Source of the DNA: an uncultured delta proteobacterium
GTDB lineage: Bacteria > Desulfobacterota > Binatia > UBA9968
Assembly: GCA_963728565.1 (NCBI GenBank)
Contig: CAVSLC010000021.1
Coordinates: 1-64,000, forward strand
DNA: 64,000 nt
Reading direction: 5' to 3'
The translations under genes were made by a program, and so were the position numbers. Numbering within the stretch: the first letter of the stretch is position 1; each line of letters starts with the position of its first letter. Positions 1-64,000 of this stretch are shown here, piece after piece. Under the pieces are notes generated by a model. It ran no database searches, had not been told where the DNA came from, and worked only from the letters and a program-made list of their open reading frames with translations.

Positions 1-146
1 GCGACGCAGATTCTGCCCATTGTTGCATAGAACTGTCCAATACTTTCTTCGAATACCAGCCATTGACTTTCCTTATGGCGATTCGTAATAACAATTAGAT
101 TGTTCGTGTTGACCTTGCACCGCGATTTTCAGGGAAGTGAAGGCTC

Positions 147-1097
147 ATGACGCTCCATCAGCTGAAAATTTTTCAATCTGTTGGAACACTTCTGAACATC
201 ACGAAGGCTTCTGAAATTCTGCACATAAGTCAGCCATCGGTTTCCCAACAGCTCAAACTTTTGGAAGAAGAATTTGGCACCAAGTTCTTCGCGAGACTCA
301 GTCAAGGGGTGGAGCTGACGTACGAGGGAAAACAGTTTCTTGACGCAGTGAGTCCTATTCTCGCGCAAGCTGAACTCGTCGAAAAGACGTTCAAAAGAAA
401 CCCGAATCGAGCGGTGCTTTTAAAGATCGGCGGAAGTCATAACGTCTCATTTGATGTTCTTCCAGAACTCCTCATGACTTTTAAGCAGAGCCACCCTTTA
501 GTTCAGTTCATCCTCGAAACAAACGATAGCTCAGTGATCGAAAGGCGGGTCCTCAACTCGGAAGTGGAGATTGCTCTAATTACCAATCCTTCGTACCGCT
601 CTGAAATCGTGTATGAGCCTTATGAGGAGATGCAGGTCGTGGCGTTTTGCCTGCCGACAAATCCCGTCGCCGGGAAAACCCTCAGCTTGAAAGAACTGTC
701 ACAGTTACCACTTGTGGTTAGAACTGGCGGTAGAATAGAACACGCGCTCAGGAGCCACAGGCAGACGGTTAATATTGCAGTCCGCTGCGAAGCATCGGCG
801 GCGGTGAAGGCTGCAGTAGGGCTCGGAATGGGTGTGGGAATTTTGTATCGCGACGCGGTTGCCAGCCGCGTGGCCAGGGGCACTTTAAAGGTGATCGATG
901 TGCCTGAATTGAAAGAAATGGGGGTTCAATCGTTTATCATTTTTGACAAGCGGAAGCCGCTACCACCGTTCGCCGCGGAGTTCTTGGAGATGCTCCGGAA
1001 ACGCGACTCGGTATTTCGGAATGATAACAAAAGAGTCCGAAGCGCTGCTTTGTCACTAGCGGAGAAAAAAGCCCACTCGACAAAGATGAGCTGGTAA
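147..1097 (+). CDS. LysR-family transcriptional regulator (CysL/CmpR-like)
   Basis: N-terminal HTH MTLHQLKIFQSVGTLLNITKASEILHISQPSVSQQLKLLEEEFG followed by a LysR substrate-binding domain; 316 aa. Confidence 0.93.
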   Translation: MTLHQLKIFQSVGTLLNITKASEILHISQPSVSQQLKLLEEEFGTKFFARLSQGVELTYEGKQFLDAVSPILAQAELVEKTFKRNPNRAVLLKIGGSHNVSFDVLPELLMTFKQSHPLVQFILETNDSSVIERRVLNSEVEIALITNPSYRSEIVYEPYEEMQVVAFCLPTNPVAGKTLSLKELSQLPLVVRTGGRIEHALRSHRQTVNIAVRCEASAAVKAAVGLGMGVGILYRDAVASRVARGTLKVIDVPELKEMGVQSFIIFDKRKPLPPFAAEFLEMLRKRDSVFRNDNKRVRSAALSLAEKKAHSTKMSW

Positions 1098-1159
1098 ATC
1101 CTGCATCGACCCACTCAGCGAAGATCCTGTAAAAATGACAAGTAATATTTCTGGCTTGA

Positions 1160-1738
1160 TTGCGCGCGCTCGCCATTCTGGTGGGCGCTCTTGGGCTTGG
1201 CTGGTCAGAAAGTCGAGACGCTGTGCTTCATGCCGACGATAACGACTGGGACTCAGCGCACGTCGCTCCGTTCGTGCCCACGCCGCCGGAGGTGGTGAGT
1301 CGAATGCTGGAGCTAGCGGAGATCAAACAAGGCGATGTGCTTTATGATCTTGGATCCGGCGATGGAAGAATCGTTGTGGCTGCGGCGAAAAAGTTTGGGA
1401 TAAGAGCGGTTGGCTTCGAGATCGATCCGGGCTTGGTGAAAGATTCGCGGCAGTTCGTCAAACAAGCCGGTCTGGAAGAATTGGTCGAAATTCGCGAGCA
1501 GGACATCCGAACTGTCGATTTTGCACCCGCGAGCGTGGTTACCATGTACCTCTATCCTGCAGTAAACCTGCGTCTCAGGCCGGTGCTGATGCGCGAGTTG
1601 AAGCCCGGTTCCAGGGTGATATCCCACGATTTCGACATGGGCAGTTGGAAGCCTGATCACGTGGAGCGTCTGCGAGATACAGCCGGGCTCTCCCGAACGA
1701 TCTACCGGTGGCGCATCGCCGAGCCTTCGGGGCGCTGA
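1160..1738 (+). CDS. Class I SAM-dependent methyltransferase, aKMT/FAM173-like, with N-terminal signal-like peptide
   Basis: PFVPTPPEVV, motif I LYDLGSGDGRI, GFEID, VVTMYL, RVISHDF; hydrophobic N-terminus; TTG start. Confidence 0.85.
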   Translation: MRALAILVGALGLGWSESRDAVLHADDNDWDSAHVAPFVPTPPEVVSRMLELAEIKQGDVLYDLGSGDGRIVVAAAKKFGIRAVGFEIDPGLVKDSRQFVKQAGLEELVEIREQDIRTVDFAPASVVTMYLYPAVNLRLRPVLMRELKPGSRVISHDFDMGSWKPDHVERLRDTAGLSRTIYRWRIAEPSGR

Positions 1739-1969
1739 GCCCGTTCTGGCTGTAGGGACGGCTATCGATAGAAGGAATTCTAGATCACGCTGCTGTACGC
1801 GGCTGGCATAGTCGATTGGGATCCCGGCATTGGGGCGTTCGCGCTTTCTTAGCCGAACCGAATTCTGGCACTTGTTATCTGATTCGTGCGCTGAGATCCA
1901 AACTACTCCCATGTTCGGATGTCGCTTTCATCTCCGAACAATTGATCGCGGCTTTTTATAGACCTCGAG

Positions 1970-1999
1970 TTGACACTATCGAATGGTATCGGCTACTCT
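1970..1999 (+). promoter_or_regulatory. Putative sigma70 promoter for thrC-metB
   Basis: TTGACA (1970-1975), 18-nt spacer, TACTCT (1994-1999), about 140 nt upstream of thrC. Confidence 0.45.
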
Positions 2000-2138
2000 T
2001 TAGACTCTCATAAAGCCGACGGTTGTCTCACTAGTAACTGCTTGATTCTCTCGAACATGAGTTGGCTGGCATAACTGTGCTTACGATCCGGAATCGATCG
2101 TTCCGATTGCCGCTCGAGCGGGGAAAGCTCTTTTTATC

Positions 2139-3494
2139 ATGAGTTACAATGCGTGGTTTCAATGCATCAATGGCTGTCCGGGCCAGTTTAGTCTGCTCGA
2201 GATCATGTATCGCTGTCCCTCGTGCGGCGACTTGTTGGAAGTGCGTCACGATATGGACGCCCTAAAGACCAGAGCGGCGGCGGCATGGATCAAGCTGTTT
2301 GATGATCGTTACCGCCAAAATCTGTATCCTTACGGCTCCGGTGTTTGGGCAAAAAAAGAATGGGTCGTACCATTCATCGACAACGAGAACATCGTCTCGA
2401 CCTTCGAGGGCAACACCAACCTGTTTTGGGCGGAGCGTTACGGCAAGCAGCTGCACCTGGAAGACCTCTGGGTCAAGCAATGCGGCAACTCGCATACCGG
2501 TTCTTTTAAAGACCTCGGCATGACCGTTCTGGTTTCAGTGGTAAAGCAGATGATGGCCGACGGAATGCCGATTGACGCAGTTGCCTGCGCTTCGACCGGC
2601 GATACTTCCGCGGCCTTGGCGGCCTACGGCGCGGCGGCGGGCATTCCCACAGTGGTTTTCCTGCCGCGTAACAAGGTTTCCCCCGCGCAACTGGTTCAAC
2701 CGCTGGCCAACGGCGCGTTGGTGCTTTCGTTGGACACCGATTTCGATGGCTGCATGGCTGCCGTCCAGCAGGTGACAAAGCATAAACACATCTACCTGGC
2801 TAACTCGATGAACAGCCTGCGGATCGAAGGGCAAAAGACCATTGCTATTGAAATCGTACAGCAGTGCGACTGGGAAGTGCCCGATTGGGTGGTACTGCCG
2901 GGCGGGAACCTAGGCAACGTCAGCGCGCTCGGCAAAGGATTTTTAATGATGCACGAGCTCGGCCTGATCTCTAAGCTGCCGCGCATTTGTGTCGCGCAGG
3001 CGGAGAATGCCAATCCTTTTTACCGCGCCTTCTTGACCAATTTCGAGCGCTTCGAGCCGATCACAGCCAAAGAGACCCTTGCCAGCGCCATTCAGATCGG
3101 TAATCCCGTCAGTATTCGCAAGGCGATTGCGACCCTGCAACGTTTCGAGGGCGTGGTCGAACAGGCTTCCGAGTCGGAGCTTGCCGAAGAAACCGCGCGC
3201 GCCGACCGCACCGGAATGTTCAACTGTCCGCACACCGGCGTTGCCTTGGCGGCGCTGCGCAAGCTTGTTGAACGCAAAGTGATCCGCTCGCACGAACGGG
3301 TGGTGGTCATTTCGACCGCTAACGGCCTTAAGTTCGCCGACCAAAAAATTGCTTATCATGCGGGCACTCTCGCCGGAGTCAAACCAGGACATCAGAATCG
3401 GCCGGTGGAGTTGAGTGCCGATCCCAAGCAGATTGCCGCCGCGATATCGCACTATGTCGAGCGCATGCGGCTCCTCGATAGCGTTAATGGCTGA
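2139..3494 (+). CDS. thrC: Threonine synthase, plant-like subtype (PLP fold II)
   Basis: [30 protein letters not shown] (PLP Lys), [26 protein letters not shown]; N-terminal Cys pairs CINGC/CPSC. Confidence 0.93.
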
Positions 3495-4752
3495 TCGCGG
3501 ATCTAAGGACAGCGACAAAGCTGGTACCTTGCCGCTGCAAACGCAGACGGGGGTGCAGCCGGAGTCGAAACCTGGCGCAGCACCCCAAGGCATCGGCACT
3601 ATCGCCGTCCATGGCGGTGAGGCGAGGCCGAAGCTCGGCAATGCGCTGGCGACACCGATCGTGCAGACGGCCACGTACACCTTTGCAAATACCGATGAGC
3701 TTCGCGACCATTTTGAACGACGTATCGAGCGCCAGGAGTACGGCCGTTATGGCAACCCAACCCAACGTATCGCCGAGCAGAAGCTGGCGCAGCTCGAAGG
3801 GGCCGAGGATTGCTTGCTGTTTGCCAGCGGTATGGCCGCAATTACAACCACACTGTTTGCCGTTCTCTCGCACGGATCGCATGTGGTTGTCACAGACGAC
3901 TCTTATCGCCGGACTCGTCAGTTTCTCACCCAGGTGCTGCACCGTTATGGCATCGAAGTCTCGGTGGCTCGAGCCGGCGACTATGAGGCTATAGAAGGAG
4001 CGATCCGTCCGACCACGCGCGTGCTCGTAAGCGAATCGCCGACTAATCCGTACAACTACATTGTCGATCTCGAGCGCTTCGGTGAAATCGGCCGTCGTCA
4101 TCGGATCAAGACGATCATCGATGCGACGTTTGCCACGCCGTTTAACCAGCGGCCGCTCGAGTTCGGCATTGATCTGGTTTTGCATTCCGCGACCAAATAC
4201 TTGGGCGGCCATAACGATCTCCTCGCCGGCGCGGTGCTTGGATCTGCGGATCTGATTGACGGGATTCGCGGCTTGCAGGCGGTGACCGGAGCCATCGCAG
4301 ATCCATTTACCGCATACCTGCTTATTCGGGGGCTAAAAACATTTGCTCTGCGGATCGCGCAGCAGAATGCGACGGCGCAAGCTCTCGCCGAATTTCTCCA
4401 GTCGCACCCGCGGATTACTGCCGTTTATTATGCCGGCCTCCCGACGCACCCGCAGCACAACGTCGCGCGCCGCCAGATGCGCGGCTTCGGCGGCGTTGTC
4501 TCGTTTGAGGTTGCCGGCGACCTCGATGCGACGTCGCGCGTCGTCGATGCGTGCCGGATCCCGCAGATCGCGCCCTCGTTGGGCGGTGTGGAAAGTCTGA
4601 TCGAGCAGCCTGCGTTGATGAGCTTCTACGAGCTTACGACGGAAGAGCGCCTGCTCGTCGGCATCAAAGATAATCTGATCCGCTATTCGGTTGGCATCGA
4701 AGATACCGATGATCTTATCGCCGATTTGACCGCGGCCCTCGAATGCCCATGA
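3487..4752 (+). CDS. metB: Cystathionine gamma-synthase, plant-like (Cys/Met metabolism PLP enzyme)
   Basis: [57 protein letters not shown]; ATG at 3487 overlaps the thrC stop. Confidence 0.85.
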
Positions 4753-4809
4753 ATCAGATCCGCTGATTCCAATCGTCTTGATCGGCTCTCAACTCATGCT
4801 CGGGGAGGG

Positions 4810-5031
4810 GTGATGGCGATATTCGATTCTTTGGTAAATGCCCTAAGGACGCTTGCGGTTGGTGATCGGGTAAGGATTACGATTCGGCCGGAAACCGGAG
4901 TCTTCCCAAATCCAGTGGACGGAGAGATCACCGCCAAGGATGACAGCGGCAATCTTTCTTTGAAGTCGCAGCGGGGAGTGATTCAGGTGAGTGCTGGCGA
5001 CGTTCTATCGATTACTAAACTAAGATTGTGA
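4810..5031 (+). CDS. Small hypothetical protein, possible Sm/SH3-like beta-barrel
   Basis: Strong purine-rich SD (GGGGAGGGG) at the start; helix followed by GDRVRITI...DGEITAKD...NLSL...VIQV...VLSI strands. Confidence 0.6.
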   Translation: MMAIFDSLVNALRTLAVGDRVRITIRPETGVFPNPVDGEITAKDDSGNLSLKSQRGVIQVSAGDVLSITKLRL

Positions 5032-5170
5032 TCGCCGATCCTAAAGCGATCGATTTGCTCTACTTCACCATCGACCTGTTTGCAGCATCGGGCCTGCGAT
5101 CCCGCGTCCCGATTACAGCATTCGCCTATCGAAGAAAAAGATCTGCGGGTGATAGACTGAGCGAAAGTCT

Positions 5171-5884
5171 ATGAACTTCCGTTGGCTCCTTTTCCGGATA
5201 CCGATGCGCTCGATGTTGGAGGCGCGAACCTTGATTGCGCTGTTCCTAATCGTTGGCGCGATGCTCCTTTTCGCTGAATTCGTCGATCGCGTCGTTAAAG
5301 GCGATACCCGCGCCTTTGACGAGAGAGTCTTACTGGCTTTCCGTGATCCGAACAACCCTTCTTACCCTATGGGTCCGGCATGGCTCCAAATCATGTTTCG
5401 CGACATCACCACACTCGGCGGCTATGCGGTGGTGATGCTGATATCCTTCGCTGTGATCGGGTATCTGGTCATGGACGGTAAACGTGGCGCTGCAGTTTGG
5501 GTGCTGGCCTCGGTTGGCGGAGGTGCCGTGCTTAGCAATGTGCTTAAGCTCGCTATAGAGCGGTCGCGGCCTGATCTGGTTGCTCGCTTGGTCGAGGTGA
5601 ATACCCCAAGTTTCCCAAGCGGCCACGCCACACTTGCGGCCGTGACTTATCTCACGTTGGGAGCGCTGCTCTCCCGAGTGGAGGCGCGTCGCCGTGCCAA
5701 AATCTTCGTCCTTACCGTGGCAGTGGTCCTGACGCTCCTGATCGGCGTAAGCCGCATTTACCTTGGCGTTCACTGGCCAACAGATGTACTGGCTGGCTGG
5801 TGCGTTGGTGTCGCTTGGGCGATGTTATGCTGGCGTATAGCGCTTGCGTTGCAGCGAAGTGGGAGGATTGAGAGCGATGTCTAA
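5171..5884 (+). CDS. PAP2-family membrane phosphatase
   Basis: KLAIERSRP, SFPSGHA, SRIYLGVHWPTDV motifs; multiple TM helices. Confidence 0.92.
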   Translation: MNFRWLLFRIPMRSMLEARTLIALFLIVGAMLLFAEFVDRVVKGDTRAFDERVLLAFRDPNNPSYPMGPAWLQIMFRDITTLGGYAVVMLISFAVIGYLVMDGKRGAAVWVLASVGGGAVLSNVLKLAIERSRPDLVARLVEVNTPSFPSGHATLAAVTYLTLGALLSRVEARRRAKIFVLTVAVVLTLLIGVSRIYLGVHWPTDVLAGWCVGVAWAMLCWRIALALQRSGRIESDV

Positions 5885-5945
5885 CGAAAAACCCCCACTC
5901 AGCTAACCAGAGTCGGACTGGGCGACGAGATAATATTTAGCGATT

Positions 5946-6506
5946 TTACCCGGGTGGGATTTTGTCAACTAGCTTGCCATTACTATAAAGCTCATAGCCT
6001 TTGAGGCTCAATTCGTATCCACGCGGCGGATGGTCGGAGAAGTCAATGACGGTTAGATCGAGCACCAGGACAGTTTCTCCGCGCGCTGCAATATCAAACG
6101 ACAGCTTGACCGGCCCGATGGTATTTTTCACGGGTGCGCTACGTTGGTTTTTCTTGAGGAGACCGTCCACCGATTTGATTTTCACATGGAATGCATCAAA
6201 TGCTCCGGCGTCGATGTCCGCTCGGAATATCTTGGCGCTTTCTTTGCCGACATATTTGGTCAGATCGAGAGAGGATTGAGAAGGACTAAATTCCTTCCAA
6301 CGGGTCTGCCAAAACCTTAGTCCCGGTTTGGGGCTGATGGCGACGCTGTCAATGGTGAGGAGCAACCGGGAAAAATCGTCGATGGCCTCGCGGTGATCCT
6401 TGATGCGGAGTTCGAATGCGCCTTGCTCCGGTTGACCAGCGACCCCGGGGGCGACCCAAAGCGCCAGCAGAAGAAGGGTATTAAGGAAGCGCGAGCATGT
6501 CGTCAT
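5946..6506 (-). CDS. Exported DUF4382-like protein
   Basis: Signal peptide (LLLLALWVAPGVAG); ELRIKDHREAIDDFSRLLLTIDSV and LDLTKY resemble DUF4382; ATGA overlap with upstream SCO stop. Confidence 0.6.
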   Translation of the reverse strand: MTTCSRFLNTLLLLALWVAPGVAGQPEQGAFELRIKDHREAIDDFSRLLLTIDSVAISPKPGLRFWQTRWKEFSPSQSSLDLTKYVGKESAKIFRADIDAGAFDAFHVKIKSVDGLLKKNQRSAPVKNTIGPVKLSFDIAARGETVLVLDLTVIDFSDHPPRGYELSLKGYELYSNGKLVDKIPPG

Positions 6507-7129
6507 TGCGGCCCAGCCTGACGTAGCCGCGCTAGATCCTTCAGGACTTCTTTCTCCAGCCATTTGTCACCGTAATAATCGACGCGGCGAATCCCTTTTC
6601 GATCGATGAGAGTGGTAAGGTTGGTGTGCTGAATTTGGCCGTTACCCAGATCTTTGACAGCCACGCCGAATTCTTTCCACACTTGGGCCAACGCCTCGCG
6701 AGTGCCGCTGAGAAAATGCCAGCGCTTAAAGTCCGCATGGAAAGCCTGTGCGTAGGCTTTCATCTTTGTCGGAGTGTCTCGCGCCGGATCGGTGGTGATG
6801 GTCAAAAGAAGGTAATCGTCACGATTGTCCTCCTCCAAGATTCGTTGCATGGATGCCAATTTTGCTGTGAACAGAGGACAAACATCAGGACACGTGGTGT
6901 AAACAAACGTGACCAAGACAAGTTTCCCGCTGGCAGGGGTGAAATTAAACGGCTTGTCGAATTGATCGATGAGGGCAAAGCTCGGCGCCGGTGTGCTCGA
7001 CTCCCTGCGGCCTATTTCGCCTTTTTTCGGTGGAATCGGAATGTGTGAAAAGACCAGTGTCGACGACAACAGGCCTACGCCGAAAAACACCGCGGCAATC
7101 CACAGGCTAATGCGCAACTTGAAAGTCAT
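6503..7129 (-). CDS. SCO1/SenC-family protein
   Basis: FVYTTCPDVCP (CxxxC), ITTDPARDT, QHTNLTTLID (conserved His); N-terminal anchor/signal. Confidence 0.92.
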   Translation of the reverse strand: MTFKLRISLWIAAVFFGVGLLSSTLVFSHIPIPPKKGEIGRRESSTPAPSFALIDQFDKPFNFTPASGKLVLVTFVYTTCPDVCPLFTAKLASMQRILEEDNRDDYLLLTITTDPARDTPTKMKAYAQAFHADFKRWHFLSGTREALAQVWKEFGVAVKDLGNGQIQHTNLTTLIDRKGIRRVDYYGDKWLEKEVLKDLARLRQAGPQ

Positions 7130-8012
7130 AGGTGACATTTAGCTCTTTTATTCCTTCGGGAAGGTCGCCGCGCACCATGTAAGTGGTCGAGAACTCCGAC
7201 TCCTCCCCGGGGCGTAGTTCGACCGGAAGCAGCAAGGCACAATCGATGATATCCAGATAGTCGCTGAGCTCGTCGGGCTCAATGCGATGAGTGATCCGAG
7301 TCGAGATCGTCTGCGCCGTTCGATTCTTGACTCGGTAGGCGATGGTGAAAGGTTCGCTCGGGCGGATTGTCGTGGCTTTATTGACGGGGACTGCTTCGAT
7401 GGATTGTGTCAAAGGCACTACCGCGTCATAACTCACCCTGATTCCGGCAGCCCAATCGAGATGAACCCGCCAGCTCGTGCCTTCCTTCACCAACGTAAAT
7501 TCTTCCTCGCCCTCAATTGTTTTAATTTCACCGGCGCGATTCATCTGATCGAGCGTGGCTAGAATGTCGCGCTGCATGGATGATGGCAAAGCATTCAGCC
7601 GCTCTTCGTCCCAATCCAGCAGGATGGCCGAAAAGCTATTCGCGTCGGGGTATTTAGCTTCAACTTTGACCCGCATTTGGCCGTTCTGTTCTCTTACGGT
7701 TTCCAGCGGGCGCAGTTCGATGAATTGCGCTAGCTTGCGTGTCACGGCAAGCGGAAAACCGCTGAAGGATCCTTTTTCGCGAACATATACGCGCTCGGCC
7801 TTGAGCTGCCGATCGCCCAGGGATATGTACCGATAGGCTTTCTTGAAATCGCGCGCGTAAGAATTCTTGACATAAGCCTCGACGGTGTTGAACGGCTCTG
7901 TCTGGACGTTGTGCTGCGGCGAGCTGCTCCTACTGTAGAGAAAAGCGGCCGGCAGAATCAGTATGAACGCCGCCGCCACACCTAAAAACCAACTTGTCGT
8001 TCGTGAGTTCAT
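7107..8012 (-). CDS. NTF2-like + Cox11/CtaG-like fusion protein (paralog A), single-Cys motif
   Basis: C-terminal IRVSYDA...IRPSEPFTIAYRVKN...THRIEP...DYLDIIDCALL...LRPGEESEF...DLPEGIKELNVTYDF follows the Cox11 pattern; N-terminal YVKNSYARDFKKAYRYIS. Confidence 0.7.
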   Translation of the reverse strand: MNSRTTSWFLGVAAAFILILPAAFLYSRSSSPQHNVQTEPFNTVEAYVKNSYARDFKKAYRYISLGDRQLKAERVYVREKGSFSGFPLAVTRKLAQFIELRPLETVREQNGQMRVKVEAKYPDANSFSAILLDWDEERLNALPSSMQRDILATLDQMNRAGEIKTIEGEEEFTLVKEGTSWRVHLDWAAGIRVSYDAVVPLTQSIEAVPVNKATTIRPSEPFTIAYRVKNRTAQTISTRITHRIEPDELSDYLDIIDCALLLPVELRPGEESEFSTTYMVRGDLPEGIKELNVTYDFQVAH

Positions 8013-8091
8013 CCGATATTTCTTGTTGTATCAAGGCCTACATTCGTCGATTCTGCGCTGAGAGTCCGCGGGTTCGTTATCGGGCAGTGAG

Positions 8092-8991
8092 CTAGTTACT
8101 GCTCAAAGTGACCGCATAGGTAACGTTTAGCTGGCGCACTCCCTCGGGAAGGTTTTTTCTGAGAAGATAAGTGCTGACGAATTCTTCTTCTTTTCCAGGC
8201 GCTAATCGCACTGGCAAAAGAAAACCACACTCGACAAGGTCGAGATAATCGCGAACTCCATAAGGATCGACTAAGTGGCCTATGCGAGCGAAAAGCTGCT
8301 CCTGACTGGTATTTTTAATGTTGAGCACGACTTTGAAGATTTCACCCGGTCGGGTTACCACAGCCGAATGCGCGAGACGCGCTTCGACTGGAACTGAACT
8401 CGGAATCGAGGTTTGAAAGCCGACGTTCACCGGCGATATCCAATTCAGAACAATCTTCCAGGCAGCGCCCTCTTTGGCTATTTCGAAAACATCCTCTCCT
8501 TGAATCATCTCGATCGCATGACTTCGACGCAACTTGTCAATACCGGCCAGCAGCGTTTTGCGCTCGCTGTCTGGTAACGCTTCCAGCTGGTCGATATCCC
8601 AATTGTGCAGCAGCGGACCTAGCTTTCCCGCGTCCGGCACTGCGAACTTAATTTTTATTGTCGCTTGTCCGTCGACGATCCGGGTCTCGACAGGCTTCAG
8701 CTCTATATAGCTCGCAAGTAGTCTGGCGATCTCTAGTGTGAATCCGGTAAACCCGCCCCGGTCTCTGACATAGCTGGCGCGATCTTTTAGGCGTTGGTCG
8801 GGAGTGGCGATGTGGGAGTAAGCTTCCTCATAGTCTCTGGCGTAGGTTGCCCGAACATAGCGGTCCAACGTGCGGACCGCGTCCTGTTGATCGGCAGCAA
8901 CGGCGGAGCGCATATCGGGGCTAGATAGCGCCAAGAGCGCGATTACAAACAAAGCCGAACAGGAGCTTCGAGTCGATAAATCTCTTTTCAT
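8092..8991 (-). CDS. NTF2-like + Cox11/CtaG-like fusion protein (paralog B)
   Basis: YVRATYARDYEEAYSHI; TRPGEIFKVVLNIKN...GHLVDP...DYLDLVECGFLLPVRLAPGKEEEF...LNVTY; signal peptide. Confidence 0.7.
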   Translation of the reverse strand: MKRDLSTRSSCSALFVIALLALSSPDMRSAVAADQQDAVRTLDRYVRATYARDYEEAYSHIATPDQRLKDRASYVRDRGGFTGFTLEIARLLASYIELKPVETRIVDGQATIKIKFAVPDAGKLGPLLHNWDIDQLEALPDSERKTLLAGIDKLRRSHAIEMIQGEDVFEIAKEGAAWKIVLNWISPVNVGFQTSIPSSVPVEARLAHSAVVTRPGEIFKVVLNIKNTSQEQLFARIGHLVDPYGVRDYLDLVECGFLLPVRLAPGKEEEFVSTYLLRKNLPEGVRQLNVTYAVTLSSN

Positions 8992-9047
8992 GCAACGCCA
9001 AATCCGAGGTAGCCGTACAACAAGTTGTCACCACAACTTGTGTTTGG

Positions 9048-9629
9048 TTAAGGCGCTTTGGCTGGAATCGTCCAAAGATAAATCGTCCGACCGTTGACTC
9101 GCTCGGTCTTATCGGGTTTCCAATCCCCCATATCGAACGCATGAGAGACCACCCGGGAACCAGGTTTAAGCTGTTTTAGGAGATTCGGTTTGAGCTTCAA
9201 ATTAACATCCGGCAAAAGGTACATCGTTACCACTGTGGCCGGCGAGAGATCTACAGTTAGGATGTCCTGTTGTTTAATCTCAGCCAATTTTTCCAAACCT
9301 GCTTTGCGAATGTTCTCCCGTGACTCTTTGACGAGGTCGCCGTCGACCTCGAATCCTACCGCCCGGGCGTCCTTCCTGGCGGCGGTGATGACGATTCTGC
9401 CGTCACCGGACCCAAGATCGTAGACCACGTCGCCTTTCTTTACTCCGCCAAGCTCAATCATCTTGTCGACGACTTCTTGTGGCGTGGGCACAAACGGTAC
9501 GATTTTCTTAGATTCAAGATCCTGGGCCTGGGCAGTGCCAGCGAAGATTTCGAAACGTCCATACTGAAACGATGAGAGGGCAAACACAACCAGAATTGCA
9601 GCCAGTGAAAGACGATGTTGCGGTTTCAT
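9048..9629 (-). CDS. Exported aKMT/FAM173-like SAM methyltransferase (paralog of 1160-1738)
   Basis: Signal peptide ending AQA; VPFVPTPQEVV, VYDLGSGDGRI, VVTMYLLPDVNLKLKP, RVVSHAF; SD GGAGG. Confidence 0.88.
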   Translation of the reverse strand: MKPQHRLSLAAILVVFALSSFQYGRFEIFAGTAQAQDLESKKIVPFVPTPQEVVDKMIELGGVKKGDVVYDLGSGDGRIVITAARKDARAVGFEVDGDLVKESRENIRKAGLEKLAEIKQQDILTVDLSPATVVTMYLLPDVNLKLKPNLLKQLKPGSRVVSHAFDMGDWKPDKTERVNGRTIYLWTIPAKAP

Positions 9630-9716
9630 TTTCTAGCCTCCCTTTTTGGCAATCAACGGTGTCCGAATCAATTAACCATAAAAAAAATCTAGTCGCCACT
9701 ATCTAGCTAATGCAGA

Positions 9717-10340
9717 TCAAGGAGGGCTCGGGCTCAATGCCCGCATATCTTTCAAAAAATCGCTGAACTGCCATTGCGGACCCAAGAAACTGATTCTGCG
9801 GGTGCCATGGGCATCACTCAAGGTCGTTAAATTCGTGTGTTGCACCAGCCCACGGCCTCTCCGGATCACTTGAACACCGAAACCTTTCCAGACATCTTTC
9901 AGGCGTGACTCATCGCCGGTTAAGAATGCCCAGTTGTGAAAATCGGCGCCGAACCGTTGTGCATACGCCTTCAATACTTTCGGCGAATCAATTTCCGGGT
10001 CGGTGGTAATGCTCACAAGAAAAGAATTCAGTTGAGTTTGGGTGCGAAGCGCTTGTTGCAGCCGGGCAAATTCCACCGTGAATAGCGGGCAAACGTCGGA
10101 GCAGGTGGTATAAATGAAATTCACCGCGACGATTTTGCCGCGCAGTTTGATGTCAGCGTCAAATGGATTACCTTCTTGATCTATCAACGTGAAAGAAGGC
10201 ATCTTCGCGTTCGAGGTAACTCGACGCGACGCTTCTGTTTTCGTCTTGATAGGTTCATGGGCTGTGACGGTGCTCGCAACCGCGCCGGTAGTGAAGACGA
10301 GTAGCGTTATCAGGCAGCTATTTGCTAACTTCAAACGCAT
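9717..10340 (-). CDS. SCO1/SenC-family protein
   Basis: FIYTTCSDVCP, ITTDPEIDS, QHTNLTTL; ATG at 10340 overlaps the upstream gene by 23 nt. Confidence 0.9.
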   Translation of the reverse strand: MRLKLANSCLITLLVFTTGAVASTVTAHEPIKTKTEASRRVTSNAKMPSFTLIDQEGNPFDADIKLRGKIVAVNFIYTTCSDVCPLFTVEFARLQQALRTQTQLNSFLVSITTDPEIDSPKVLKAYAQRFGADFHNWAFLTGDESRLKDVWKGFGVQVIRRGRGLVQHTNLTTLSDAHGTRRISFLGPQWQFSDFLKDMRALSPSPP

Positions 10341-11262
10341 AGGTGAGCGCCAAGTCTCGGAAGTTCTTCCTAACCGATTTTTCCAGCAGATAAGCCATCG
10401 AGAACTCTTGCTGAGTTCCCGCTTCGAGCACAAGGCGTTGCCCGAGGCCGCAGTCGATCATCTCGAGATAGTCGGCGGCCTCCGTCGGTTCGATCAAGTG
10501 GCGCATGGCCAGAACCACTCTGTGCCTGCCGCGATTATTAATCTTCAAATTGACCTGAAAAGGCTCTTCCCCTCGGGTGATAATTTCATGCTGTAAAAGT
10601 TTGATCTCAACGTCTGATCTTTCGGCCAAGACCGTATGCGCCTTGACCTTCGTTCCGCCGGCCCAGTCGTTAAAGATTTTCCAGGCATTTCCCTCTCGAA
10701 TGAGCTCGAATGTTTCATGTCCCTGAATCCTCGGCAGATTGCCGCTTCGCATTCGCGCAGCCAGCGCATCAAGCAAGAGGGTCTGCTCCCCGGTCGAAAG
10801 TGAATTCAGCTTTTCTGAATTCCAGTCCCATACCAGCGCCGAAACATCTTCGGAAGCTGGTACAGAGTACTCGACTTTGATTATTGACCGATTGCTCTCG
10901 GTGGATTCGTCAATGAGATGCAAGTCCATGAAATCAGCGAGTTTACCGGCTAACCGAGCTGTAAAGCCGGTTAACTCTTCTTGCCCTTGAACATAACTAT
11001 CTTCAGCGCGAACTCTCTGGTCCGCTGCTGAGATATAGCGATAAGCGGCTCGGTAATCGCGCGCGTAAGTCGCCTTTAGATAGGATCGGATTACCGCTAG
11101 CGGGTCGTTCGCTTCGGTTTGTTGACGGCCTCGGTCTTGTAAGTGAACTGTAATTAAAGCCGTCGGAGCAAACAGGATCAATACGAGAAGTGTCCTGCGC
11201 AGTACAGTAAGAACCGTAGGAAAGTAACGCAAAATCTGTCTTGCGTGCAATTTTGATCTCAT
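10318..11262 (-). CDS. NTF2-like + Cox11/CtaG-like fusion protein (paralog C)
   Basis: YLKATYARDYRAAYRYIS; EPFQVNLKINN...RHLIEP...DYLEMIDCGL...LEAGTQQEF...LTYAF. Confidence 0.7.
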   Translation of the reverse strand: MRSKLHARQILRYFPTVLTVLRRTLLVLILFAPTALITVHLQDRGRQQTEANDPLAVIRSYLKATYARDYRAAYRYISAADQRVRAEDSYVQGQEELTGFTARLAGKLADFMDLHLIDESTESNRSIIKVEYSVPASEDVSALVWDWNSEKLNSLSTGEQTLLLDALAARMRSGNLPRIQGHETFELIREGNAWKIFNDWAGGTKVKAHTVLAERSDVEIKLLQHEIITRGEEPFQVNLKINNRGRHRVVLAMRHLIEPTEAADYLEMIDCGLGQRLVLEAGTQQEFSMAYLLEKSVRKNFRDLALTYAFEVSK

Positions 11263-11271
11263 CCGGAAAGC

Positions 11272-11712
11272 CTATTTGACCATAAAGGTGACTTGATCAA
11301 TGGCGTCCATCTCGCTTTTATGGTCCTCTGCAACGACGCGTAGTTCCAAAATGTATTTCCCGGGCTTAATCCCGGTGAGGGTCCCTGTTTGGCTGTTGAA
11401 CATTCCCATCAATTCGCCATTCACATAAGCATGCACATGGTGGCCCCGTTTTCCTTTGACTAGTTTAAACTCCAGGGGAATTTGGTCTTTGCTAAAAATC
11501 TGGTCTTTTGTCGGGGATATTATTTTCACGCTGGCGCCATCGGCCGGCAATAGCTTGCCGCCTTGGCTGGCTCTGTCCGACCGGTTTGTCCGCCCGTCTT
11601 GATGCTGGTGACCCGACTCGGCCGCGACGGAATCATCACCAAAAAAAGGATTTGCCATAATGGTGGCGCCGGCAATTAGCGCTCTTAACGTACGGTCAAT
11701 TGATTTTGGCAT
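11272..11712 (-). CDS. Exported His-rich Ig-like beta protein, putative metal chaperone
   Basis: Signal peptide, GHQHQ after cleavage, SVKIISP...GHHVHAYVNG...PGKYILELRVVAEDH; SD GAGGAG. Confidence 0.65.
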   Translation of the reverse strand: MPKSIDRTLRALIAGATIMANPFFGDDSVAAESGHQHQDGRTNRSDRASQGGKLLPADGASVKIISPTKDQIFSKDQIPLEFKLVKGKRGHHVHAYVNGELMGMFNSQTGTLTGIKPGKYILELRVVAEDHKSEMDAIDQVTFMVK

Positions 11713-11787
11713 TCATATCTCCTCAGGCTCACCACTCCCCAACCCGGACAACCGCTTCCAGCTGGAGCAGCCGGTGCTCATAAAGAA

Positions 11788-12348
11788 TCACCTTCGTATA
11801 CCGGCATTCATGAGCGCTGTCGATAAGCGTTCCGGCGTGAGTGGGCCGATGATGATGTCGCGGATGATGCCTTGACGGTCAATAAAAAAGGTTGCTGGCG
11901 GACCAAAGATCCGATAGGCCCGCTTCACCGTGCTATTCAAGTCAAGCGCAATAGGAAGAGTAAGTTTAAACTCTTTAGCATATTCTGTCACTGCGGCACG
12001 ACTGTCTTCGACGGCAATCCCAAGGACGCTGTAACCTTTGTTCCCCGATTGAGCCGCGAGTTCGTTGATAAGCGGCATTTCTTCCCGGCATGGATCGCAC
12101 CAGCTAGCAAAGAAATTAATCACCAATGGCTTGCCACGGAGGTTTGTCAGGCTGATTGGTTTGCCATCGAGCGTTTTGAGTTCAAACGGAGTCGCCGCCG
12201 CGCCAATCTGCGGCGCAGCGTTTTGCCTTGGAGGATGAGAGTGCTGTGCTTGCACGGTAGCGCAGGGAGACCCAAAGGCAAGAACGCAGCCCAATAAAAA
12301 TGCACCACGGCCAAGTATCGTAACAATAGTGGATTCCATTTTTTTCAT
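11788..12348 (-). CDS. TlpA/ResA-family thiol-disulfide oxidoreductase
   Basis: INFFASWCDPCREEMP, cis-Pro loop GPPATFFIDRQG; signal peptide followed by QHSH. Confidence 0.92.
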   Translation of the reverse strand: MKKMESTIVTILGRGAFLLGCVLAFGSPCATVQAQHSHPPRQNAAPQIGAAATPFELKTLDGKPISLTNLRGKPLVINFFASWCDPCREEMPLINELAAQSGNKGYSVLGIAVEDSRAAVTEYAKEFKLTLPIALDLNSTVKRAYRIFGPPATFFIDRQGIIRDIIIGPLTPERLSTALMNAGIRR

Positions 12349-13715
12349 TTGGCTACCGTCGCGCTTCGAAGCGCCGCTCGGGAGTTCTCGCCGTCGGTTT
12401 CCGTCCAGGCAACGTGCAGCCGATCTTTAAAAAGCGCCAGGACAGGACGGCTGGCGTTGCCTTCGGCGTTACTCACCTGCTGGATAGGTCCCCAAGAACG
12501 GCCATCAGGTGATAAAGTGCGAAGAAAAATCTGCGCTCTGTTGTTGCCGTCGAGATTACTCCACGCCAGGTAGACTGTGTCGTCGTTGCCCAGTATTAAA
12601 GTTGAGTAGAGAATTTCCGGAGCCGTGTTTGCGTGCACTAGTTGCCGTGCTTGAAAGCCCTTACCGCCATCAGTAGAAACGCTGTAATAAATTCCTGCCT
12701 CGCGTTCGGTCCGACCGAGCGTGAACCATGTCACGTGCAGCCACCCGCGAGAGTCTCCTCCGATGCTCGGACCGGAGTGGGGGCAGGAGGGAACTTGCCA
12801 GCCATCATCGCTGATCACTACAGGCGCGGCGAATGTTTTGCCGCCATCTATGGACTTACGCAACACATGGTTGCGAATCTGATGATCGTCTACTTGCCGA
12901 TCGACTAGGTAAACTGTCCTGCCCCCGTCCGCAAAAGCAACACCGAGCTTGCAACATTCGCACAGTCCTTTGCCCACCGAGTAATTCCTCGTGAGATCGT
13001 TTCCATTGGAATCGAGCTTCATAAGATACAGCTGGCGTGGATTAGGATTATCTATGCGACGATCGATCCAGGCCAGCAATACGCTACCATCCGGCGATAC
13101 TTCGATGATCGGAAAACGCGCGGCATCTCTAACTTCATTGAGGGTTCGCGCCGGGCTGAAGCCGCCCTTTTCGTCTTCCATTGCGAAGCGGATGTTGGCG
13201 CGAGTTTTGTCGCCTTTCCCACCGGAGGTGGACCACGCGACATAAGCTTTGTTGTTCATCCCGAACGCGACTTTAGGGCCGTTCTCTCCTTCTTGGATGG
13301 CCTCCGCCGAGCGGTTCACCTGTTTGACCCAAGACCAAGTCTTGCCGCCGTCGCTCGACGCCGCCAAAAACGCGTTACGCATCGGCGACGGCGCCATCTT
13401 GCCGGACGGATGGGGTTGATGCGCGGCGGACTGAGTTTTCTCAGAACTCGAGCCGTGGTCAGCTTCGATCCAGATGGCGAACAATCGGCCATCCGGACTA
13501 TAGCGGAGAAATGGGGTCGAAGGGTTGTTGTCGCTTTGTCCCAGGCGTTGCTCCGGGCCAAAGGCTAGATTTACCGTGCGCCGGGAAGCGCCGGGCGTGG
13601 TGTTATGACCGCTGCAAGCCGTTAAAAATAGACACAGCGACAGTGCAATAGTAAGTGGTCGCGCCTGGAATGTCGCATAAGCGATCCGAGGCGGAAAATC
13701 GTTTTTCTTGTTCAT
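12345..13715 (-). CDS. BNR/Asp-box (sialidase-like) beta-propeller lipoprotein with CECC and CPH motifs
   Basis: Lipobox LTAC; Asp-boxes SSDGGKTW, SIDGGKTF, STDGGKGF; GLCECCKL and PSCPHSGP; start reassigned to MNKKNDF at 13715. Confidence 0.85.
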   Translation of the reverse strand: MNKKNDFPPRIAYATFQARPLTIALSLCLFLTACSGHNTTPGASRRTVNLAFGPEQRLGQSDNNPSTPFLRYSPDGRLFAIWIEADHGSSSEKTQSAAHQPHPSGKMAPSPMRNAFLAASSDGGKTWSWVKQVNRSAEAIQEGENGPKVAFGMNNKAYVAWSTSGGKGDKTRANIRFAMEDEKGGFSPARTLNEVRDAARFPIIEVSPDGSVLLAWIDRRIDNPNPRQLYLMKLDSNGNDLTRNYSVGKGLCECCKLGVAFADGGRTVYLVDRQVDDHQIRNHVLRKSIDGGKTFAAPVVISDDGWQVPSCPHSGPSIGGDSRGWLHVTWFTLGRTEREAGIYYSVSTDGGKGFQARQLVHANTAPEILYSTLILGNDDTVYLAWSNLDGNNRAQIFLRTLSPDGRSWGPIQQVSNAEGNASRPVLALFKDRLHVAWTETDGENSRAALRSATVAK

Positions 13716-13827
13716 AGAACCGCCCTCATAAAGACGTAGCTCCGCGGTTCCGGCGCAATGCCGGGAATTTGCGAGCTGTTGTTGCCGCGGTGAAAAACTC
13801 CGGCATTCTGCCGAGAGATAGCTAAGT

Positions 13828-14238
13828 CTAGGCTCGCGGAGGCGCTCGCTGGGAGGACAGAGAACGGCTGACCTGGTAGGGCGCTGAAACCGGAGAATCA
13901 GGCTGGGCTTTAATCTCAGGCCCGTGATAGGCAATTTCTACCGGCTGATAAAAGAATAAATGCGAATTCTGCGCAACCGTTTGCGCGACGCAGTCGGAGT
14001 TGGTGGAGCTTTGGCCGCGATCTGAATTTGCCGGGCCGCTGTGATGATCGTGCCCGTGTTCATGACCCTCGCTAGCAGCTGCAACTGGCGCCGTTTCATG
14101 ATTGCCGCCCTGCGATGGTGGTAGATTCTCAAAGAGGTGATGAACCCGATGCGGTGCCGAAGAGGCGAGCAGTAGAAAAAAGAAGCTGACTACGGCCAGA
14201 GTTAGACTCCGGCTTGGATTAACGATTCTCTTTCTCAC
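13828..14238 (-). CDS. DUF2946/CruR-like His-rich leader protein ending in RAPP (putative ribosome-arrest peptide)
   Basis: N-terminal TM/signal, HRVHH, GHEHGHDHH, single Cys (DCVAQ), Pro/Ser-rich linker, C-terminal QRAPPRA-stop. Confidence 0.75.
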   Translation of the reverse strand: MRKRIVNPSRSLTLAVVSFFFLLLASSAPHRVHHLFENLPPSQGGNHETAPVAAASEGHEHGHDHHSGPANSDRGQSSTNSDCVAQTVAQNSHLFFYQPVEIAYHGPEIKAQPDSPVSAPYQVSRSLSSQRAPPRA

Positions 14239-14470
14239 AGCCTCAGACCATTTATCAGTGTTCGGTGTTACGGCAATGTCGAGCGACCCGTATCATTATT
14301 CAGGTTTGGGCATGGAAGATCAATGAGGCTCGGCGAAAGCACAACGAAAGCCGCGCGTTAGATGAGCCCCGCCGCGCAAACGCTGGGTGATACCAGCCAG
14401 CCCACGCTGATGAGAGATGATGGAGGAAAGCTAACATCGCGCGTTATCCTCGATAAAGCGTACTTCTGAA

Positions 14471-15307
14471 CTAGTCGATCCAAGAGGTCTTCGAAGGTCC
14501 TGTGCGCAGCAGCATGGTCGATTCCAAGATAATAAACAGCGCGGCGGCGGTGAGCACGATGGTCGCGGCCGATGAAATGTCTAAGTAAAAACTCAGATAC
14601 ATGCCGACGGCACTGCAGAATATTCCGATCAGAGGCGAGACGCACAGCAGCGTCCCAAAGCGCTTCGTGAGATAGCGGCCGATGACCGGCGGAATCACCA
14701 TGGCCGCGGCAACCAGGGTGACGCCGAGGATCTGAGTCGAGGCCAGCACCGTAATTGCCAGCAAGATAACAAAGAACAAGTCGGTTTTTCCGGTGGCGAT
14801 GCCATAAGCCGAGGCCACCTCGGGATCAAAGGTCAGAAACAGCAACTGCCGGCGCATCACAATGAGCGCCACGAAAACTATGATGGAAATAGAGGCAACG
14901 ATCCAGAGGTCTCTTGAAGTGATGCCGAGAATATTGCCGAAAAGGGCGGCTTCGATGTTCCGTGTAAAACTCCGGTAAGTGGATACAATGGCAACCCCCA
15001 AGGCAAAGCTGGAAGTGGTGACCACGCCGATGGCCGCATCGGCGCCGACCCAGCGGCGGTGGCTGATCCGGTGAATCAAATATGCCGCTATGAGCGCCCA
15101 TAGACCGGCGCCGAAAAAGAAGTTGATGTTGATCACGTAGCTCAATACGGCGCCGCCGAAAATCGCATGAGATAAACCGTGGCCGATGTAGCTCATGCGG
15201 CGCAGTACGACATAAACGCCGATGAAGCCGCAAAGCGCGCCGACAAGCACAGCGGCGATGAAGCCGTTGCGAAAAAACTCGTACTCAAACGGGGCGAGTA
15301 AATACAT
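14471..15307 (-). CDS. Metal ABC transporter permease (ZnuB/MntB family)
   Basis: IGVYVVLRRMSYIGHGLSHAIFGG, LFGNIL, TFDPEVA. Confidence 0.93.
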   Translation of the reverse strand: MYLLAPFEYEFFRNGFIAAVLVGALCGFIGVYVVLRRMSYIGHGLSHAIFGGAVLSYVININFFFGAGLWALIAAYLIHRISHRRWVGADAAIGVVTTSSFALGVAIVSTYRSFTRNIEAALFGNILGITSRDLWIVASISIIVFVALIVMRRQLLFLTFDPEVASAYGIATGKTDLFFVILLAITVLASTQILGVTLVAAAMVIPPVIGRYLTKRFGTLLCVSPLIGIFCSAVGMYLSFYLDISSAATIVLTAAALFIILESTMLLRTGPSKTSWID

Positions 15308-15311
15308 TTCA

Positions 15312-15393
15312 GTTTAAGTCGTTCAAAAAGTTCAAACTGTTCAAGCCGTCTTCGGACGTTTTGAACGTTTTGAACGGCTGCAACGATTTGAAC
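15312..15393. repeat. Inverted array of 9-bp GTTCAA units around a C-TTCG-G loop (REP-like palindrome)
   Basis: GTTTAAGTC GTTCAAAAA GTTCAAACT GTTCAAGCC GTC-TTCG-GAC GTTTTGAAC GTTTTGAAC GGCTGCAAC GATTTGAAC fills the intergenic space. Confidence 0.8.
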
Positions 15394-15402
15394 AGCTTTG
15401 AT

Positions 15403-16263
15403 CTAAGTATGCGGCGCGTGCGGGCGCTCGCCGATCATGACCATGCCGTCATGATGAAACACGACCATTTCGCCTCGATATGTCTCTTTGAGCACGTCGG
15501 CATTGAAGACTTGGTACGGACGGCCTTCGGCGATCAAACGCCGGTTCAGACAAACGGCCCAGGGAAGGTGGGCCGCGACCCAGTTCAAATCGTGGGCGGT
15601 AATGACGATGGCAACTCCGCTGTGGTTGATCTCGTGCAAAAAATGAATCACATCGTCGCGCGAGCGAATATCGAGTCCAGCGGTGGGCTCGTCGAGCAGG
15701 ATCAGCTTCGGACTGCCTAAAAGGGCGCGTCCCAGGAATACGGCCTGTTGCTGACCTCCGGAGAGTTCTCGGATATGGCGATTGCCAAGCCCGCTAAGAT
15801 TCAGCCGCGCCATGACCTCCCTGCGTTTTTGCTTTTCTTCAGCACCGGGACCGCGAAACCACCGATTGTTATTATAAAAGCCCATGGCAATCACTTCTTC
15901 GACGGTGATGGGAAAGTTCCAATCAATGGTCTCCAACTGCGGCACATAGCCGATCCGTTCCAATGAAGCTCGTCGCAGCTTCTCGCCCTGCATCAGAATT
16001 TCGCCTTGCGTTAGCGGGACCATCTTCAGGATTGTTCGCAGCAGTGTGGTTTTCCCGCCGCCGTTGGGCCCGACGATCGCCATGAACTGTCCCGGCCAGA
16101 TCTTGAGCGAGAGGTTTTCCAGCGCGGTGGTAGACCCATAGGCACTGCTGACATCAACCAATTCAATCAATGGGACTGTACTGGACGGGCGCTCAACGCG
16201 TTCCTCAACGCCTGGAGGATGGAGGCTCTGCGGGTCCCCCGGCCGGTGGTCGTGCGGGTTCAT
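15403..16263 (-). CDS. Metal ABC transporter ATPase (ZnuC/MntA family)
   Basis: GPNGGGKTT, IGYVPQ, LSGGQQQ, LLDEPTAGLD, HDL. Confidence 0.93.
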   Translation of the reverse strand: MNPHDHRPGDPQSLHPPGVEERVERPSSTVPLIELVDVSSAYGSTTALENLSLKIWPGQFMAIVGPNGGGKTTLLRTILKMVPLTQGEILMQGEKLRRASLERIGYVPQLETIDWNFPITVEEVIAMGFYNNNRWFRGPGAEEKQKRREVMARLNLSGLGNRHIRELSGGQQQAVFLGRALLGSPKLILLDEPTAGLDIRSRDDVIHFLHEINHSGVAIVITAHDLNWVAAHLPWAVCLNRRLIAEGRPYQVFNADVLKETYRGEMVVFHHDGMVMIGERPHAPHT

Positions 16264-16275
16264 GCGTCGACCTGT

Positions 16276-17289
16276 CTAATCCTTCCGCCGGTAATTGGCG
16301 TGGGAGCCTGCCACGGGTGAGGGATCGACCTTCTTTAATGATTCGGCAGAACCTCCGAGCGCTTCAAACATAATGGAGAGATTTTCAAGCATCATACCTA
16401 TATAGGAGTGCCGCGCCTCGCCGGGCTTGCCCGGCAATTCATCGTCCCGGAGCTTATCGATGTAGCGGGTTTTGCCTTCCCGGGCTATCTGTTCGAGAAC
16501 CGGACTGGGAAAAACTTCTGATCCAAAGACGGCAGGGACTTTTTCTCTTCTGATCTGATCGATGAGCCTTTTTACCTCCCTAACGCTCGGATCGGAGAAA
16601 TCCGACGGCTGAACAGCGCCGATGATATGAAAGCCATAACGGCGTGCGAAATACGGCCACGAATCATGATACGTGAGCAGGCGCCGGTTACTTTCGGGTA
16701 TCGTCCTAACGGATTCCTCTATTGCGCTGTCGAGCGCCTCGAGCTTCTTCAAGAACGCAGCCGCATTTGCTTCATAGGCGCTCTTATTGTTGAAATCGAG
16801 CCGAATCAGCTCGTCGCGAATCAGAGTAGCGTAACGCATGGCATGCTGAGGGTTGAGCCACAGATGCGGATTTGGGTGGCCATGCTCTTTGGGGAAACTG
16901 AAATCGTAAATATATTCCTTTTCGCTGATCGTCTTCTCGCCGAGAAGAAGCAGCGCGACGCCTTTTTTCATATTCGCCCGCGCCAGATTCAGCGTCGGAA
17001 TTTCGAGATCCAGCCCATTGCCGATGAGCAGGTCCGCCTGCGCAAGTAACTTGACGTCTGACGGCACGGGCTCAAACGTATGAGAATTGATTCCTTCGGG
17101 AATGATTCCGGTGAGACCAATTTTATCACCCCCGATGTTCTCGACGATACTGGTGATCGGCGCGACGGTGCTGACCACGTTTAGCCTTTCGGCCTTGACG
17201 GATTGTTTATCTTCCTGTCGGCCACAGGCATTGATAGCGCACGCTAAGACGACCACAACCAGGTAAGAGAGCTTGCCTTTATAATTCAT
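16276..17289 (-). CDS. Metal ABC transporter substrate-binding lipoprotein (cluster A-I, ZnuA/TroA family)
   Basis: Lipobox INAC; NSHTFEP, NPHLWL, TYHDSWPYF; start at MNYKGK 17289. Confidence 0.93.
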   Translation of the reverse strand: MNYKGKLSYLVVVVLACAINACGRQEDKQSVKAERLNVVSTVAPITSIVENIGGDKIGLTGIIPEGINSHTFEPVPSDVKLLAQADLLIGNGLDLEIPTLNLARANMKKGVALLLLGEKTISEKEYIYDFSFPKEHGHPNPHLWLNPQHAMRYATLIRDELIRLDFNNKSAYEANAAAFLKKLEALDSAIEESVRTIPESNRRLLTYHDSWPYFARRYGFHIIGAVQPSDFSDPSVREVKRLIDQIRREKVPAVFGSEVFPSPVLEQIAREGKTRYIDKLRDDELPGKPGEARHSYIGMMLENLSIMFEALGGSAESLKKVDPSPVAGSHANYRRKD

Positions 17290-17299
17290 GGAAGCTTGT

Positions 17300-18199
17300 C
17301 TATCTCCGAAGCCGGAATCGGTAAACGTAGGTGAACTCGGCCGGGACATTCTGGCCGTCGTTCTGGGCAGGCTGGAAACGGGCCTGCTTCACTGCCTTCA
17401 GGGCCTCATCGTCGAAACCGGCGCCGCCGCTCTTGATGATTTCTGCGTCGGTTACGGTTCCTTTGCTGTCGATTGTGACTCTTAAGGTAACGTCGCTTTC
17501 TACTCCCATGCGCAGAGCCATGGGTGGATACGTCGCCCGAACAGTTTGCACTGGCTTGGCTTCGCGTCCGGTAGGAACCGGAATTGTTGGTGCCGGCAGA
17601 CCCGGTGTCCCTGAATCTCGCCCGAACCCGGGAGACGCCGTGCCGCCGGCTCCTGCCGATCCGGGAATGACCCCCAACTCTCCCATGCCGGAAAGGTTCC
17701 CCGCGCCGGCCTCGGCGCCACCACCTTCAGCCGGAGCGGTCGGATATTGTGGCACTGCTTTCTTTGGCAGAGTGGTGTGAGACTGGGGCGATTCCACAGC
17801 TTCCTCTGGAGGAGGCGACGTCACTCCCGAGGGGGGAACTGGCTCAACGGGTGGTTTCTTGGCCACGAGCTCGTCTCTTTCCGGTTTCGGTAATTTAGGT
17901 TTAGGAGCGGCCAGCGACGGTTTCTTAACCGAGTTTGGTGTCTCTTGCCGGGACGGCGTTTCTTGCTTCACTGGGGGCAGTTCAAGAAGTCCGACCGGAA
18001 TCAACTCCCGGTGTCGCAAAATACTGTCTTCGTTCTTGAACGCCGTCGGCGCCACAATCACGACGACCGCATGGATCAGGCATGAAGCAACCAGCGAGAA
18101 AGCCAGCCTGGAATCATCTAGCAAAATCATGAATGTAGCTTTACGGTGGCGAGACCATAACCTGGCCGACTTTGAGAATGAGCTCGATAAACGCAACAT
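17300..18199 (-). CDS. tonB: Energy transducer TonB
   Basis: TM with SCLIH motif, Pro/Lys-rich linker, C-terminal YPPMALRMGVESDV...FDDEALKAVKQARFQPA; start may be 18130. Confidence 0.88.
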   Translation of the reverse strand: MLRLSSSFSKSARLWSRHRKATFMILLDDSRLAFSLVASCLIHAVVVIVAPTAFKNEDSILRHRELIPVGLLELPPVKQETPSRQETPNSVKKPSLAAPKPKLPKPERDELVAKKPPVEPVPPSGVTSPPPEEAVESPQSHTTLPKKAVPQYPTAPAEGGGAEAGAGNLSGMGELGVIPGSAGAGGTASPGFGRDSGTPGLPAPTIPVPTGREAKPVQTVRATYPPMALRMGVESDVTLRVTIDSKGTVTDAEIIKSGGAGFDDEALKAVKQARFQPAQNDGQNVPAEFTYVYRFRLRR

Positions 18200-18260
18200 A
18201 TAAATTTTTATTCTTTACTTGCGCGAGCGGTTGTTTTCAATGCCGACCTACGTCTCAGCC

Positions 18261-20314
18261 TTACCACAACTGAATCGTTATCCCCCCCTTGACCGTAAAG
18301 GGATCGCCGGGAGTGATATGTGAATCAAGAGTTCCCACGCCGGATGGTTCCGTAGAAAGTCTCGACTCAAATACATGCTCCGCCGCGTGCCATTTTGTGT
18401 TGGCCAGGTTCTGAAACTCCACGAAAAACTCGTAGCGCTGCCAAACGTATTTCAAGAAAAGATCAAAGATCGTCAACGACGGCGTCTTGATGCTGCCATC
18501 CTCGATGCCGTAGCGCCGGCCAATGTGACGCATCTGCAAACGTCCCTGGAGGCCGGACTGATGACGGGCGGTAATCCCTGAAAACGCGAGAAAGCGCGGT
18601 GCCAGGGGAACTTTGTCGCCGTTGGTGAATTTGCCCAAGTATACGAGAGATCGAGATCATAGGTCAGCCAGGGGAGGATCTCGTAACGCAACTCGCTCTC
18701 GACGCCATGGCGATTGCTCGACCCGCTCGGCTCAAAGCCGCCCTCGTCGCCGACGAATACCAGCTCGCTTTCGAGGTACGAACGCCAATAGGCCAGCGTT
18801 ACATCCAGGCGATCGAACAAGCGTGTTTTGGAGCCGACCTCGCCACCCCAAAACCGGGGGATTTTTTTATCTGGATCCTGAACGAAGACGCGCGCATCAT
18901 TACTATGAAAGCCACCGCCGAAATTTAAAAACAGGTTCGTCGCTTTGGCGACGTTGTTATCGGTAAACGGGGTGAAGATAAAGTTGAGCTTGGGATTTAC
19001 TATCGTTGCCGAACCGTCTCCGGTAAGCGGTTCCTCGACATCCCCAATCTGGTCGACTTTGTACCAGAAGTTGTCCATGCGGGCGCCGATCTGAGTGCGC
19101 AACCAAGATGCAGGTTGAATTTCCTGCTGCACAAACCAGCCGAGATTGGTTTGTTCGATGTCGTTATTTTTCACAGTCTCGCGGCGCCGTCGTTCCGTTT
19201 GATTAAAAAGACTAACACGGATGTGGTCGAAGCGGCTCTGAAAACCCACGAAGCTTTCCATCGGCAATCCCCAGAGACGGTAGTTGCGGCGATAATTGAT
19301 GTTGTTGCCCGCTAAAAATCGCTTATCGCGTTGTTCGATGCCATCGCCGTTCACCTCGTCGTTTAGAAGTAGACTGAAGTTGGACCAGAGCTGGAGTCGG
19401 TACCATGAAATCCACGTCTGAGCATTGAAGCTCTGATTGGCATCCGTGTAGTTGTAGAGCAGACTTAGATTTTGCCGTTCCGACTTTCCTCCCTCACTTG
19501 GATCGAACGATCCGAAGCGACCGATCTCGCCGCTAGGAACCGCGCGGCCGGGCAGCTCGCCGGACGCATCCCAGGCGGTCTTGAAGAACGTACCGAGAAG
19601 ATTCAAATTTGAATTCGCCGTCGACAGCAGGCCAAACTTGGCGAGCAGGTTATATCGGTTGTAGTTGTTTTCACTCTTGAATGGTCCGTCATTATGATAA
19701 AACTCGCCGGCGATGAAGGGGCTCAGGGGGGTTCCTTCGGACGGTGACAGGATGCCTACGTAACGCTGCGTGTTATAATTTCCGCCGCTGAGAGTCAACG
19801 TGCTGTCTTTGTCGTGCCGCTTGGTAATGATGTTCATCGCTCCCGATGTGGCGAAGTCGCCGAGATGCGCAAAATACGGTCCCTTGTATATCTCCACTCG
19901 ATCGATGGTCTCGGGAATGAGCCAGTGCATATCGGCGTATCCCTGACCATGAGCATGGCTCACCATGTTTACCGGCATGCCGTCGATAAAAACCGCAAAG
20001 TCAGTGCCGTGATCGGAATCGAAACCGCGAAACAGAACCTGGTCCGCTTTGCCGCCACCGTGATGCTGGCCGATAGTCAAGCTGGGAGTCAGGCGCATGA
20101 CGTCGCTCGGCGTATTCGATGGTCGTAGCTGCAGGTCGCGCTGCCATCGGGTCTGCTCCGTTGCCGCAGAGGTGGGCTGCTGGCCCCAGATATAGACCTC
20201 TTCAACCGGAGAAGCCGCTTCTGCCGCATGGGCGTAGGCATAGCCGCAGGCCGAAGTAAGCGCGAGCAAAAGCAAAGCTGCAACGTGCATCGTGAAAGTT
20301 TCTGCCGCTCGCAT
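18261..20314 (-). CDS. TonB-dependent receptor, His-motif Ni/Co-type; one frameshift near 18630
   Basis: Plug motifs QHHGGGKADQ, RGFDSDHGTDF, NMVSHAHGQGYAD; ORFs 18473-20314 and 18261-18638 join if one A is restored in GCAAATTC; C-terminal aromatic residue (IQLW). Confidence 0.88.
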
Positions 20315-20331
20315 GGCTGTTCGGGTTTTGC

Positions 20332-21600
20332 TTAATCATGGCTCGGAGCTATAGCGCCGGGTTGTTGACCGATGGCGATCCTATGAAAGCGGCCGAACAG
20401 CACGCAGGCACTAGCCAAAATGAACGAGGCTGCCATGGCGACAAAAGCTACGGTCAGTCCTAACCATTCGCTCAGATAACCAACCGCGGGTGACCAGAAG
20501 GCGCCGGCGAGGAAAGTTGCGGTATAGAACCAGGCAAAGCCGGTGTCGCGACTGCTATCCGAGCTGGTATGCGCGACCAACGTTTGCAGAATTGGATGGG
20601 TGCCAAATGCCGTCACGCCCAGTATTAATGAAGCGATAGCGACACCCACATAACTGCTGCCCAAGGCAGGAATGATCAAAGTTGTGAGTGCCGAAATCAG
20701 ATAGGCGGTCAACAAGACCCGTTGGGGATGGTAACGATCCGCTAGTTTACCGCCGAGCATGGGGCCGAAAATGCTGCCGATGTTCATCAGGGTAAAAACA
20801 ACCCCGATGGCGGTGGCATCCATACCGAGATTGTGGTTCAAGTACAACGGAAGAAAGCTGGAGATAATGCCGTGACCGGATCCGCCGGCTGCGACGATCG
20901 CGGCAATCAAAATCCAGCGTAGGTTTTGGTTGGCGAACACCTGGCCGCTGTCCTGCCAAAATGTCGATGTCCCCGCCTCGTGGCGGATTTGATTAGTCGC
21001 GGGATCTTTCAGCCACAGCGACATGAGGACACCGACCAAAATCGCCGGAATCGCGAAAAGAATGACCGTGCCGCGCCAGCCCCAGAGAGAAATCAGGATC
21101 GCGGCACACAGCGGGATTATCGCTGTTCCGATATTTCCGGCGGTGAAGTGAGTGGCCAGTGCGGTGCCGAGTTTGCGCTTTTTAAAGTGGTGCGACAACA
21201 AGGAGGCCCCGACCGGGTGTTGGGCGGCTCCGCCGACTCTGGACATGACCGTCCAGAAGAAGAACTGAAAATAGCTTTGCGCGAGGCCGACAAAAACGAA
21301 GCAGACTCCCACACTGGCATTACCGATGCCGAGGATTTGGTGGCGCGGCAGGATTCGTCCCAGCGCGCCGGCACCAAGTTGCAGCAGTCCACCGACGGCG
21401 CTTGCCACTCCTAGCATGATGCCGAGTTCGCCATAGCCAAAGTTGAGATCGCGCAGCACGAGGGGAAATACCAGCGGCTTAAGCGCCCCCTGCGCATGAT
21501 TGATGCCGTGTGCCAAGCTGACGAGGGTCAGCGCGGCCGATGAGCGCGCGCTCGCATCATTTGCGACGGCGATGTCGTGAACATGCTCTGGTAACTTCAT
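20332..21600 (-). CDS. MFS transporter (Fsr-like)
   Basis: About 12 TM helices; LAHGINH, AAQHPVG, GGKLADRY. Confidence 0.88.
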   Translation of the reverse strand: MKLPEHVHDIAVANDASARSSAALTLVSLAHGINHAQGALKPLVFPLVLRDLNFGYGELGIMLGVASAVGGLLQLGAGALGRILPRHQILGIGNASVGVCFVFVGLAQSYFQFFFWTVMSRVGGAAQHPVGASLLSHHFKKRKLGTALATHFTAGNIGTAIIPLCAAILISLWGWRGTVILFAIPAILVGVLMSLWLKDPATNQIRHEAGTSTFWQDSGQVFANQNLRWILIAAIVAAGGSGHGIISSFLPLYLNHNLGMDATAIGVVFTLMNIGSIFGPMLGGKLADRYHPQRVLLTAYLISALTTLIIPALGSSYVGVAIASLILGVTAFGTHPILQTLVAHTSSDSSRDTGFAWFYTATFLAGAFWSPAVGYLSEWLGLTVAFVAMAASFILASACVLFGRFHRIAIGQQPGAIAPSHD

Positions 21601-21618
21601 TTCAAAGCTCCGCTTTTC

Positions 21619-21645
21619 GTAGCAACAATTGGAAGAACGTGTTAC
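21619..21645. promoter_or_regulatory. Candidate NikR operator upstream of MFS-TBDR operon
   Basis: GTAGCAA-N13-GTGTTAC imperfect dyad in the 61-nt nikR-MFS gap. Confidence 0.6.
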
Positions 21646-21661
21646 CGCTGTGCAAAATTTT

Positions 21662-22078
21662 TTAATGCTTCAGTTCCGGCGAAGTCGTCACCAGCTTGCC
21701 GTTTTGCACCCCTTTGGTCGCGATCAGTTTACCCGCAATCTCGTGCACCTTATCGCCACGTCCGCGGATGACAATCACCTCCAGACAATTATGCTCGTCC
21801 AGATGAATGTGCAGGCTCGCGTTAACTGCAACTTCGGCTTTGTGCTGCATATCCGCGAGCACATCGCTCAGGCGATGCACCCGGTGGTCATAGACGAGGG
21901 AGACCACGCCGATAACCTCGGCAGTGCCTTGGCCGACTCGCCTTTGGATCAGGTGATCGCGGATCAGATCGCGAATCGCCTCGGAGCGGTTTTGATAACC
22001 TTGACCACCGATACTCAAATCAAACGCGGCCAGTAGATCCTCCTCCAGGGAAACTCCGAAGCGGGACACCGTGCTCAT
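21662..22078 (-). CDS. nikR: Nickel-responsive transcriptional regulator NikR
   Basis: RHH domain RFGVSL...GYQNRSEAIRDLIR; Ni site QH...LHIHLDEHNCLEV. Confidence 0.96.
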   Translation of the reverse strand: MSTVSRFGVSLEEDLLAAFDLSIGGQGYQNRSEAIRDLIRDHLIQRRVGQGTAEVIGVVSLVYDHRVHRLSDVLADMQHKAEVAVNASLHIHLDEHNCLEVIVIRGRGDKVHEIAGKLIATKGVQNGKLVTTSPELKH

Positions 22079-22085
22079 CGAAAAT

Positions 22086-22115
22086 TTCGTAACACGTATG
22101 AGAATTTGATGTCAA
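22086..22115 (-). promoter_or_regulatory. nikR promoter overlapped by candidate NikR operator (probably leaderless mRNA)
   Basis: Minus strand TTGACA-N18-TACGAA with extended -10 TG, 7 nt before ATG and no SD; plus strand GTAACAC-N13-ATGTCAA. Confidence 0.55.
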
Positions 22116-22266
22116 CCGCAACGTTCCGTCCTGGCTTTGTCTAGCGAATGAAAGAACGTAGGTGTTTTGGTTTTCAATTCACACAGTTCGGCGAGCGGGA
22201 AGTCAACAACTCTTCTGTTCCAGAGGGGGTATCGTTGCGCTCATTTGTGCCGGTGCTACACGGCAT

Positions 22267-22319
22267 CTTGACAGCATCGCCGGGTATCTGATAGCGGACA
22301 TAATGTCAAGTATACTGGG
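22267..22319. promoter_or_regulatory. Inverted repeat / candidate operator upstream of molybdate regulator
   Basis: CTTGACA-N30-TGTCAAG plus imperfect palindrome TGTCAAGTATACTGGGA. Confidence 0.35.
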
Positions 22320-22334
22320 ATAAGCTGGAAAACT

Positions 22335-23480
22335 GTGCAAGAGAGTTTTCAGATTGAGCTGGAAAACCGGCTTCGCGAGAAACGCCAGGCCCTGGCTCTT
22401 TCTCAAAAGCAGTTAGCGGACTTGGCCGGGATCACCAGGCAAGCCGTTTCCGCTTTGGAGTCGAATCATTATTCGCCCGCCACGTCGGTTGCACTGCAGC
22501 TCGCTCGAGCGCTCCGATGTCGCGTTGAAGATCTGTTCAGCATCAAGCAAGACGGGGAAATCGTTGAAGGAGAACTGCTCGGCGTTCTTCCGCCGGTTGA
22601 TACCCCCATGCGCGCTCAGGTTTCCGAAATCGGCCAGCGCGTGCTGGTGCGCCCGCTTCATGGGCTCGGAGAGCTAGCCAGCCTAAGCGCCATAGCGGAC
22701 GGCCTTATCGTTGAGACGAAGCCGGATAAGGGCCGGGTAAAGGTCAAACTACTGAAAAACCGCGAAGCCGTACGCAAGAAAATCATCGTGGGCGGATGCG
22801 ATCCCGCTATGTTTTTAGCCGGCGAGCACGTCAGAAGGCACGATCAGGAAAACTTAATGCCCTGTCTGATGGGCAGCAGTATCGCGCTCAACGCGCTCAG
22901 GCGCGGCGAAGTTCACGTCGCGGGCATCCATTTGGCCGAGGAGGGCACGGACGGCTGGAAGCTTCCCAACTTGAAGGAAAGTCTCGGCGATATGGACTTT
23001 ATTGTGGTTACCTTCGCCTATTGGGAAGAAGGTTTCATTGTCTCTCAGGGCAATCCCAAAAAGATCCGGACCATCATCGATATTGCCAAACCTACCGTCA
23101 AGATAGTCAACCGCGAATTCGGTTCGGGTGCCCGCCGTCTGCTCGACAAGCAATTGCTGGCCAGTGGGATTAAACCCAACGCTGTCAGAGGTTACGAAGA
23201 AGAAGCCTTATCACACCTGGACCTGGCATCTCGGATCAAGGCGGGCTTTGTGGATACCGGTATTGGCGTGCGCGCCGCCGCGTCCATTGCCGGGCTCGAT
23301 TTCGTGCCGCTGCAGCGCGAACGCTATGATTTAATCATCCCCAAACAATATTACGAGTCGCTTAGCGGTTTGCAGGTGCTGCTCGATACGATGGTCAGCA
23401 AGACGTTCCGCGATGAGGTCGAAGCACTTGGTGGTTACGACACCCGGGACATGGGACGGCTGGTGGAGACACCGACATAA
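22335..23480 (+). CDS. XRE-HTH + PBP-like (molybdate-binding) transcriptional regulator
   Basis: LSQKQLADLAGITRQAVSALES HTH; GCDPA, NREFGSGARRLLD, LDFVPLQRERYDL, LGGYD; lies upstream of modA. Confidence 0.88.
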   Translation: MQESFQIELENRLREKRQALALSQKQLADLAGITRQAVSALESNHYSPATSVALQLARALRCRVEDLFSIKQDGEIVEGELLGVLPPVDTPMRAQVSEIGQRVLVRPLHGLGELASLSAIADGLIVETKPDKGRVKVKLLKNREAVRKKIIVGGCDPAMFLAGEHVRRHDQENLMPCLMGSSIALNALRRGEVHVAGIHLAEEGTDGWKLPNLKESLGDMDFIVVTFAYWEEGFIVSQGNPKKIRTIIDIAKPTVKIVNREFGSGARRLLDKQLLASGIKPNAVRGYEEEALSHLDLASRIKAGFVDTGIGVRAAASIAGLDFVPLQRERYDLIIPKQYYESLSGLQVLLDTMVSKTFRDEVEALGGYDTRDMGRLVETPT

Positions 23481-23533
23481 CTGCGCTCGCAAATGGCGAA
23501 CGCCATTCCAGACGACAAGGGGGAATCTTAAGA

Positions 23534-24313
23534 ATGTCGCTGTTCAATCGGAGTATGCGCAAATCGCTTTCAGTGGCCGCATTGTTCGTTTTGTTGGGTT
23601 GCAGCCGAACCGATGCCGGGGCAGACGAAATTCTAGTTTCGGCGGCGGCAAGTCTGACCGATGTTCTAAAGGAAATCAGCACCGGCTATCAAAAAAAATC
23701 CAAGCACACGGTGAGATTCAATTTCGGCCCGTCCAACGGTCTGGCCCGACAAATCGAAGAAGGCGCGCCGGTGGATTTATTTTTTTCCGCCGATTTGCCG
23801 CAAATGGACAATCTGGATAAGAACGCTCGACTCGAATCGGGGACGCGGAAAAACCTGCTTTCTAATCAATTGGTCATCATCGTGCCGGTGGATTCCAAGC
23901 TGACCATTTCTTCGCCGAAGGATTTATTGAAGGCCGATGTCAAAAAAATCGCGCTCGCCGAGACGTCCTCTGTGCCGGTCGGCGTCTACAGCAGTAAATA
24001 CTTGACCGATGAAGGTCTTTGGGACCAAGTCAAGCCGAGGGTGGTTCCTGTGCAGGATGTGCGGGCAACCTTGGCATCGGTCGAATCCGGTAACGTCGAA
24101 GCTGGTTTCGTGTACAAAACCGACGCCGCCGTCTCCAAAAAAGTCAGAATCGTTTACGAACTGCCCATCGAAAAAGGCCCCAAGATCCTTTACCCGGCCG
24201 CCATTGTTAAAGGATCAAAACGGAAGGACGCCGCGCGTGAATTCATGAACTACCTCCAGAGCCCCGCCGCAAAAGACACTTTCAAGAAATACGGCTTTGT
24301 CGTGCTCGATTGA
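23534..24313 (+). CDS. modA: Molybdate ABC transporter substrate-binding protein
   Basis: VSAAASL, FGPSNGLARQIEEGAP.D.FFSA, VPVGVY, DVRATL, VYKTDA. Confidence 0.95.
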   Translation: MSLFNRSMRKSLSVAALFVLLGCSRTDAGADEILVSAAASLTDVLKEISTGYQKKSKHTVRFNFGPSNGLARQIEEGAPVDLFFSADLPQMDNLDKNARLESGTRKNLLSNQLVIIVPVDSKLTISSPKDLLKADVKKIALAETSSVPVGVYSSKYLTDEGLWDQVKPRVVPVQDVRATLASVESGNVEAGFVYKTDAAVSKKVRIVYELPIEKGPKILYPAAIVKGSKRKDAAREFMNYLQSPAAKDTFKKYGFVVLD

Positions 24314-24438
24314 CGACCTCATACAATCGGTTGATCAGGCATCACGAGCAGAAGGGTCTGTTCAGTCAGCAATCTTTACATGAACCTTGCAGCGCCGCTT
24401 GATGAAACATCTGAGGCTTAGACATAAGGTAGCTGGCG

Positions 24439-25254
24439 ATGATCTCCGAACCCACCGACTATCGCCGAAAACCGTTCTTATCTTTTTTGACCGCGGCCGC
24501 TGTCGGCATCCTCGGTGGTCGATAGGTTTAGGCGGCGCCGAATTCCGACTTCCCTTGCTCCTGTCAGTTTTCGGTTACGTGACCCTTCCTGCCATGGTAG
24601 TCAATCTCGTTGTCAGTTTGGTCACGGTGATTTTTTCTTTCCTTTTTCGCCTGAGGACCATAGGGTTCGACGTCATCGCGTCGAACCTTTCGGTGGTCAT
24701 CAATATTCTATCCGGATCTCTTATGGGTTCTTACTCCGGCGGCCAACTCGCAGCGTATATCGGCGAGCGAGCACTAAGACGCATGGTCGTGCTGCTACTT
24801 GTAATGTTTAGCTTACTCTTGATGATTCACGAGTTAATGCCGGACTCCGGAATCGGCCCACTGAACCGGCTGTTGAAAGTGGTATTAGGTTGTCTGGCTG
24901 GGCTCGCGATTGGAGCGGTCAGTAGCTTGCTTGGAGTCGCAGGCGGAGAACTCATCATACCGGCGATCGTCTTGTTACTCGCTATCGACATCAAACTGGC
25001 GGCCAGTCTGAGTTTGGCGATCAGTGCGCCGACCCTATTAATGGGACTTTATAGATATCAGCGACAACGACAACTGGCTCATGTTTTCAAAGATCGAGCT
25101 TTCATGGCAGGGATGGCATTGGACTCCATTTGTGATTCGTTAGTCGGAAGTTACATTCTTCGCCATATCGCCGACCTCTACTTACACTTTTTTCTTGGGC
25201 GCATTCCTGCTGGTTTCGGCAACTAAAATCGCAACGCATGCGCGGGCGACGTAG
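24439..25254 (+). pseudogene. TauE/SafE (TSUP) family permease, two frameshifts
   Basis: IGLGGAEFRLPLL and SSLLGVAGGELIIP repeats; ATG 24439 frame shifts near 24520 and again near 25198; GS..GS-like segment reads DSICDS. Confidence 0.7.
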
Positions 25255-25268
25255 AACAAGACAAACGG

Positions 25269-25955
25269 GTGGCTGTTTTGAATTTTTTTTCGGTTGAGAC
25301 GTGGCAAATCACGCTATTTTCTCTCGCCGTCGGGCTTGCGAGCACGCTGCTGATCCTGCCGTTCGGGATTGCGCTGTCGTGGCTGTTCGCGCGCAGGGAA
25401 TGGCCGCTGAAGAGCGTGATTGAAACCATCGTGCTGCTGCCGCTGGTTATGCCGCCGGTTTCAACGGGGTTGATCCTATTAAAGATCTTTGGACGGCGCA
25501 GCCCGCTCGGCCAATGGCTTTACGAGCGCGGCATAGAGATCGTGTTCAACTGGAAAGGCGTCCTCATCGCCATGTCGGTGATGTCGTTTCCCTTACTGGT
25601 CCGCTCGGTGCGCACTTCTTTCGCGGAAGTGAATCCGAGGCTCGAACAGATCGCCGCAACCCTCGGCGCTTCGCGCCTGCGAATTTTCTTTGTCATCACG
25701 ATCCCGCTCGCCTACAAAGGAATTGTCGCCGGGGCGCTGCTCGCGTTCTCCCGCGCTCTCGGTGAATTCGGCGCGACTATTCTGCTGGCGGGAAACATTC
25801 CGGGCCAAACCCAAACGCTATCGCTAGCGATTTATAATTACGTGCAATTGGGCAAGGACTCGGACGCGTTCGTTTTGCTCGGAATCACCGTGGCGCTGGC
25901 GTTCCTATTTGTGTGGTCGTCGGAATGGCTGCTGCGTTCTCGGCGGACGGTGTAA
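25269..25955 (+). CDS. modB: Molybdate ABC transporter permease
   Basis: LPLVMPPVSTG, FPLLVR, FSRALGEFGAT, GNIPGQTQTL. Confidence 0.95.
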   Translation: MAVLNFFSVETWQITLFSLAVGLASTLLILPFGIALSWLFARREWPLKSVIETIVLLPLVMPPVSTGLILLKIFGRRSPLGQWLYERGIEIVFNWKGVLIAMSVMSFPLLVRSVRTSFAEVNPRLEQIAATLGASRLRIFFVITIPLAYKGIVAGALLAFSRALGEFGATILLAGNIPGQTQTLSLAIYNYVQLGKDSDAFVLLGITVALAFLFVWSSEWLLRSRRTV

Positions 25956-25956
25956 G

Positions 25957-27030
25957 ATGAAGCTGCGCTGCCGAATTCCGCTGGCGGATTTTGAATTAAA
26001 AATAGATGCTGCTTTCGAAGCTCGACTGATTTCCATCTTTGGGCCATCCGGCTCCGGCAAAACGACACTGCTCGACGCCATTGCCGGTTTACGTACAATG
26101 AGTGAAGGCGAGATCGAGATCGCCGGCAAAATACTTTTCTCTTCGACGCGCGGAATCAACCTGGCGCCGCAACAACGCGCCATCGGCTATGTGCCCCAGG
26201 AGGCCGCATTGTTTCCCCACCTGTCAGTGCGAAACAATATTCTCTTTGGTGCTGCGCGTGAAAAAGGCGCCGGCGAATCCACTGGCACAACTCCCCAACA
26301 TGTCATTGAAGTTTTGGAGATTAGCAATTTGCTCGATCGACCTGTGACGAAACTCTCGGGCGGGGAAGCGCAGCGGGTGGCGCTCGCTCGGGCTATTTTG
26401 GCCCGGCCGAAGTTGTTGCTGCTCGATGAACCGTTGGCGGCGCTGGACGTCGGCCTGAAGGAGCGCATCTTGCCTTATCTGGCGCGGGTGCGCGACGAAT
26501 TCGCGATTCCGATGATTTACGTCACCCATAATCTCACGGAGGTGCTCACCTTGGCAGATTGGGTTTTGATGATTCGCCAAGGTCAATTGATCACTCAGGG
26601 TGTTCCCCGCGAGATGCTCAGATTAGCTCCCGCGATCTTACAGAGTCCCGGGGACCAGTTCGAAAACGTCTTTACCGTGGCTTTCATGGAATCGGACGCG
26701 AAAACCGGGCAAAGCAAAGTCCGCCTGCAAAGTGGCGAAGAGCTTTTTGTTCCATATCTGCCTCAACCTCCCAATCGCACACTGCAGATTCGCATTGGTG
26801 CCGACGACATAATGGTAGCGACTAACAAACCTGAAGGCATCTCCGCGGGCAACGTCTTGCCGGGGACGATTCGGAACATCGACTTGCTCGATGGTCAAGC
26901 CATATTGACAATACTCATGGGAGAAGAATTCTATGTAAGACTCACTGCTGCCGCGGTGCGCCGGCTGGACCTACGCCAAGACCGCCGGGTTTTTCTTATT
27001 ATGAAGACTCATTCGTTTCGAATCTTGTAA
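25957..27030 (+). CDS. modC: Molybdate ABC transporter ATPase with TOBE domain
   Basis: GPSGSGKTT, LFPHLSVR.N, LSGGEAQRVALARA, LDEPL, ISAGNVL; ATG at 25957. Confidence 0.94.
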   Translation: MKLRCRIPLADFELKIDAAFEARLISIFGPSGSGKTTLLDAIAGLRTMSEGEIEIAGKILFSSTRGINLAPQQRAIGYVPQEAALFPHLSVRNNILFGAAREKGAGESTGTTPQHVIEVLEISNLLDRPVTKLSGGEAQRVALARAILARPKLLLLDEPLAALDVGLKERILPYLARVRDEFAIPMIYVTHNLTEVLTLADWVLMIRQGQLITQGVPREMLRLAPAILQSPGDQFENVFTVAFMESDAKTGQSKVRLQSGEELFVPYLPQPPNRTLQIRIGADDIMVATNKPEGISAGNVLPGTIRNIDLLDGQAILTILMGEEFYVRLTAAAVRRLDLRQDRRVFLIMKTHSFRIL

Positions 27031-27140
27031 GCCAACCGGCCTTGCTGATCTCCTCGATGTTCGAACAGTCGAGGTCTGCCTCTAATTTTGCTAAAGTTGC
27101 CTTTGTTCATATCCCCAATAGCCGATCGGCGCCGTACACG

Positions 27141-27572
27141 ATGATTGTAACGAAACGAGCTCTCTGGCTTATGTTTTTCCTAAGCGCAGTTGCGTGCGGG
27201 CGCAGCGAACGGATGGATGCGCTTTACGCGCAACGCTGCATCGGCTGTCATGGTCCAGCTGGAAATGGGGATGGCCCCTTGGCGCAGTCGTTACCGATTC
27301 GGCCTCCTGATTTTAGGGATACCGTTGAGCGCAGAACCAACACCCAAATACGCAGAGCCATTGCCGAAGGCCAAGGAACGATGCCCGCGTTTAGCCCGGC
27401 GCTTCGACAGTCCGAAATTTCGGACATGCTGCAAATGGTACGATTTCTCAGTCGTGAGGGCCGGGATACTCGCTGGTGGGAAAAATTCGATACCCTAGTG
27501 GTTGCTCACTGCAGCCTTCCATGGGAAACGATTCTCGGTTACGACGATCCGGCTGAACGATCAAAGCGGTGA
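27141..27572 (+). CDS. Monoheme c-type cytochrome, probable lipoprotein
   Basis: Lipobox-like AVAC; CIGCHG heme motif, GDGP, distal Met in GTMPAF. Confidence 0.85.
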   Translation: MIVTKRALWLMFFLSAVACGRSERMDALYAQRCIGCHGPAGNGDGPLAQSLPIRPPDFRDTVERRTNTQIRRAIAEGQGTMPAFSPALRQSEISDMLQMVRFLSREGRDTRWWEKFDTLVVAHCSLPWETILGYDDPAERSKR

Positions 27573-27635
27573 TGCTTCACGCATCAACCAACAAACCTCG
27601 CAACTTGAGCGAGAATTGTGAGTCCGACAATGAAC

Positions 27636-27664
27636 TTGACAAGGGTAAGCCTTAAAACTAAACT
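27636..27664 (+). promoter_or_regulatory. sigma70 promoter of zapB-zapA
   Basis: TTGACA-N17-TAAACT. Confidence 0.65.
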
Positions 27665-27694
27665 CAAACATGAAGTTTGAAAGAATCAAAAGTC

Positions 27695-27925
27695 ATGGCT
27701 GTCGATGCAATTGAACAACTTGAAGTGAAGATCAATCGCCTGATCGAGCAGCACGAGAGAGCTAAAAGAGAAAAGGAATTGGTTGAGAAAAAGCTTCAGC
27801 AAAAAGAGAGCGAGTGGCACCACCTCAAGGGGCAGATTCGTCAATATGAGCGTGAACGTCTCGAGCTGCGGGAGAAGCTCGATAAAATTATCGGTCAGTT
27901 CTCAACCCTCGACGTCTCCGAATGA
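27695..27925 (+). CDS. zapB: Cell division protein ZapB-like coiled coil
   Basis: IEQLEVKINRLIE... heptads; directly upstream of zapA. Confidence 0.7.
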   Translation: MAVDAIEQLEVKINRLIEQHERAKREKELVEKKLQQKESEWHHLKGQIRQYERERLELREKLDKIIGQFSTLDVSE

Positions 27926-27940
27926 GCTGGAGTAAGCGGT

Positions 27941-47400: not shown

Positions 47401-48086
47401 TGTGGATGGGCCTGTTGTTCACATGGCTGGGCGCATCTTGTCTCTTGATTGGCTGTGTCAGCATTGAGAAGAGCTACCCGGATAAGCGTTACTTCGTGCT
47501 CGACATCGCTCTCGACACGTCGCCCCAAAATCCAGCACAAACCGGCACGCTGCAAATCGCATCCGCACGTGTATCACCCCGCTATGCGGACAGAAATTTT
47601 GTCTATCGGCGAAGCGATGCTCGATTCGAGTCGGATTTTTACAACGAGTTTCTGATTTCACCTGGCGTGCTGGTTGCCGAGGAGCTTCGCCAAGGATTGT
47701 CACAATCGGGACTGTTCAAATTCGTCGTCGGCTCTGTCAATGCGTTAGCCCCGACGCATACATTGGAGACTGTTGTGAACTCTCTGTATGGCGACTTTCG
47801 CGACGTTAGAGCGCCGCACGCCGTGATGGAGATCGAATTTTTCCTCAGTCAAGAAGGATCACCGAGTGGAATCGTCTTTCACAAACGCTACCATAGCGCC
47901 ATTCCTCTCGAAGGTCGTAACCCGGAAGCATTGGTGCAAGGCTGGAATCGGGCTCTCGAAGAAATTTTGAGGTCTCTCGTCAACGACTTAAAAGCATCCA
48001 ATGAGCGTTTGGAAAAACGATCTACGTCACGAATGCCAGCATTTCAGCTTCGTTGGACGCAGCGCTCTGAACGTTTGCGATCTTAG
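47400..48086 (+). CDS. ABC-type auxiliary lipoprotein (PqiC-like)
   Basis: Lipobox LIGC, YFVL, FVYRRSD...FESDFYNEF, LYGDFR; follows the MCE gene. Confidence 0.8.
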   Translation: MWMGLLFTWLGASCLLIGCVSIEKSYPDKRYFVLDIALDTSPQNPAQTGTLQIASARVSPRYADRNFVYRRSDARFESDFYNEFLISPGVLVAEELRQGLSQSGLFKFVVGSVNALAPTHTLETVVNSLYGDFRDVRAPHAVMEIEFFLSQEGSPSGIVFHKRYHSAIPLEGRNPEALVQGWNRALEEILRSLVNDLKASNERLEKRSTSRMPAFQLRWTQRSERLRS

Positions 48087-48299
48087 ACGGAAGAAATTCT
48101 GCCGCATTTGCAGTTGTAAAGCATTGGCGGCAGAGATCCTCCCTGGGCGCCTCGAAACTTGCGGCTTTCACTAGGCCGAGCGGCACGAGCTGAACAACCG
48201 TCTGACGCCGTAGCCAATGCCTAACACCGCCTGCTCGCATTCTTAAGTCAGTGGTTCCTGCAAGGCGGAAGGCAGCCGCTCACCGGTGAGACGCGGATG

Positions 48300-49770
48300 T
48301 TATGGCCGGTTAGGCTTACCAACAAATCCGGGACCGAAGCCCGCTTCATGTGCCGCCCAAGCACCTGCTACCCGGCCGCTAAAAACTGAGGGGCCGAGCA
48401 TCGTCCCTTCGAGTCCATTGCGCCCATTGATATGACCGCCGGCCATACCGGAAACCTCGCCTGCCGCATACAACCCAGGGATCGGCTCGAAGTGCTTGTT
48501 CAGCACGCGGCAGCGCAAGTCCGTTTTGACGCCGCCGAAATTTTTTCGTGCCAGCGGAAACAATTGGATCGCATAGTAGGGCGGTGTGTCGAATTTCTTG
48601 GAAAGCTTCAAGGACTTGCCGAACTTTGGTTCGGTTTCTAGCCCCCTGTCAAAGGCATCGTTGTAGTCTTTGACTTCAGAAAGAAACGAAGCTAAATCGA
48701 CTTCGATCTTCTTGCCCAAATCTTCCAGGCTATCGGCCTTTGCGAATATACGGCGAATTATCCAGTAGCTCCTGCACTTTGGCATGGTCGATTACATCGC
48801 CGCGCCTATAATAGGGATCGGCCACATCCATTTTTGCTGTCATCGGATGATCGAGTATGGCCCATGCGTGCGGCGGGTTTTGTGCTAGCAGGGCGGGAGT
48901 AGCCGATGCGCCTCCGGTAATGGACTCGTTATGGAACCGCCTCCCTTGCTGATTGAACCAGATGTAACCTGGGGTCATGCGGAAGACCAGACCGCGTCTT
49001 TGTTGGGGATCGCGATAATCTGGGGTGGCATACACATAAAACCAGATGTGATCCATGTGGGTGAAATAGCCGCCTAGTTCCTTAATCATCTTGTGACCGA
49101 TACCTTTTGCGCCAAAACCGGAGCCTTCCATGACCCTGAATTTCTGAAATTCCGGCCGAACCTCCAAGACCATGTCGAGATTCGAATTGAAACCTCCGGT
49201 AGCAACCACAACCGCCTTGCTGAAGATTTTGATGGTTTCATTGTTGCTGATGGCGGTGACGCCCACCACACGGTCATTTTTGGTAAGTAGTTTGCCCGCT
49301 CCGGTACGCGTCATGATCTTGATGTTCGGCATCGACTCGGCAGTTTTGATTAGTGCGGTCATTAACCCGAGCCCATTGTTCTCCGGGCGATGCCAGCGCA
49401 GCACCCGGTTTCCTTCCTGGAATTTCATATCAACCCACTTGGCGCCGCAATTCTCGGCCCAGTAGTAAAGGTCATGCAGCGTATGTTCCAGATAGTATCG
49501 CGCCCAGACCTCATCCGCCGATCCGCCGCCCCATTTAACCCAGTCTTCAAACGCCAGATCCGGACTGTCTTCGATCCCGTGCGACTTTTGTAGCGGCGTA
49601 CCGACTATACAACAGCCGCCTCCGGAGATCGCCGCAGTGCCGCCACACTCCTCGGCTTGCTCCAACACAGCGGCGGTACCGCCAGCTCGGCCAACTTCGA
49701 TCGCTGCGGGTATCCCTGCGCCGCCGCCGCCGATAATTGCAACATCAAACTCCAGGATTGAATTGACCAT
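48300..49770 (-). CDS. FAD-dependent oxidoreductase (FAD_binding_2 / flavocytochrome c-like); frameshift near 48740
   Basis: IIGGGGAG, GGTAAISGG, VVATGGF, GRRFHNE, GGVKTD, IPGLYAAGE. Confidence 0.88.
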
Positions 49771-50033
49771 CGGGATCTCCTTTATACGCCTGCATTGCCG
49801 ACGATTATCACCGTTTTTGTCCTGGGGTCAAATATCCTGGAGTTAAGTCGATTTCTATTGCAATCTCATGAGCGGGCCAATAGCTCCTCGTAACATTAAC
49901 CTTTGGCTGCTGAAACATTCGCTCATGTAAATCAGGTTGCGACACGCTGAGTTTCTCGCTTGCCAATCCTCTAATCTTTCTATAAGCGAGAGGAAAGCCG
50001 TTCCGCTCATGAAGGCTTAGGAGGGATCTGACC

Positions 50034-51017
50034 ATGGTCTCTGTTAAACCACCTCAGCTTTGGTGGCTGATTTTTCCCCTTCTCCTTTTCACTCGGAGTC
50101 CTGCCGCTGGCGCAGAAAATATGCGCGTTGCGCACCCGTCGCTTTCTTCATCGGTCATTTGCCTGCTCATCGCTAACAAAGAGGGCTACTTCAAAGAAGA
50201 GGGCCTCAATGTCGAGTTCCTGAGTATACGTGGCGAGATCGCCATCCGAACGGCGCTAGCTGGCGAAGTGGACTTCTTCACTAATGCGGGAAGCGCGATG
50301 GCGGCGGCAGCACGAAATGTACCGGTGAAGATACTTGCCGTATTTCAAGACAGACCTGGTTGGGATTTGATTGCCCAGCCGAATATTAAATCCATCTCTC
50401 AATTGCGGGGTAGTACCATTGCTATAATGTCGCCGGAAGGATCGTTAGCGGTTGTGACTCGGGAAATTCTTAAAAAGAATGGTATGGATCCCGCGAAAGA
50501 TGCCAATTTGGTCGTCATGGGCGGCGACGACGTTCGTCTGCCGGCGATGAAGGCGAAAGCGATCCAAGCCTCATTGTTCAATGCTGCTGCCAGTGTTCGG
50601 GCGCAAAAAGATGGATTCGTCAAGTTAGCATCCGCCAGCGAATACGCCACCACCCTGCAGGGCGGTCTGGCGACCACGGAAGAGAAGATCAGGCAGCATC
50701 CGGCGCGCATGGCAAAGTTCATTCGTGGCAGTCTGAAGGGATTGCAGTTCTTCATCAATAAGCGGGATGCGTCGGTGAGGCACATGATGGAGTTTCTGAA
50801 AACGAACGACCGTGAAATGGCTGCGGCAATTTATGATATCGAAACAAAGCTTATTGTGCGTGACGGTGCCAGCGAAGAAAAAGTTTTGCAGCCGATGATT
50901 GATGAGATGAAAAGGGCGACAAAAACTCAGCGCGACATGAAAGTAAACGATGTTTTTGACTTTAGTTTCGTGCATAAAGCGAACGAAGAATTGAAGATGA
51001 GCGGCTGGCGCCCGTAA
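50034..51017 (+). CDS. ABC substrate-binding protein, NMT1/SsuA/TauA-like
   Basis: Signal peptide, EGYFKEEGLNVEF, ALAGEVDF, IKSISQLRG. Confidence 0.88.
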   Translation: MVSVKPPQLWWLIFPLLLFTRSPAAGAENMRVAHPSLSSSVICLLIANKEGYFKEEGLNVEFLSIRGEIAIRTALAGEVDFFTNAGSAMAAAARNVPVKILAVFQDRPGWDLIAQPNIKSISQLRGSTIAIMSPEGSLAVVTREILKKNGMDPAKDANLVVMGGDDVRLPAMKAKAIQASLFNAAASVRAQKDGFVKLASASEYATTLQGGLATTEEKIRQHPARMAKFIRGSLKGLQFFINKRDASVRHMMEFLKTNDREMAAAIYDIETKLIVRDGASEEKVLQPMIDEMKRATKTQRDMKVNDVFDFSFVHKANEELKMSGWRP

Positions 51018-51316
51018 ATACGATGTTTCTGATTGGATCTGAGTTTTTGTTGCCGCGGCACGTGACTATTATGTGGCCGCGCGGTCTTTTGTCTATTCCT
51101 CGACAGGGAAAGAGGGACAAAGAGAATCTGAATTGGAAATCCGGCCATGCCGCTTCTTGGTCAGTTCTCATCCTCGTACTTTTTAGACATCGCGTTCTGC
51201 ACACATTCGCTTTTACTGGTCCACTGAAGATTGGGCGATAGAATCCTTCGGCCTGCCCGCGTTTCAACTTGTGGCTGACCTTCCACTTTGCTACAAGACA
51301 GGGCTCATTTAACGTC

Positions 51317-52564
51317 ATGCGTTTGTCTCCCAATCCCTGGTTAGTTGCTGCTCTTGCCTTCGTCGTTCTCGGGTTTTCGCGCGGGCTGCATTCCTCATTC
51401 GGAGTTTTCAACGTCGCATTGCTTGATTCCTTCAACTGGAGCCGAGGCGCGACCGCCGGTATTTTCTCCGTTGTTCTTACGATTGACGCGATGTTGTCGC
51501 CGGTTGCCGGATATCTTCTCGACCGTTATGGAGCAAAAAAAATTGTCCTCGCCGGATGCCTTACTCTGGCATTGGGGCTTTTTTTAAGCAGTCAGGTAAG
51601 CGAGCTTTGGCACTTGTATATCTGCTTTGGTCTTATTACTGCTTTTGGCTTTACTTTTGTCGGCATGGTGCCGCACGTCTTTCTGATCTCCGAATGGTTC
51701 TCGTCAAATCGGGCCTCCGCGATAGGCGTCGTCTACGCCGGCTCCGGCGTAGGAATCATGATTCTGGCGCCGCTCAGCGCATGGCTGATCGCGGCTTACG
51801 GTTGGGCGCGAGCTTTGGAAATTTACGCGGCAGTGGTTTTGATATCACTCTTGCCCTTGGTGTGGATCTTTTATCAGCACGGACCGTTCGGCGAAAAGTT
51901 CCGCCATCATGGGCAGAAAAGGAGTGAGCAAAAGCAATGGACGGCAAAGCTCGCGTTGAAAAGCCTTCAGTTTTGGCTGCTTTTCTTCGCGCGCATCTGC
52001 GCCGCTGCCGGTACTACCGTCATTGTGACTCATCAAGTCGCTCACGTTGTGGAGGTTGGCTATAGCCAATTGCTGGCTGCATCCATTTTTGGTTTCGCGG
52101 GTATCACGAGCAGCTTTGGTCGGGTGGTTTTCGGTTTCATCGCCGATCGGTTGTCGAGACAAGCCGCCTATACGCTTAATATCGCGATGACGTTGATCGG
52201 TGTCGGCGCTCTAATGATCCTGCACGATTCCAGCCAAACCTGGTTACTTTACGTCTACGTGATCTTCTTTGGCATAGGTTTCGGCTCCCGGGCGGTCATT
52301 TTCTCAGCTTTGACCGCAGACATCTTTTCCGGCAAAGGCTTCGGTTCGATTCTCGGTTACTCGACAGTAGCCGTTGGTGTTGGCGGTGCGCTGGGCTCCT
52401 GGTTGGGTGGCGTATATTACGATTGGACCGGCAGTTATCTTGTTTCGTTTGGGTTATCGGCTGTGGTGCTGTCATTATCTGACATTTGCATCTGGTTGGC
52501 TGCGGTTCCATCTGTGGCTAACTACGACAAGCGACTCTGGCGAGAGAGTCCAACGGCGCGATAA
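51317..52564 (+). CDS. MFS transporter (MCT/OxlT-like)
   Basis: FNWSRG, GYLLDRYG, SEWFSSNRASAIG, GRVVFGFIADR, YDWTGSY. Confidence 0.9.
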   Translation: MRLSPNPWLVAALAFVVLGFSRGLHSSFGVFNVALLDSFNWSRGATAGIFSVVLTIDAMLSPVAGYLLDRYGAKKIVLAGCLTLALGLFLSSQVSELWHLYICFGLITAFGFTFVGMVPHVFLISEWFSSNRASAIGVVYAGSGVGIMILAPLSAWLIAAYGWARALEIYAAVVLISLLPLVWIFYQHGPFGEKFRHHGQKRSEQKQWTAKLALKSLQFWLLFFARICAAAGTTVIVTHQVAHVVEVGYSQLLAASIFGFAGITSSFGRVVFGFIADRLSRQAAYTLNIAMTLIGVGALMILHDSSQTWLLYVYVIFFGIGFGSRAVIFSALTADIFSGKGFGSILGYSTVAVGVGGALGSWLGGVYYDWTGSYLVSFGLSAVVLSLSDICIWLAAVPSVANYDKRLWRESPTAR

Positions 52565-52742
52565 CCAGGCTCTCCCGGCGTAGGAGCATTGCTCATCAGT
52601 GCATCCGCCGCCGCATGCGCTATCTGGGTTCCGCTGACTCTGGTTCAACAAAACACCTCGCTTAACCTCGTCTAGCGCGATCACCGCTGCATCAACCTTG
52701 AGGGTGTGACGAGAAGTTGTTACTTTGAAGTCTCGGATTCCC

Positions 52743-53105
52743 ATGGATGCCCGCTTGCGCGAAGGGATAAATCTTTTCAATCAGGGTCGTTTTTTTGAGG
52801 CTCACGAAACCTGGGAGCTGCTCTATCAGAGCGCCGAGATAAACGACAAATCATTTCTCGAGGGATTGATCCAACTATCTGCGGCTTGCCGGTTGATCGA
52901 CGATTTCGGCGAGATCAGAGGACCGGTTAAGTTAATCTACCAAGCGCTTATCCGCTTTGAGAATTATCAACCCACCTATTTGGACATCAAGGTGGCCGAC
53001 CTGGCTGTGGCGATGGAGGCCTGGGCCAAAGAGCTCGAGGCCAGCGGCGTCAGAGGACAGAAGCCTGTACCAACTATCGCCGTGCGGCGCTTCGGGTTTT
53101 TCTAA
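52743..53105 (+). CDS. DUF309-domain protein
   Basis: GINLFNQGRFFEAHETWE...LEGLIQ. Confidence 0.88.
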   Translation: MDARLREGINLFNQGRFFEAHETWELLYQSAEINDKSFLEGLIQLSAACRLIDDFGEIRGPVKLIYQALIRFENYQPTYLDIKVADLAVAMEAWAKELEASGVRGQKPVPTIAVRRFGFF

Positions 53106-56100
53106 ATGAGCCTTTCACAGTTGGAAGAGACACTGCGTCGCTTTCTCAATGGGCGGTGGGCAGGAGCCAAGCGACTTCAGGGTCTTCAGGGCGGAGCGAT
53201 TGCCTATGTGTTGGGGCTGGCTGCGGAACAAAACACCCGCCCGATGCTGGTCATCACCGCTAGCGCTCAGGATGCCGAAAACTTGCATCGCGATCTGAGC
53301 TTCTTTATCGGTGAGGAGCCCTCGTTAGCTCCGTTCCGTAAACGGCTTCATCTGTTCCCATCGTGGGAGGTTCTTCCGTTCGAGAAGTTATCTCCTCATC
53401 CCGACAATCTCGCCGGACGACTAGAGGGACTCTATAAGCTGATTGAAGAGCCGGCGCCTATCTTAATCTCAACCCCTGCCGCGCTGATGCAGAAAGTCAT
53501 CCCGCGAGATGCTCTCAAACGATCTTACCTGTACATTGTTGCCGGTCAGGATCTGTCCCGTGAAGTGTTAACTGAGCATCTGACGCAGTGGGGCTTTCAA
53601 AACGTTCCGCTGGTGGAAGAATATGGTGACTTCAGCGTGCGTGGCGGCATCATCGATCTATTTTCCCCGGGTTACAAGTTGCCGATCCGGCTGGAGTTCG
53701 ATGGCGATCGTTTGGAATCCATCCGCGAATTCAATCCCTCGAGTCAGCGCTCGGAGGGAGTCTTAGAAGATCTTCTGCTGTTGCCGGTGAAGGAATTTTC
53801 GCTTAAGCGAGTTGGCACCGATCACATTGTCAGGAAACTGGACCAGCGCGGGATCGATTTGGATATGGACAGGCGCGAGAAAAATGCTTTGCTGGATTCC
53901 ATCAAGGAAGGCATTCCTTTTCCAGGCATCGAATTCTTACTTCCGTATTTCTATGAGGAACTGGCATCGGTGTTTTCTTACCTGCCATTCGATACATTGG
54001 TTTGTCTGGCGGGGGCGGATCGGGTCGAAGCAGAGGTTGAGCGATTTGCGAAACTGGCCTGGGATCGCAATGCCAAAGCAAAAGAAGAAGGACGCTTGGT
54101 GACACCCGTGGAAGGGCTCTTTCTCCACGAGCATGAATGGCGCGCTGCCATGGAACCTTTGGCTCAAGTCAATTGCGAAGCATTGACCATCATGGCTGCC
54201 TCGGAGCGCTTGCAGGAATCGACCTTAACGATCGATTCGTTCCTCACCAACGACATCCAGCACGAAAGTCTCATCAAGCACGGCAAAGAGCCGTCGTTGG
54301 CGCCGCTCGTCGAACGACTCGGTAGATGGCAGGACCAAACAGTAATCTTTGTTGCGCCAACCCGGGGCGATGCTGGTCGATTGCGAGAGTTACTGGGCCA
54401 TTACGAAATCGATGTTCCGGTGATGGAGCAACCGGTTAATGCGCTGCTGAGCACGGTTAAGCTCCCCCGGGCAATCGTCCTGGGTCATCTCAGTCAAGGA
54501 TTCCGTCTGCCGGCCGCGGGCTTGGTCGCCATCACTTTCGACGAGATTTTCGGAACTCACAAGCGCCATTCCACAACGCTTGGCCAAAAAGCACCCGAGC
54601 CATTTCCTCACCAGCCTGAGCGAACTGAAGCAGGATGATTTCGTAGTTCATCTCGATCATGGCATCGGCGTTTACCGCGGGCTGAAATTTCTGACGGTAG
54701 CCGGCGTTCAAGGCGAGTTTTTACACTTGGAGTATGAGGCCGGGGATCGGCTTTACCTGCCGGTAGACCGCATCAATGTCGTGCAGAAGTACATTGGTGG
54801 CGATGGTGCGCAACCTTCGCTCGACAAGCTCGGCGGCACCTCCTGGGAACGGGTCAAGGCCAAAGCGCGCAAATCGGTTCTGGCAATGGCGGAGGAACTG
54901 ATTCAGCTCTATGCGGTGCGTGAAGCTCGCCAAGGCAATGCCTTTGCGCCGCCGGATGCGCTTTACCGTGAGTTCGAAGCCGGTTTTGAATTTGAAGAAA
55001 CGCACGATCAACAGCGCGCCATCGACGAATCTCTTACCGATATGCAGCGACCAAAGCCAATGGACCGCTTAGTGTGCGGCGATGTCGGTTTCGGCAAGAC
55101 CGAGGTGGCGATGCGCGCTGCCTTTCTAGCAGTGGAGGGCGGCAAGCAGGTCGGGGTGCTGGCGCCGACGACGATTCTGGCGCAACAGCACCTACAAACC
55201 TTTCGCCATCGCTTTCGCAATCATCCGGTGCGCATCGAAATGGTCAGCCGTTTCTTGACAAGTAAGGAGATCGAACAGGTTCTCAAGGATTCGGCGAGAG
55301 GGAGCGTCGATATTGTCATCGGCACCCATCGGCTGTTGCAAAAAGATGTAGAGTTCAAGAATTTAGGCCTGGTAATTATCGATGAGGAGCATCGATTCGG
55401 GGTGGCGCATAAGGAGCGCCTTAAAAAGTTGCGTCAGATGGTCGACGTCATGAGCCTTACGGCGACGCCGATCCCGCGCACGCTCCATATGTCGATCATC
55501 GGTATACGCGATTTGAGCATTATCGAAACTCCGCCGGTTGACCGCCTGGCAATCCAAACCTACGTTACCCGCTACGATGAGCGGCTGATTCGCGATGCGA
55601 TCTTGCGCGAATTGGAGCGTGGCGGACAGGTATTTTTCCTACACAACCGAGTTGAAACAATCGATCGGATCGCCATGAAACTTGCCGACCTGGTTCCCGA
55701 GGCCAAGATGGCCGTGGCACATGGCCAGATGAAACCCAAAGATCTGGAAAAAGTGATGCTCAAGTTTCTCAACAATGAGACCCAGGTCCTGGTCTGCTCG
55801 GCGATTATCGAGTCGGGCCTGGATTTTCCCAACGCCAATACCATCATTATCAACCGCGCCGATCGGTTTGGCTTGGCGCAACTGTACCAGTTAAGAGGGC
55901 GGGTTGGCCGCTCGCACCGGCATGCCTATGCTTATCTCCTCATTCCCGGCGAACAGGCGATTACTCCAGACGCCGAGAAGAGACTGCGGGCGCTTCAAGA
56001 GATCGATGGGTTGGGTGGCGGGTTCAAATTAGCGCTGCACGATCTGGAAATCCGCGGCGCGGGTAATCTTTTGGGGCAGCAGCAGTCCGGTAATATTACC

Positions 56101-56667
56101 GCGGTTGGATTTGAGCTTTACACCGAAATGATGGAAAATGCCGTGCGTGAACTTAGAGGCGAAGAAGTGACGCCCGACGTCGAACCGGAAATCCGTTTAG
56201 GCATCTCCGCTTACTTTCCCGATGATTATATCCCCGATGTGAATCAGCGTTTGTTCTTCTACAAGCGGCTGGCGAGCTTGCGTAGTCCGTTTGAGCTGGA
56301 GGAGATCAAGGAAGAGATCCGGGATCGGTTTGGTCCTTATGGCGTCGCGGTGGAAAATCTCTTTTTGGTTATGAATCTGCGCCGCGTGCTCAAAGAATTT
56401 CTGGTGCAGCAGATCAGCGTGTCCGACGGCAGGGTATTTTTACTGTTTCACCCGCAATCACCGGTGAAAATCGAAAAACTCCTGGAATTGATCAACAAAC
56501 CGAAGAGTCGCTTCAGGCTAGCGCCGGACGGCCGGCTGTCGTTTTCACCGAAAAATCAAGAATGGGAAATCTTGGTTGGTGAGGTGGAAGAGTTGCTCTA
56601 TAGCATTCATGAGCCTGCGGCGAGTATGGCGCCCAGTTCCGCACCCCTGCACGATAGTGCGATGTAG
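53106..56667 (+). CDS. mfd: Transcription-repair coupling factor; frameshift near 54578
   Basis: GDFSVRGGIIDLF, VHLDHGIG, CGDVGFGKTEVA, DEEH, QLRGRVGRS, DLEIRGAGNLLG. Confidence 0.95.
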
Positions 56668-56780
56668 TGACCCTTACATGGATCACATCTTGACGCGGCA
56701 GGTTTGGCTTTTTTCGACCATCGTGTTACGCCTAAACAAATCCATATACCGAAGACATCATCTGCCGAGGTAAGATTCTT

Positions 56781-58100
56781 ATGCTGAGGCATGCTCTTAG
56801 AAACAGCCTTTTGATCACATCTTTTCTGCTTCTTGTTCCCTTGTCACTGCAGGGCCGAGTCGTGGAACAGATTGTCACGGTGATCGATGGGGAGCCGTAT
56901 ACTCTCACAAATATTGCCGCCTACGCCAAGAGCAAGATGGCACGGGAGTTCCCCGTCGGGTCGCTGGAAAAAATCAACGGCAGCGATCGAGAAGTACTCG
57001 AGCAGTTTATTACGGAAAAGCTGCTCGACGCGGAAATACGCGAGGCTGGAATCAAAGTCACCGACCAGGATATCGAAATCTACATAGATCAGATCAAACG
57101 GAAGAATCGTCTCACGGACGCCGACTTGAAAACTGCCTTGAGCCGTGAGGGACAAACCTTGCAGGCCTACAAGGCTTCAGTCCGAGCCGAGCTTGAGAAA
57201 GGCGAGTTGATCAATCGTCAGGTGCGAAAGAAAGTCAATATAACCGATGAAGACGTCGAACGGTACTACAAGCTGAATTCGAAGAACTATCGAGCCGATG
57301 ATCGCGCTCGGATTCGTCATATCTTGCTGCCGCTGTCCGAAAAAGCTTCGCCGGAAGAAGTACAAGCGGCGGTCGCAAAGGGCAACGCGTTATACGATCA
57401 GATTGCCGCCGGCGAGGATTTCGCCAGATTGGCGCAAAAATTTTCCGACGGCGCTGGCCGGGAATCAGGTGGCGATATTGGCTGGGTAAATCGTGGAACC
57501 TTGTTGAAGCCCATCGAGGATGCTGCGTTCGACAAGCTTTCGGTCGGCGAAGTCAGCCGCCCGATCCGGAGCAGCATGGGGTTGCACTTGGTTAAACTGG
57601 AGAGCCGGAATCTCGGCGCGGTTCTTCCATTATCTTCAGTGGCTTCCAGGATCAAGGAAGAGCTCTACACCAAAGCGATGGAGGAGCGTTACTCTAAATG
57701 GCTCAAAACCGAGCTGCGTCGCAAGCATACTGTCGATGTAAAAATTGCCGGGGTCGTATTCAAGCCCGAGGATTCGAAGGAAGATACCATGGGTTCCCTG
57801 ATGGCCAAGTCTCCTCGGCTTAACCGAAAAGAGGAGCGTGGGTTATTAGGTTATTTGAACCCACTTTCGTACGTGATCAAGGAAACCGCGTCTGATGAAG
57901 AAGATCAGAAAACGGGACCGCTAGCCGGCAAGAATGTCGTTAGCGTTTTCGGCGTGCCACTTTTTACTACGGATCGAGTTGATGATGTTCCCGATATACT
58001 CTCTCCACCCGTACAGCCTGAAAAAAATTCGCGACCACAAGAATCAGACAGCGGCTTTTTCTCCTCCATTGTAAACCGGTTGAACCCCTTCAAGCGCTAG
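56781..58100 (+). CDS. surA: SurA-family parvulin PPIase chaperone with C-terminal extension
   Basis: IVTVIDGEP, RIRHILL, FARLAQKFSD...GGDIGW, GLHLVK; located between mfd and pdxA. Confidence 0.85.
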   Translation: MLRHALRNSLLITSFLLLVPLSLQGRVVEQIVTVIDGEPYTLTNIAAYAKSKMAREFPVGSLEKINGSDREVLEQFITEKLLDAEIREAGIKVTDQDIEIYIDQIKRKNRLTDADLKTALSREGQTLQAYKASVRAELEKGELINRQVRKKVNITDEDVERYYKLNSKNYRADDRARIRHILLPLSEKASPEEVQAAVAKGNALYDQIAAGEDFARLAQKFSDGAGRESGGDIGWVNRGTLLKPIEDAAFDKLSVGEVSRPIRSSMGLHLVKLESRNLGAVLPLSSVASRIKEELYTKAMEERYSKWLKTELRRKHTVDVKIAGVVFKPEDSKEDTMGSLMAKSPRLNRKEERGLLGYLNPLSYVIKETASDEEDQKTGPLAGKNVVSVFGVPLFTTDRVDDVPDILSPPVQPEKNSRPQESDSGFFSSIVNRLNPFKR

Positions 58101-58148
58101 CCCTCCGGGTTCTCTGTCAAGCTGCCCAATCTCGGGTCTTCTAAGCTT

Positions 58149-59174
58149 ATGCCGCGTAAACCGATTGTTGCCGTAACTATGGGCGATCCCGCAGGGGTAG
58201 GCCCGGAAGTCATTCTGAAGGCGCTCAGCCATCAGACGGTCGGTCGGGCCTGCAATCCGCTGATTCTCGGGGATTGGGGAGTACTGCAACGCGTCCGTGC
58301 CAGAAGTAAACGGCTTCCCAAGTTAATTTCCTGGCAATCCGGAATGCCGTTGTTGCCTCTATTGCATGGCAGTGGCGGCTTTGTCGTATGTCCGCTCTCG
58401 ACCTTGCGTGAAAACGAATCGCGTCCGGGCCGGCCGGTAAAAGCGGGCGGGCATGCCGCCTATCGCTATATAACCGTGGCGGCTCGCCTGGCCTTGTCGA
58501 GTGTGGCCGATGCGATTGCGACGGCGCCTATCAGCAAGAGTATCCTGATCAATGCAGGCTACAACTATCCGGGACATACCGAACTTCTTGCCGAGATTAG
58601 CCGGACGCCCGAATGTCGCATGATGTTGATCGGCAAAAAACTGCGAGTTGTCCTGGTGACCGGACATGTAGGTTATACCAAGGTGGTGCGCTCGTTGACG
58701 TGTGACGGCATTCGGACAACACTGGAGCTGACCCACCGGGCTCTGAAAAATTCGTTCGGGATCTCGCGGCCGCGCATCGCCGTCGCGGCTTTGAATCCGC
58801 ACGGCGGTGAGGAAGGGATTTTCGGAAGTGAAGAAAAAGAGATAATCGTGCCCGGAGTTCAAGCCGCAAAACGCAAGGGAATTCCAGCATCCGGGCCGTT
58901 TCCGGCCGATAGTCTTTTTCACAAAGCCGCGCGCGGAGAATATGACGCGGTAGTCTGCATGTATCACGATCAGGGATTGATCCCTCTTAAGCTGCATCAT
59001 TTTTTTGGCGGAGTGGCGCTCACCTTGGGGCCCCCCTTCATTCGAACTTCGGTCGATCACGGCACAGCCTATGACATCGCCGGCTCCGGCAGAGCCGATG
59101 AAACCAGCATGGCGCAAGCGATCTTGCTCGCGGCAGAACTAGCCAGGCTAAGAATGAAGAGCAAGAATCATTGA
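58149..59174 (+). CDS. pdxA: 4-hydroxythreonine-4-phosphate dehydrogenase
   Basis: TMGDPAGVGPE, GHTELL, LNPH.GE, MYHDQGLIPLK, RTSVDHGTA. Confidence 0.95.
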   Translation: MPRKPIVAVTMGDPAGVGPEVILKALSHQTVGRACNPLILGDWGVLQRVRARSKRLPKLISWQSGMPLLPLLHGSGGFVVCPLSTLRENESRPGRPVKAGGHAAYRYITVAARLALSSVADAIATAPISKSILINAGYNYPGHTELLAEISRTPECRMMLIGKKLRVVLVTGHVGYTKVVRSLTCDGIRTTLELTHRALKNSFGISRPRIAVAALNPHGGEEGIFGSEEKEIIVPGVQAAKRKGIPASGPFPADSLFHKAARGEYDAVVCMYHDQGLIPLKLHHFFGGVALTLGPPFIRTSVDHGTAYDIAGSGRADETSMAQAILLAAELARLRMKSKNH

Positions 59175-60523
59175 ATCCATCGATCTTTCGCGAATACGAT
59201 ATCCGCGGACTGGCAAAGAAAGAGTTCGATGAAGATTTTGCTCTCCTGCTTGGCAAAGTGCACGGCACGATCATCAACGAGGCGGGCGGCACTCGCGTGA
59301 GTGTGGGCCGAGATTGCCGTGCTACTTCCGATCTTTACACCCAGGCTGTCATAGCCGGGCTGGTTTCGACGGGTCTCCAAGTCACCGATATTGGTGTCTG
59401 TCCGACACCGTTGCTTTATTTTTCGCTGTTCCATCTCGACACCGACGGCGGTATCGAGGTCACCGCCAGCCACAATCCCTCGGAGTATAATGGATTCAAG
59501 CTTTGCCTTGGTAAGGACACGCTTTACGGCGCGCAAATCCAGGACATCAAAACTAGAATCGAGCAAAATCATTTTGTCGAGAAGCCCGGCGGCACGGTCG
59601 AACGCTATGACATCGTTGTGCCTTACCAACAGCATCTGTTGCGCGACGTTCCTAAGCTAAAGCGCTCTCTCAAGGTGGTCGTCGACGCCGGTAGCGGCGT
59701 TGGCGGACCCGTGGCGCCGCCTATTTTTCGTCATTTAGGCTGTACGGTTTGGGAGATCGCCTGTACACCCGACGGCGATTTTCCAATCCATCATCCCGAC
59801 CCCACCGTCCCGGAAAATCTCGAGCTGCTTATTGCCAAAGTTCGCGCGGAAGGGGCGGACTTAGGAATAGCCTACGATGGAGATGCCGATCGTATCGGCG
59901 CTGTGGATGAACAGGGCAGGATCGTCTGGGGTGATGAACTGATAGTGATTTTTGCCCGCGATGTTCTCCAGCGTAATCCCGGAGCGACGATCATTTCCGA
60001 AGTCAAATGCTCCCAACGGCTTTACGACGATATCGTCGCCCGCGGTGGGGTACCGATCATGTGGAAAGCGGGCCACTCGCTGTTAAAGGCTAAGTTGAAG
60101 GAAACGAATGCCTTGTTGGCCGGTGAAATGAGCGGCCATATGTTCTTCAAAGAGCGTTACTTCGGTTATGACGATGCGATCTATGCTTCGTTGCGGTTGC
60201 TGGAGATTATTGCCAATTCGGATAGACCTTTCTCGGCCTTGCTTGCGGACCTGCCCCGGACTGTATCGACACCCGAAATCAGAATCGACTGCCCGGATGA
60301 TAGGAAATTTATCATCGCCGAAAGGGCAAAAGAGTATTTTCGTCAGCACTACGATATCATTGAAATCGACGGCGTGCGCGTGCAGTTCCCCGAAGGATGG
60401 GGGCTGATTCGCGCATCGAATACCCAGCCGGCGCTGGTGCTTCGTTTTGAGGCTCAAACCGCGGAGAAAATGAACGAATATCGCGCCTTGGTCGAGGGCA
60501 AGCTTAAGGAACTGGAGATCTGA
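59171..60523 (+). CDS. Phosphomannomutase/phosphoglucomutase (AlgC-type)
   Basis: FREYDIRG, TASHNP, DGDADR, GEMSGH, RASNTQP. Confidence 0.95.
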   Translation: MNPSIFREYDIRGLAKKEFDEDFALLLGKVHGTIINEAGGTRVSVGRDCRATSDLYTQAVIAGLVSTGLQVTDIGVCPTPLLYFSLFHLDTDGGIEVTASHNPSEYNGFKLCLGKDTLYGAQIQDIKTRIEQNHFVEKPGGTVERYDIVVPYQQHLLRDVPKLKRSLKVVVDAGSGVGGPVAPPIFRHLGCTVWEIACTPDGDFPIHHPDPTVPENLELLIAKVRAEGADLGIAYDGDADRIGAVDEQGRIVWGDELIVIFARDVLQRNPGATIISEVKCSQRLYDDIVARGGVPIMWKAGHSLLKAKLKETNALLAGEMSGHMFFKERYFGYDDAIYASLRLLEIIANSDRPFSALLADLPRTVSTPEIRIDCPDDRKFIIAERAKEYFRQHYDIIEIDGVRVQFPEGWGLIRASNTQPALVLRFEAQTAEKMNEYRALVEGKLKELEI

Positions 60524-60532
60524 CAACCGATA

Positions 60533-63058
60533 ATGCGCGGCGAGATTGTTGTCAGCGGAGCGCGAGTCCATAACCTTCAAAGTATCGACCTTAAGATTCC
60601 ACGTGAGCAGTTAGTCGTTATCACCGGAGTTTCCGGTTCAGGAAAATCATCGTTAGCCTTCGATACACTTTACGCTGAGGGCCAGCGCCGCTACATCGAA
60701 TCGCTACCCGTCAACCATCGTCAGTTACTTCAGCAGCTCGACAAGCCCGACGTCGACTCTATCGAGGGACTTTCTCCGGCCATCGCGCTTCAACAGAGAC
60801 CATCAAACTTTGGCCCGCGCTCGACGGTAGGAACGATGAGCGAGGTGCAAGATTTTTTGCGGCTGCTGTTCACTCGTGTCGGCCAGCCGTTTTGCATTCA
60901 GTGCGGCGCGCCGATCTCGATCCAGACTACAGAGCAAATAGTCGATCAACTTCTGGCCCTCCCGCCGGGCGCGCGCATCGTTCTTATGGCGCCGATTGCC
61001 GGCTCAAGAAAATTGAATGCCGACAAACTGCTTGGCGAGTTCGCCCGTCAGGGCTTCACCCGCGTTAGGATTGACGGACGATTGCACGAGCTTGGAGAAG
61101 AGACTCACCTGGAAGCAGGCCGGACTTATCAGATCGACTTGGTGATTGACCGCTTGACGATTAAAGAAGGTGTAGAAAAGCGCCTAGCGGATTCGCTTGA
61201 AATAGCTTCTCGCGTCGGCCAGCACGTTGTAAAGATCGAAGTGCAGGCAGAGACGGCGGCGATCAAAGAATTACGCTTCAGCCAAAAGTTTGCCTGTGCT
61301 GAATGCGGCAGTTCTTTTCCGGAGATTGTTCCGAGCCTGTTTTCATTTAATAGTCCCAATGGCGCCTGTCCGGTGTGCGCTGGGTTAAGTAGTTTGGAGC
61401 AGACGGGTCGAAAATCGAAAGCCGCCCCTGACGCCAGCGCTGTTGTGACGTGTAAGGAATGCAACGGCGCTCGTCTGAAGAAAGAAAGCTTGGCGGTCCG
61501 GATTGACGGCAAAAATATTGCTCAGTTGGCCGCATTGCCCATAAACGAGGCGATCCAGTACTTCGACGCGCTCCGCTTCCAACCCCGGGAGCAGATCATC
61601 GCCGGCAAAATACTCCCGGAGATCATTCCGCGGCTTCGGCTTTTGGCGCAACTCGGACTTGATCACCTGACCTTGGACCGCTCGTCGACCACCCTGTCGG
61701 GCGGCGAATTGCAAAGGGTCCGCTTAGCCAAGCAAATTGGCTCGAAGTTGTCGGGGGTCCTGTATATTTTTGACGAGCCGAGCATTGGACTGCACCAAAA
61801 AGACAATGCACAACTGCTGCAGCTTTTACACGAGCTTCGTGGTGCCGGCAATTCCATCTTGATCGTGGAGCATGATCCGGAAACTATTCTCAGCGCCGAC
61901 TATGTCATCGATATGGGACCGGGTGCGGGAACTAAAGGCGGCCGGGTCGTCGCGACTGGGTCACCCGACGAGCTCATGGCCCAGCCGCACTCGCTCACCG
62001 GTCAGTATTTATCCGGCCGTAAAAAAATTACCATTCCAGCTTTGCGCCGAAAAGGTTCAGGCGAGTTTCTAATCTTAAAAGGGGCGCGACAAAACAATCT
62101 GCAGGACATTACGGTTGAAATCCCGGTGGGTGTGGTGACTTGTGTCACCGGAGTTTCGGGTTCCGGGAAGAGCACCTTGGTGATGGATGTCCTTTATCAT
62201 GAACTTTCCCGACGCTTGCGGCGCTTGCGCGTGAGGACCGGCGCCTTGGATGATCTGATCGGCTGGCAGCATTTCGATCGGGTAATCGGTGTCGATCAAG
62301 CTCCGATAGGCAGGACGTCACGCTCCAATCCAGCCACGTACGCGGGAATCTACGATCCGATTCGCGATCTTTTCGCGCAACTACCAGAGTCGCGAGTAAG
62401 AGGTTATCAGCCTAACCGGTTCTCATTTAACACCAGCGGAGGCCGATGCGAAGCTTGTGGCGGCGAAGGCCTGATGCGCATCGAGATGTATTTTCTGGCC
62501 GATGTTTTTGCTACCTGCGATATCTGCAAAGGCCGTCGTTTTAACCGGGAAACGCTCGAGATTAAATACAAAGGGCATAGCATTGCCGATGTGTTGGAAC
62601 TAACGGTAATTCAGGCTCTGGATTTATTCGCTCACATACCGGCTATCGCCGCGCGACTTCATACATTAGTTGGCGTGGGCTTGGGTTATATTCAGCTCGG
62701 CCAGGCAGCTCAGACCCTTTCGGGTGGCGAGTCGCAACGTCTCAAGCTGGCCAAGGAGCTGGCGCGACGGTCGAGCGGCCGATCTCTCTATGTTCTGGAT
62801 GAACCCACTTCCGGACTTCATTTTGCGGATATCGACCAACTCTTAGAACTACTGCATAGTTTGACCGACGCGGGTAACACCTTGGTGGTGATTGAACACA
62901 ATCTGGAAGTCATCAAAAACGCCGACTACGTCATCGATTTGGGGCCGGGAGCCGGGAAGAGCGGCGGTAGGGTTATTGCGCGTGGGACGCCCGAAGATGT
63001 TGCCGCGGTAGCCTCATCACACACCGGGCGCTATTTGCGTAACCTGCTAATCAACTAA
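60533..63058 (+). CDS. uvrA: Excinuclease ABC subunit A, short form
   Basis: [23 protein letters not shown], two ABC modules, Zn motifs, LSGGE twice; 841 aa. Confidence 0.92.
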
Positions 63059-63120
63059 AAAATCCGCCGTTTATCCCCTTCTGCGGAGTTCCGGCTGGCG
63101 CTAAACCCCCGATCACTCCA

Positions 63121-63175
63121 TTGACTGAGAGTACCTGATTAGTTATCTTTAAATCAGACCAAACTGGTGGGATAA
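63121..63175 (+). promoter_or_regulatory. iscS promoter with candidate Rrf2/IscR-type box
   Basis: TTGACT-N17-TATCTT, then AAATCAGACCAAACTGGTGGGATAA, an imperfect match to IscR type-1 sites. Confidence 0.45.
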
Positions 63176-63198
63176 GTAGCCGGCTGGCCCCTGTTCCT

Positions 63199-64000
63199 AT
63201 GAAACTGCCTATTTACATGGACAATCACGCCACTACACCGGTGGACCCAAGGGTTATCGGGACGATGTTGCCGTTTTTTACAGAGAAGTTCGGCAATGCT
63301 TCAAGCCGTAATCACGTGTTCGGCTGGGACAGTGAAGCGGCAGTCGACCGCGCGCGCGAGCACGTCGCCTGTTTAATTCATGCGGCATCGCCACGGGAGA
63401 TAGTTTTTACCAGCGGTGCCACGGAGTCGGACAATATTGCGATCAAAGGGATCGCCGAAGCATATGCCGAGAAGGGCAACCACATCGTTACCTGCGCAAT
63501 CGAACACAAGGCGGTGCTGGACAGTTGCAAGAGTCTGGAGAGAAAAGGTTATCAAGTAACCTATTTACCGGTGCGGGCAAATGGCTTGATCGATCTGGAT
63601 AGGCTCCGGAGTGCTCTTACCGATAAGACGATTCTCATCTCGATAATGGCTGCCAACAATGAGATCGGTACTATCGAACCGGTGCGGGAGATTGGCAAAA
63701 TCGCTAAGGAAAAGGGAATTTTGTTTCATACGGATGCGACCCAGGCGGTGGGCAAGATTCCACTGAATGTCGAAGAGATGGGCATCGACCTGCTTTCGCT
63801 TACCGCGCACAAAATCTACGGTCCCAAGGGCGTAGGAGCACTGTACGTCCGATCGTCGAAGCCGCGGGTTAAACTCATTCCGCTGATCGAAGGCGGCGGG
63901 CAGGAACTGGGTATCCGGTCAGGCACCCTCAATGTCCCGGGGATTGTCGGGCTCGGCAAGGCTTGTGAGATCGCGCAAGAAGATATGATGGCCGACGGCG
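63199..64000 (+). CDS. iscS: Cysteine desulfurase IscS (runs off the window end)
   Basis: [60 protein letters not shown]. Confidence 0.94.

What the first reader, a model, noticed from the sequence alone, without database searches (positions are those of the whole stretch)
5946..22115. NikR-headed ~16 kb metal uptake and delivery cluster built from remodelled copper-chaperone folds
Seen: 18 co-directional genes, nikR-MFS-TBDR-tonB-ZnuA/C/B-like-RAPP leader-BNR propeller-TlpA-HHVH protein-Cox11like-SCO-methyltransferase-Cox11like-Cox11like-SCO-DUF4382, many with overlapping start/stop codons and nearly all downstream products exported. Established: SCO, Cox11, TlpA and DUF2946 normally serve Cu delivery to heme-copper oxidases or Cu uptake, whereas NikR is a Ni sensor. 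Here the Cu(I)-type dithiols are reduced to one Cys in both the Cox11-like domains and the leader, His motifs are abundant, and no oxidase, hydrogenase or urease client is encoded. Inference: an undescribed Ni (or other divalent metal) import and periplasmic metallation pathway for an unknown client.
Basis: partly seen in the sequence, partly recalled or inferred. Interest (0 to 1): 0.88.

Follow-up and report, generated by a model that had tools for sequence, protein, structure and literature searches.

The report
NikR-headed metal uptake and chaperone operon
A soil bacterium of the uncultured class Binatia carries a 16 kb operon, headed by a nickel-sensor gene, that joins a metal importer to a set of exported proteins built on copper-chaperone folds, a combination not described before whose metal (nickel or copper) is still open.

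Summary
Eighteen co-directional genes lie on the minus strand at 5946-22078, and Pfam confirms nearly every family call. The cluster is conserved. The core SBP-ZnuC-ZnuB / Cox11-like / DUF4382 / SCO recurs in three Binatia families. nikR is the only NikR gene in four genomes checked, and a transporter gene follows it in all 22 loci with downstream sequence.

New here:
- A conserved 27-bp NikR-type box sits upstream of nikR.
- The "RAPP leader" belongs to a large CruR/CutF-like arrest-peptide subfamily (HRVHH, then one Cys exactly 47 residues before RAPP).
- In a relative's variant cluster, a NicO-like permease, DUF4198 (a published Ni-binding family) and CopD replace the ABC importer, yet the leader, HxH protein, Cox11-like and SCO genes remain.

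Against a pure nickel reading:
- Relatives keep the canonical Cox11 CFCF motif, Met-rich tails, CusF and CopD fusions.
- Outside Binatia the gene sits in a cox operon.
- One family has the core without NikR.
- No known Ni enzyme was found in this genus.
- Heme-copper oxidases are encoded elsewhere in the genome.

Best reading (0.45): a nickel-starvation uptake operon with a leader-gated periplasmic relay. Main rival (0.30): copper supply. This is a new variant of a known kind.

The parts
22089..22115 (-). NikR-type operator TTGACAT-N13-GTGTTAC, overlapping a -35-like TTGACA, 11-37 nt upstream of the nikR start
   Evidence: It is the only match in the 64 kb window (0.05 expected by chance). The same element with invariant N13 spacing occurs in 17 of 17 family-f1 nikR upstream regions. 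It resembles the published reversed NikR signal GTAACAC-N13/14-GTGTTAC (PMC545781, passages read).
21662..22078 (-). nikR (138 aa)
   Evidence: NikR_C 96.3 bits + RHH_1. NCBIfam NF003381 scores 172.5 against a cut-off of 105. The match to P. horikoshii NikR 2bj1 has E 1.5e-34, with identical His/His/His/Cys columns. It is the only NikR_C match in G000.
20332..21600 (-). MFS transporter (422 aa), substrate unknown
   Evidence: MFS_1 163.8 bits. No NCBIfam model is above cut-off. It follows nikR in most f1 loci.
18261..20314 (-). TonB-dependent receptor, frame broken near 18572-18635 in this assembly
   Evidence: Plug + barrel domains. The 679-aa intact G005 protein maps to two frames of the window. 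No specific NCBIfam class, and no copper-receptor model hit.
17300..18199 (-). TonB
   Evidence: TonB_C 73 bits.
16276..17289 (-). Cluster A-I substrate-binding lipoprotein (ZnuA/AztC-like). Start taken at Met21 of the 357-aa ORF.
   Evidence: ZnuA 228.5 bits. The best solved relative is AztC 5w56, E 2e-35. Three His ligand columns are kept, and the fourth-ligand Asp column is Pro. His90, His162, His228 and His314 are invariant in 24 of 24 orthologues and His158 in 23 of 24.
15403..16263 (-). ABC ATPase (ZnuC/AztA-like)
   Evidence: ABC_tran 108.8 bits. Best NCBIfam hits are MntA and AztA, both below cut-off.
14471..15307 (-). ABC permease (ZnuB/AztB-like)
   Evidence: ABC-3 217.2 bits. AztB 181.2 bits, below cut-off.
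13828..14238 (-). CruR/CutF-like leader peptide (136 aa): N-terminal hydrophobic segment, PHRVHH, His-rich insert, single Cys83, then 47 residues, then RAPP two residues before the stop
   Evidence: Invariant H30, V32, H33, H34, C83 and RAPP in 12 of 12 homologues, gapless from Cys to RAPP. The spacing is exactly 47 in 11 of 12. A profile finds 541 cluster representatives. Of the best 150, 148 have HxVHH, 138 have RAPP/RGPP, and all 138 have a Cys 45-49 residues before it. Published CruR has CXXC, 45 residues, then RAPP (PMC9426467).
13800..13814 (-). Short hairpin followed by a T-run, 14 nt after the leader's stop codon. Candidate attenuator, weak evidence.
   Evidence: site counts in the region do not exceed shuffles. 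Similar hairpin + U-run elements follow the leader in some relatives. Folding of the intergenic region gave z = -0.82, not significant.
12345..13715 (-). BNR/sialidase-like beta-propeller lipoprotein with conserved CECC and CPH motifs
   Evidence: BNR_2 29.5 bits, below cut-off. Atlas neighbours are BNR_2 clusters scoring 0.96-0.98. The Cys/His motifs are kept in 4 of 4 orthologues. No sequence match to any solved structure at E<=1.
11788..12348 (-). TlpA/ResA-like periplasmic thiol-disulfide oxidoreductase
   Evidence: AhpC-TSA 98 bits and Redoxin 81.5 bits. ResA 119.2 and TlpA 66.5 bits, both below cut-offs. C-x-x-C is kept in 9 of 9.
11272..11712 (-). 'HHVH' protein: disordered His-rich N-terminal segment plus an Ig/Fn3-like beta-sandwich with invariant H92, H94, H131 and M104
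   Evidence: No Pfam family. In the AF2 model, residues 55-146 have pLDDT above 94 and residues 1-51 are disordered. Fold hits are generic Fn3/CARDB; CopC ranks 18th. The domain is fused to CopD and to CusF in relatives.
10318..11262 (-). Cox11-like fusion 1 (TM + NTF2-like domain + Cox11 domain)
   Evidence: CtaG_Cox11 25.2 bits against a cut-off of 25. Paralogue of 7107-8012 at 33% identity.
9717..10340 (-). SCO 1 (start taken at Met32 of the 238-aa ORF, as in G005)
   Evidence: SCO1-SenC 85.9 bits. Start refined.
9048..9629 (-). SAM-dependent methyltransferase with an N-terminal hydrophobic segment
   Evidence: Methyltransf_31 38.9 bits. The archaeal protein-lysine MTase model NF041081 scores 130.1 bits against a cut-off of 200. 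Kept at the same position in L028, L069, L071 and L072.
8092..8991 (-). Cox11-like fusion 2
   Evidence: CtaG_Cox11 30.5 bits. 38% identical to fusion 3.
7107..8012 (-). Cox11-like fusion 3
   Evidence: CtaG_Cox11 41.4 bits. AF2 mean pLDDT 90.5: helix 4-29, alpha/beta domain 38-183, beta-sandwich 191-300. The top Foldseek hit is apoCox11 1so9, E 3.8e-7, TM 0.68. phmmer against 1so9 gives E 7.9e-8. His242 and Cys258 are invariant in 28 of 28.
6503..7138 (-). SCO 2
   Evidence: SCO1-SenC 101.5 bits. Cys83, Cys87 and His171 are kept in 21 of 21.
5946..6506 (-). DUF4382 exported protein (start taken at Met20 of the 205-aa ORF)
   Evidence: DUF4382 34.1 bits. His57, His178 and several Asp/Glu are invariant. 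It is fused to the C-terminus of the Cox11-like protein in family f3.

Best explanation
This is one NikR-controlled metal-starvation operon with two tiers of control.

Tier 1. NikR binds the 27-bp box that overlaps the -35-like hexamer upstream of its own gene, and when it is metal-loaded it shuts the operon off.

Front half: uptake across both membranes. It comprises a TonB-dependent receptor with TonB, an MFS protein, and a ZnuABC/AztABC-type importer whose binding protein has an all-histidine site.

Tier 2. After the permease gene comes an exported leader peptide of the CruR/CutF kind (HRVHH, then Cys, then 47 residues, then RAPP). By ribosome arrest it sets how much of the back half is made, according to metal availability.

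Back half: membrane-anchored or periplasmic Cys/His proteins. TlpA keeps the SCO thiols reduced. There are two SCOs, three NTF2-Cox11 fusions with a Cys+His pair, an Ig-like HxH protein, DUF4382 and a Cys/His-bearing propeller. These would capture scarce metal in the periplasm and pass it on, most likely towards the binding protein and importer.

The metal is most likely Ni(II), handled by folds recruited from copper chaperones.

Shown: gene content, conservation of linkage, the box, the motifs and the folds. Inferred: repression by Ni, arrest by the leader, any metal binding, and the direction of transfer.
For: 1. NikR is typical. It exceeds the NCBIfam equivalog cut-off and its Ni-site columns are identical to those of a solved NikR.
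2. It is the only NikR_C gene in G000, G005, G024 and G025, always at the head of this cluster.
3. A transport gene (MFS, TBDR or SBP) follows it in 22 of 22 loci with downstream sequence.
4. A NikR-type box with fixed N13 spacing is found in 17 of 17 f1 upstream regions. In f2 the direct orientation is found at 3 mismatches or fewer in 4 of 5. The box is unique in the window, with 0.05 expected by chance. Published consensus: PMC545781.
5. The back half tracks NikR rather than one transporter. In L036, L038 and L052, nikR is followed by a NicO-like permease, a porin-like protein, the same leader, DUF4198, CopD::HxH, Cox11-like, SCO and an HxH protein.
6. DUF4198 with an N-terminal His is a published Ni-binding protein (Kd 18 nM) whose gene neighbours include NikR_C and TonB receptors (PMC12537917).
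7. The leader's sensor is His-rich with one Cys. None of 138 relatives has CXXC. Published CutF-like proteins with His-only motifs neighbour HupE/UreJ Ni/Co transporters (10.1101/2022.11.11.516240).
8. The binding protein has five conserved His, and Pro replaces the usual Asp ligand.
9. Housekeeping oxidase factors exist outside the cluster. There is an SCO next to a cox gene, plus another SCO, and Caa3_CtaG in G005, G025 and G037.
10. No NicO-type Ni permease was found in G000, G005, G024 or G025.
11. The ABC genes and the chaperone genes are tightly linked. Of 46 Cox11-like loci, 22 have the orthologous permease 7 kb or less upstream, 29 have SCO downstream and 26 have DUF4382 downstream.
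Against: 1. SCO, Cox11, TlpA, CopD, CusF and CruR/CutF are all copper-linked families.
2. The f2 and f3 Cox11-like copies keep the canonical QCFCF motif. They are the only PF04442 matches in G025 and G037, and both genomes have COX1.
3. HxH-protein relatives carry Met-rich N-termini and are fused to CopD and to CusF.
4. Outside Binatia the same fused gene lies in a cox operon (COX1, COX3, Caa3_CtaG, UbiA) or beside a P1B ATPase with HMA domains.
5. Family f3 has the core but no NikR (0 of 11 genomes).
6. Known Ni enzymes are scarce. [NiFe]-hydrogenase is in 14 of 41 genomes and in none of G000, G005, G025, G027 or G037. Ni-SOD is in 1 of 41. LarA is in 0 of 41. ARD is over cut-off in 7 of 41 and not in G000. 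CODH is in 0 of 5. Urease gives only marginal hits.
7. The 232-nt gap and a promoter-like site before the leader allow the back half its own promoter.
8. No NikR box was found there.
Confidence: 0.45

Rival explanations
1. Copper system. The whole unit acquires copper and feeds it to heme-copper oxidases or other cuproenzymes encoded elsewhere. The pathway would be a Cu-starvation route of the TlpA-Sco-Cox11 kind joined to an importer. NikR would be either a regulator with shifted specificity or a co-regulator.
For: - The back-half families are canonical copper factors.
- CFCF is retained in f2 and f3.
- These copies are the sole Cox11 homologue in genomes that have COX1.
- The G000 cox operon (COX2, COX1, CtaA, CtaB, COX3) carries no copper chaperone of its own.
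- Relatives show CusF and CopD fusions and Met-rich tails.
- Outside Binatia the gene has cox-operon and P1B-ATPase contexts.
- f3 has the core without NikR.
- No known Ni enzyme was found in G000 or G005.
- The characterised CruR and CutF sense copper.
Against: - NikR is typical, with a conserved NikR-type box.
- No NikR is known to sense Cu in vivo (recalled).
- Ni-type parts (NicO-like permease, DUF4198) stand in for the ABC importer in the variant cluster.
- The window's three Cox11-like copies have lost the second Cys.
- The leader lacks CXXC.
- Other SCOs and Caa3_CtaG exist outside the cluster.
- Eleven of 41 relatives lack the Cox11-like gene. I did not test whether those 11 genomes have oxidases.
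Confidence: 0.3
2. Two unrelated modules that merely adjoin: a NikR-regulated Ni importer (nikR to ZnuB), and a separately transcribed, leader-controlled copper-chaperone operon (leader to DUF4382).
For: - A 232-nt gap precedes the leader, with a promoter-like site at 14323-14295.
- CruR-type leaders usually head operons.
- No second NikR box exists in the window.
- In g22 genomes, nikR-SBP-ZnuC occurs although no Cox11-like gene was found in the genome.
Against: - The adjacency is kept across three families and in a fused, leaderless form in f3.
- The chaperone module stays with nikR when the transporter type changes.
- In L071 an HxH gene lies between the permease gene and the leader.
- The promoter-like site count is no higher than in shuffles.
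Confidence: 0.12
3. Zinc (or manganese) uptake of the AztABCD/ZnuABC+ZinT kind, with the propeller and other exported proteins acting as zinc chaperones.
For: - The best solved and NCBIfam relatives of the ABC parts are AztC/AztB/AztA and Mn/Zn systems.
- The binding site is of the three-His, ZnuA-like type.
- DUF4198 also includes the zinc-capture protein Zcp (PMC12663993, abstract read).
Against: - All NCBIfam scores are far below the equivalog cut-offs.
- The regulator is NikR, not Zur.
- The propeller has no sequence match to any solved structure.
- SCO, Cox11 and TlpA have no known role in zinc handling (recalled).
Confidence: 0.08

Closest known systems
NikR-regulated nickel uptake systems (E. 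coli nikABCDE-nikR; deltaproteobacterial nikMNQO with GTGTTAC-N13/14-GTAACAC boxes, PMC545781; H. pylori NikR with a TonB-dependent receptor and NiuBDE, recalled)
   Same: A NikR with an intact Ni site sits beside the transporter genes it would repress. A 27-bp two-half-site box has N13 spacing. TonB-dependent outer-membrane uptake is paired with an ABC importer.
   Different: The importer is of the cluster A-I (ZnuABC/AztABC) class, not NikABCDE, ECF or NiuBDE. Nine to ten further genes for SCO, Cox11-like, TlpA and other exported proteins follow. No known Ni enzyme was found in the genus.
Copper delivery to heme-copper oxidases: TlpA-ScoI-PcuC in Bradyrhizobium, Cox11/CtaG, SenC/PccA with CcoA/CcoI in Rhodobacter (recalled)
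   Same: TlpA-type reductase plus Sco (C-x3-C + His) plus a membrane-anchored Cox11 fold. In relatives, CFCF, CopD, CusF and P1B-ATPase partners appear.
   Different: The cluster is not next to cox genes. Its head is NikR. It is joined to an ABC importer. In this genome Cox11 is triplicated, fused to an NTF2-like domain and lacks the second Cys.
CruR (B. pertussis, PMC9426467) and CutF (R. capsulatus, 10.1101/2022.11.11.516240): DUF2946 metal-sensing arrest peptides
   Same: A small exported-looking ORF lies upstream of metal genes on the same strand. RAPP sits 2-3 residues from the C-terminus. A Cys lies at a fixed distance before it (47 residues here, against 45 after CXXC in CruR).
   Different: There is no CXXC. 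An invariant HxVHH motif follows the hydrophobic segment, and this genus has a His-rich insert. The protein is below the Pfam DUF2946 cut-off. It sits inside the operon, not at its head.
Periplasmic capture proteins that serve cluster A-I importers: AztD with AztC, ZinT with ZnuA (both recalled), Zcp (PMC12663993)
   Same: Accessory periplasmic metal-binding proteins are encoded with, or co-regulated with, a ZnuA-class binding protein.
   Different: The folds differ (SCO, Cox11, Ig-like, DUF4382, BNR propeller). Thiol chemistry with a dedicated reductase is involved. Docking to the binding protein is not shown.

Membership tests
NikR | Ribbon-helix-helix domain plus NikR C-terminal domain, above curated cut-offs | tested here: met
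   NikR_C 96.3 bits (cut-off 22) and RHH_1 32.7 bits. NF003381 equivalog 172.5 bits (cut-off 105).
NikR | High-affinity Ni site, three His and one Cys (residue roles recalled) | tested here: met
   The columns 'dmqHk' and 'slHiHldehnC' are identical to P. horikoshii NikR 2bj1.
NikR | Two-half-site operator with N13/14 spacing near the regulated promoter | tested here: met
   TTGACAT-N13-GTGTTAC at 22089-22115. Found in 17 of 17 f1 loci with N13 spacing. Consensus taken from PMC545781. The left half-site differs from the published one at 2-3 positions.
NikR | Ni-dependent DNA binding | not testable with these tools
   Needs EMSA or footprinting with Ni, Cu and Zn.
Sco/SenC | SCO1-SenC domain with C-x3-C and a distal His (motif recalled) | tested here: met
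   85.9 and 101.5 bits against a cut-off of 22.8. Cys83, Cys87 and His171 are kept in 21 of 21.
Sco/SenC | Role in CuA assembly | not testable with these tools
   No cox gene lies in the cluster. Another SCO lies next to a COX1 gene at C10 of G000.
Cox11/CtaG | Cox11 beta-sandwich fold behind an N-terminal membrane anchor | tested here: met
   PF04442 scores 25.2, 30.5 and 41.4 bits against a cut-off of 25. Foldseek top hit 1so9, E 3.8e-7, TM 0.68, rmsd 2.7 over 111 columns. The model has a helix at residues 4-29.
Cox11/CtaG | CFCF copper-binding motif | tested here: not met
   In the window the sequences are DCALLLP, ECGFLLP and DCGLGQR; only the first Cys is kept. QCFCF is kept in f2 and f3 relatives.
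Cox11/CtaG | Encoded with cytochrome oxidase genes | tested here: not met
   Not in the window, nor in the Binatia loci examined. Met only in the Anaerolineales locus L064.
CruR/CutF (DUF2946) arrest peptides | Pfam PF11162 above the gathering score | tested here: not met
   13.9 bits against 23.7. Only 3 of 12 homologues match at E<=1, best E 0.013.
CruR/CutF (DUF2946) arrest peptides | C-proximal RAPP with a metal-ligand Cys at a fixed distance of about 45 residues | tested here: met
   RAPP at residues 131-134 of 136, Cys83, 47 residues between them. The spacing is 47 in 11 of 12 homologues. In 138 of 138 RAPP-bearing representatives among the best 150, a Cys lies 45-49 residues before RAPP, and 116 are at exactly 47.
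CruR/CutF (DUF2946) arrest peptides | CXXC or CxxxC copper motif | tested here: not met
   CXXC in 0 of 138 and CxxxC in 4 of 138. Instead, HxVHH is present in 148 of 150.
CruR/CutF (DUF2946) arrest peptides | Ribosome arrest that responds to metal | not testable with these tools
   Needs toeprinting or reporter assays.
Cluster A-I metal SBP (ZnuA/AztC/PsaA) | ZnuA-fold domain with three conserved His/Glu ligands and a fourth Asp in the AztC/PsaA types | tested here: inconclusive
   The domain is met at 228.5 bits. Three His columns are kept, but the Asp column is Pro, and the extra His158 and His314 are conserved. NCBIfam AztC scores 180.1 against a cut-off of 350.
AztD-type propeller chaperone | Sequence or fold relation of the propeller to AztD | tested here: not met
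   phmmer of the BNR protein against all PDB sequences gave no match at E<=1. The fold was not modelled.

The most novel reading that the evidence does not exclude
Binatia run a dedicated nickel trafficking pathway assembled from copper-chaperone folds (Sco, Cox11, CopD, CusF-like and Ig-like HxH proteins). It is switched by NikR and by the first nickel-responsive RAPP arrest peptide. Because the genus has none of the six known Ni-enzyme families tested, the pathway would serve an unknown Ni-dependent client, possibly one metallated outside the cytoplasm.
Probability: 0.25. Interest if true: 0.9.

Novelty: new variant of a known kind. Interest (0 to 1): 0.72.

Why it matters
Metal specificity is usually read off protein families: NikR means nickel, and Sco, Cox11 and CopD mean copper. 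Here both sets are welded into one conserved operon across an uncultured, globally common soil and marine class, so one of the two rules must bend. Either copper-chaperone folds have been re-tuned for nickel, in bacteria with no known nickel enzyme, or a NikR controls copper supply.

The locus also supplies three further items:
- A large, motif-defined subfamily of RAPP leader peptides (HRVHH, then Cys, then 47 residues, then RAPP; 541 cluster representatives). This extends metal-sensing translational arrest beyond copper.
- A ZnuA-class binding protein with an all-His site.
- Two unstudied candidate metal-binding domains (DUF4382 and the HxH Ig-like domain).

All of these are small soluble proteins that can be expressed and titrated, so the question is directly testable.

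Tried and rejected
- Complex prediction of the binding protein (residues 53-357) with DUF4382 (residues 45-205): no answer, score 0.00 against a mark of 0.32. This is not evidence either way.
- The look-up of sequencing runs for RNA on 12300-22100: no RNA holder was listed.
- The forward deltaproteobacterial NikR box was not found in the window at 3 mismatches or fewer near nikR. De novo comparison of the upstream regions then revealed the reversed form.
- Folding of the leader-BNR spacer: z = -0.82, not significant. Terminator-like and promoter-like site counts in the cluster do not exceed shuffles, so the hairpin and the internal promoter are only leads.
- NCBIfam gave no specific class for the TBDR, MFS, SCOs, DUF4198 or the NicO-like protein.
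- The NicO-like call in L038 is below cut-off (23.5 against 27.7 bits).
- The fold search of the HxH domain gave only generic Ig/Fn3 hits, so a PCuAC or CopC relation was rejected as untested.
- An AztD relation for the propeller was rejected on sequence.
- CcoA-like Met motifs in the MFS protein were looked for by eye only and not seen.
- Signal peptides and membrane anchors were judged by inspection of N-termini and one AF2 helix, not by a predictor.
- Literature: no paper links NikR with Sco or Cox11. DUF4382 appears in one unrelated paper. Nothing relevant was found on Binatia with nickel or copper chaperones, nor in NikR/ZnuA papers (listing only).
- Supplements are closed. Fig. S6 and File S1 of the CutF paper and Table S1 of the CruR paper may already show an HRVHH-type cluster, so I do not claim that the motif is out of print.
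- Unpublished genomes: G018 is included in the tallies. G018 and G012 are included in the tally. G018's locus L083 is one of the 17 f1 loci in the box count and one of the 5 loci with a divergent SCO. No sequence of theirs is given here.

Full report
**What is there.** The reported stretch is a run of co-directional genes on the minus strand, from 22078 down to 5946. The order is:
- nikR, an MFS transporter, a TonB-dependent receptor and TonB;
- a ZnuA-class binding protein, with its ABC ATPase and permease;
- a 136-aa ORF ending in RAPPRA;
- a BNR-type propeller lipoprotein, a TlpA/ResA-like thioredoxin and a 146-aa protein with no family (motif GHHVH);
- then Cox11-like, SCO, methyltransferase, Cox11-like, Cox11-like, SCO and DUF4382.

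The receptor is broken by a frame change near 18572-18635. The same-genus genome G005 has it intact (679 aa) and has all 18 genes in the same order. With refined starts, 4 of 17 junctions overlap. The largest gap (232 nt) lies before the small ORF. The flanks are unrelated: a divergent molybdate-transporter operon on one side, and a PAP2 phosphatase gene on the other strand on the other side. The organism is a member of the class Binatia (names given by sources). The assembly is 80.6% complete.

**Conservation.** The Cox11-like protein was found in 30 of 41 genomes of the order and nikR in 22 of 41: f1 16/24, f2 5/5, f3 0/11, not counting G000. Nineteen genomes have both, and in 11 of these the two lie on one contig about 10 kb apart. 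These tallies include the unpublished genomes G018 (and, G012).

In family f2 the compact form is nikR, SBP, ZnuC, ZnuB, (leader, HxH protein), Cox11-like, DUF4382, SCO and VKOR. In family f3 there is no NikR. There the order is a fused CydDC-like exporter, the SBP, an amidohydrolase, ZnuC, ZnuB, a Cox11-like::DUF4382 fusion, SCO and VKOR.

Among 48 loci recovered from 185,579 species genomes with the CFCF-type query, 46 carry a Cox11-like hit. Of these, 22 have the orthologous permease gene 7 kb or less upstream, 29 have SCO downstream, 26 have DUF4382 downstream and 7 have nikR within 10 kb upstream. The ABC importer is therefore the hub. It pairs with NikR in f1 and f2, and with the Cox11-like, DUF4382 and SCO genes in all three families.

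**NikR and its box.** The protein passes the NCBIfam NikR equivalog cut-off. It aligns to P. horikoshii NikR with identical residues in the His/His/His/Cys columns (the roles of those residues are recalled). It is the only NikR_C match in G000, G005, G024 and G025, and none was found in G037. In all 22 loci with downstream sequence, the next gene is an MFS, receptor or binding-protein gene. Five loci also have a divergent SCO gene upstream.

Lining up the upstream regions showed TTGACAY-N13-GTG(T/C)TAC, 37-54 nt before the start codon, in 17 of 17 f1 loci. The direct form GTGTTAC-N13-GTAACAT was found at 3 mismatches or fewer in 4 of 5 f2 loci. In the window the element (22089-22115) is the only match in 64 kb, with 0.05 expected by chance. 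Rodionov et al. (PMC545781, passages read) give GTGTTAC-N13/14-GTAACAC for deltaproteobacterial NikR, and a reversed GTAACAC-N13/14-GTGTTAC in one species. The f1 element is the reversed form, with a left half that doubles as a -35-like TTGACA. Autoregulated repression at this promoter is thus well founded as an inference, though binding was not shown.

**The leader peptide.** The 136-aa ORF (13828-14238) has four features: an N-terminal hydrophobic segment, PHRVHH, a His-rich insert, and one Cys placed 47 residues before a RAPP that ends two residues from the stop.
- Twelve homologues from related loci align without a gap from the Cys to RAPP, with H30, V32, H33, H34, C83 and RAPP invariant. 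Eleven of the 12 have exactly 47 residues between Cys and RAPP.
- A profile search of 1.84 billion representatives found 541 proteins at E<=0.001.
- Among the best 150, 148 have HxVHH and 138 have RAPP or RGPP. All 138 have a Cys 45-49 residues before it (116 at exactly 47), and none has CXXC.

CruR of B. pertussis is a DUF2946 leader. In it a CXXC, 45 residues and a RAPP three residues from the end couple copper sensing to ribosome arrest and Rho-dependent termination (PMC9426467, abstract and passages). CutF of R. capsulatus senses periplasmic copper co-translationally (10.1101/2022.11.11.516240, passages). The authors of that paper note that CutF-like proteins with His-only motifs neighbour HupE/UreJ genes and may sense Ni or Co.

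The ORF here is below the Pfam DUF2946 cut-off (13.9 against 23.7 bits; 3 of 12 homologues match at E<=1). It works like a CruR/CutF leader by every positional feature but is not a member by the curated model. A short hairpin with a T-run lies 14 nt after its stop codon. Similar elements follow some homologues, but the statistics are weak.

**The exported proteins.**
- Cox11-like: the AF2 model of copy 3 (mean pLDDT 90.5) shows a membrane helix, an alpha/beta domain and a beta-sandwich. The best structural match is apoCox11 1so9 (E 3.8e-7, TM 0.68). In the sequence alignment Cys258 is the first Cys of CFCF and Leu replaces the second. His242 and Cys258 are invariant in 28 of 28 family members.
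- The SCOs keep C-x3-C plus His (21 of 21), and TlpA keeps C-x-x-C (9 of 9).
- The HxH protein is a disordered His-rich tail on an Ig/Fn3-like sandwich, with H92, H94, H131 and M104 invariant.
- DUF4382 has two invariant His and many invariant acidic residues.
- The binding protein keeps the three canonical His columns. It has Pro where AztC and PsaA have the Asp ligand, and it adds conserved His158 and His314.

**Evidence that points to nickel.** Besides NikR and its box, a variant cluster in other Binatia (L036, L038, L052) runs as follows: nikR, a NicO-like permease (below cut-off), a porin-like protein, the same leader, DUF4198 with a mature N-terminal His, a CopD::HxH fusion, Cox11-like, SCO and an HxH protein. 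The chaperone module thus follows NikR even when the importer is exchanged. DUF4198 with an N-terminal His is a published nickel-binding protein (Kd 18 nM, Ni preferred over Cu), and its gene neighbours include NikR_C and TonB receptors (PMC12537917, passages). Another member, Zcp, buffers periplasmic zinc for ZnuA (PMC12663993, abstract). Other SCO genes exist outside the cluster, one of them next to a cox gene, as does Caa3_CtaG. No NicO permease was found in G000, G005, G024 or G025.

**Evidence that points to copper.**
- The f2 and f3 Cox11-like copies keep QCFCF. They are the only PF04442 matches in G025 and G037, and both genomes have COX1.
- The G000 cox operon (COX2, COX1, CtaA, CtaB, COX3) has no chaperone of its own.
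- HxH relatives have Met-rich tails, a CusF fusion (45.5 bits) and a CopD fusion (80.5 bits).
- Outside Binatia the fused Cox11-like gene lies between Caa3_CtaG and heme O synthase in an Anaerolineales cox operon. It also lies near a two-HMA P1B ATPase in a Methylomirabilota-like locus and next to c-type cytochromes in Entotheonella.
- Known nickel enzymes are scarce. [NiFe]-hydrogenase is in 14 of 41 genomes and in none of G000, G005, G025, G027 or G037. Ni-SOD is in 1 of 41. LarA is in 0 of 41. ARD is over cut-off in 7 of 41, with nothing in G000 and only a sub-threshold hit in G005. CODH is in 0 of 5. Urease gives only marginal hits.

**Verdict.** Because importer and chaperones are co-inherited, they most likely serve one metal. 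I put nickel at 0.45. That rests on a regulator of narrow known specificity with a conserved operator, Ni-type parts that swap in, and a His-shifted leader and binding site. I put copper at 0.30, which rests on the family histories, CFCF, CusF, CopD and the absence of a known Ni client. Mere adjacency of two modules gets 0.12, and zinc or another metal 0.08.

Nothing in the six literature searches describes this combination. Supplements that might show the HRVHH leader class could not be read.

Noticed in passing
window 33185-41855: The rRNA operon has one 16S gene, two tRNAs, then two full-length tandem 23S genes (35266-38270 and 38455-41458) and one 5S gene. A duplicated 23S within one operon is unusual and could be an assembly artefact. 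It also explains the strong GC skew at 28-42 kb.
   Followed up: partly
window 18572-18635: The TonB-dependent receptor gene changes frame here, whereas G005 has an intact 679-aa orthologue. This is either a sequencing error or a real pseudogene.
   Followed up: partly
window 9048-9629: A SAM-dependent methyltransferase, closest to archaeal protein-lysine methyltransferases though below cut-off, carries an N-terminal hydrophobic segment. It sits among exported proteins and is kept at this position in four relatives. SAM is not expected in the periplasm, so its topology and target are unexplained.
   Followed up: no
L024 4018-4350, L030 2746-3036, L036 2039-2347, L038 31-357, L043 8677-8970, L052 3968-4276: A second type of RAPP leader (some copies with an HxHxH run; all with a CxC pair 46 and 44 residues before RAPP or RGPP). 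In several of these relatives it lies on the strand opposite nikR, near a second, distant ZnuABC-like operon.
   Followed up: partly
window 12345-13715: The BNR propeller lipoprotein has invariant CECC and CPH motifs and several invariant His in 4 of 4 orthologues. That is odd for a sialidase-like fold and suggests metal or redox chemistry.
   Followed up: no
window 22335-27030: Divergent from nikR lies a molybdate-type transporter operon headed by an HTH + PBP_like regulator, with a TauE-family gene inserted.
   Followed up: no
G000:C10:111604-112933: The second COX1 gene of this genome is read as two pieces, with one in-frame TAG. An SCO gene lies just beside it.
   Followed up: no
L023 14225-18043 (G037): In family f3 a 1272-aa fused double ABC exporter (two ABC_membrane + ABC_tran halves, CydDC-like by eye) stands directly upstream of the binding-protein gene, and an amidohydrolase gene is inserted between the SBP and the ATPase genes.
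   Followed up: no

Follow-up and report, generated by a model that had tools for sequence, protein, structure and literature searches.

That DUF2946 leaders can sense metals through the nascent chain was discovered recently; only two of them have been studied, and these act in opposite directions. In one of them, CruR (Bp2923) of Bordetella pertussis, the Cys motif is C90xxC93 and the Arg of RAPP is R139, and across more than 2000 DUF2946 proteins the 45-residue spacing is reported to deviate by no more than 1-2 residues (PMC9426467). The authors of the second, CutF of Rhodobacter capsulatus, account for the approximately 45 residues by a tunnel portion of roughly 30 and a further 17 that cross the membrane (PMC9973294). 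The CutF-like superfamily comprises 29 sequence clusters, some with Cys, His or mixed motifs; there are His-only clusters that adjoin HupE/UreJ, and the proposal that they may sense Ni or Co has already been published (PMC9973294). Ribosomes are readily arrested by the RAPP/RGPP sequences, which are under-represented in proteomes and concentrated at the C-terminal ends of small secreted proteins encoded ahead of metal genes; arrest at RAPP is reported to be EF-P-resistant (PMC12992588).

In the window (the whole stretch of 64,000 nt of DNA that was analysed), a leader ORF of 136 aa, P0001, lies on the minus strand at 13828..14238, with a GTG start and a TAG stop (13830-13828). P0001 resembles CruR in being small and, by prediction, exported, and in the constant distance that separates its Cys motif from RAPP: the gap from the first Cys to the Arg is 48 residues (to R139) in CruR and 47 in P0001, RAPP lies 2-3 residues from the stop in both, both are predicted to be poorly structured, and both are found in a metal-homeostasis operon (PMC9426467). 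Unlike CruR, however, P0001 has a C-x2-Q motif, an invariant PHRVHH and a His-rich linker, lacks CxxC, and scores below the Pfam cut-off. The likeness extends to CutF, a Sec-exported nascent-chain sensor (PMC9973294; bioRxiv 10.1101/2025.02.05.636593) whose metal motif precedes a C-terminal Pro-rich stall site by approximately 45 residues (PMC9973294). The stall sites themselves differ, being PPP in CutF, which needs EF-P and goes with a CxxxC motif, and RAPP in P0001 (PMC9973294). P0001 also fits the class of small secreted RAPP/RGPP proteins described upstream of TonB, YcnI, PCuAC, PepSY or thioredoxin genes (PMC12992588), with its small size, its predicted localisation signal, its RAPP close to the C-terminal end and the metal or redox gene that follows on the same strand. 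Neither BNR nor sialidase occurs in the main text of PMC9973294, though the clade may overlap with one of the 29 clusters; the main text of the RAPP/RGPP survey likewise holds no mention of BNR, sialidase or Binat* (PMC12992588). Our best reading, which we consider likely as part of the whole model, is that P0001 is predicted to be a DUF2946-like exported sensor and arrest peptide.

The leader ORF and its C-terminal RAPP

All the features listed in the initial annotation (signal/TM, HRVHH, GHEHGHDHH, DCVAQ and QRAPPRA-stop) were found on the minus strand. The N-terminal hydrophobic segment (residues ~12-27; 14158..14205, minus strand), a predicted signal-anchor or signal peptide, is preceded by the basic MRKRIVNPSR, and AF2 places a helix at residues 9-26 with pLDDT values of 82-93; by sequence and by AF2 the putative export signal would consist of a basic N-terminus and this hydrophobic helix. 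The presence of a Pro immediately behind SSA speaks against cleavage there. The proposed metal ligands PHRVHH (residues 29-34; 14137..14154, minus strand) would flank the membrane helix on its periplasmic side, and the His-rich stretch GHEHGHDHH (residues 58-66; 14041..14067, minus strand) falls within a variable linker. This linker is followed by the core D-C-x2-Q-x2-A-Q-x-S-H (residues 82-93; 13960..13995, minus strand), which contains DCVAQ at residues 82-86, with C83 encoded at 13992-13990 and Q86 at 13983-13981. Finally, RAPP (R131-P134; 13837..13848, minus strand, codons 13848-13837) sits inside the C-terminal QRAPPRA-stop, exactly at the position given previously. In the AF2 prediction of the whole chain only two helices were obtained, at residues 9-26 and 84-90, with a mean pLDDT of 67 and a pTM of 0.27, and on this prediction the peptide looks regulatory rather than folded. 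The CutF protein itself is reportedly not detected in cells, though translation of its ORF is said to be needed in cis for downstream expression.

Upstream of the leader, the start context is GAGG-CT-GTG; the SD spacing is short, and therefore both the start and the level of translation are uncertain. A promoter-like site, TTGATC-17-AATAAT, was found at 14295..14323 (minus strand), within the 232 nt that separate the leader from the gene before it, but one such site was found against 0.6 expected, which makes it weak. The GTAACAC sequence upstream of the leader was present at 3/85 other loci and is not conserved.

We then analyzed the spread of the leader. Among 58 candidates, 26 were homologues at E<=0.01. 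A profile search returned 188 cluster representatives at E<=1e-3, of which 110 also reached E<=1e-10, and Candidatus Binatia-type MAGs were the main source; the 20 genome loci were also mainly from Candidatus Binatia or 'delta proteobacterium' MAGs. No meaningful match was found in NCBIfam. Conservation of RAPP in orthologues, on whose absence the initial annotation would have given up its reading, was observed in 85 of 88 distinct complete homologous ORFs, the remaining three being one with RGPP (L088) and two that are apparently truncated. Exactly two residues separate RAPP from the stop in 83 of these 85 ORFs. Across the homologues all six Arg, all four Ala and all four Pro codons are in use for RAPP, and therefore selection acts on the peptide. 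The leader ORF is a conserved gene, and more than a chance product.

A chance ORF or annotation artefact without function is a reading to which we give practically no credence. It could appeal to the poor SD spacing and to chance occurrences of RAPP (a six-frame scan of the genome gave 27,162 ORFs with 50 aa or more, and 5 of these have RAPP within the last 10 residues), but it is refuted by conservation: the 188 profile matches, motifs kept at 30-40% identity with synonymous codon turnover, and conserved synteny all stand against it. In addition, RNA-library contigs from close relatives span the leader in 3/3 metatranscriptome runs, which attests only to its presence in RNA libraries. Parts of the BNR-like gene and of the ABC permease gene were without contig cover in the RNA runs; since contigs cannot rank expression or show ends, attenuation is not readable from them.

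Geometry of the Cys and His motifs and the link to DUF2946

In all 130 proteins compared, a Cys is located 46-48 residues before RAPP, the gap from the Cys to the Arg of RAPP being 47 residues in 116, 48 in 13 and 46 in one; in P0001 itself, 44 residues lie between Q86 and R131. Position Cys+3 is Q in 84 proteins, L in 24, F in 8, another residue in 14 and Cys in none (130 proteins). The CxxC of P0001 had been described in the initial annotation as broken. This description does not hold, as CxxQ, CxxL or CxxF is the family's own state, and because it is fixed, with Cys at +3 in 0/130, CxxQ is neither a lesion nor a read error. The alignment of orthologues proposed there for the CxxQ state gave Q at +3 in 84/130 and CxxC in none of the set. 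A second Cys, where present, sits at Cys+9 (S in 49, C in 39 and A in 30 of the 130 proteins), and position Cys+10 is His in 96/130.

The residues P29, H30, V32, H33 and H34 are invariant in the 20 sequences of an alignment (A2) whose members were not chosen by motif. PHxVHH was found in 153/171 proteins, and in 120/130 the PH motif lies 0-1 residues from an uncharged stretch of at least 12 residues. The linker between HH and Cys varies from 8 to 126 residues (median 41; 130 proteins), and its His-rich stretch is not universal across the family. For the 130-protein counts and the PHxVHH count the proteins were chosen for carrying both motifs, which makes the invariance of those two circular there; the counts of Cys position and spacing are unaffected by this selection.

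The relation to DUF2946 (PF11162) was analyzed at the profile level. P0001 aligned with PF11162 end to end (residues 14-134 against profile positions 3-117 of 117) at 13.9 bits and E 0.098, below the Pfam gathering cut-off of 23.7 bits, and reached 13.1 bits when its own genome was scanned. Among 118 relatives, 17 matched PF11162 at E<=0.01 (best 1.8e-5), and it was the only Pfam family that recurred among them, no other doing so comparably. The cut-off was passed in only 2/201 genomes of the phylum. In L020, 45 residues separate CxxC from RAPP (counted by hand) and PALHRAHC follows the helix; a search from L020 found two proteins. An hhalign comparison of alignment A3 with the four-sequence CxxC/RAPP alignment A5 aligned only 16 columns, at a probability of 86.9%. 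As to the hallmarks of the family, the CXXC of CruR or CxxxC of CutF is absent, P0001 having C83-V-A-Q86 instead, whereas RAPP is C-terminal (residues 131-134 of 136), the spacing from the Cys motif to RAPP is approximately 45 residues, and the ORF lies upstream of metal-homeostasis genes on the same strand. The earlier reading, in which the leader is CruR/CutF-like and carries RAPP as an arrest motif at its C-terminus, is therefore supported at the sequence level, by the peptide-level conservation of RAPP-xx-stop, by the fixed Cys-RAPP gap and by the recurrence of PF11162. The leader would probably represent a separate clade, mostly of Binatia-type MAGs, that works like CruR and CutF.

Two other explanations bear on these same motifs. 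P0001 might be a stable membrane-anchored or periplasmic His/Cys metal-binding protein, i.e., a metallochaperone or metal buffer for the neighbouring proteins, in which RAPP would not serve regulated arrest. The His-rich low-complexity stretches, the invariant His and Cys and the adjacent metal transport and chaperone-like genes would suit such a role, as would the outcome of the pairing, consensus-fold and covariation tests described below, in which an RNA switch downstream was not demonstrable. A protein of this kind is nonetheless unlikely: almost no fold is predicted (AF2 pTM 0.27), a Cys held at 46-48 residues from the C-terminus, in a chain whose other parts differ in length by more than 100 residues, would be of no use to a chaperone, nor would exactly two residues after RAPP, and ordinary proteins are poor in RAPP on account of the ribosome stalling that it causes (PMC12992588). 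We consider it equally improbable that P0001 is a RAPP leader that senses periplasmic thiol-redox state, its single Cys forming a mixed disulfide with an oxidoreductase and tuning the TlpA-like and SCO1 genes. The single invariant Cys and the thiol-disulfide proteins (TlpA-like and SCO1-like) encoded downstream would fit, RAPP/RGPP uORFs have been reported upstream of DsbA and thioredoxin genes (PMC12992588), and the model for CutF, too, sets the formation of a disulfide against the binding of Cu (bioRxiv 10.1101/2025.02.05.636593). However, the invariant PHRVHH and the His at Cys+10 (96/130) point to metal coordination, and the gene directly downstream encodes a Cys-rich propeller and not a thioredoxin. 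A DUF2946-like nascent-chain metal sensor remains the preferred reading.

Genes and spacer downstream of the leader

The putative regulated gene (12345..13715, minus strand) encodes a BNR/sialidase-like beta-propeller lipoprotein of 456 aa, with a Pfam BNR_2 match at E 3.3e-7, below the cut-off. Residues C252, C254 and C255 (GLCECCKL), C311 and H313 (SCPHSGPS), H283, H327 and M112 are invariant in 11/11 orthologues. AF2 predicted the protein with a pLDDT of 77.6 and a pTM of 0.79, Foldseek returned only generic sialidase-type propellers (TM 0.43-0.59), a sequence search of the PDB gave no matches, and in the ESM Atlas the hits were BNR-like clusters, commonest in Candidatus Binatota. The rest of the likely regulated unit (9717..12348, minus strand, assigned by Pfam) comprises a TlpA-like thioredoxin (11788-12348), a His-rich protein of 146 aa, His146 (11272-11712), a Cox11-like-domain protein (10318-11262) and SCO1/SenC (9717-10433), all on the minus strand. 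Related loci keep this gene order. Immediately after the leader, the 85 loci carry a BNR-like gene in 51 cases, His146 in six and a Cox11-like gene in four, while in 24 the sequence was unidentified or too short; when only the 67 loci with at least 500 nt left downstream are counted, the BNR-like gene is next in 51, and the other 16 show His146 (six), a Cox11-like gene (four) or nothing recognised (six). The upstream neighbour varies (His146 in 41, ABC permease in 14, TlpA in 11 and TonB in five). CruR, for comparison, precedes a gene for a TonB-dependent transporter, whereas P0001 precedes that of the Cys-rich BNR-like lipoprotein (PMC9426467).

These neighbourhoods also bear on whether P0001 is a monitor of Sec/YidC capacity of the SecM or ApdA/ApdP type, without sensing of a small ligand. 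ApdA and ApdP share with P0001 the RAPP core and, as predicted for P0001, an N-terminal export signal, and together with SecM they monitor the Sec/YidC machinery from positions upstream of secDF, yidC or secA (PMC10951233, PMC7897499, PMC12992588). Unlike ApdA/ApdP, however, P0001 has conserved putative metal-ligand motifs and metal-related genes downstream. No Sec, YidC or SecDF gene was found downstream of the leader in the 85 loci examined, and the invariant His/Cys motifs of fixed geometry would be left unexplained, so a secretion monitor of this type appears very unlikely in spite of the shared export signal and C-terminal RAPP.

The cluster around the leader is ordered NikR, TonB-dependent receptor, ABC transporter, leader, propeller, TlpA, Cox11-like and SCO1, and nikR is separated from the MFS gene by a stretch with a NikR-box-like site. 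With the consensus of the E. coli-type NikR box, 10 matches were obtained against 14.3 expected. A second leader was found in the same genome (contig C12), in which CSC is followed by 44 residues and then RGPP, with RGPP and RAPP interchanging among its homologues; the genes that follow it encode an outer-membrane-like protein and a second ZnuABC-like transporter.

Between the leader stop and the ATG of the BNR-like gene (13715-13713) there is a spacer of 112 nt (13716..13827, minus strand). The spacer before the regulated gene is 162 nt in CruR (PMC9426467), and most CutF-like spacers are shorter than 100 nt (PMC9973294), against 91-229 nt in the P0001 clade, a range that covers 35/35 loci with a placeable start. 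The spacer contains, on the minus strand, the hairpin CGGCA-GAA-TGCCG (13813-13801) followed by TTTTT (13797-13793), the inverted repeat CCGGC-ATTGC-GCCGG (13764-13750), two CCGCGG copies (13790-13785 and 13747-13742) and the SD of the BNR-like gene, GAGG (13727-13724). The description of the spacer as structured was thus borne out as to its length and the hairpin elements listed, whereas a fold beyond chance was weakly supported and no specific-fold test was significant. For a stretch of 161 nt the folding energy was -55.5 kcal/mol (z = -1.81), a value matched by 7/200 dinucleotide shuffles, and the 112-nt spacer alone gave z = -1.57 against mononucleotide shuffles. The terminator-like hairpin is one of two such sites in 1 kb, against 1.2 expected. 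The spacer sequence shows no conservation across clades.

For CutF, a stem-loop model for the downstream RBS has been put forward (PMC9973294; bioRxiv 10.1101/2025.02.05.636593). When the stall footprint was masked at 11 loci, the SD was clearly freed in three, less accessible in five and barely changed in three; pairing of the SD to the footprint was 0.27-0.57 in seven of these loci and approximately 0 in four, the window among the latter. Masking of the SD by the stall footprint is therefore without support as the read-out, masking not consistently raising SD accessibility at the 11 loci. Pairing of the stop codon and the next 18 nt with the 34 nt ahead of the start had a median z of -0.64, with z < -2 in 0/35 loci, and in the window the same duplex gave z = -1.62 (p ~0.055), which is not significant. 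RNAalifold on 17 related spacers returned an uninformative consensus of -2.05 kcal/mol. A hand-drawn helix between nt +4 to +13 after the stop and 10 nt at the SD was paired in 87.6% of cells, against 27-54% when slid (17 spacers), but its covariation was no better than that of shuffles, 115/500 of which reach it; this helix is weak because it was drawn from one of the sequences compared.

Termination was considered as well. A terminator-like hairpin with a U-tract follows the leader at dG <= -8 in 56/81 loci, and the best such hairpin averaged -10.4 against -6.6 in mononucleotide shuffles (81 loci), which is suggestive; the U-rich tail of these hairpins directly precedes the SD. No rut-like C-richness or C-over-G skew was seen, the C/G ratio being 0.77-1.40. 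In CruR, Cu-relieved stalling goes with Rho-dependent termination (PMC9426467), whereas the P0001 spacer is without such C-richness.

Proposed mechanism and candidate metal

It is likely, in our analysis, that this DUF2946-like nascent chain senses a metal and that its stall at RAPP controls the downstream operon of Cys-rich beta-propeller, TlpA, Cox11-like and SCO1 genes. In the model, the N-terminal helix would engage the Sec translocon and place the abutting PHRVHH at the periplasmic face. Translation would then reach RAPP, two codons before the stop, and arrest there as shown for ApdA, ApdP and CruR, the stall position being taken from the ApdA/ApdP structures (PMC10951233) and the CruR toeprint (PMC12992588). 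At the stall, Cys83 would be 50 residues from the peptidyl-transferase centre; 50 residues span the exit tunnel plus the membrane, and therefore Cys83 would be emerging at the periplasmic mouth of SecY, beside PHRVHH, while the variable His-rich linker between the two would loop out. If His30, His33, His34 and Cys83, and perhaps His93 as well, were bridged by a metal, this might alter the pulling force or the folding of the nascent chain, and hence the lifetime of the stall. This lifetime would be read through the long spacer, by control of either downstream SD exposure or transcription termination, and the read-out would set the expression of the Cys-rich beta-propeller lipoprotein and of the genes that follow.

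As to the metal, we judge Cu and Ni to be about even, and Zn or Co less likely. The NikR-box-like site in the cluster and the His-rich ligands of the sensor point to Ni; the TlpA-, Cox11- and SCO1-like genes downstream point to Cu. A more specific proposal, which we hold as tentative and rather doubtful, is that the clade has a distinct sensor chemistry: a transient three-His plus one-Cys site, the ligand set also of the high-affinity Ni site of NikR, would form on the translocating chain at the SecY mouth, where the helix-proximal PHRVHH would be joined to a Cys delivered exactly as the ribosome reaches RAPP. Such a site might sense Ni(II) or another borderline metal and not Cu(I), and with the second RGPP/RAPP leader it might form a two-leader translational layer beneath NikR in a conserved Binatia metal-acquisition cluster.

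To our knowledge, nobody knows how the binding of a metal outside the ribosome changes a stall inside it. The clade described here is a natural variant in this respect, in which CxxC is replaced by one Cys and a helix-abutting His triad while the Cys-RAPP distance stays within one residue. We argue from this fixed distance, kept despite the loss of CxxC, that geometry with respect to the ribosome and the translocon, and not CxxC chemistry, may therefore be the conserved principle. The simple model that follows, a metal bridge between two motifs that would meet only at the translocon exit, can be tested. The finding also marks the Cys-rich beta-propeller lipoprotein as the main putative regulated target; its gene belongs to a conserved cluster in a soil phylum about which little is known. 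The leader would extend the known class of leader peptides that sense copper by a new branch, and it probably senses metal while it is being made.

Architecture and conservation of the leader

The leader ORF (14238-13828, minus strand) starts with GTG, encodes 136 residues and ends at a TAG codon (13830-13828). Its basic N-terminus is followed by a hydrophobic helix, with PHRVHH (residues 29-34) immediately C-terminal of the helix, and then by the His-rich GHEHGHDHH (residues 58-66), DCVAQ (residues 82-86) and a C-terminal QRAPPRA-stop. The RAPP codons lie at 13848-13837 (minus strand), exactly where the initial annotation had put them, and a 112-nt spacer separates the leader from the ATG (13715-13713, minus strand) of the gene for a BNR-like lipoprotein. 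All the hairpin elements previously described in this spacer are present, together with a U5 run 3′ of the first hairpin. The AF2 model of the leader is almost without structure (mean pLDDT 67, pTM 0.27), with helices at residues 9-26 and 84-90 only; CruR of Bordetella pertussis is likewise described as poorly structured in the text available from PMC9426467.

A word-indexed search returned 26 homologues (E≤0.01) from 58 candidates, all of them unnamed metagenome proteins, and a profile built from 20 members gave 188 matches (E≤1e-3) in a database of 1.84 billion representatives, 110 of them reaching E≤1e-10 and 27 reaching E≤1e-30. Among the 41 related genomes searched the leader was present in eight, namely the window's genome and 7 of the 24 others of the same family, and it was not found in 16 genomes (0/16) from two other families of the order. 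One genome in this search (G018) is unpublished, and the later results are independent of it. The titles of 20 genome-contig loci read Candidatus Binatia in eight cases and 'delta proteobacterium' or Deltaproteobacteria MAGs in eight more; the remaining titles were one record each of Thermodesulfobacteriota, Limnocylindrales, Syntrophobacteraceae and Verrucomicrobiia. Hence, the leader is a real conserved gene. One MAG locus (L041, CAVYDL010000009.1) carries three leader paralogues inside 6.5 kb (1031-1399, 3968-4381 and 6930-7535; 122, 137 and 201 aa), each with PHRVHH and a C-terminal RAPP.

When the relatives were aligned, three blocks were kept at 30-40% identity: the post-helix SAPHRVHHLFE, the D-C-x2-Q-x2-A-Q-x-[S/C/A]-H core and the C-terminal PSPFSQRAPP-x-x-stop. 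The window and 100 fetched loci yielded 88 distinct complete ORFs bearing the PHxVHH motif. RAPP, whose absence from orthologues would have counted against the initial reading, was kept in 85 of these 88 (RGPP in one; two appear truncated or frameshifted), and exactly two residues separate it from the stop in 83/85. Every synonymous codon for Arg (six), Ala (four) and Pro (four) occurs in the motif, so that the constraint acts on the peptide and not on the RNA. The cysteine was counted in the 130 of 171 compared proteins that bear both the His motif and RAPP, a selection that makes the invariance of those two motifs circular and leaves the position and spacing of the Cys unaffected. The Cys was found 46-48 residues before the RAPP Arg in 130/130 proteins (47 in 116, 48 in 13, 46 in one). 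The linker from the His motif to the Cys varied from 8 to 126 residues in the same proteins, and the uncharged helix lay 0-1 residues from the His motif in 120/130. Position Cys+3 was Q in 84, L in 24, F in 8, another residue in 14 and C in none; a second Cys, when present (39/130), lay nine residues past the first. The description of the leader as having a broken CxxC is therefore misleading, because the second Cys of a CxxC was never present in the 130 proteins, and C-x2-Q is the fixed state of the clade.

Relation to DUF2946 and proposed arrest mechanism

Pfam at default thresholds gave no match for the leader. At relaxed thresholds DUF2946 (PF11162) aligned end to end (residues 14-134 against profile positions 3-117 of 117) with 13.9 bits, below the cut-off of 23.7; 17 of 118 relatives matched this family (E≤0.01; best 1.8e-5), and none of the other families recurred to a comparable extent. 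CruR has C90xxC93 and R139APP142 in 145 residues in total (PMC9426467, available text), and in the leader 44 residues lie between residue 86 and R131, so that the leader shares the DUF2946 spacing rule and RAPP position as given there. The proposed likeness to CruR and to CutF of Rhodobacter capsulatus thus holds for the Cys-to-RAPP spacing and the RAPP position, but not for the CxxC or the PF11162 score. A profile-profile comparison reached a probability of 86.9% across 16 columns, against an alignment of four sequences only. Given the sub-cut-off score, the absent CxxC and this weak profile-profile test, we did not file the leader as a DUF2946 member; judged from its sequence it is a DUF2946-like remote relative, which by analogy very probably works in the same way. 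One locus (L020) has 45 residues between a CxxC and RAPP (hand count) and PALHRAHC after the helix, an arrangement that suggests how the CxxC form and the leader clade may be related.

The window's own genome encodes a further leader built on the same plan (98 aa, minus strand) on another contig (C12:16914-17210; locus L131:4415-4711). Its order is helix, LPLHVHF, KECSC, 44 residues and RGPPASLSA-stop, followed by a spacer of ~98 nt with a GC-rich hairpin and then by genes for an outer-membrane-like protein (no Pfam match), a second ZnuA-like binding protein, an ABC ATPase and a permease. In an alignment of 16 sequences (this copy and 15 homologues), LPLHxH, KEC-x-C and R-[G/A]-P-P were invariant and free of indels, with RGPP in 12 and RAPP in 4.

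The available text of PMC12992588 reports that RAPP and RGPP can bring about arrest behind many different upstream sequences, that both are depleted from proteomes and concentrated close to the C-terminal ends of small secreted proteins encoded 5′ of TonB, YcnI, PCuAC, PepSY and thioredoxin genes, and that CruR arrests in the PURE system with its two Pro codons occupying the P-site and the A-site. By analogy, ribosome arrest is the best reading of the leader RAPP. When the window's genome was scanned in all six frames, 5 of the 27,162 ORFs with a length of 50 aa or more had RAPP within their last 10 residues, and most of the five are clearly spurious. Chance can thus place RAPP at a C-terminus, and the case for arrest rests on conservation and not on a single occurrence.

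With P133 in the P-site, C83 would lie 50 residues away from the catalytic centre. On the reckoning of the CutF authors (~30 residues in the tunnel and ~17 across the membrane; PMC9973294, available text), C83 would be at the periplasmic mouth of SecY when the stall occurs, with PHRVHH at the end of the signal-anchor helix that faces the periplasm and with the variable linker looped out. If a metal then bridged His30/33/34 and Cys83, the pulling force would change and with it the duration of the stall. Such a bridge would account for the fixed Cys-to-RAPP distance, the His motif abutting the helix and the freely variable linker. We infer this mechanism with an effect in either direction; Cu has opposite effects in the characterised systems, relieving the CruR stall and inducing that of CutF (bioRxiv 10.1101/2025.02.05.636593, available text).

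Possible spacer read-outs and downstream genes

The spacer was always long (91-229 nt in all 35 loci with a placeable start), and its sequence showed no conservation across clades. All of the 11 genome-locus spacers folded better than mononucleotide shuffles (z from -0.3 to -5.8; window, -1.57). The structured spacer of the initial annotation is weakly supported: its hairpin elements are present, but none of the specific tests (SD masking, stop-to-SD pairing, consensus fold, covariation) was significant. A C-rich, G-poor rut-site signature was absent from the spacers. Hairpins with a U-rich tail were more frequent than in mononucleotide shuffles (dG ≤ -8 in 56/81 loci; mean best value -10.4 versus -6.6 kcal/mol), and that of the window lies at 13814-13793. 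Both SD unmasking, as in CutF, and termination control, as in CruR, are possible read-outs. Contigs from three metatranscriptome libraries of three studies, from relatives 90-97% alike, cover leader and spacer from ~13735 to 14260; they attest presence in RNA libraries only, with DNA carry-over possible and with ends and levels unreadable. The RAPP, C83 and Q86 codons were unchanged among the differences listed (thirty further ones lie beyond them), and a C>T at 13835 changes R135 to Q, a residue found in relatives.

Among 85 loci, the next gene 3′ of the leader was the BNR-like lipoprotein in 51, a His-rich 146-aa protein in 6, a Cox11-like protein in 4 and nothing recognised in 6, with <500 nt left in 18. 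The 5′ neighbour was variable: an ABC permease in 14, TlpA in 11, TonB in 5, none in 14 and, most commonly, the His-rich 146-aa protein (41/85). The leader therefore travels with its downstream gene. In the window, the 146-aa protein (11272-11712, minus strand) is exported, has a GHHVHAYVNGE motif and gave no Pfam match.

The BNR-like lipoprotein (12345-13715, minus strand) is modelled as a sialidase-type beta-propeller (AF2 pLDDT 77.6, pTM 0.79; Foldseek TM 0.43-0.59), and a search by sequence found no solved homologue. GLCECCKL, SCPHSGPS, H283, H327 and M112 were invariant in 11/11 orthologues. The invariant Cys/His cluster (C252, C254, C255, C311, H313, H283 and H327) looks like a metal centre on the propeller, and the protein may represent a periplasmic metal centre not described before. 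Next come genes for TlpA-like, His-rich, Cox11-like and SCO1 proteins. Three paralogous proteins of ~300 aa with a Cox11-like C-terminal domain (7107-8012, 8092-8991 and 10318-11262), two SCO1/SenC proteins (6503-7138 and 9717-10433) and, among them, a 193-aa exported protein (9048-9629) are all encoded on the minus strand. On sequence grounds, the region 6503-11262 (minus strand) is an expanded Cu-chaperone-like gene set conserved in related MAGs.

Candidate metals and the novelty of the clade

As to the metal that would be sensed, Cu and Ni are roughly even. Cu is favoured because the characterised relatives sense it and because of the TlpA-, Cox11- and SCO1-like downstream genes; Ni is favoured because of the nikR in the cluster, the placement of NikR-box-like sites, the three-His/one-Cys ligands and the existence of His-only CutF-like clusters. 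The high-affinity Ni site of NikR has three His and one Cys as ligands, the same set as proposed for the leader. The His-only clusters adjoin HupE/UreJ genes, and their authors propose Ni or Co sensing (PMC9973294). The NikR box of delta-proteobacteria reads GTGTTAC-N13/14-GTAACAC and may be oriented either way (PMC545781, available text). The best match in the window (21619-21645, two mismatches) lies in the 61-nt nikR-MFS gap and a second one (22089-22115, three mismatches) in the nikR promoter region, both in reversed orientation; such matches were not above shuffles (4 versus 4-16), so that only their placement is notable. The heptamer GTAACAC occurred nine times in the window against 2.8 expected, and three of the nine copies lie in gaps beside nikR and 5′ of the leader. 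The latter is a half-site only (14265-14271), found in 3/85 loci and thus not conserved. Divergent from nikR, the plus strand (22335-24313) encodes a putative regulator with an HTH and a periplasmic-binding domain and then a ModA-like molybdate-binding protein, so that the region collects several metal-uptake systems.

DUF2946/CutF-like leaders and RAPP uORFs 5′ of metal genes are an already known class, and the suggestion that some of them sense metals besides Cu is in print. The terms BNR, sialidase and Binat* are absent from the main text of PMC12992588, and the first two also from that of PMC9973294; the supplements, including the 29 cluster logos of the latter paper, could hold a matching cluster. 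What appears to be new is the sensor module of PHRVHH and a single Cys, never CxxC; the Cys-to-RAPP distance held within one residue despite the loss of CxxC; the phylum of the leader clade; and the putative regulated target, the BNR-like lipoprotein.
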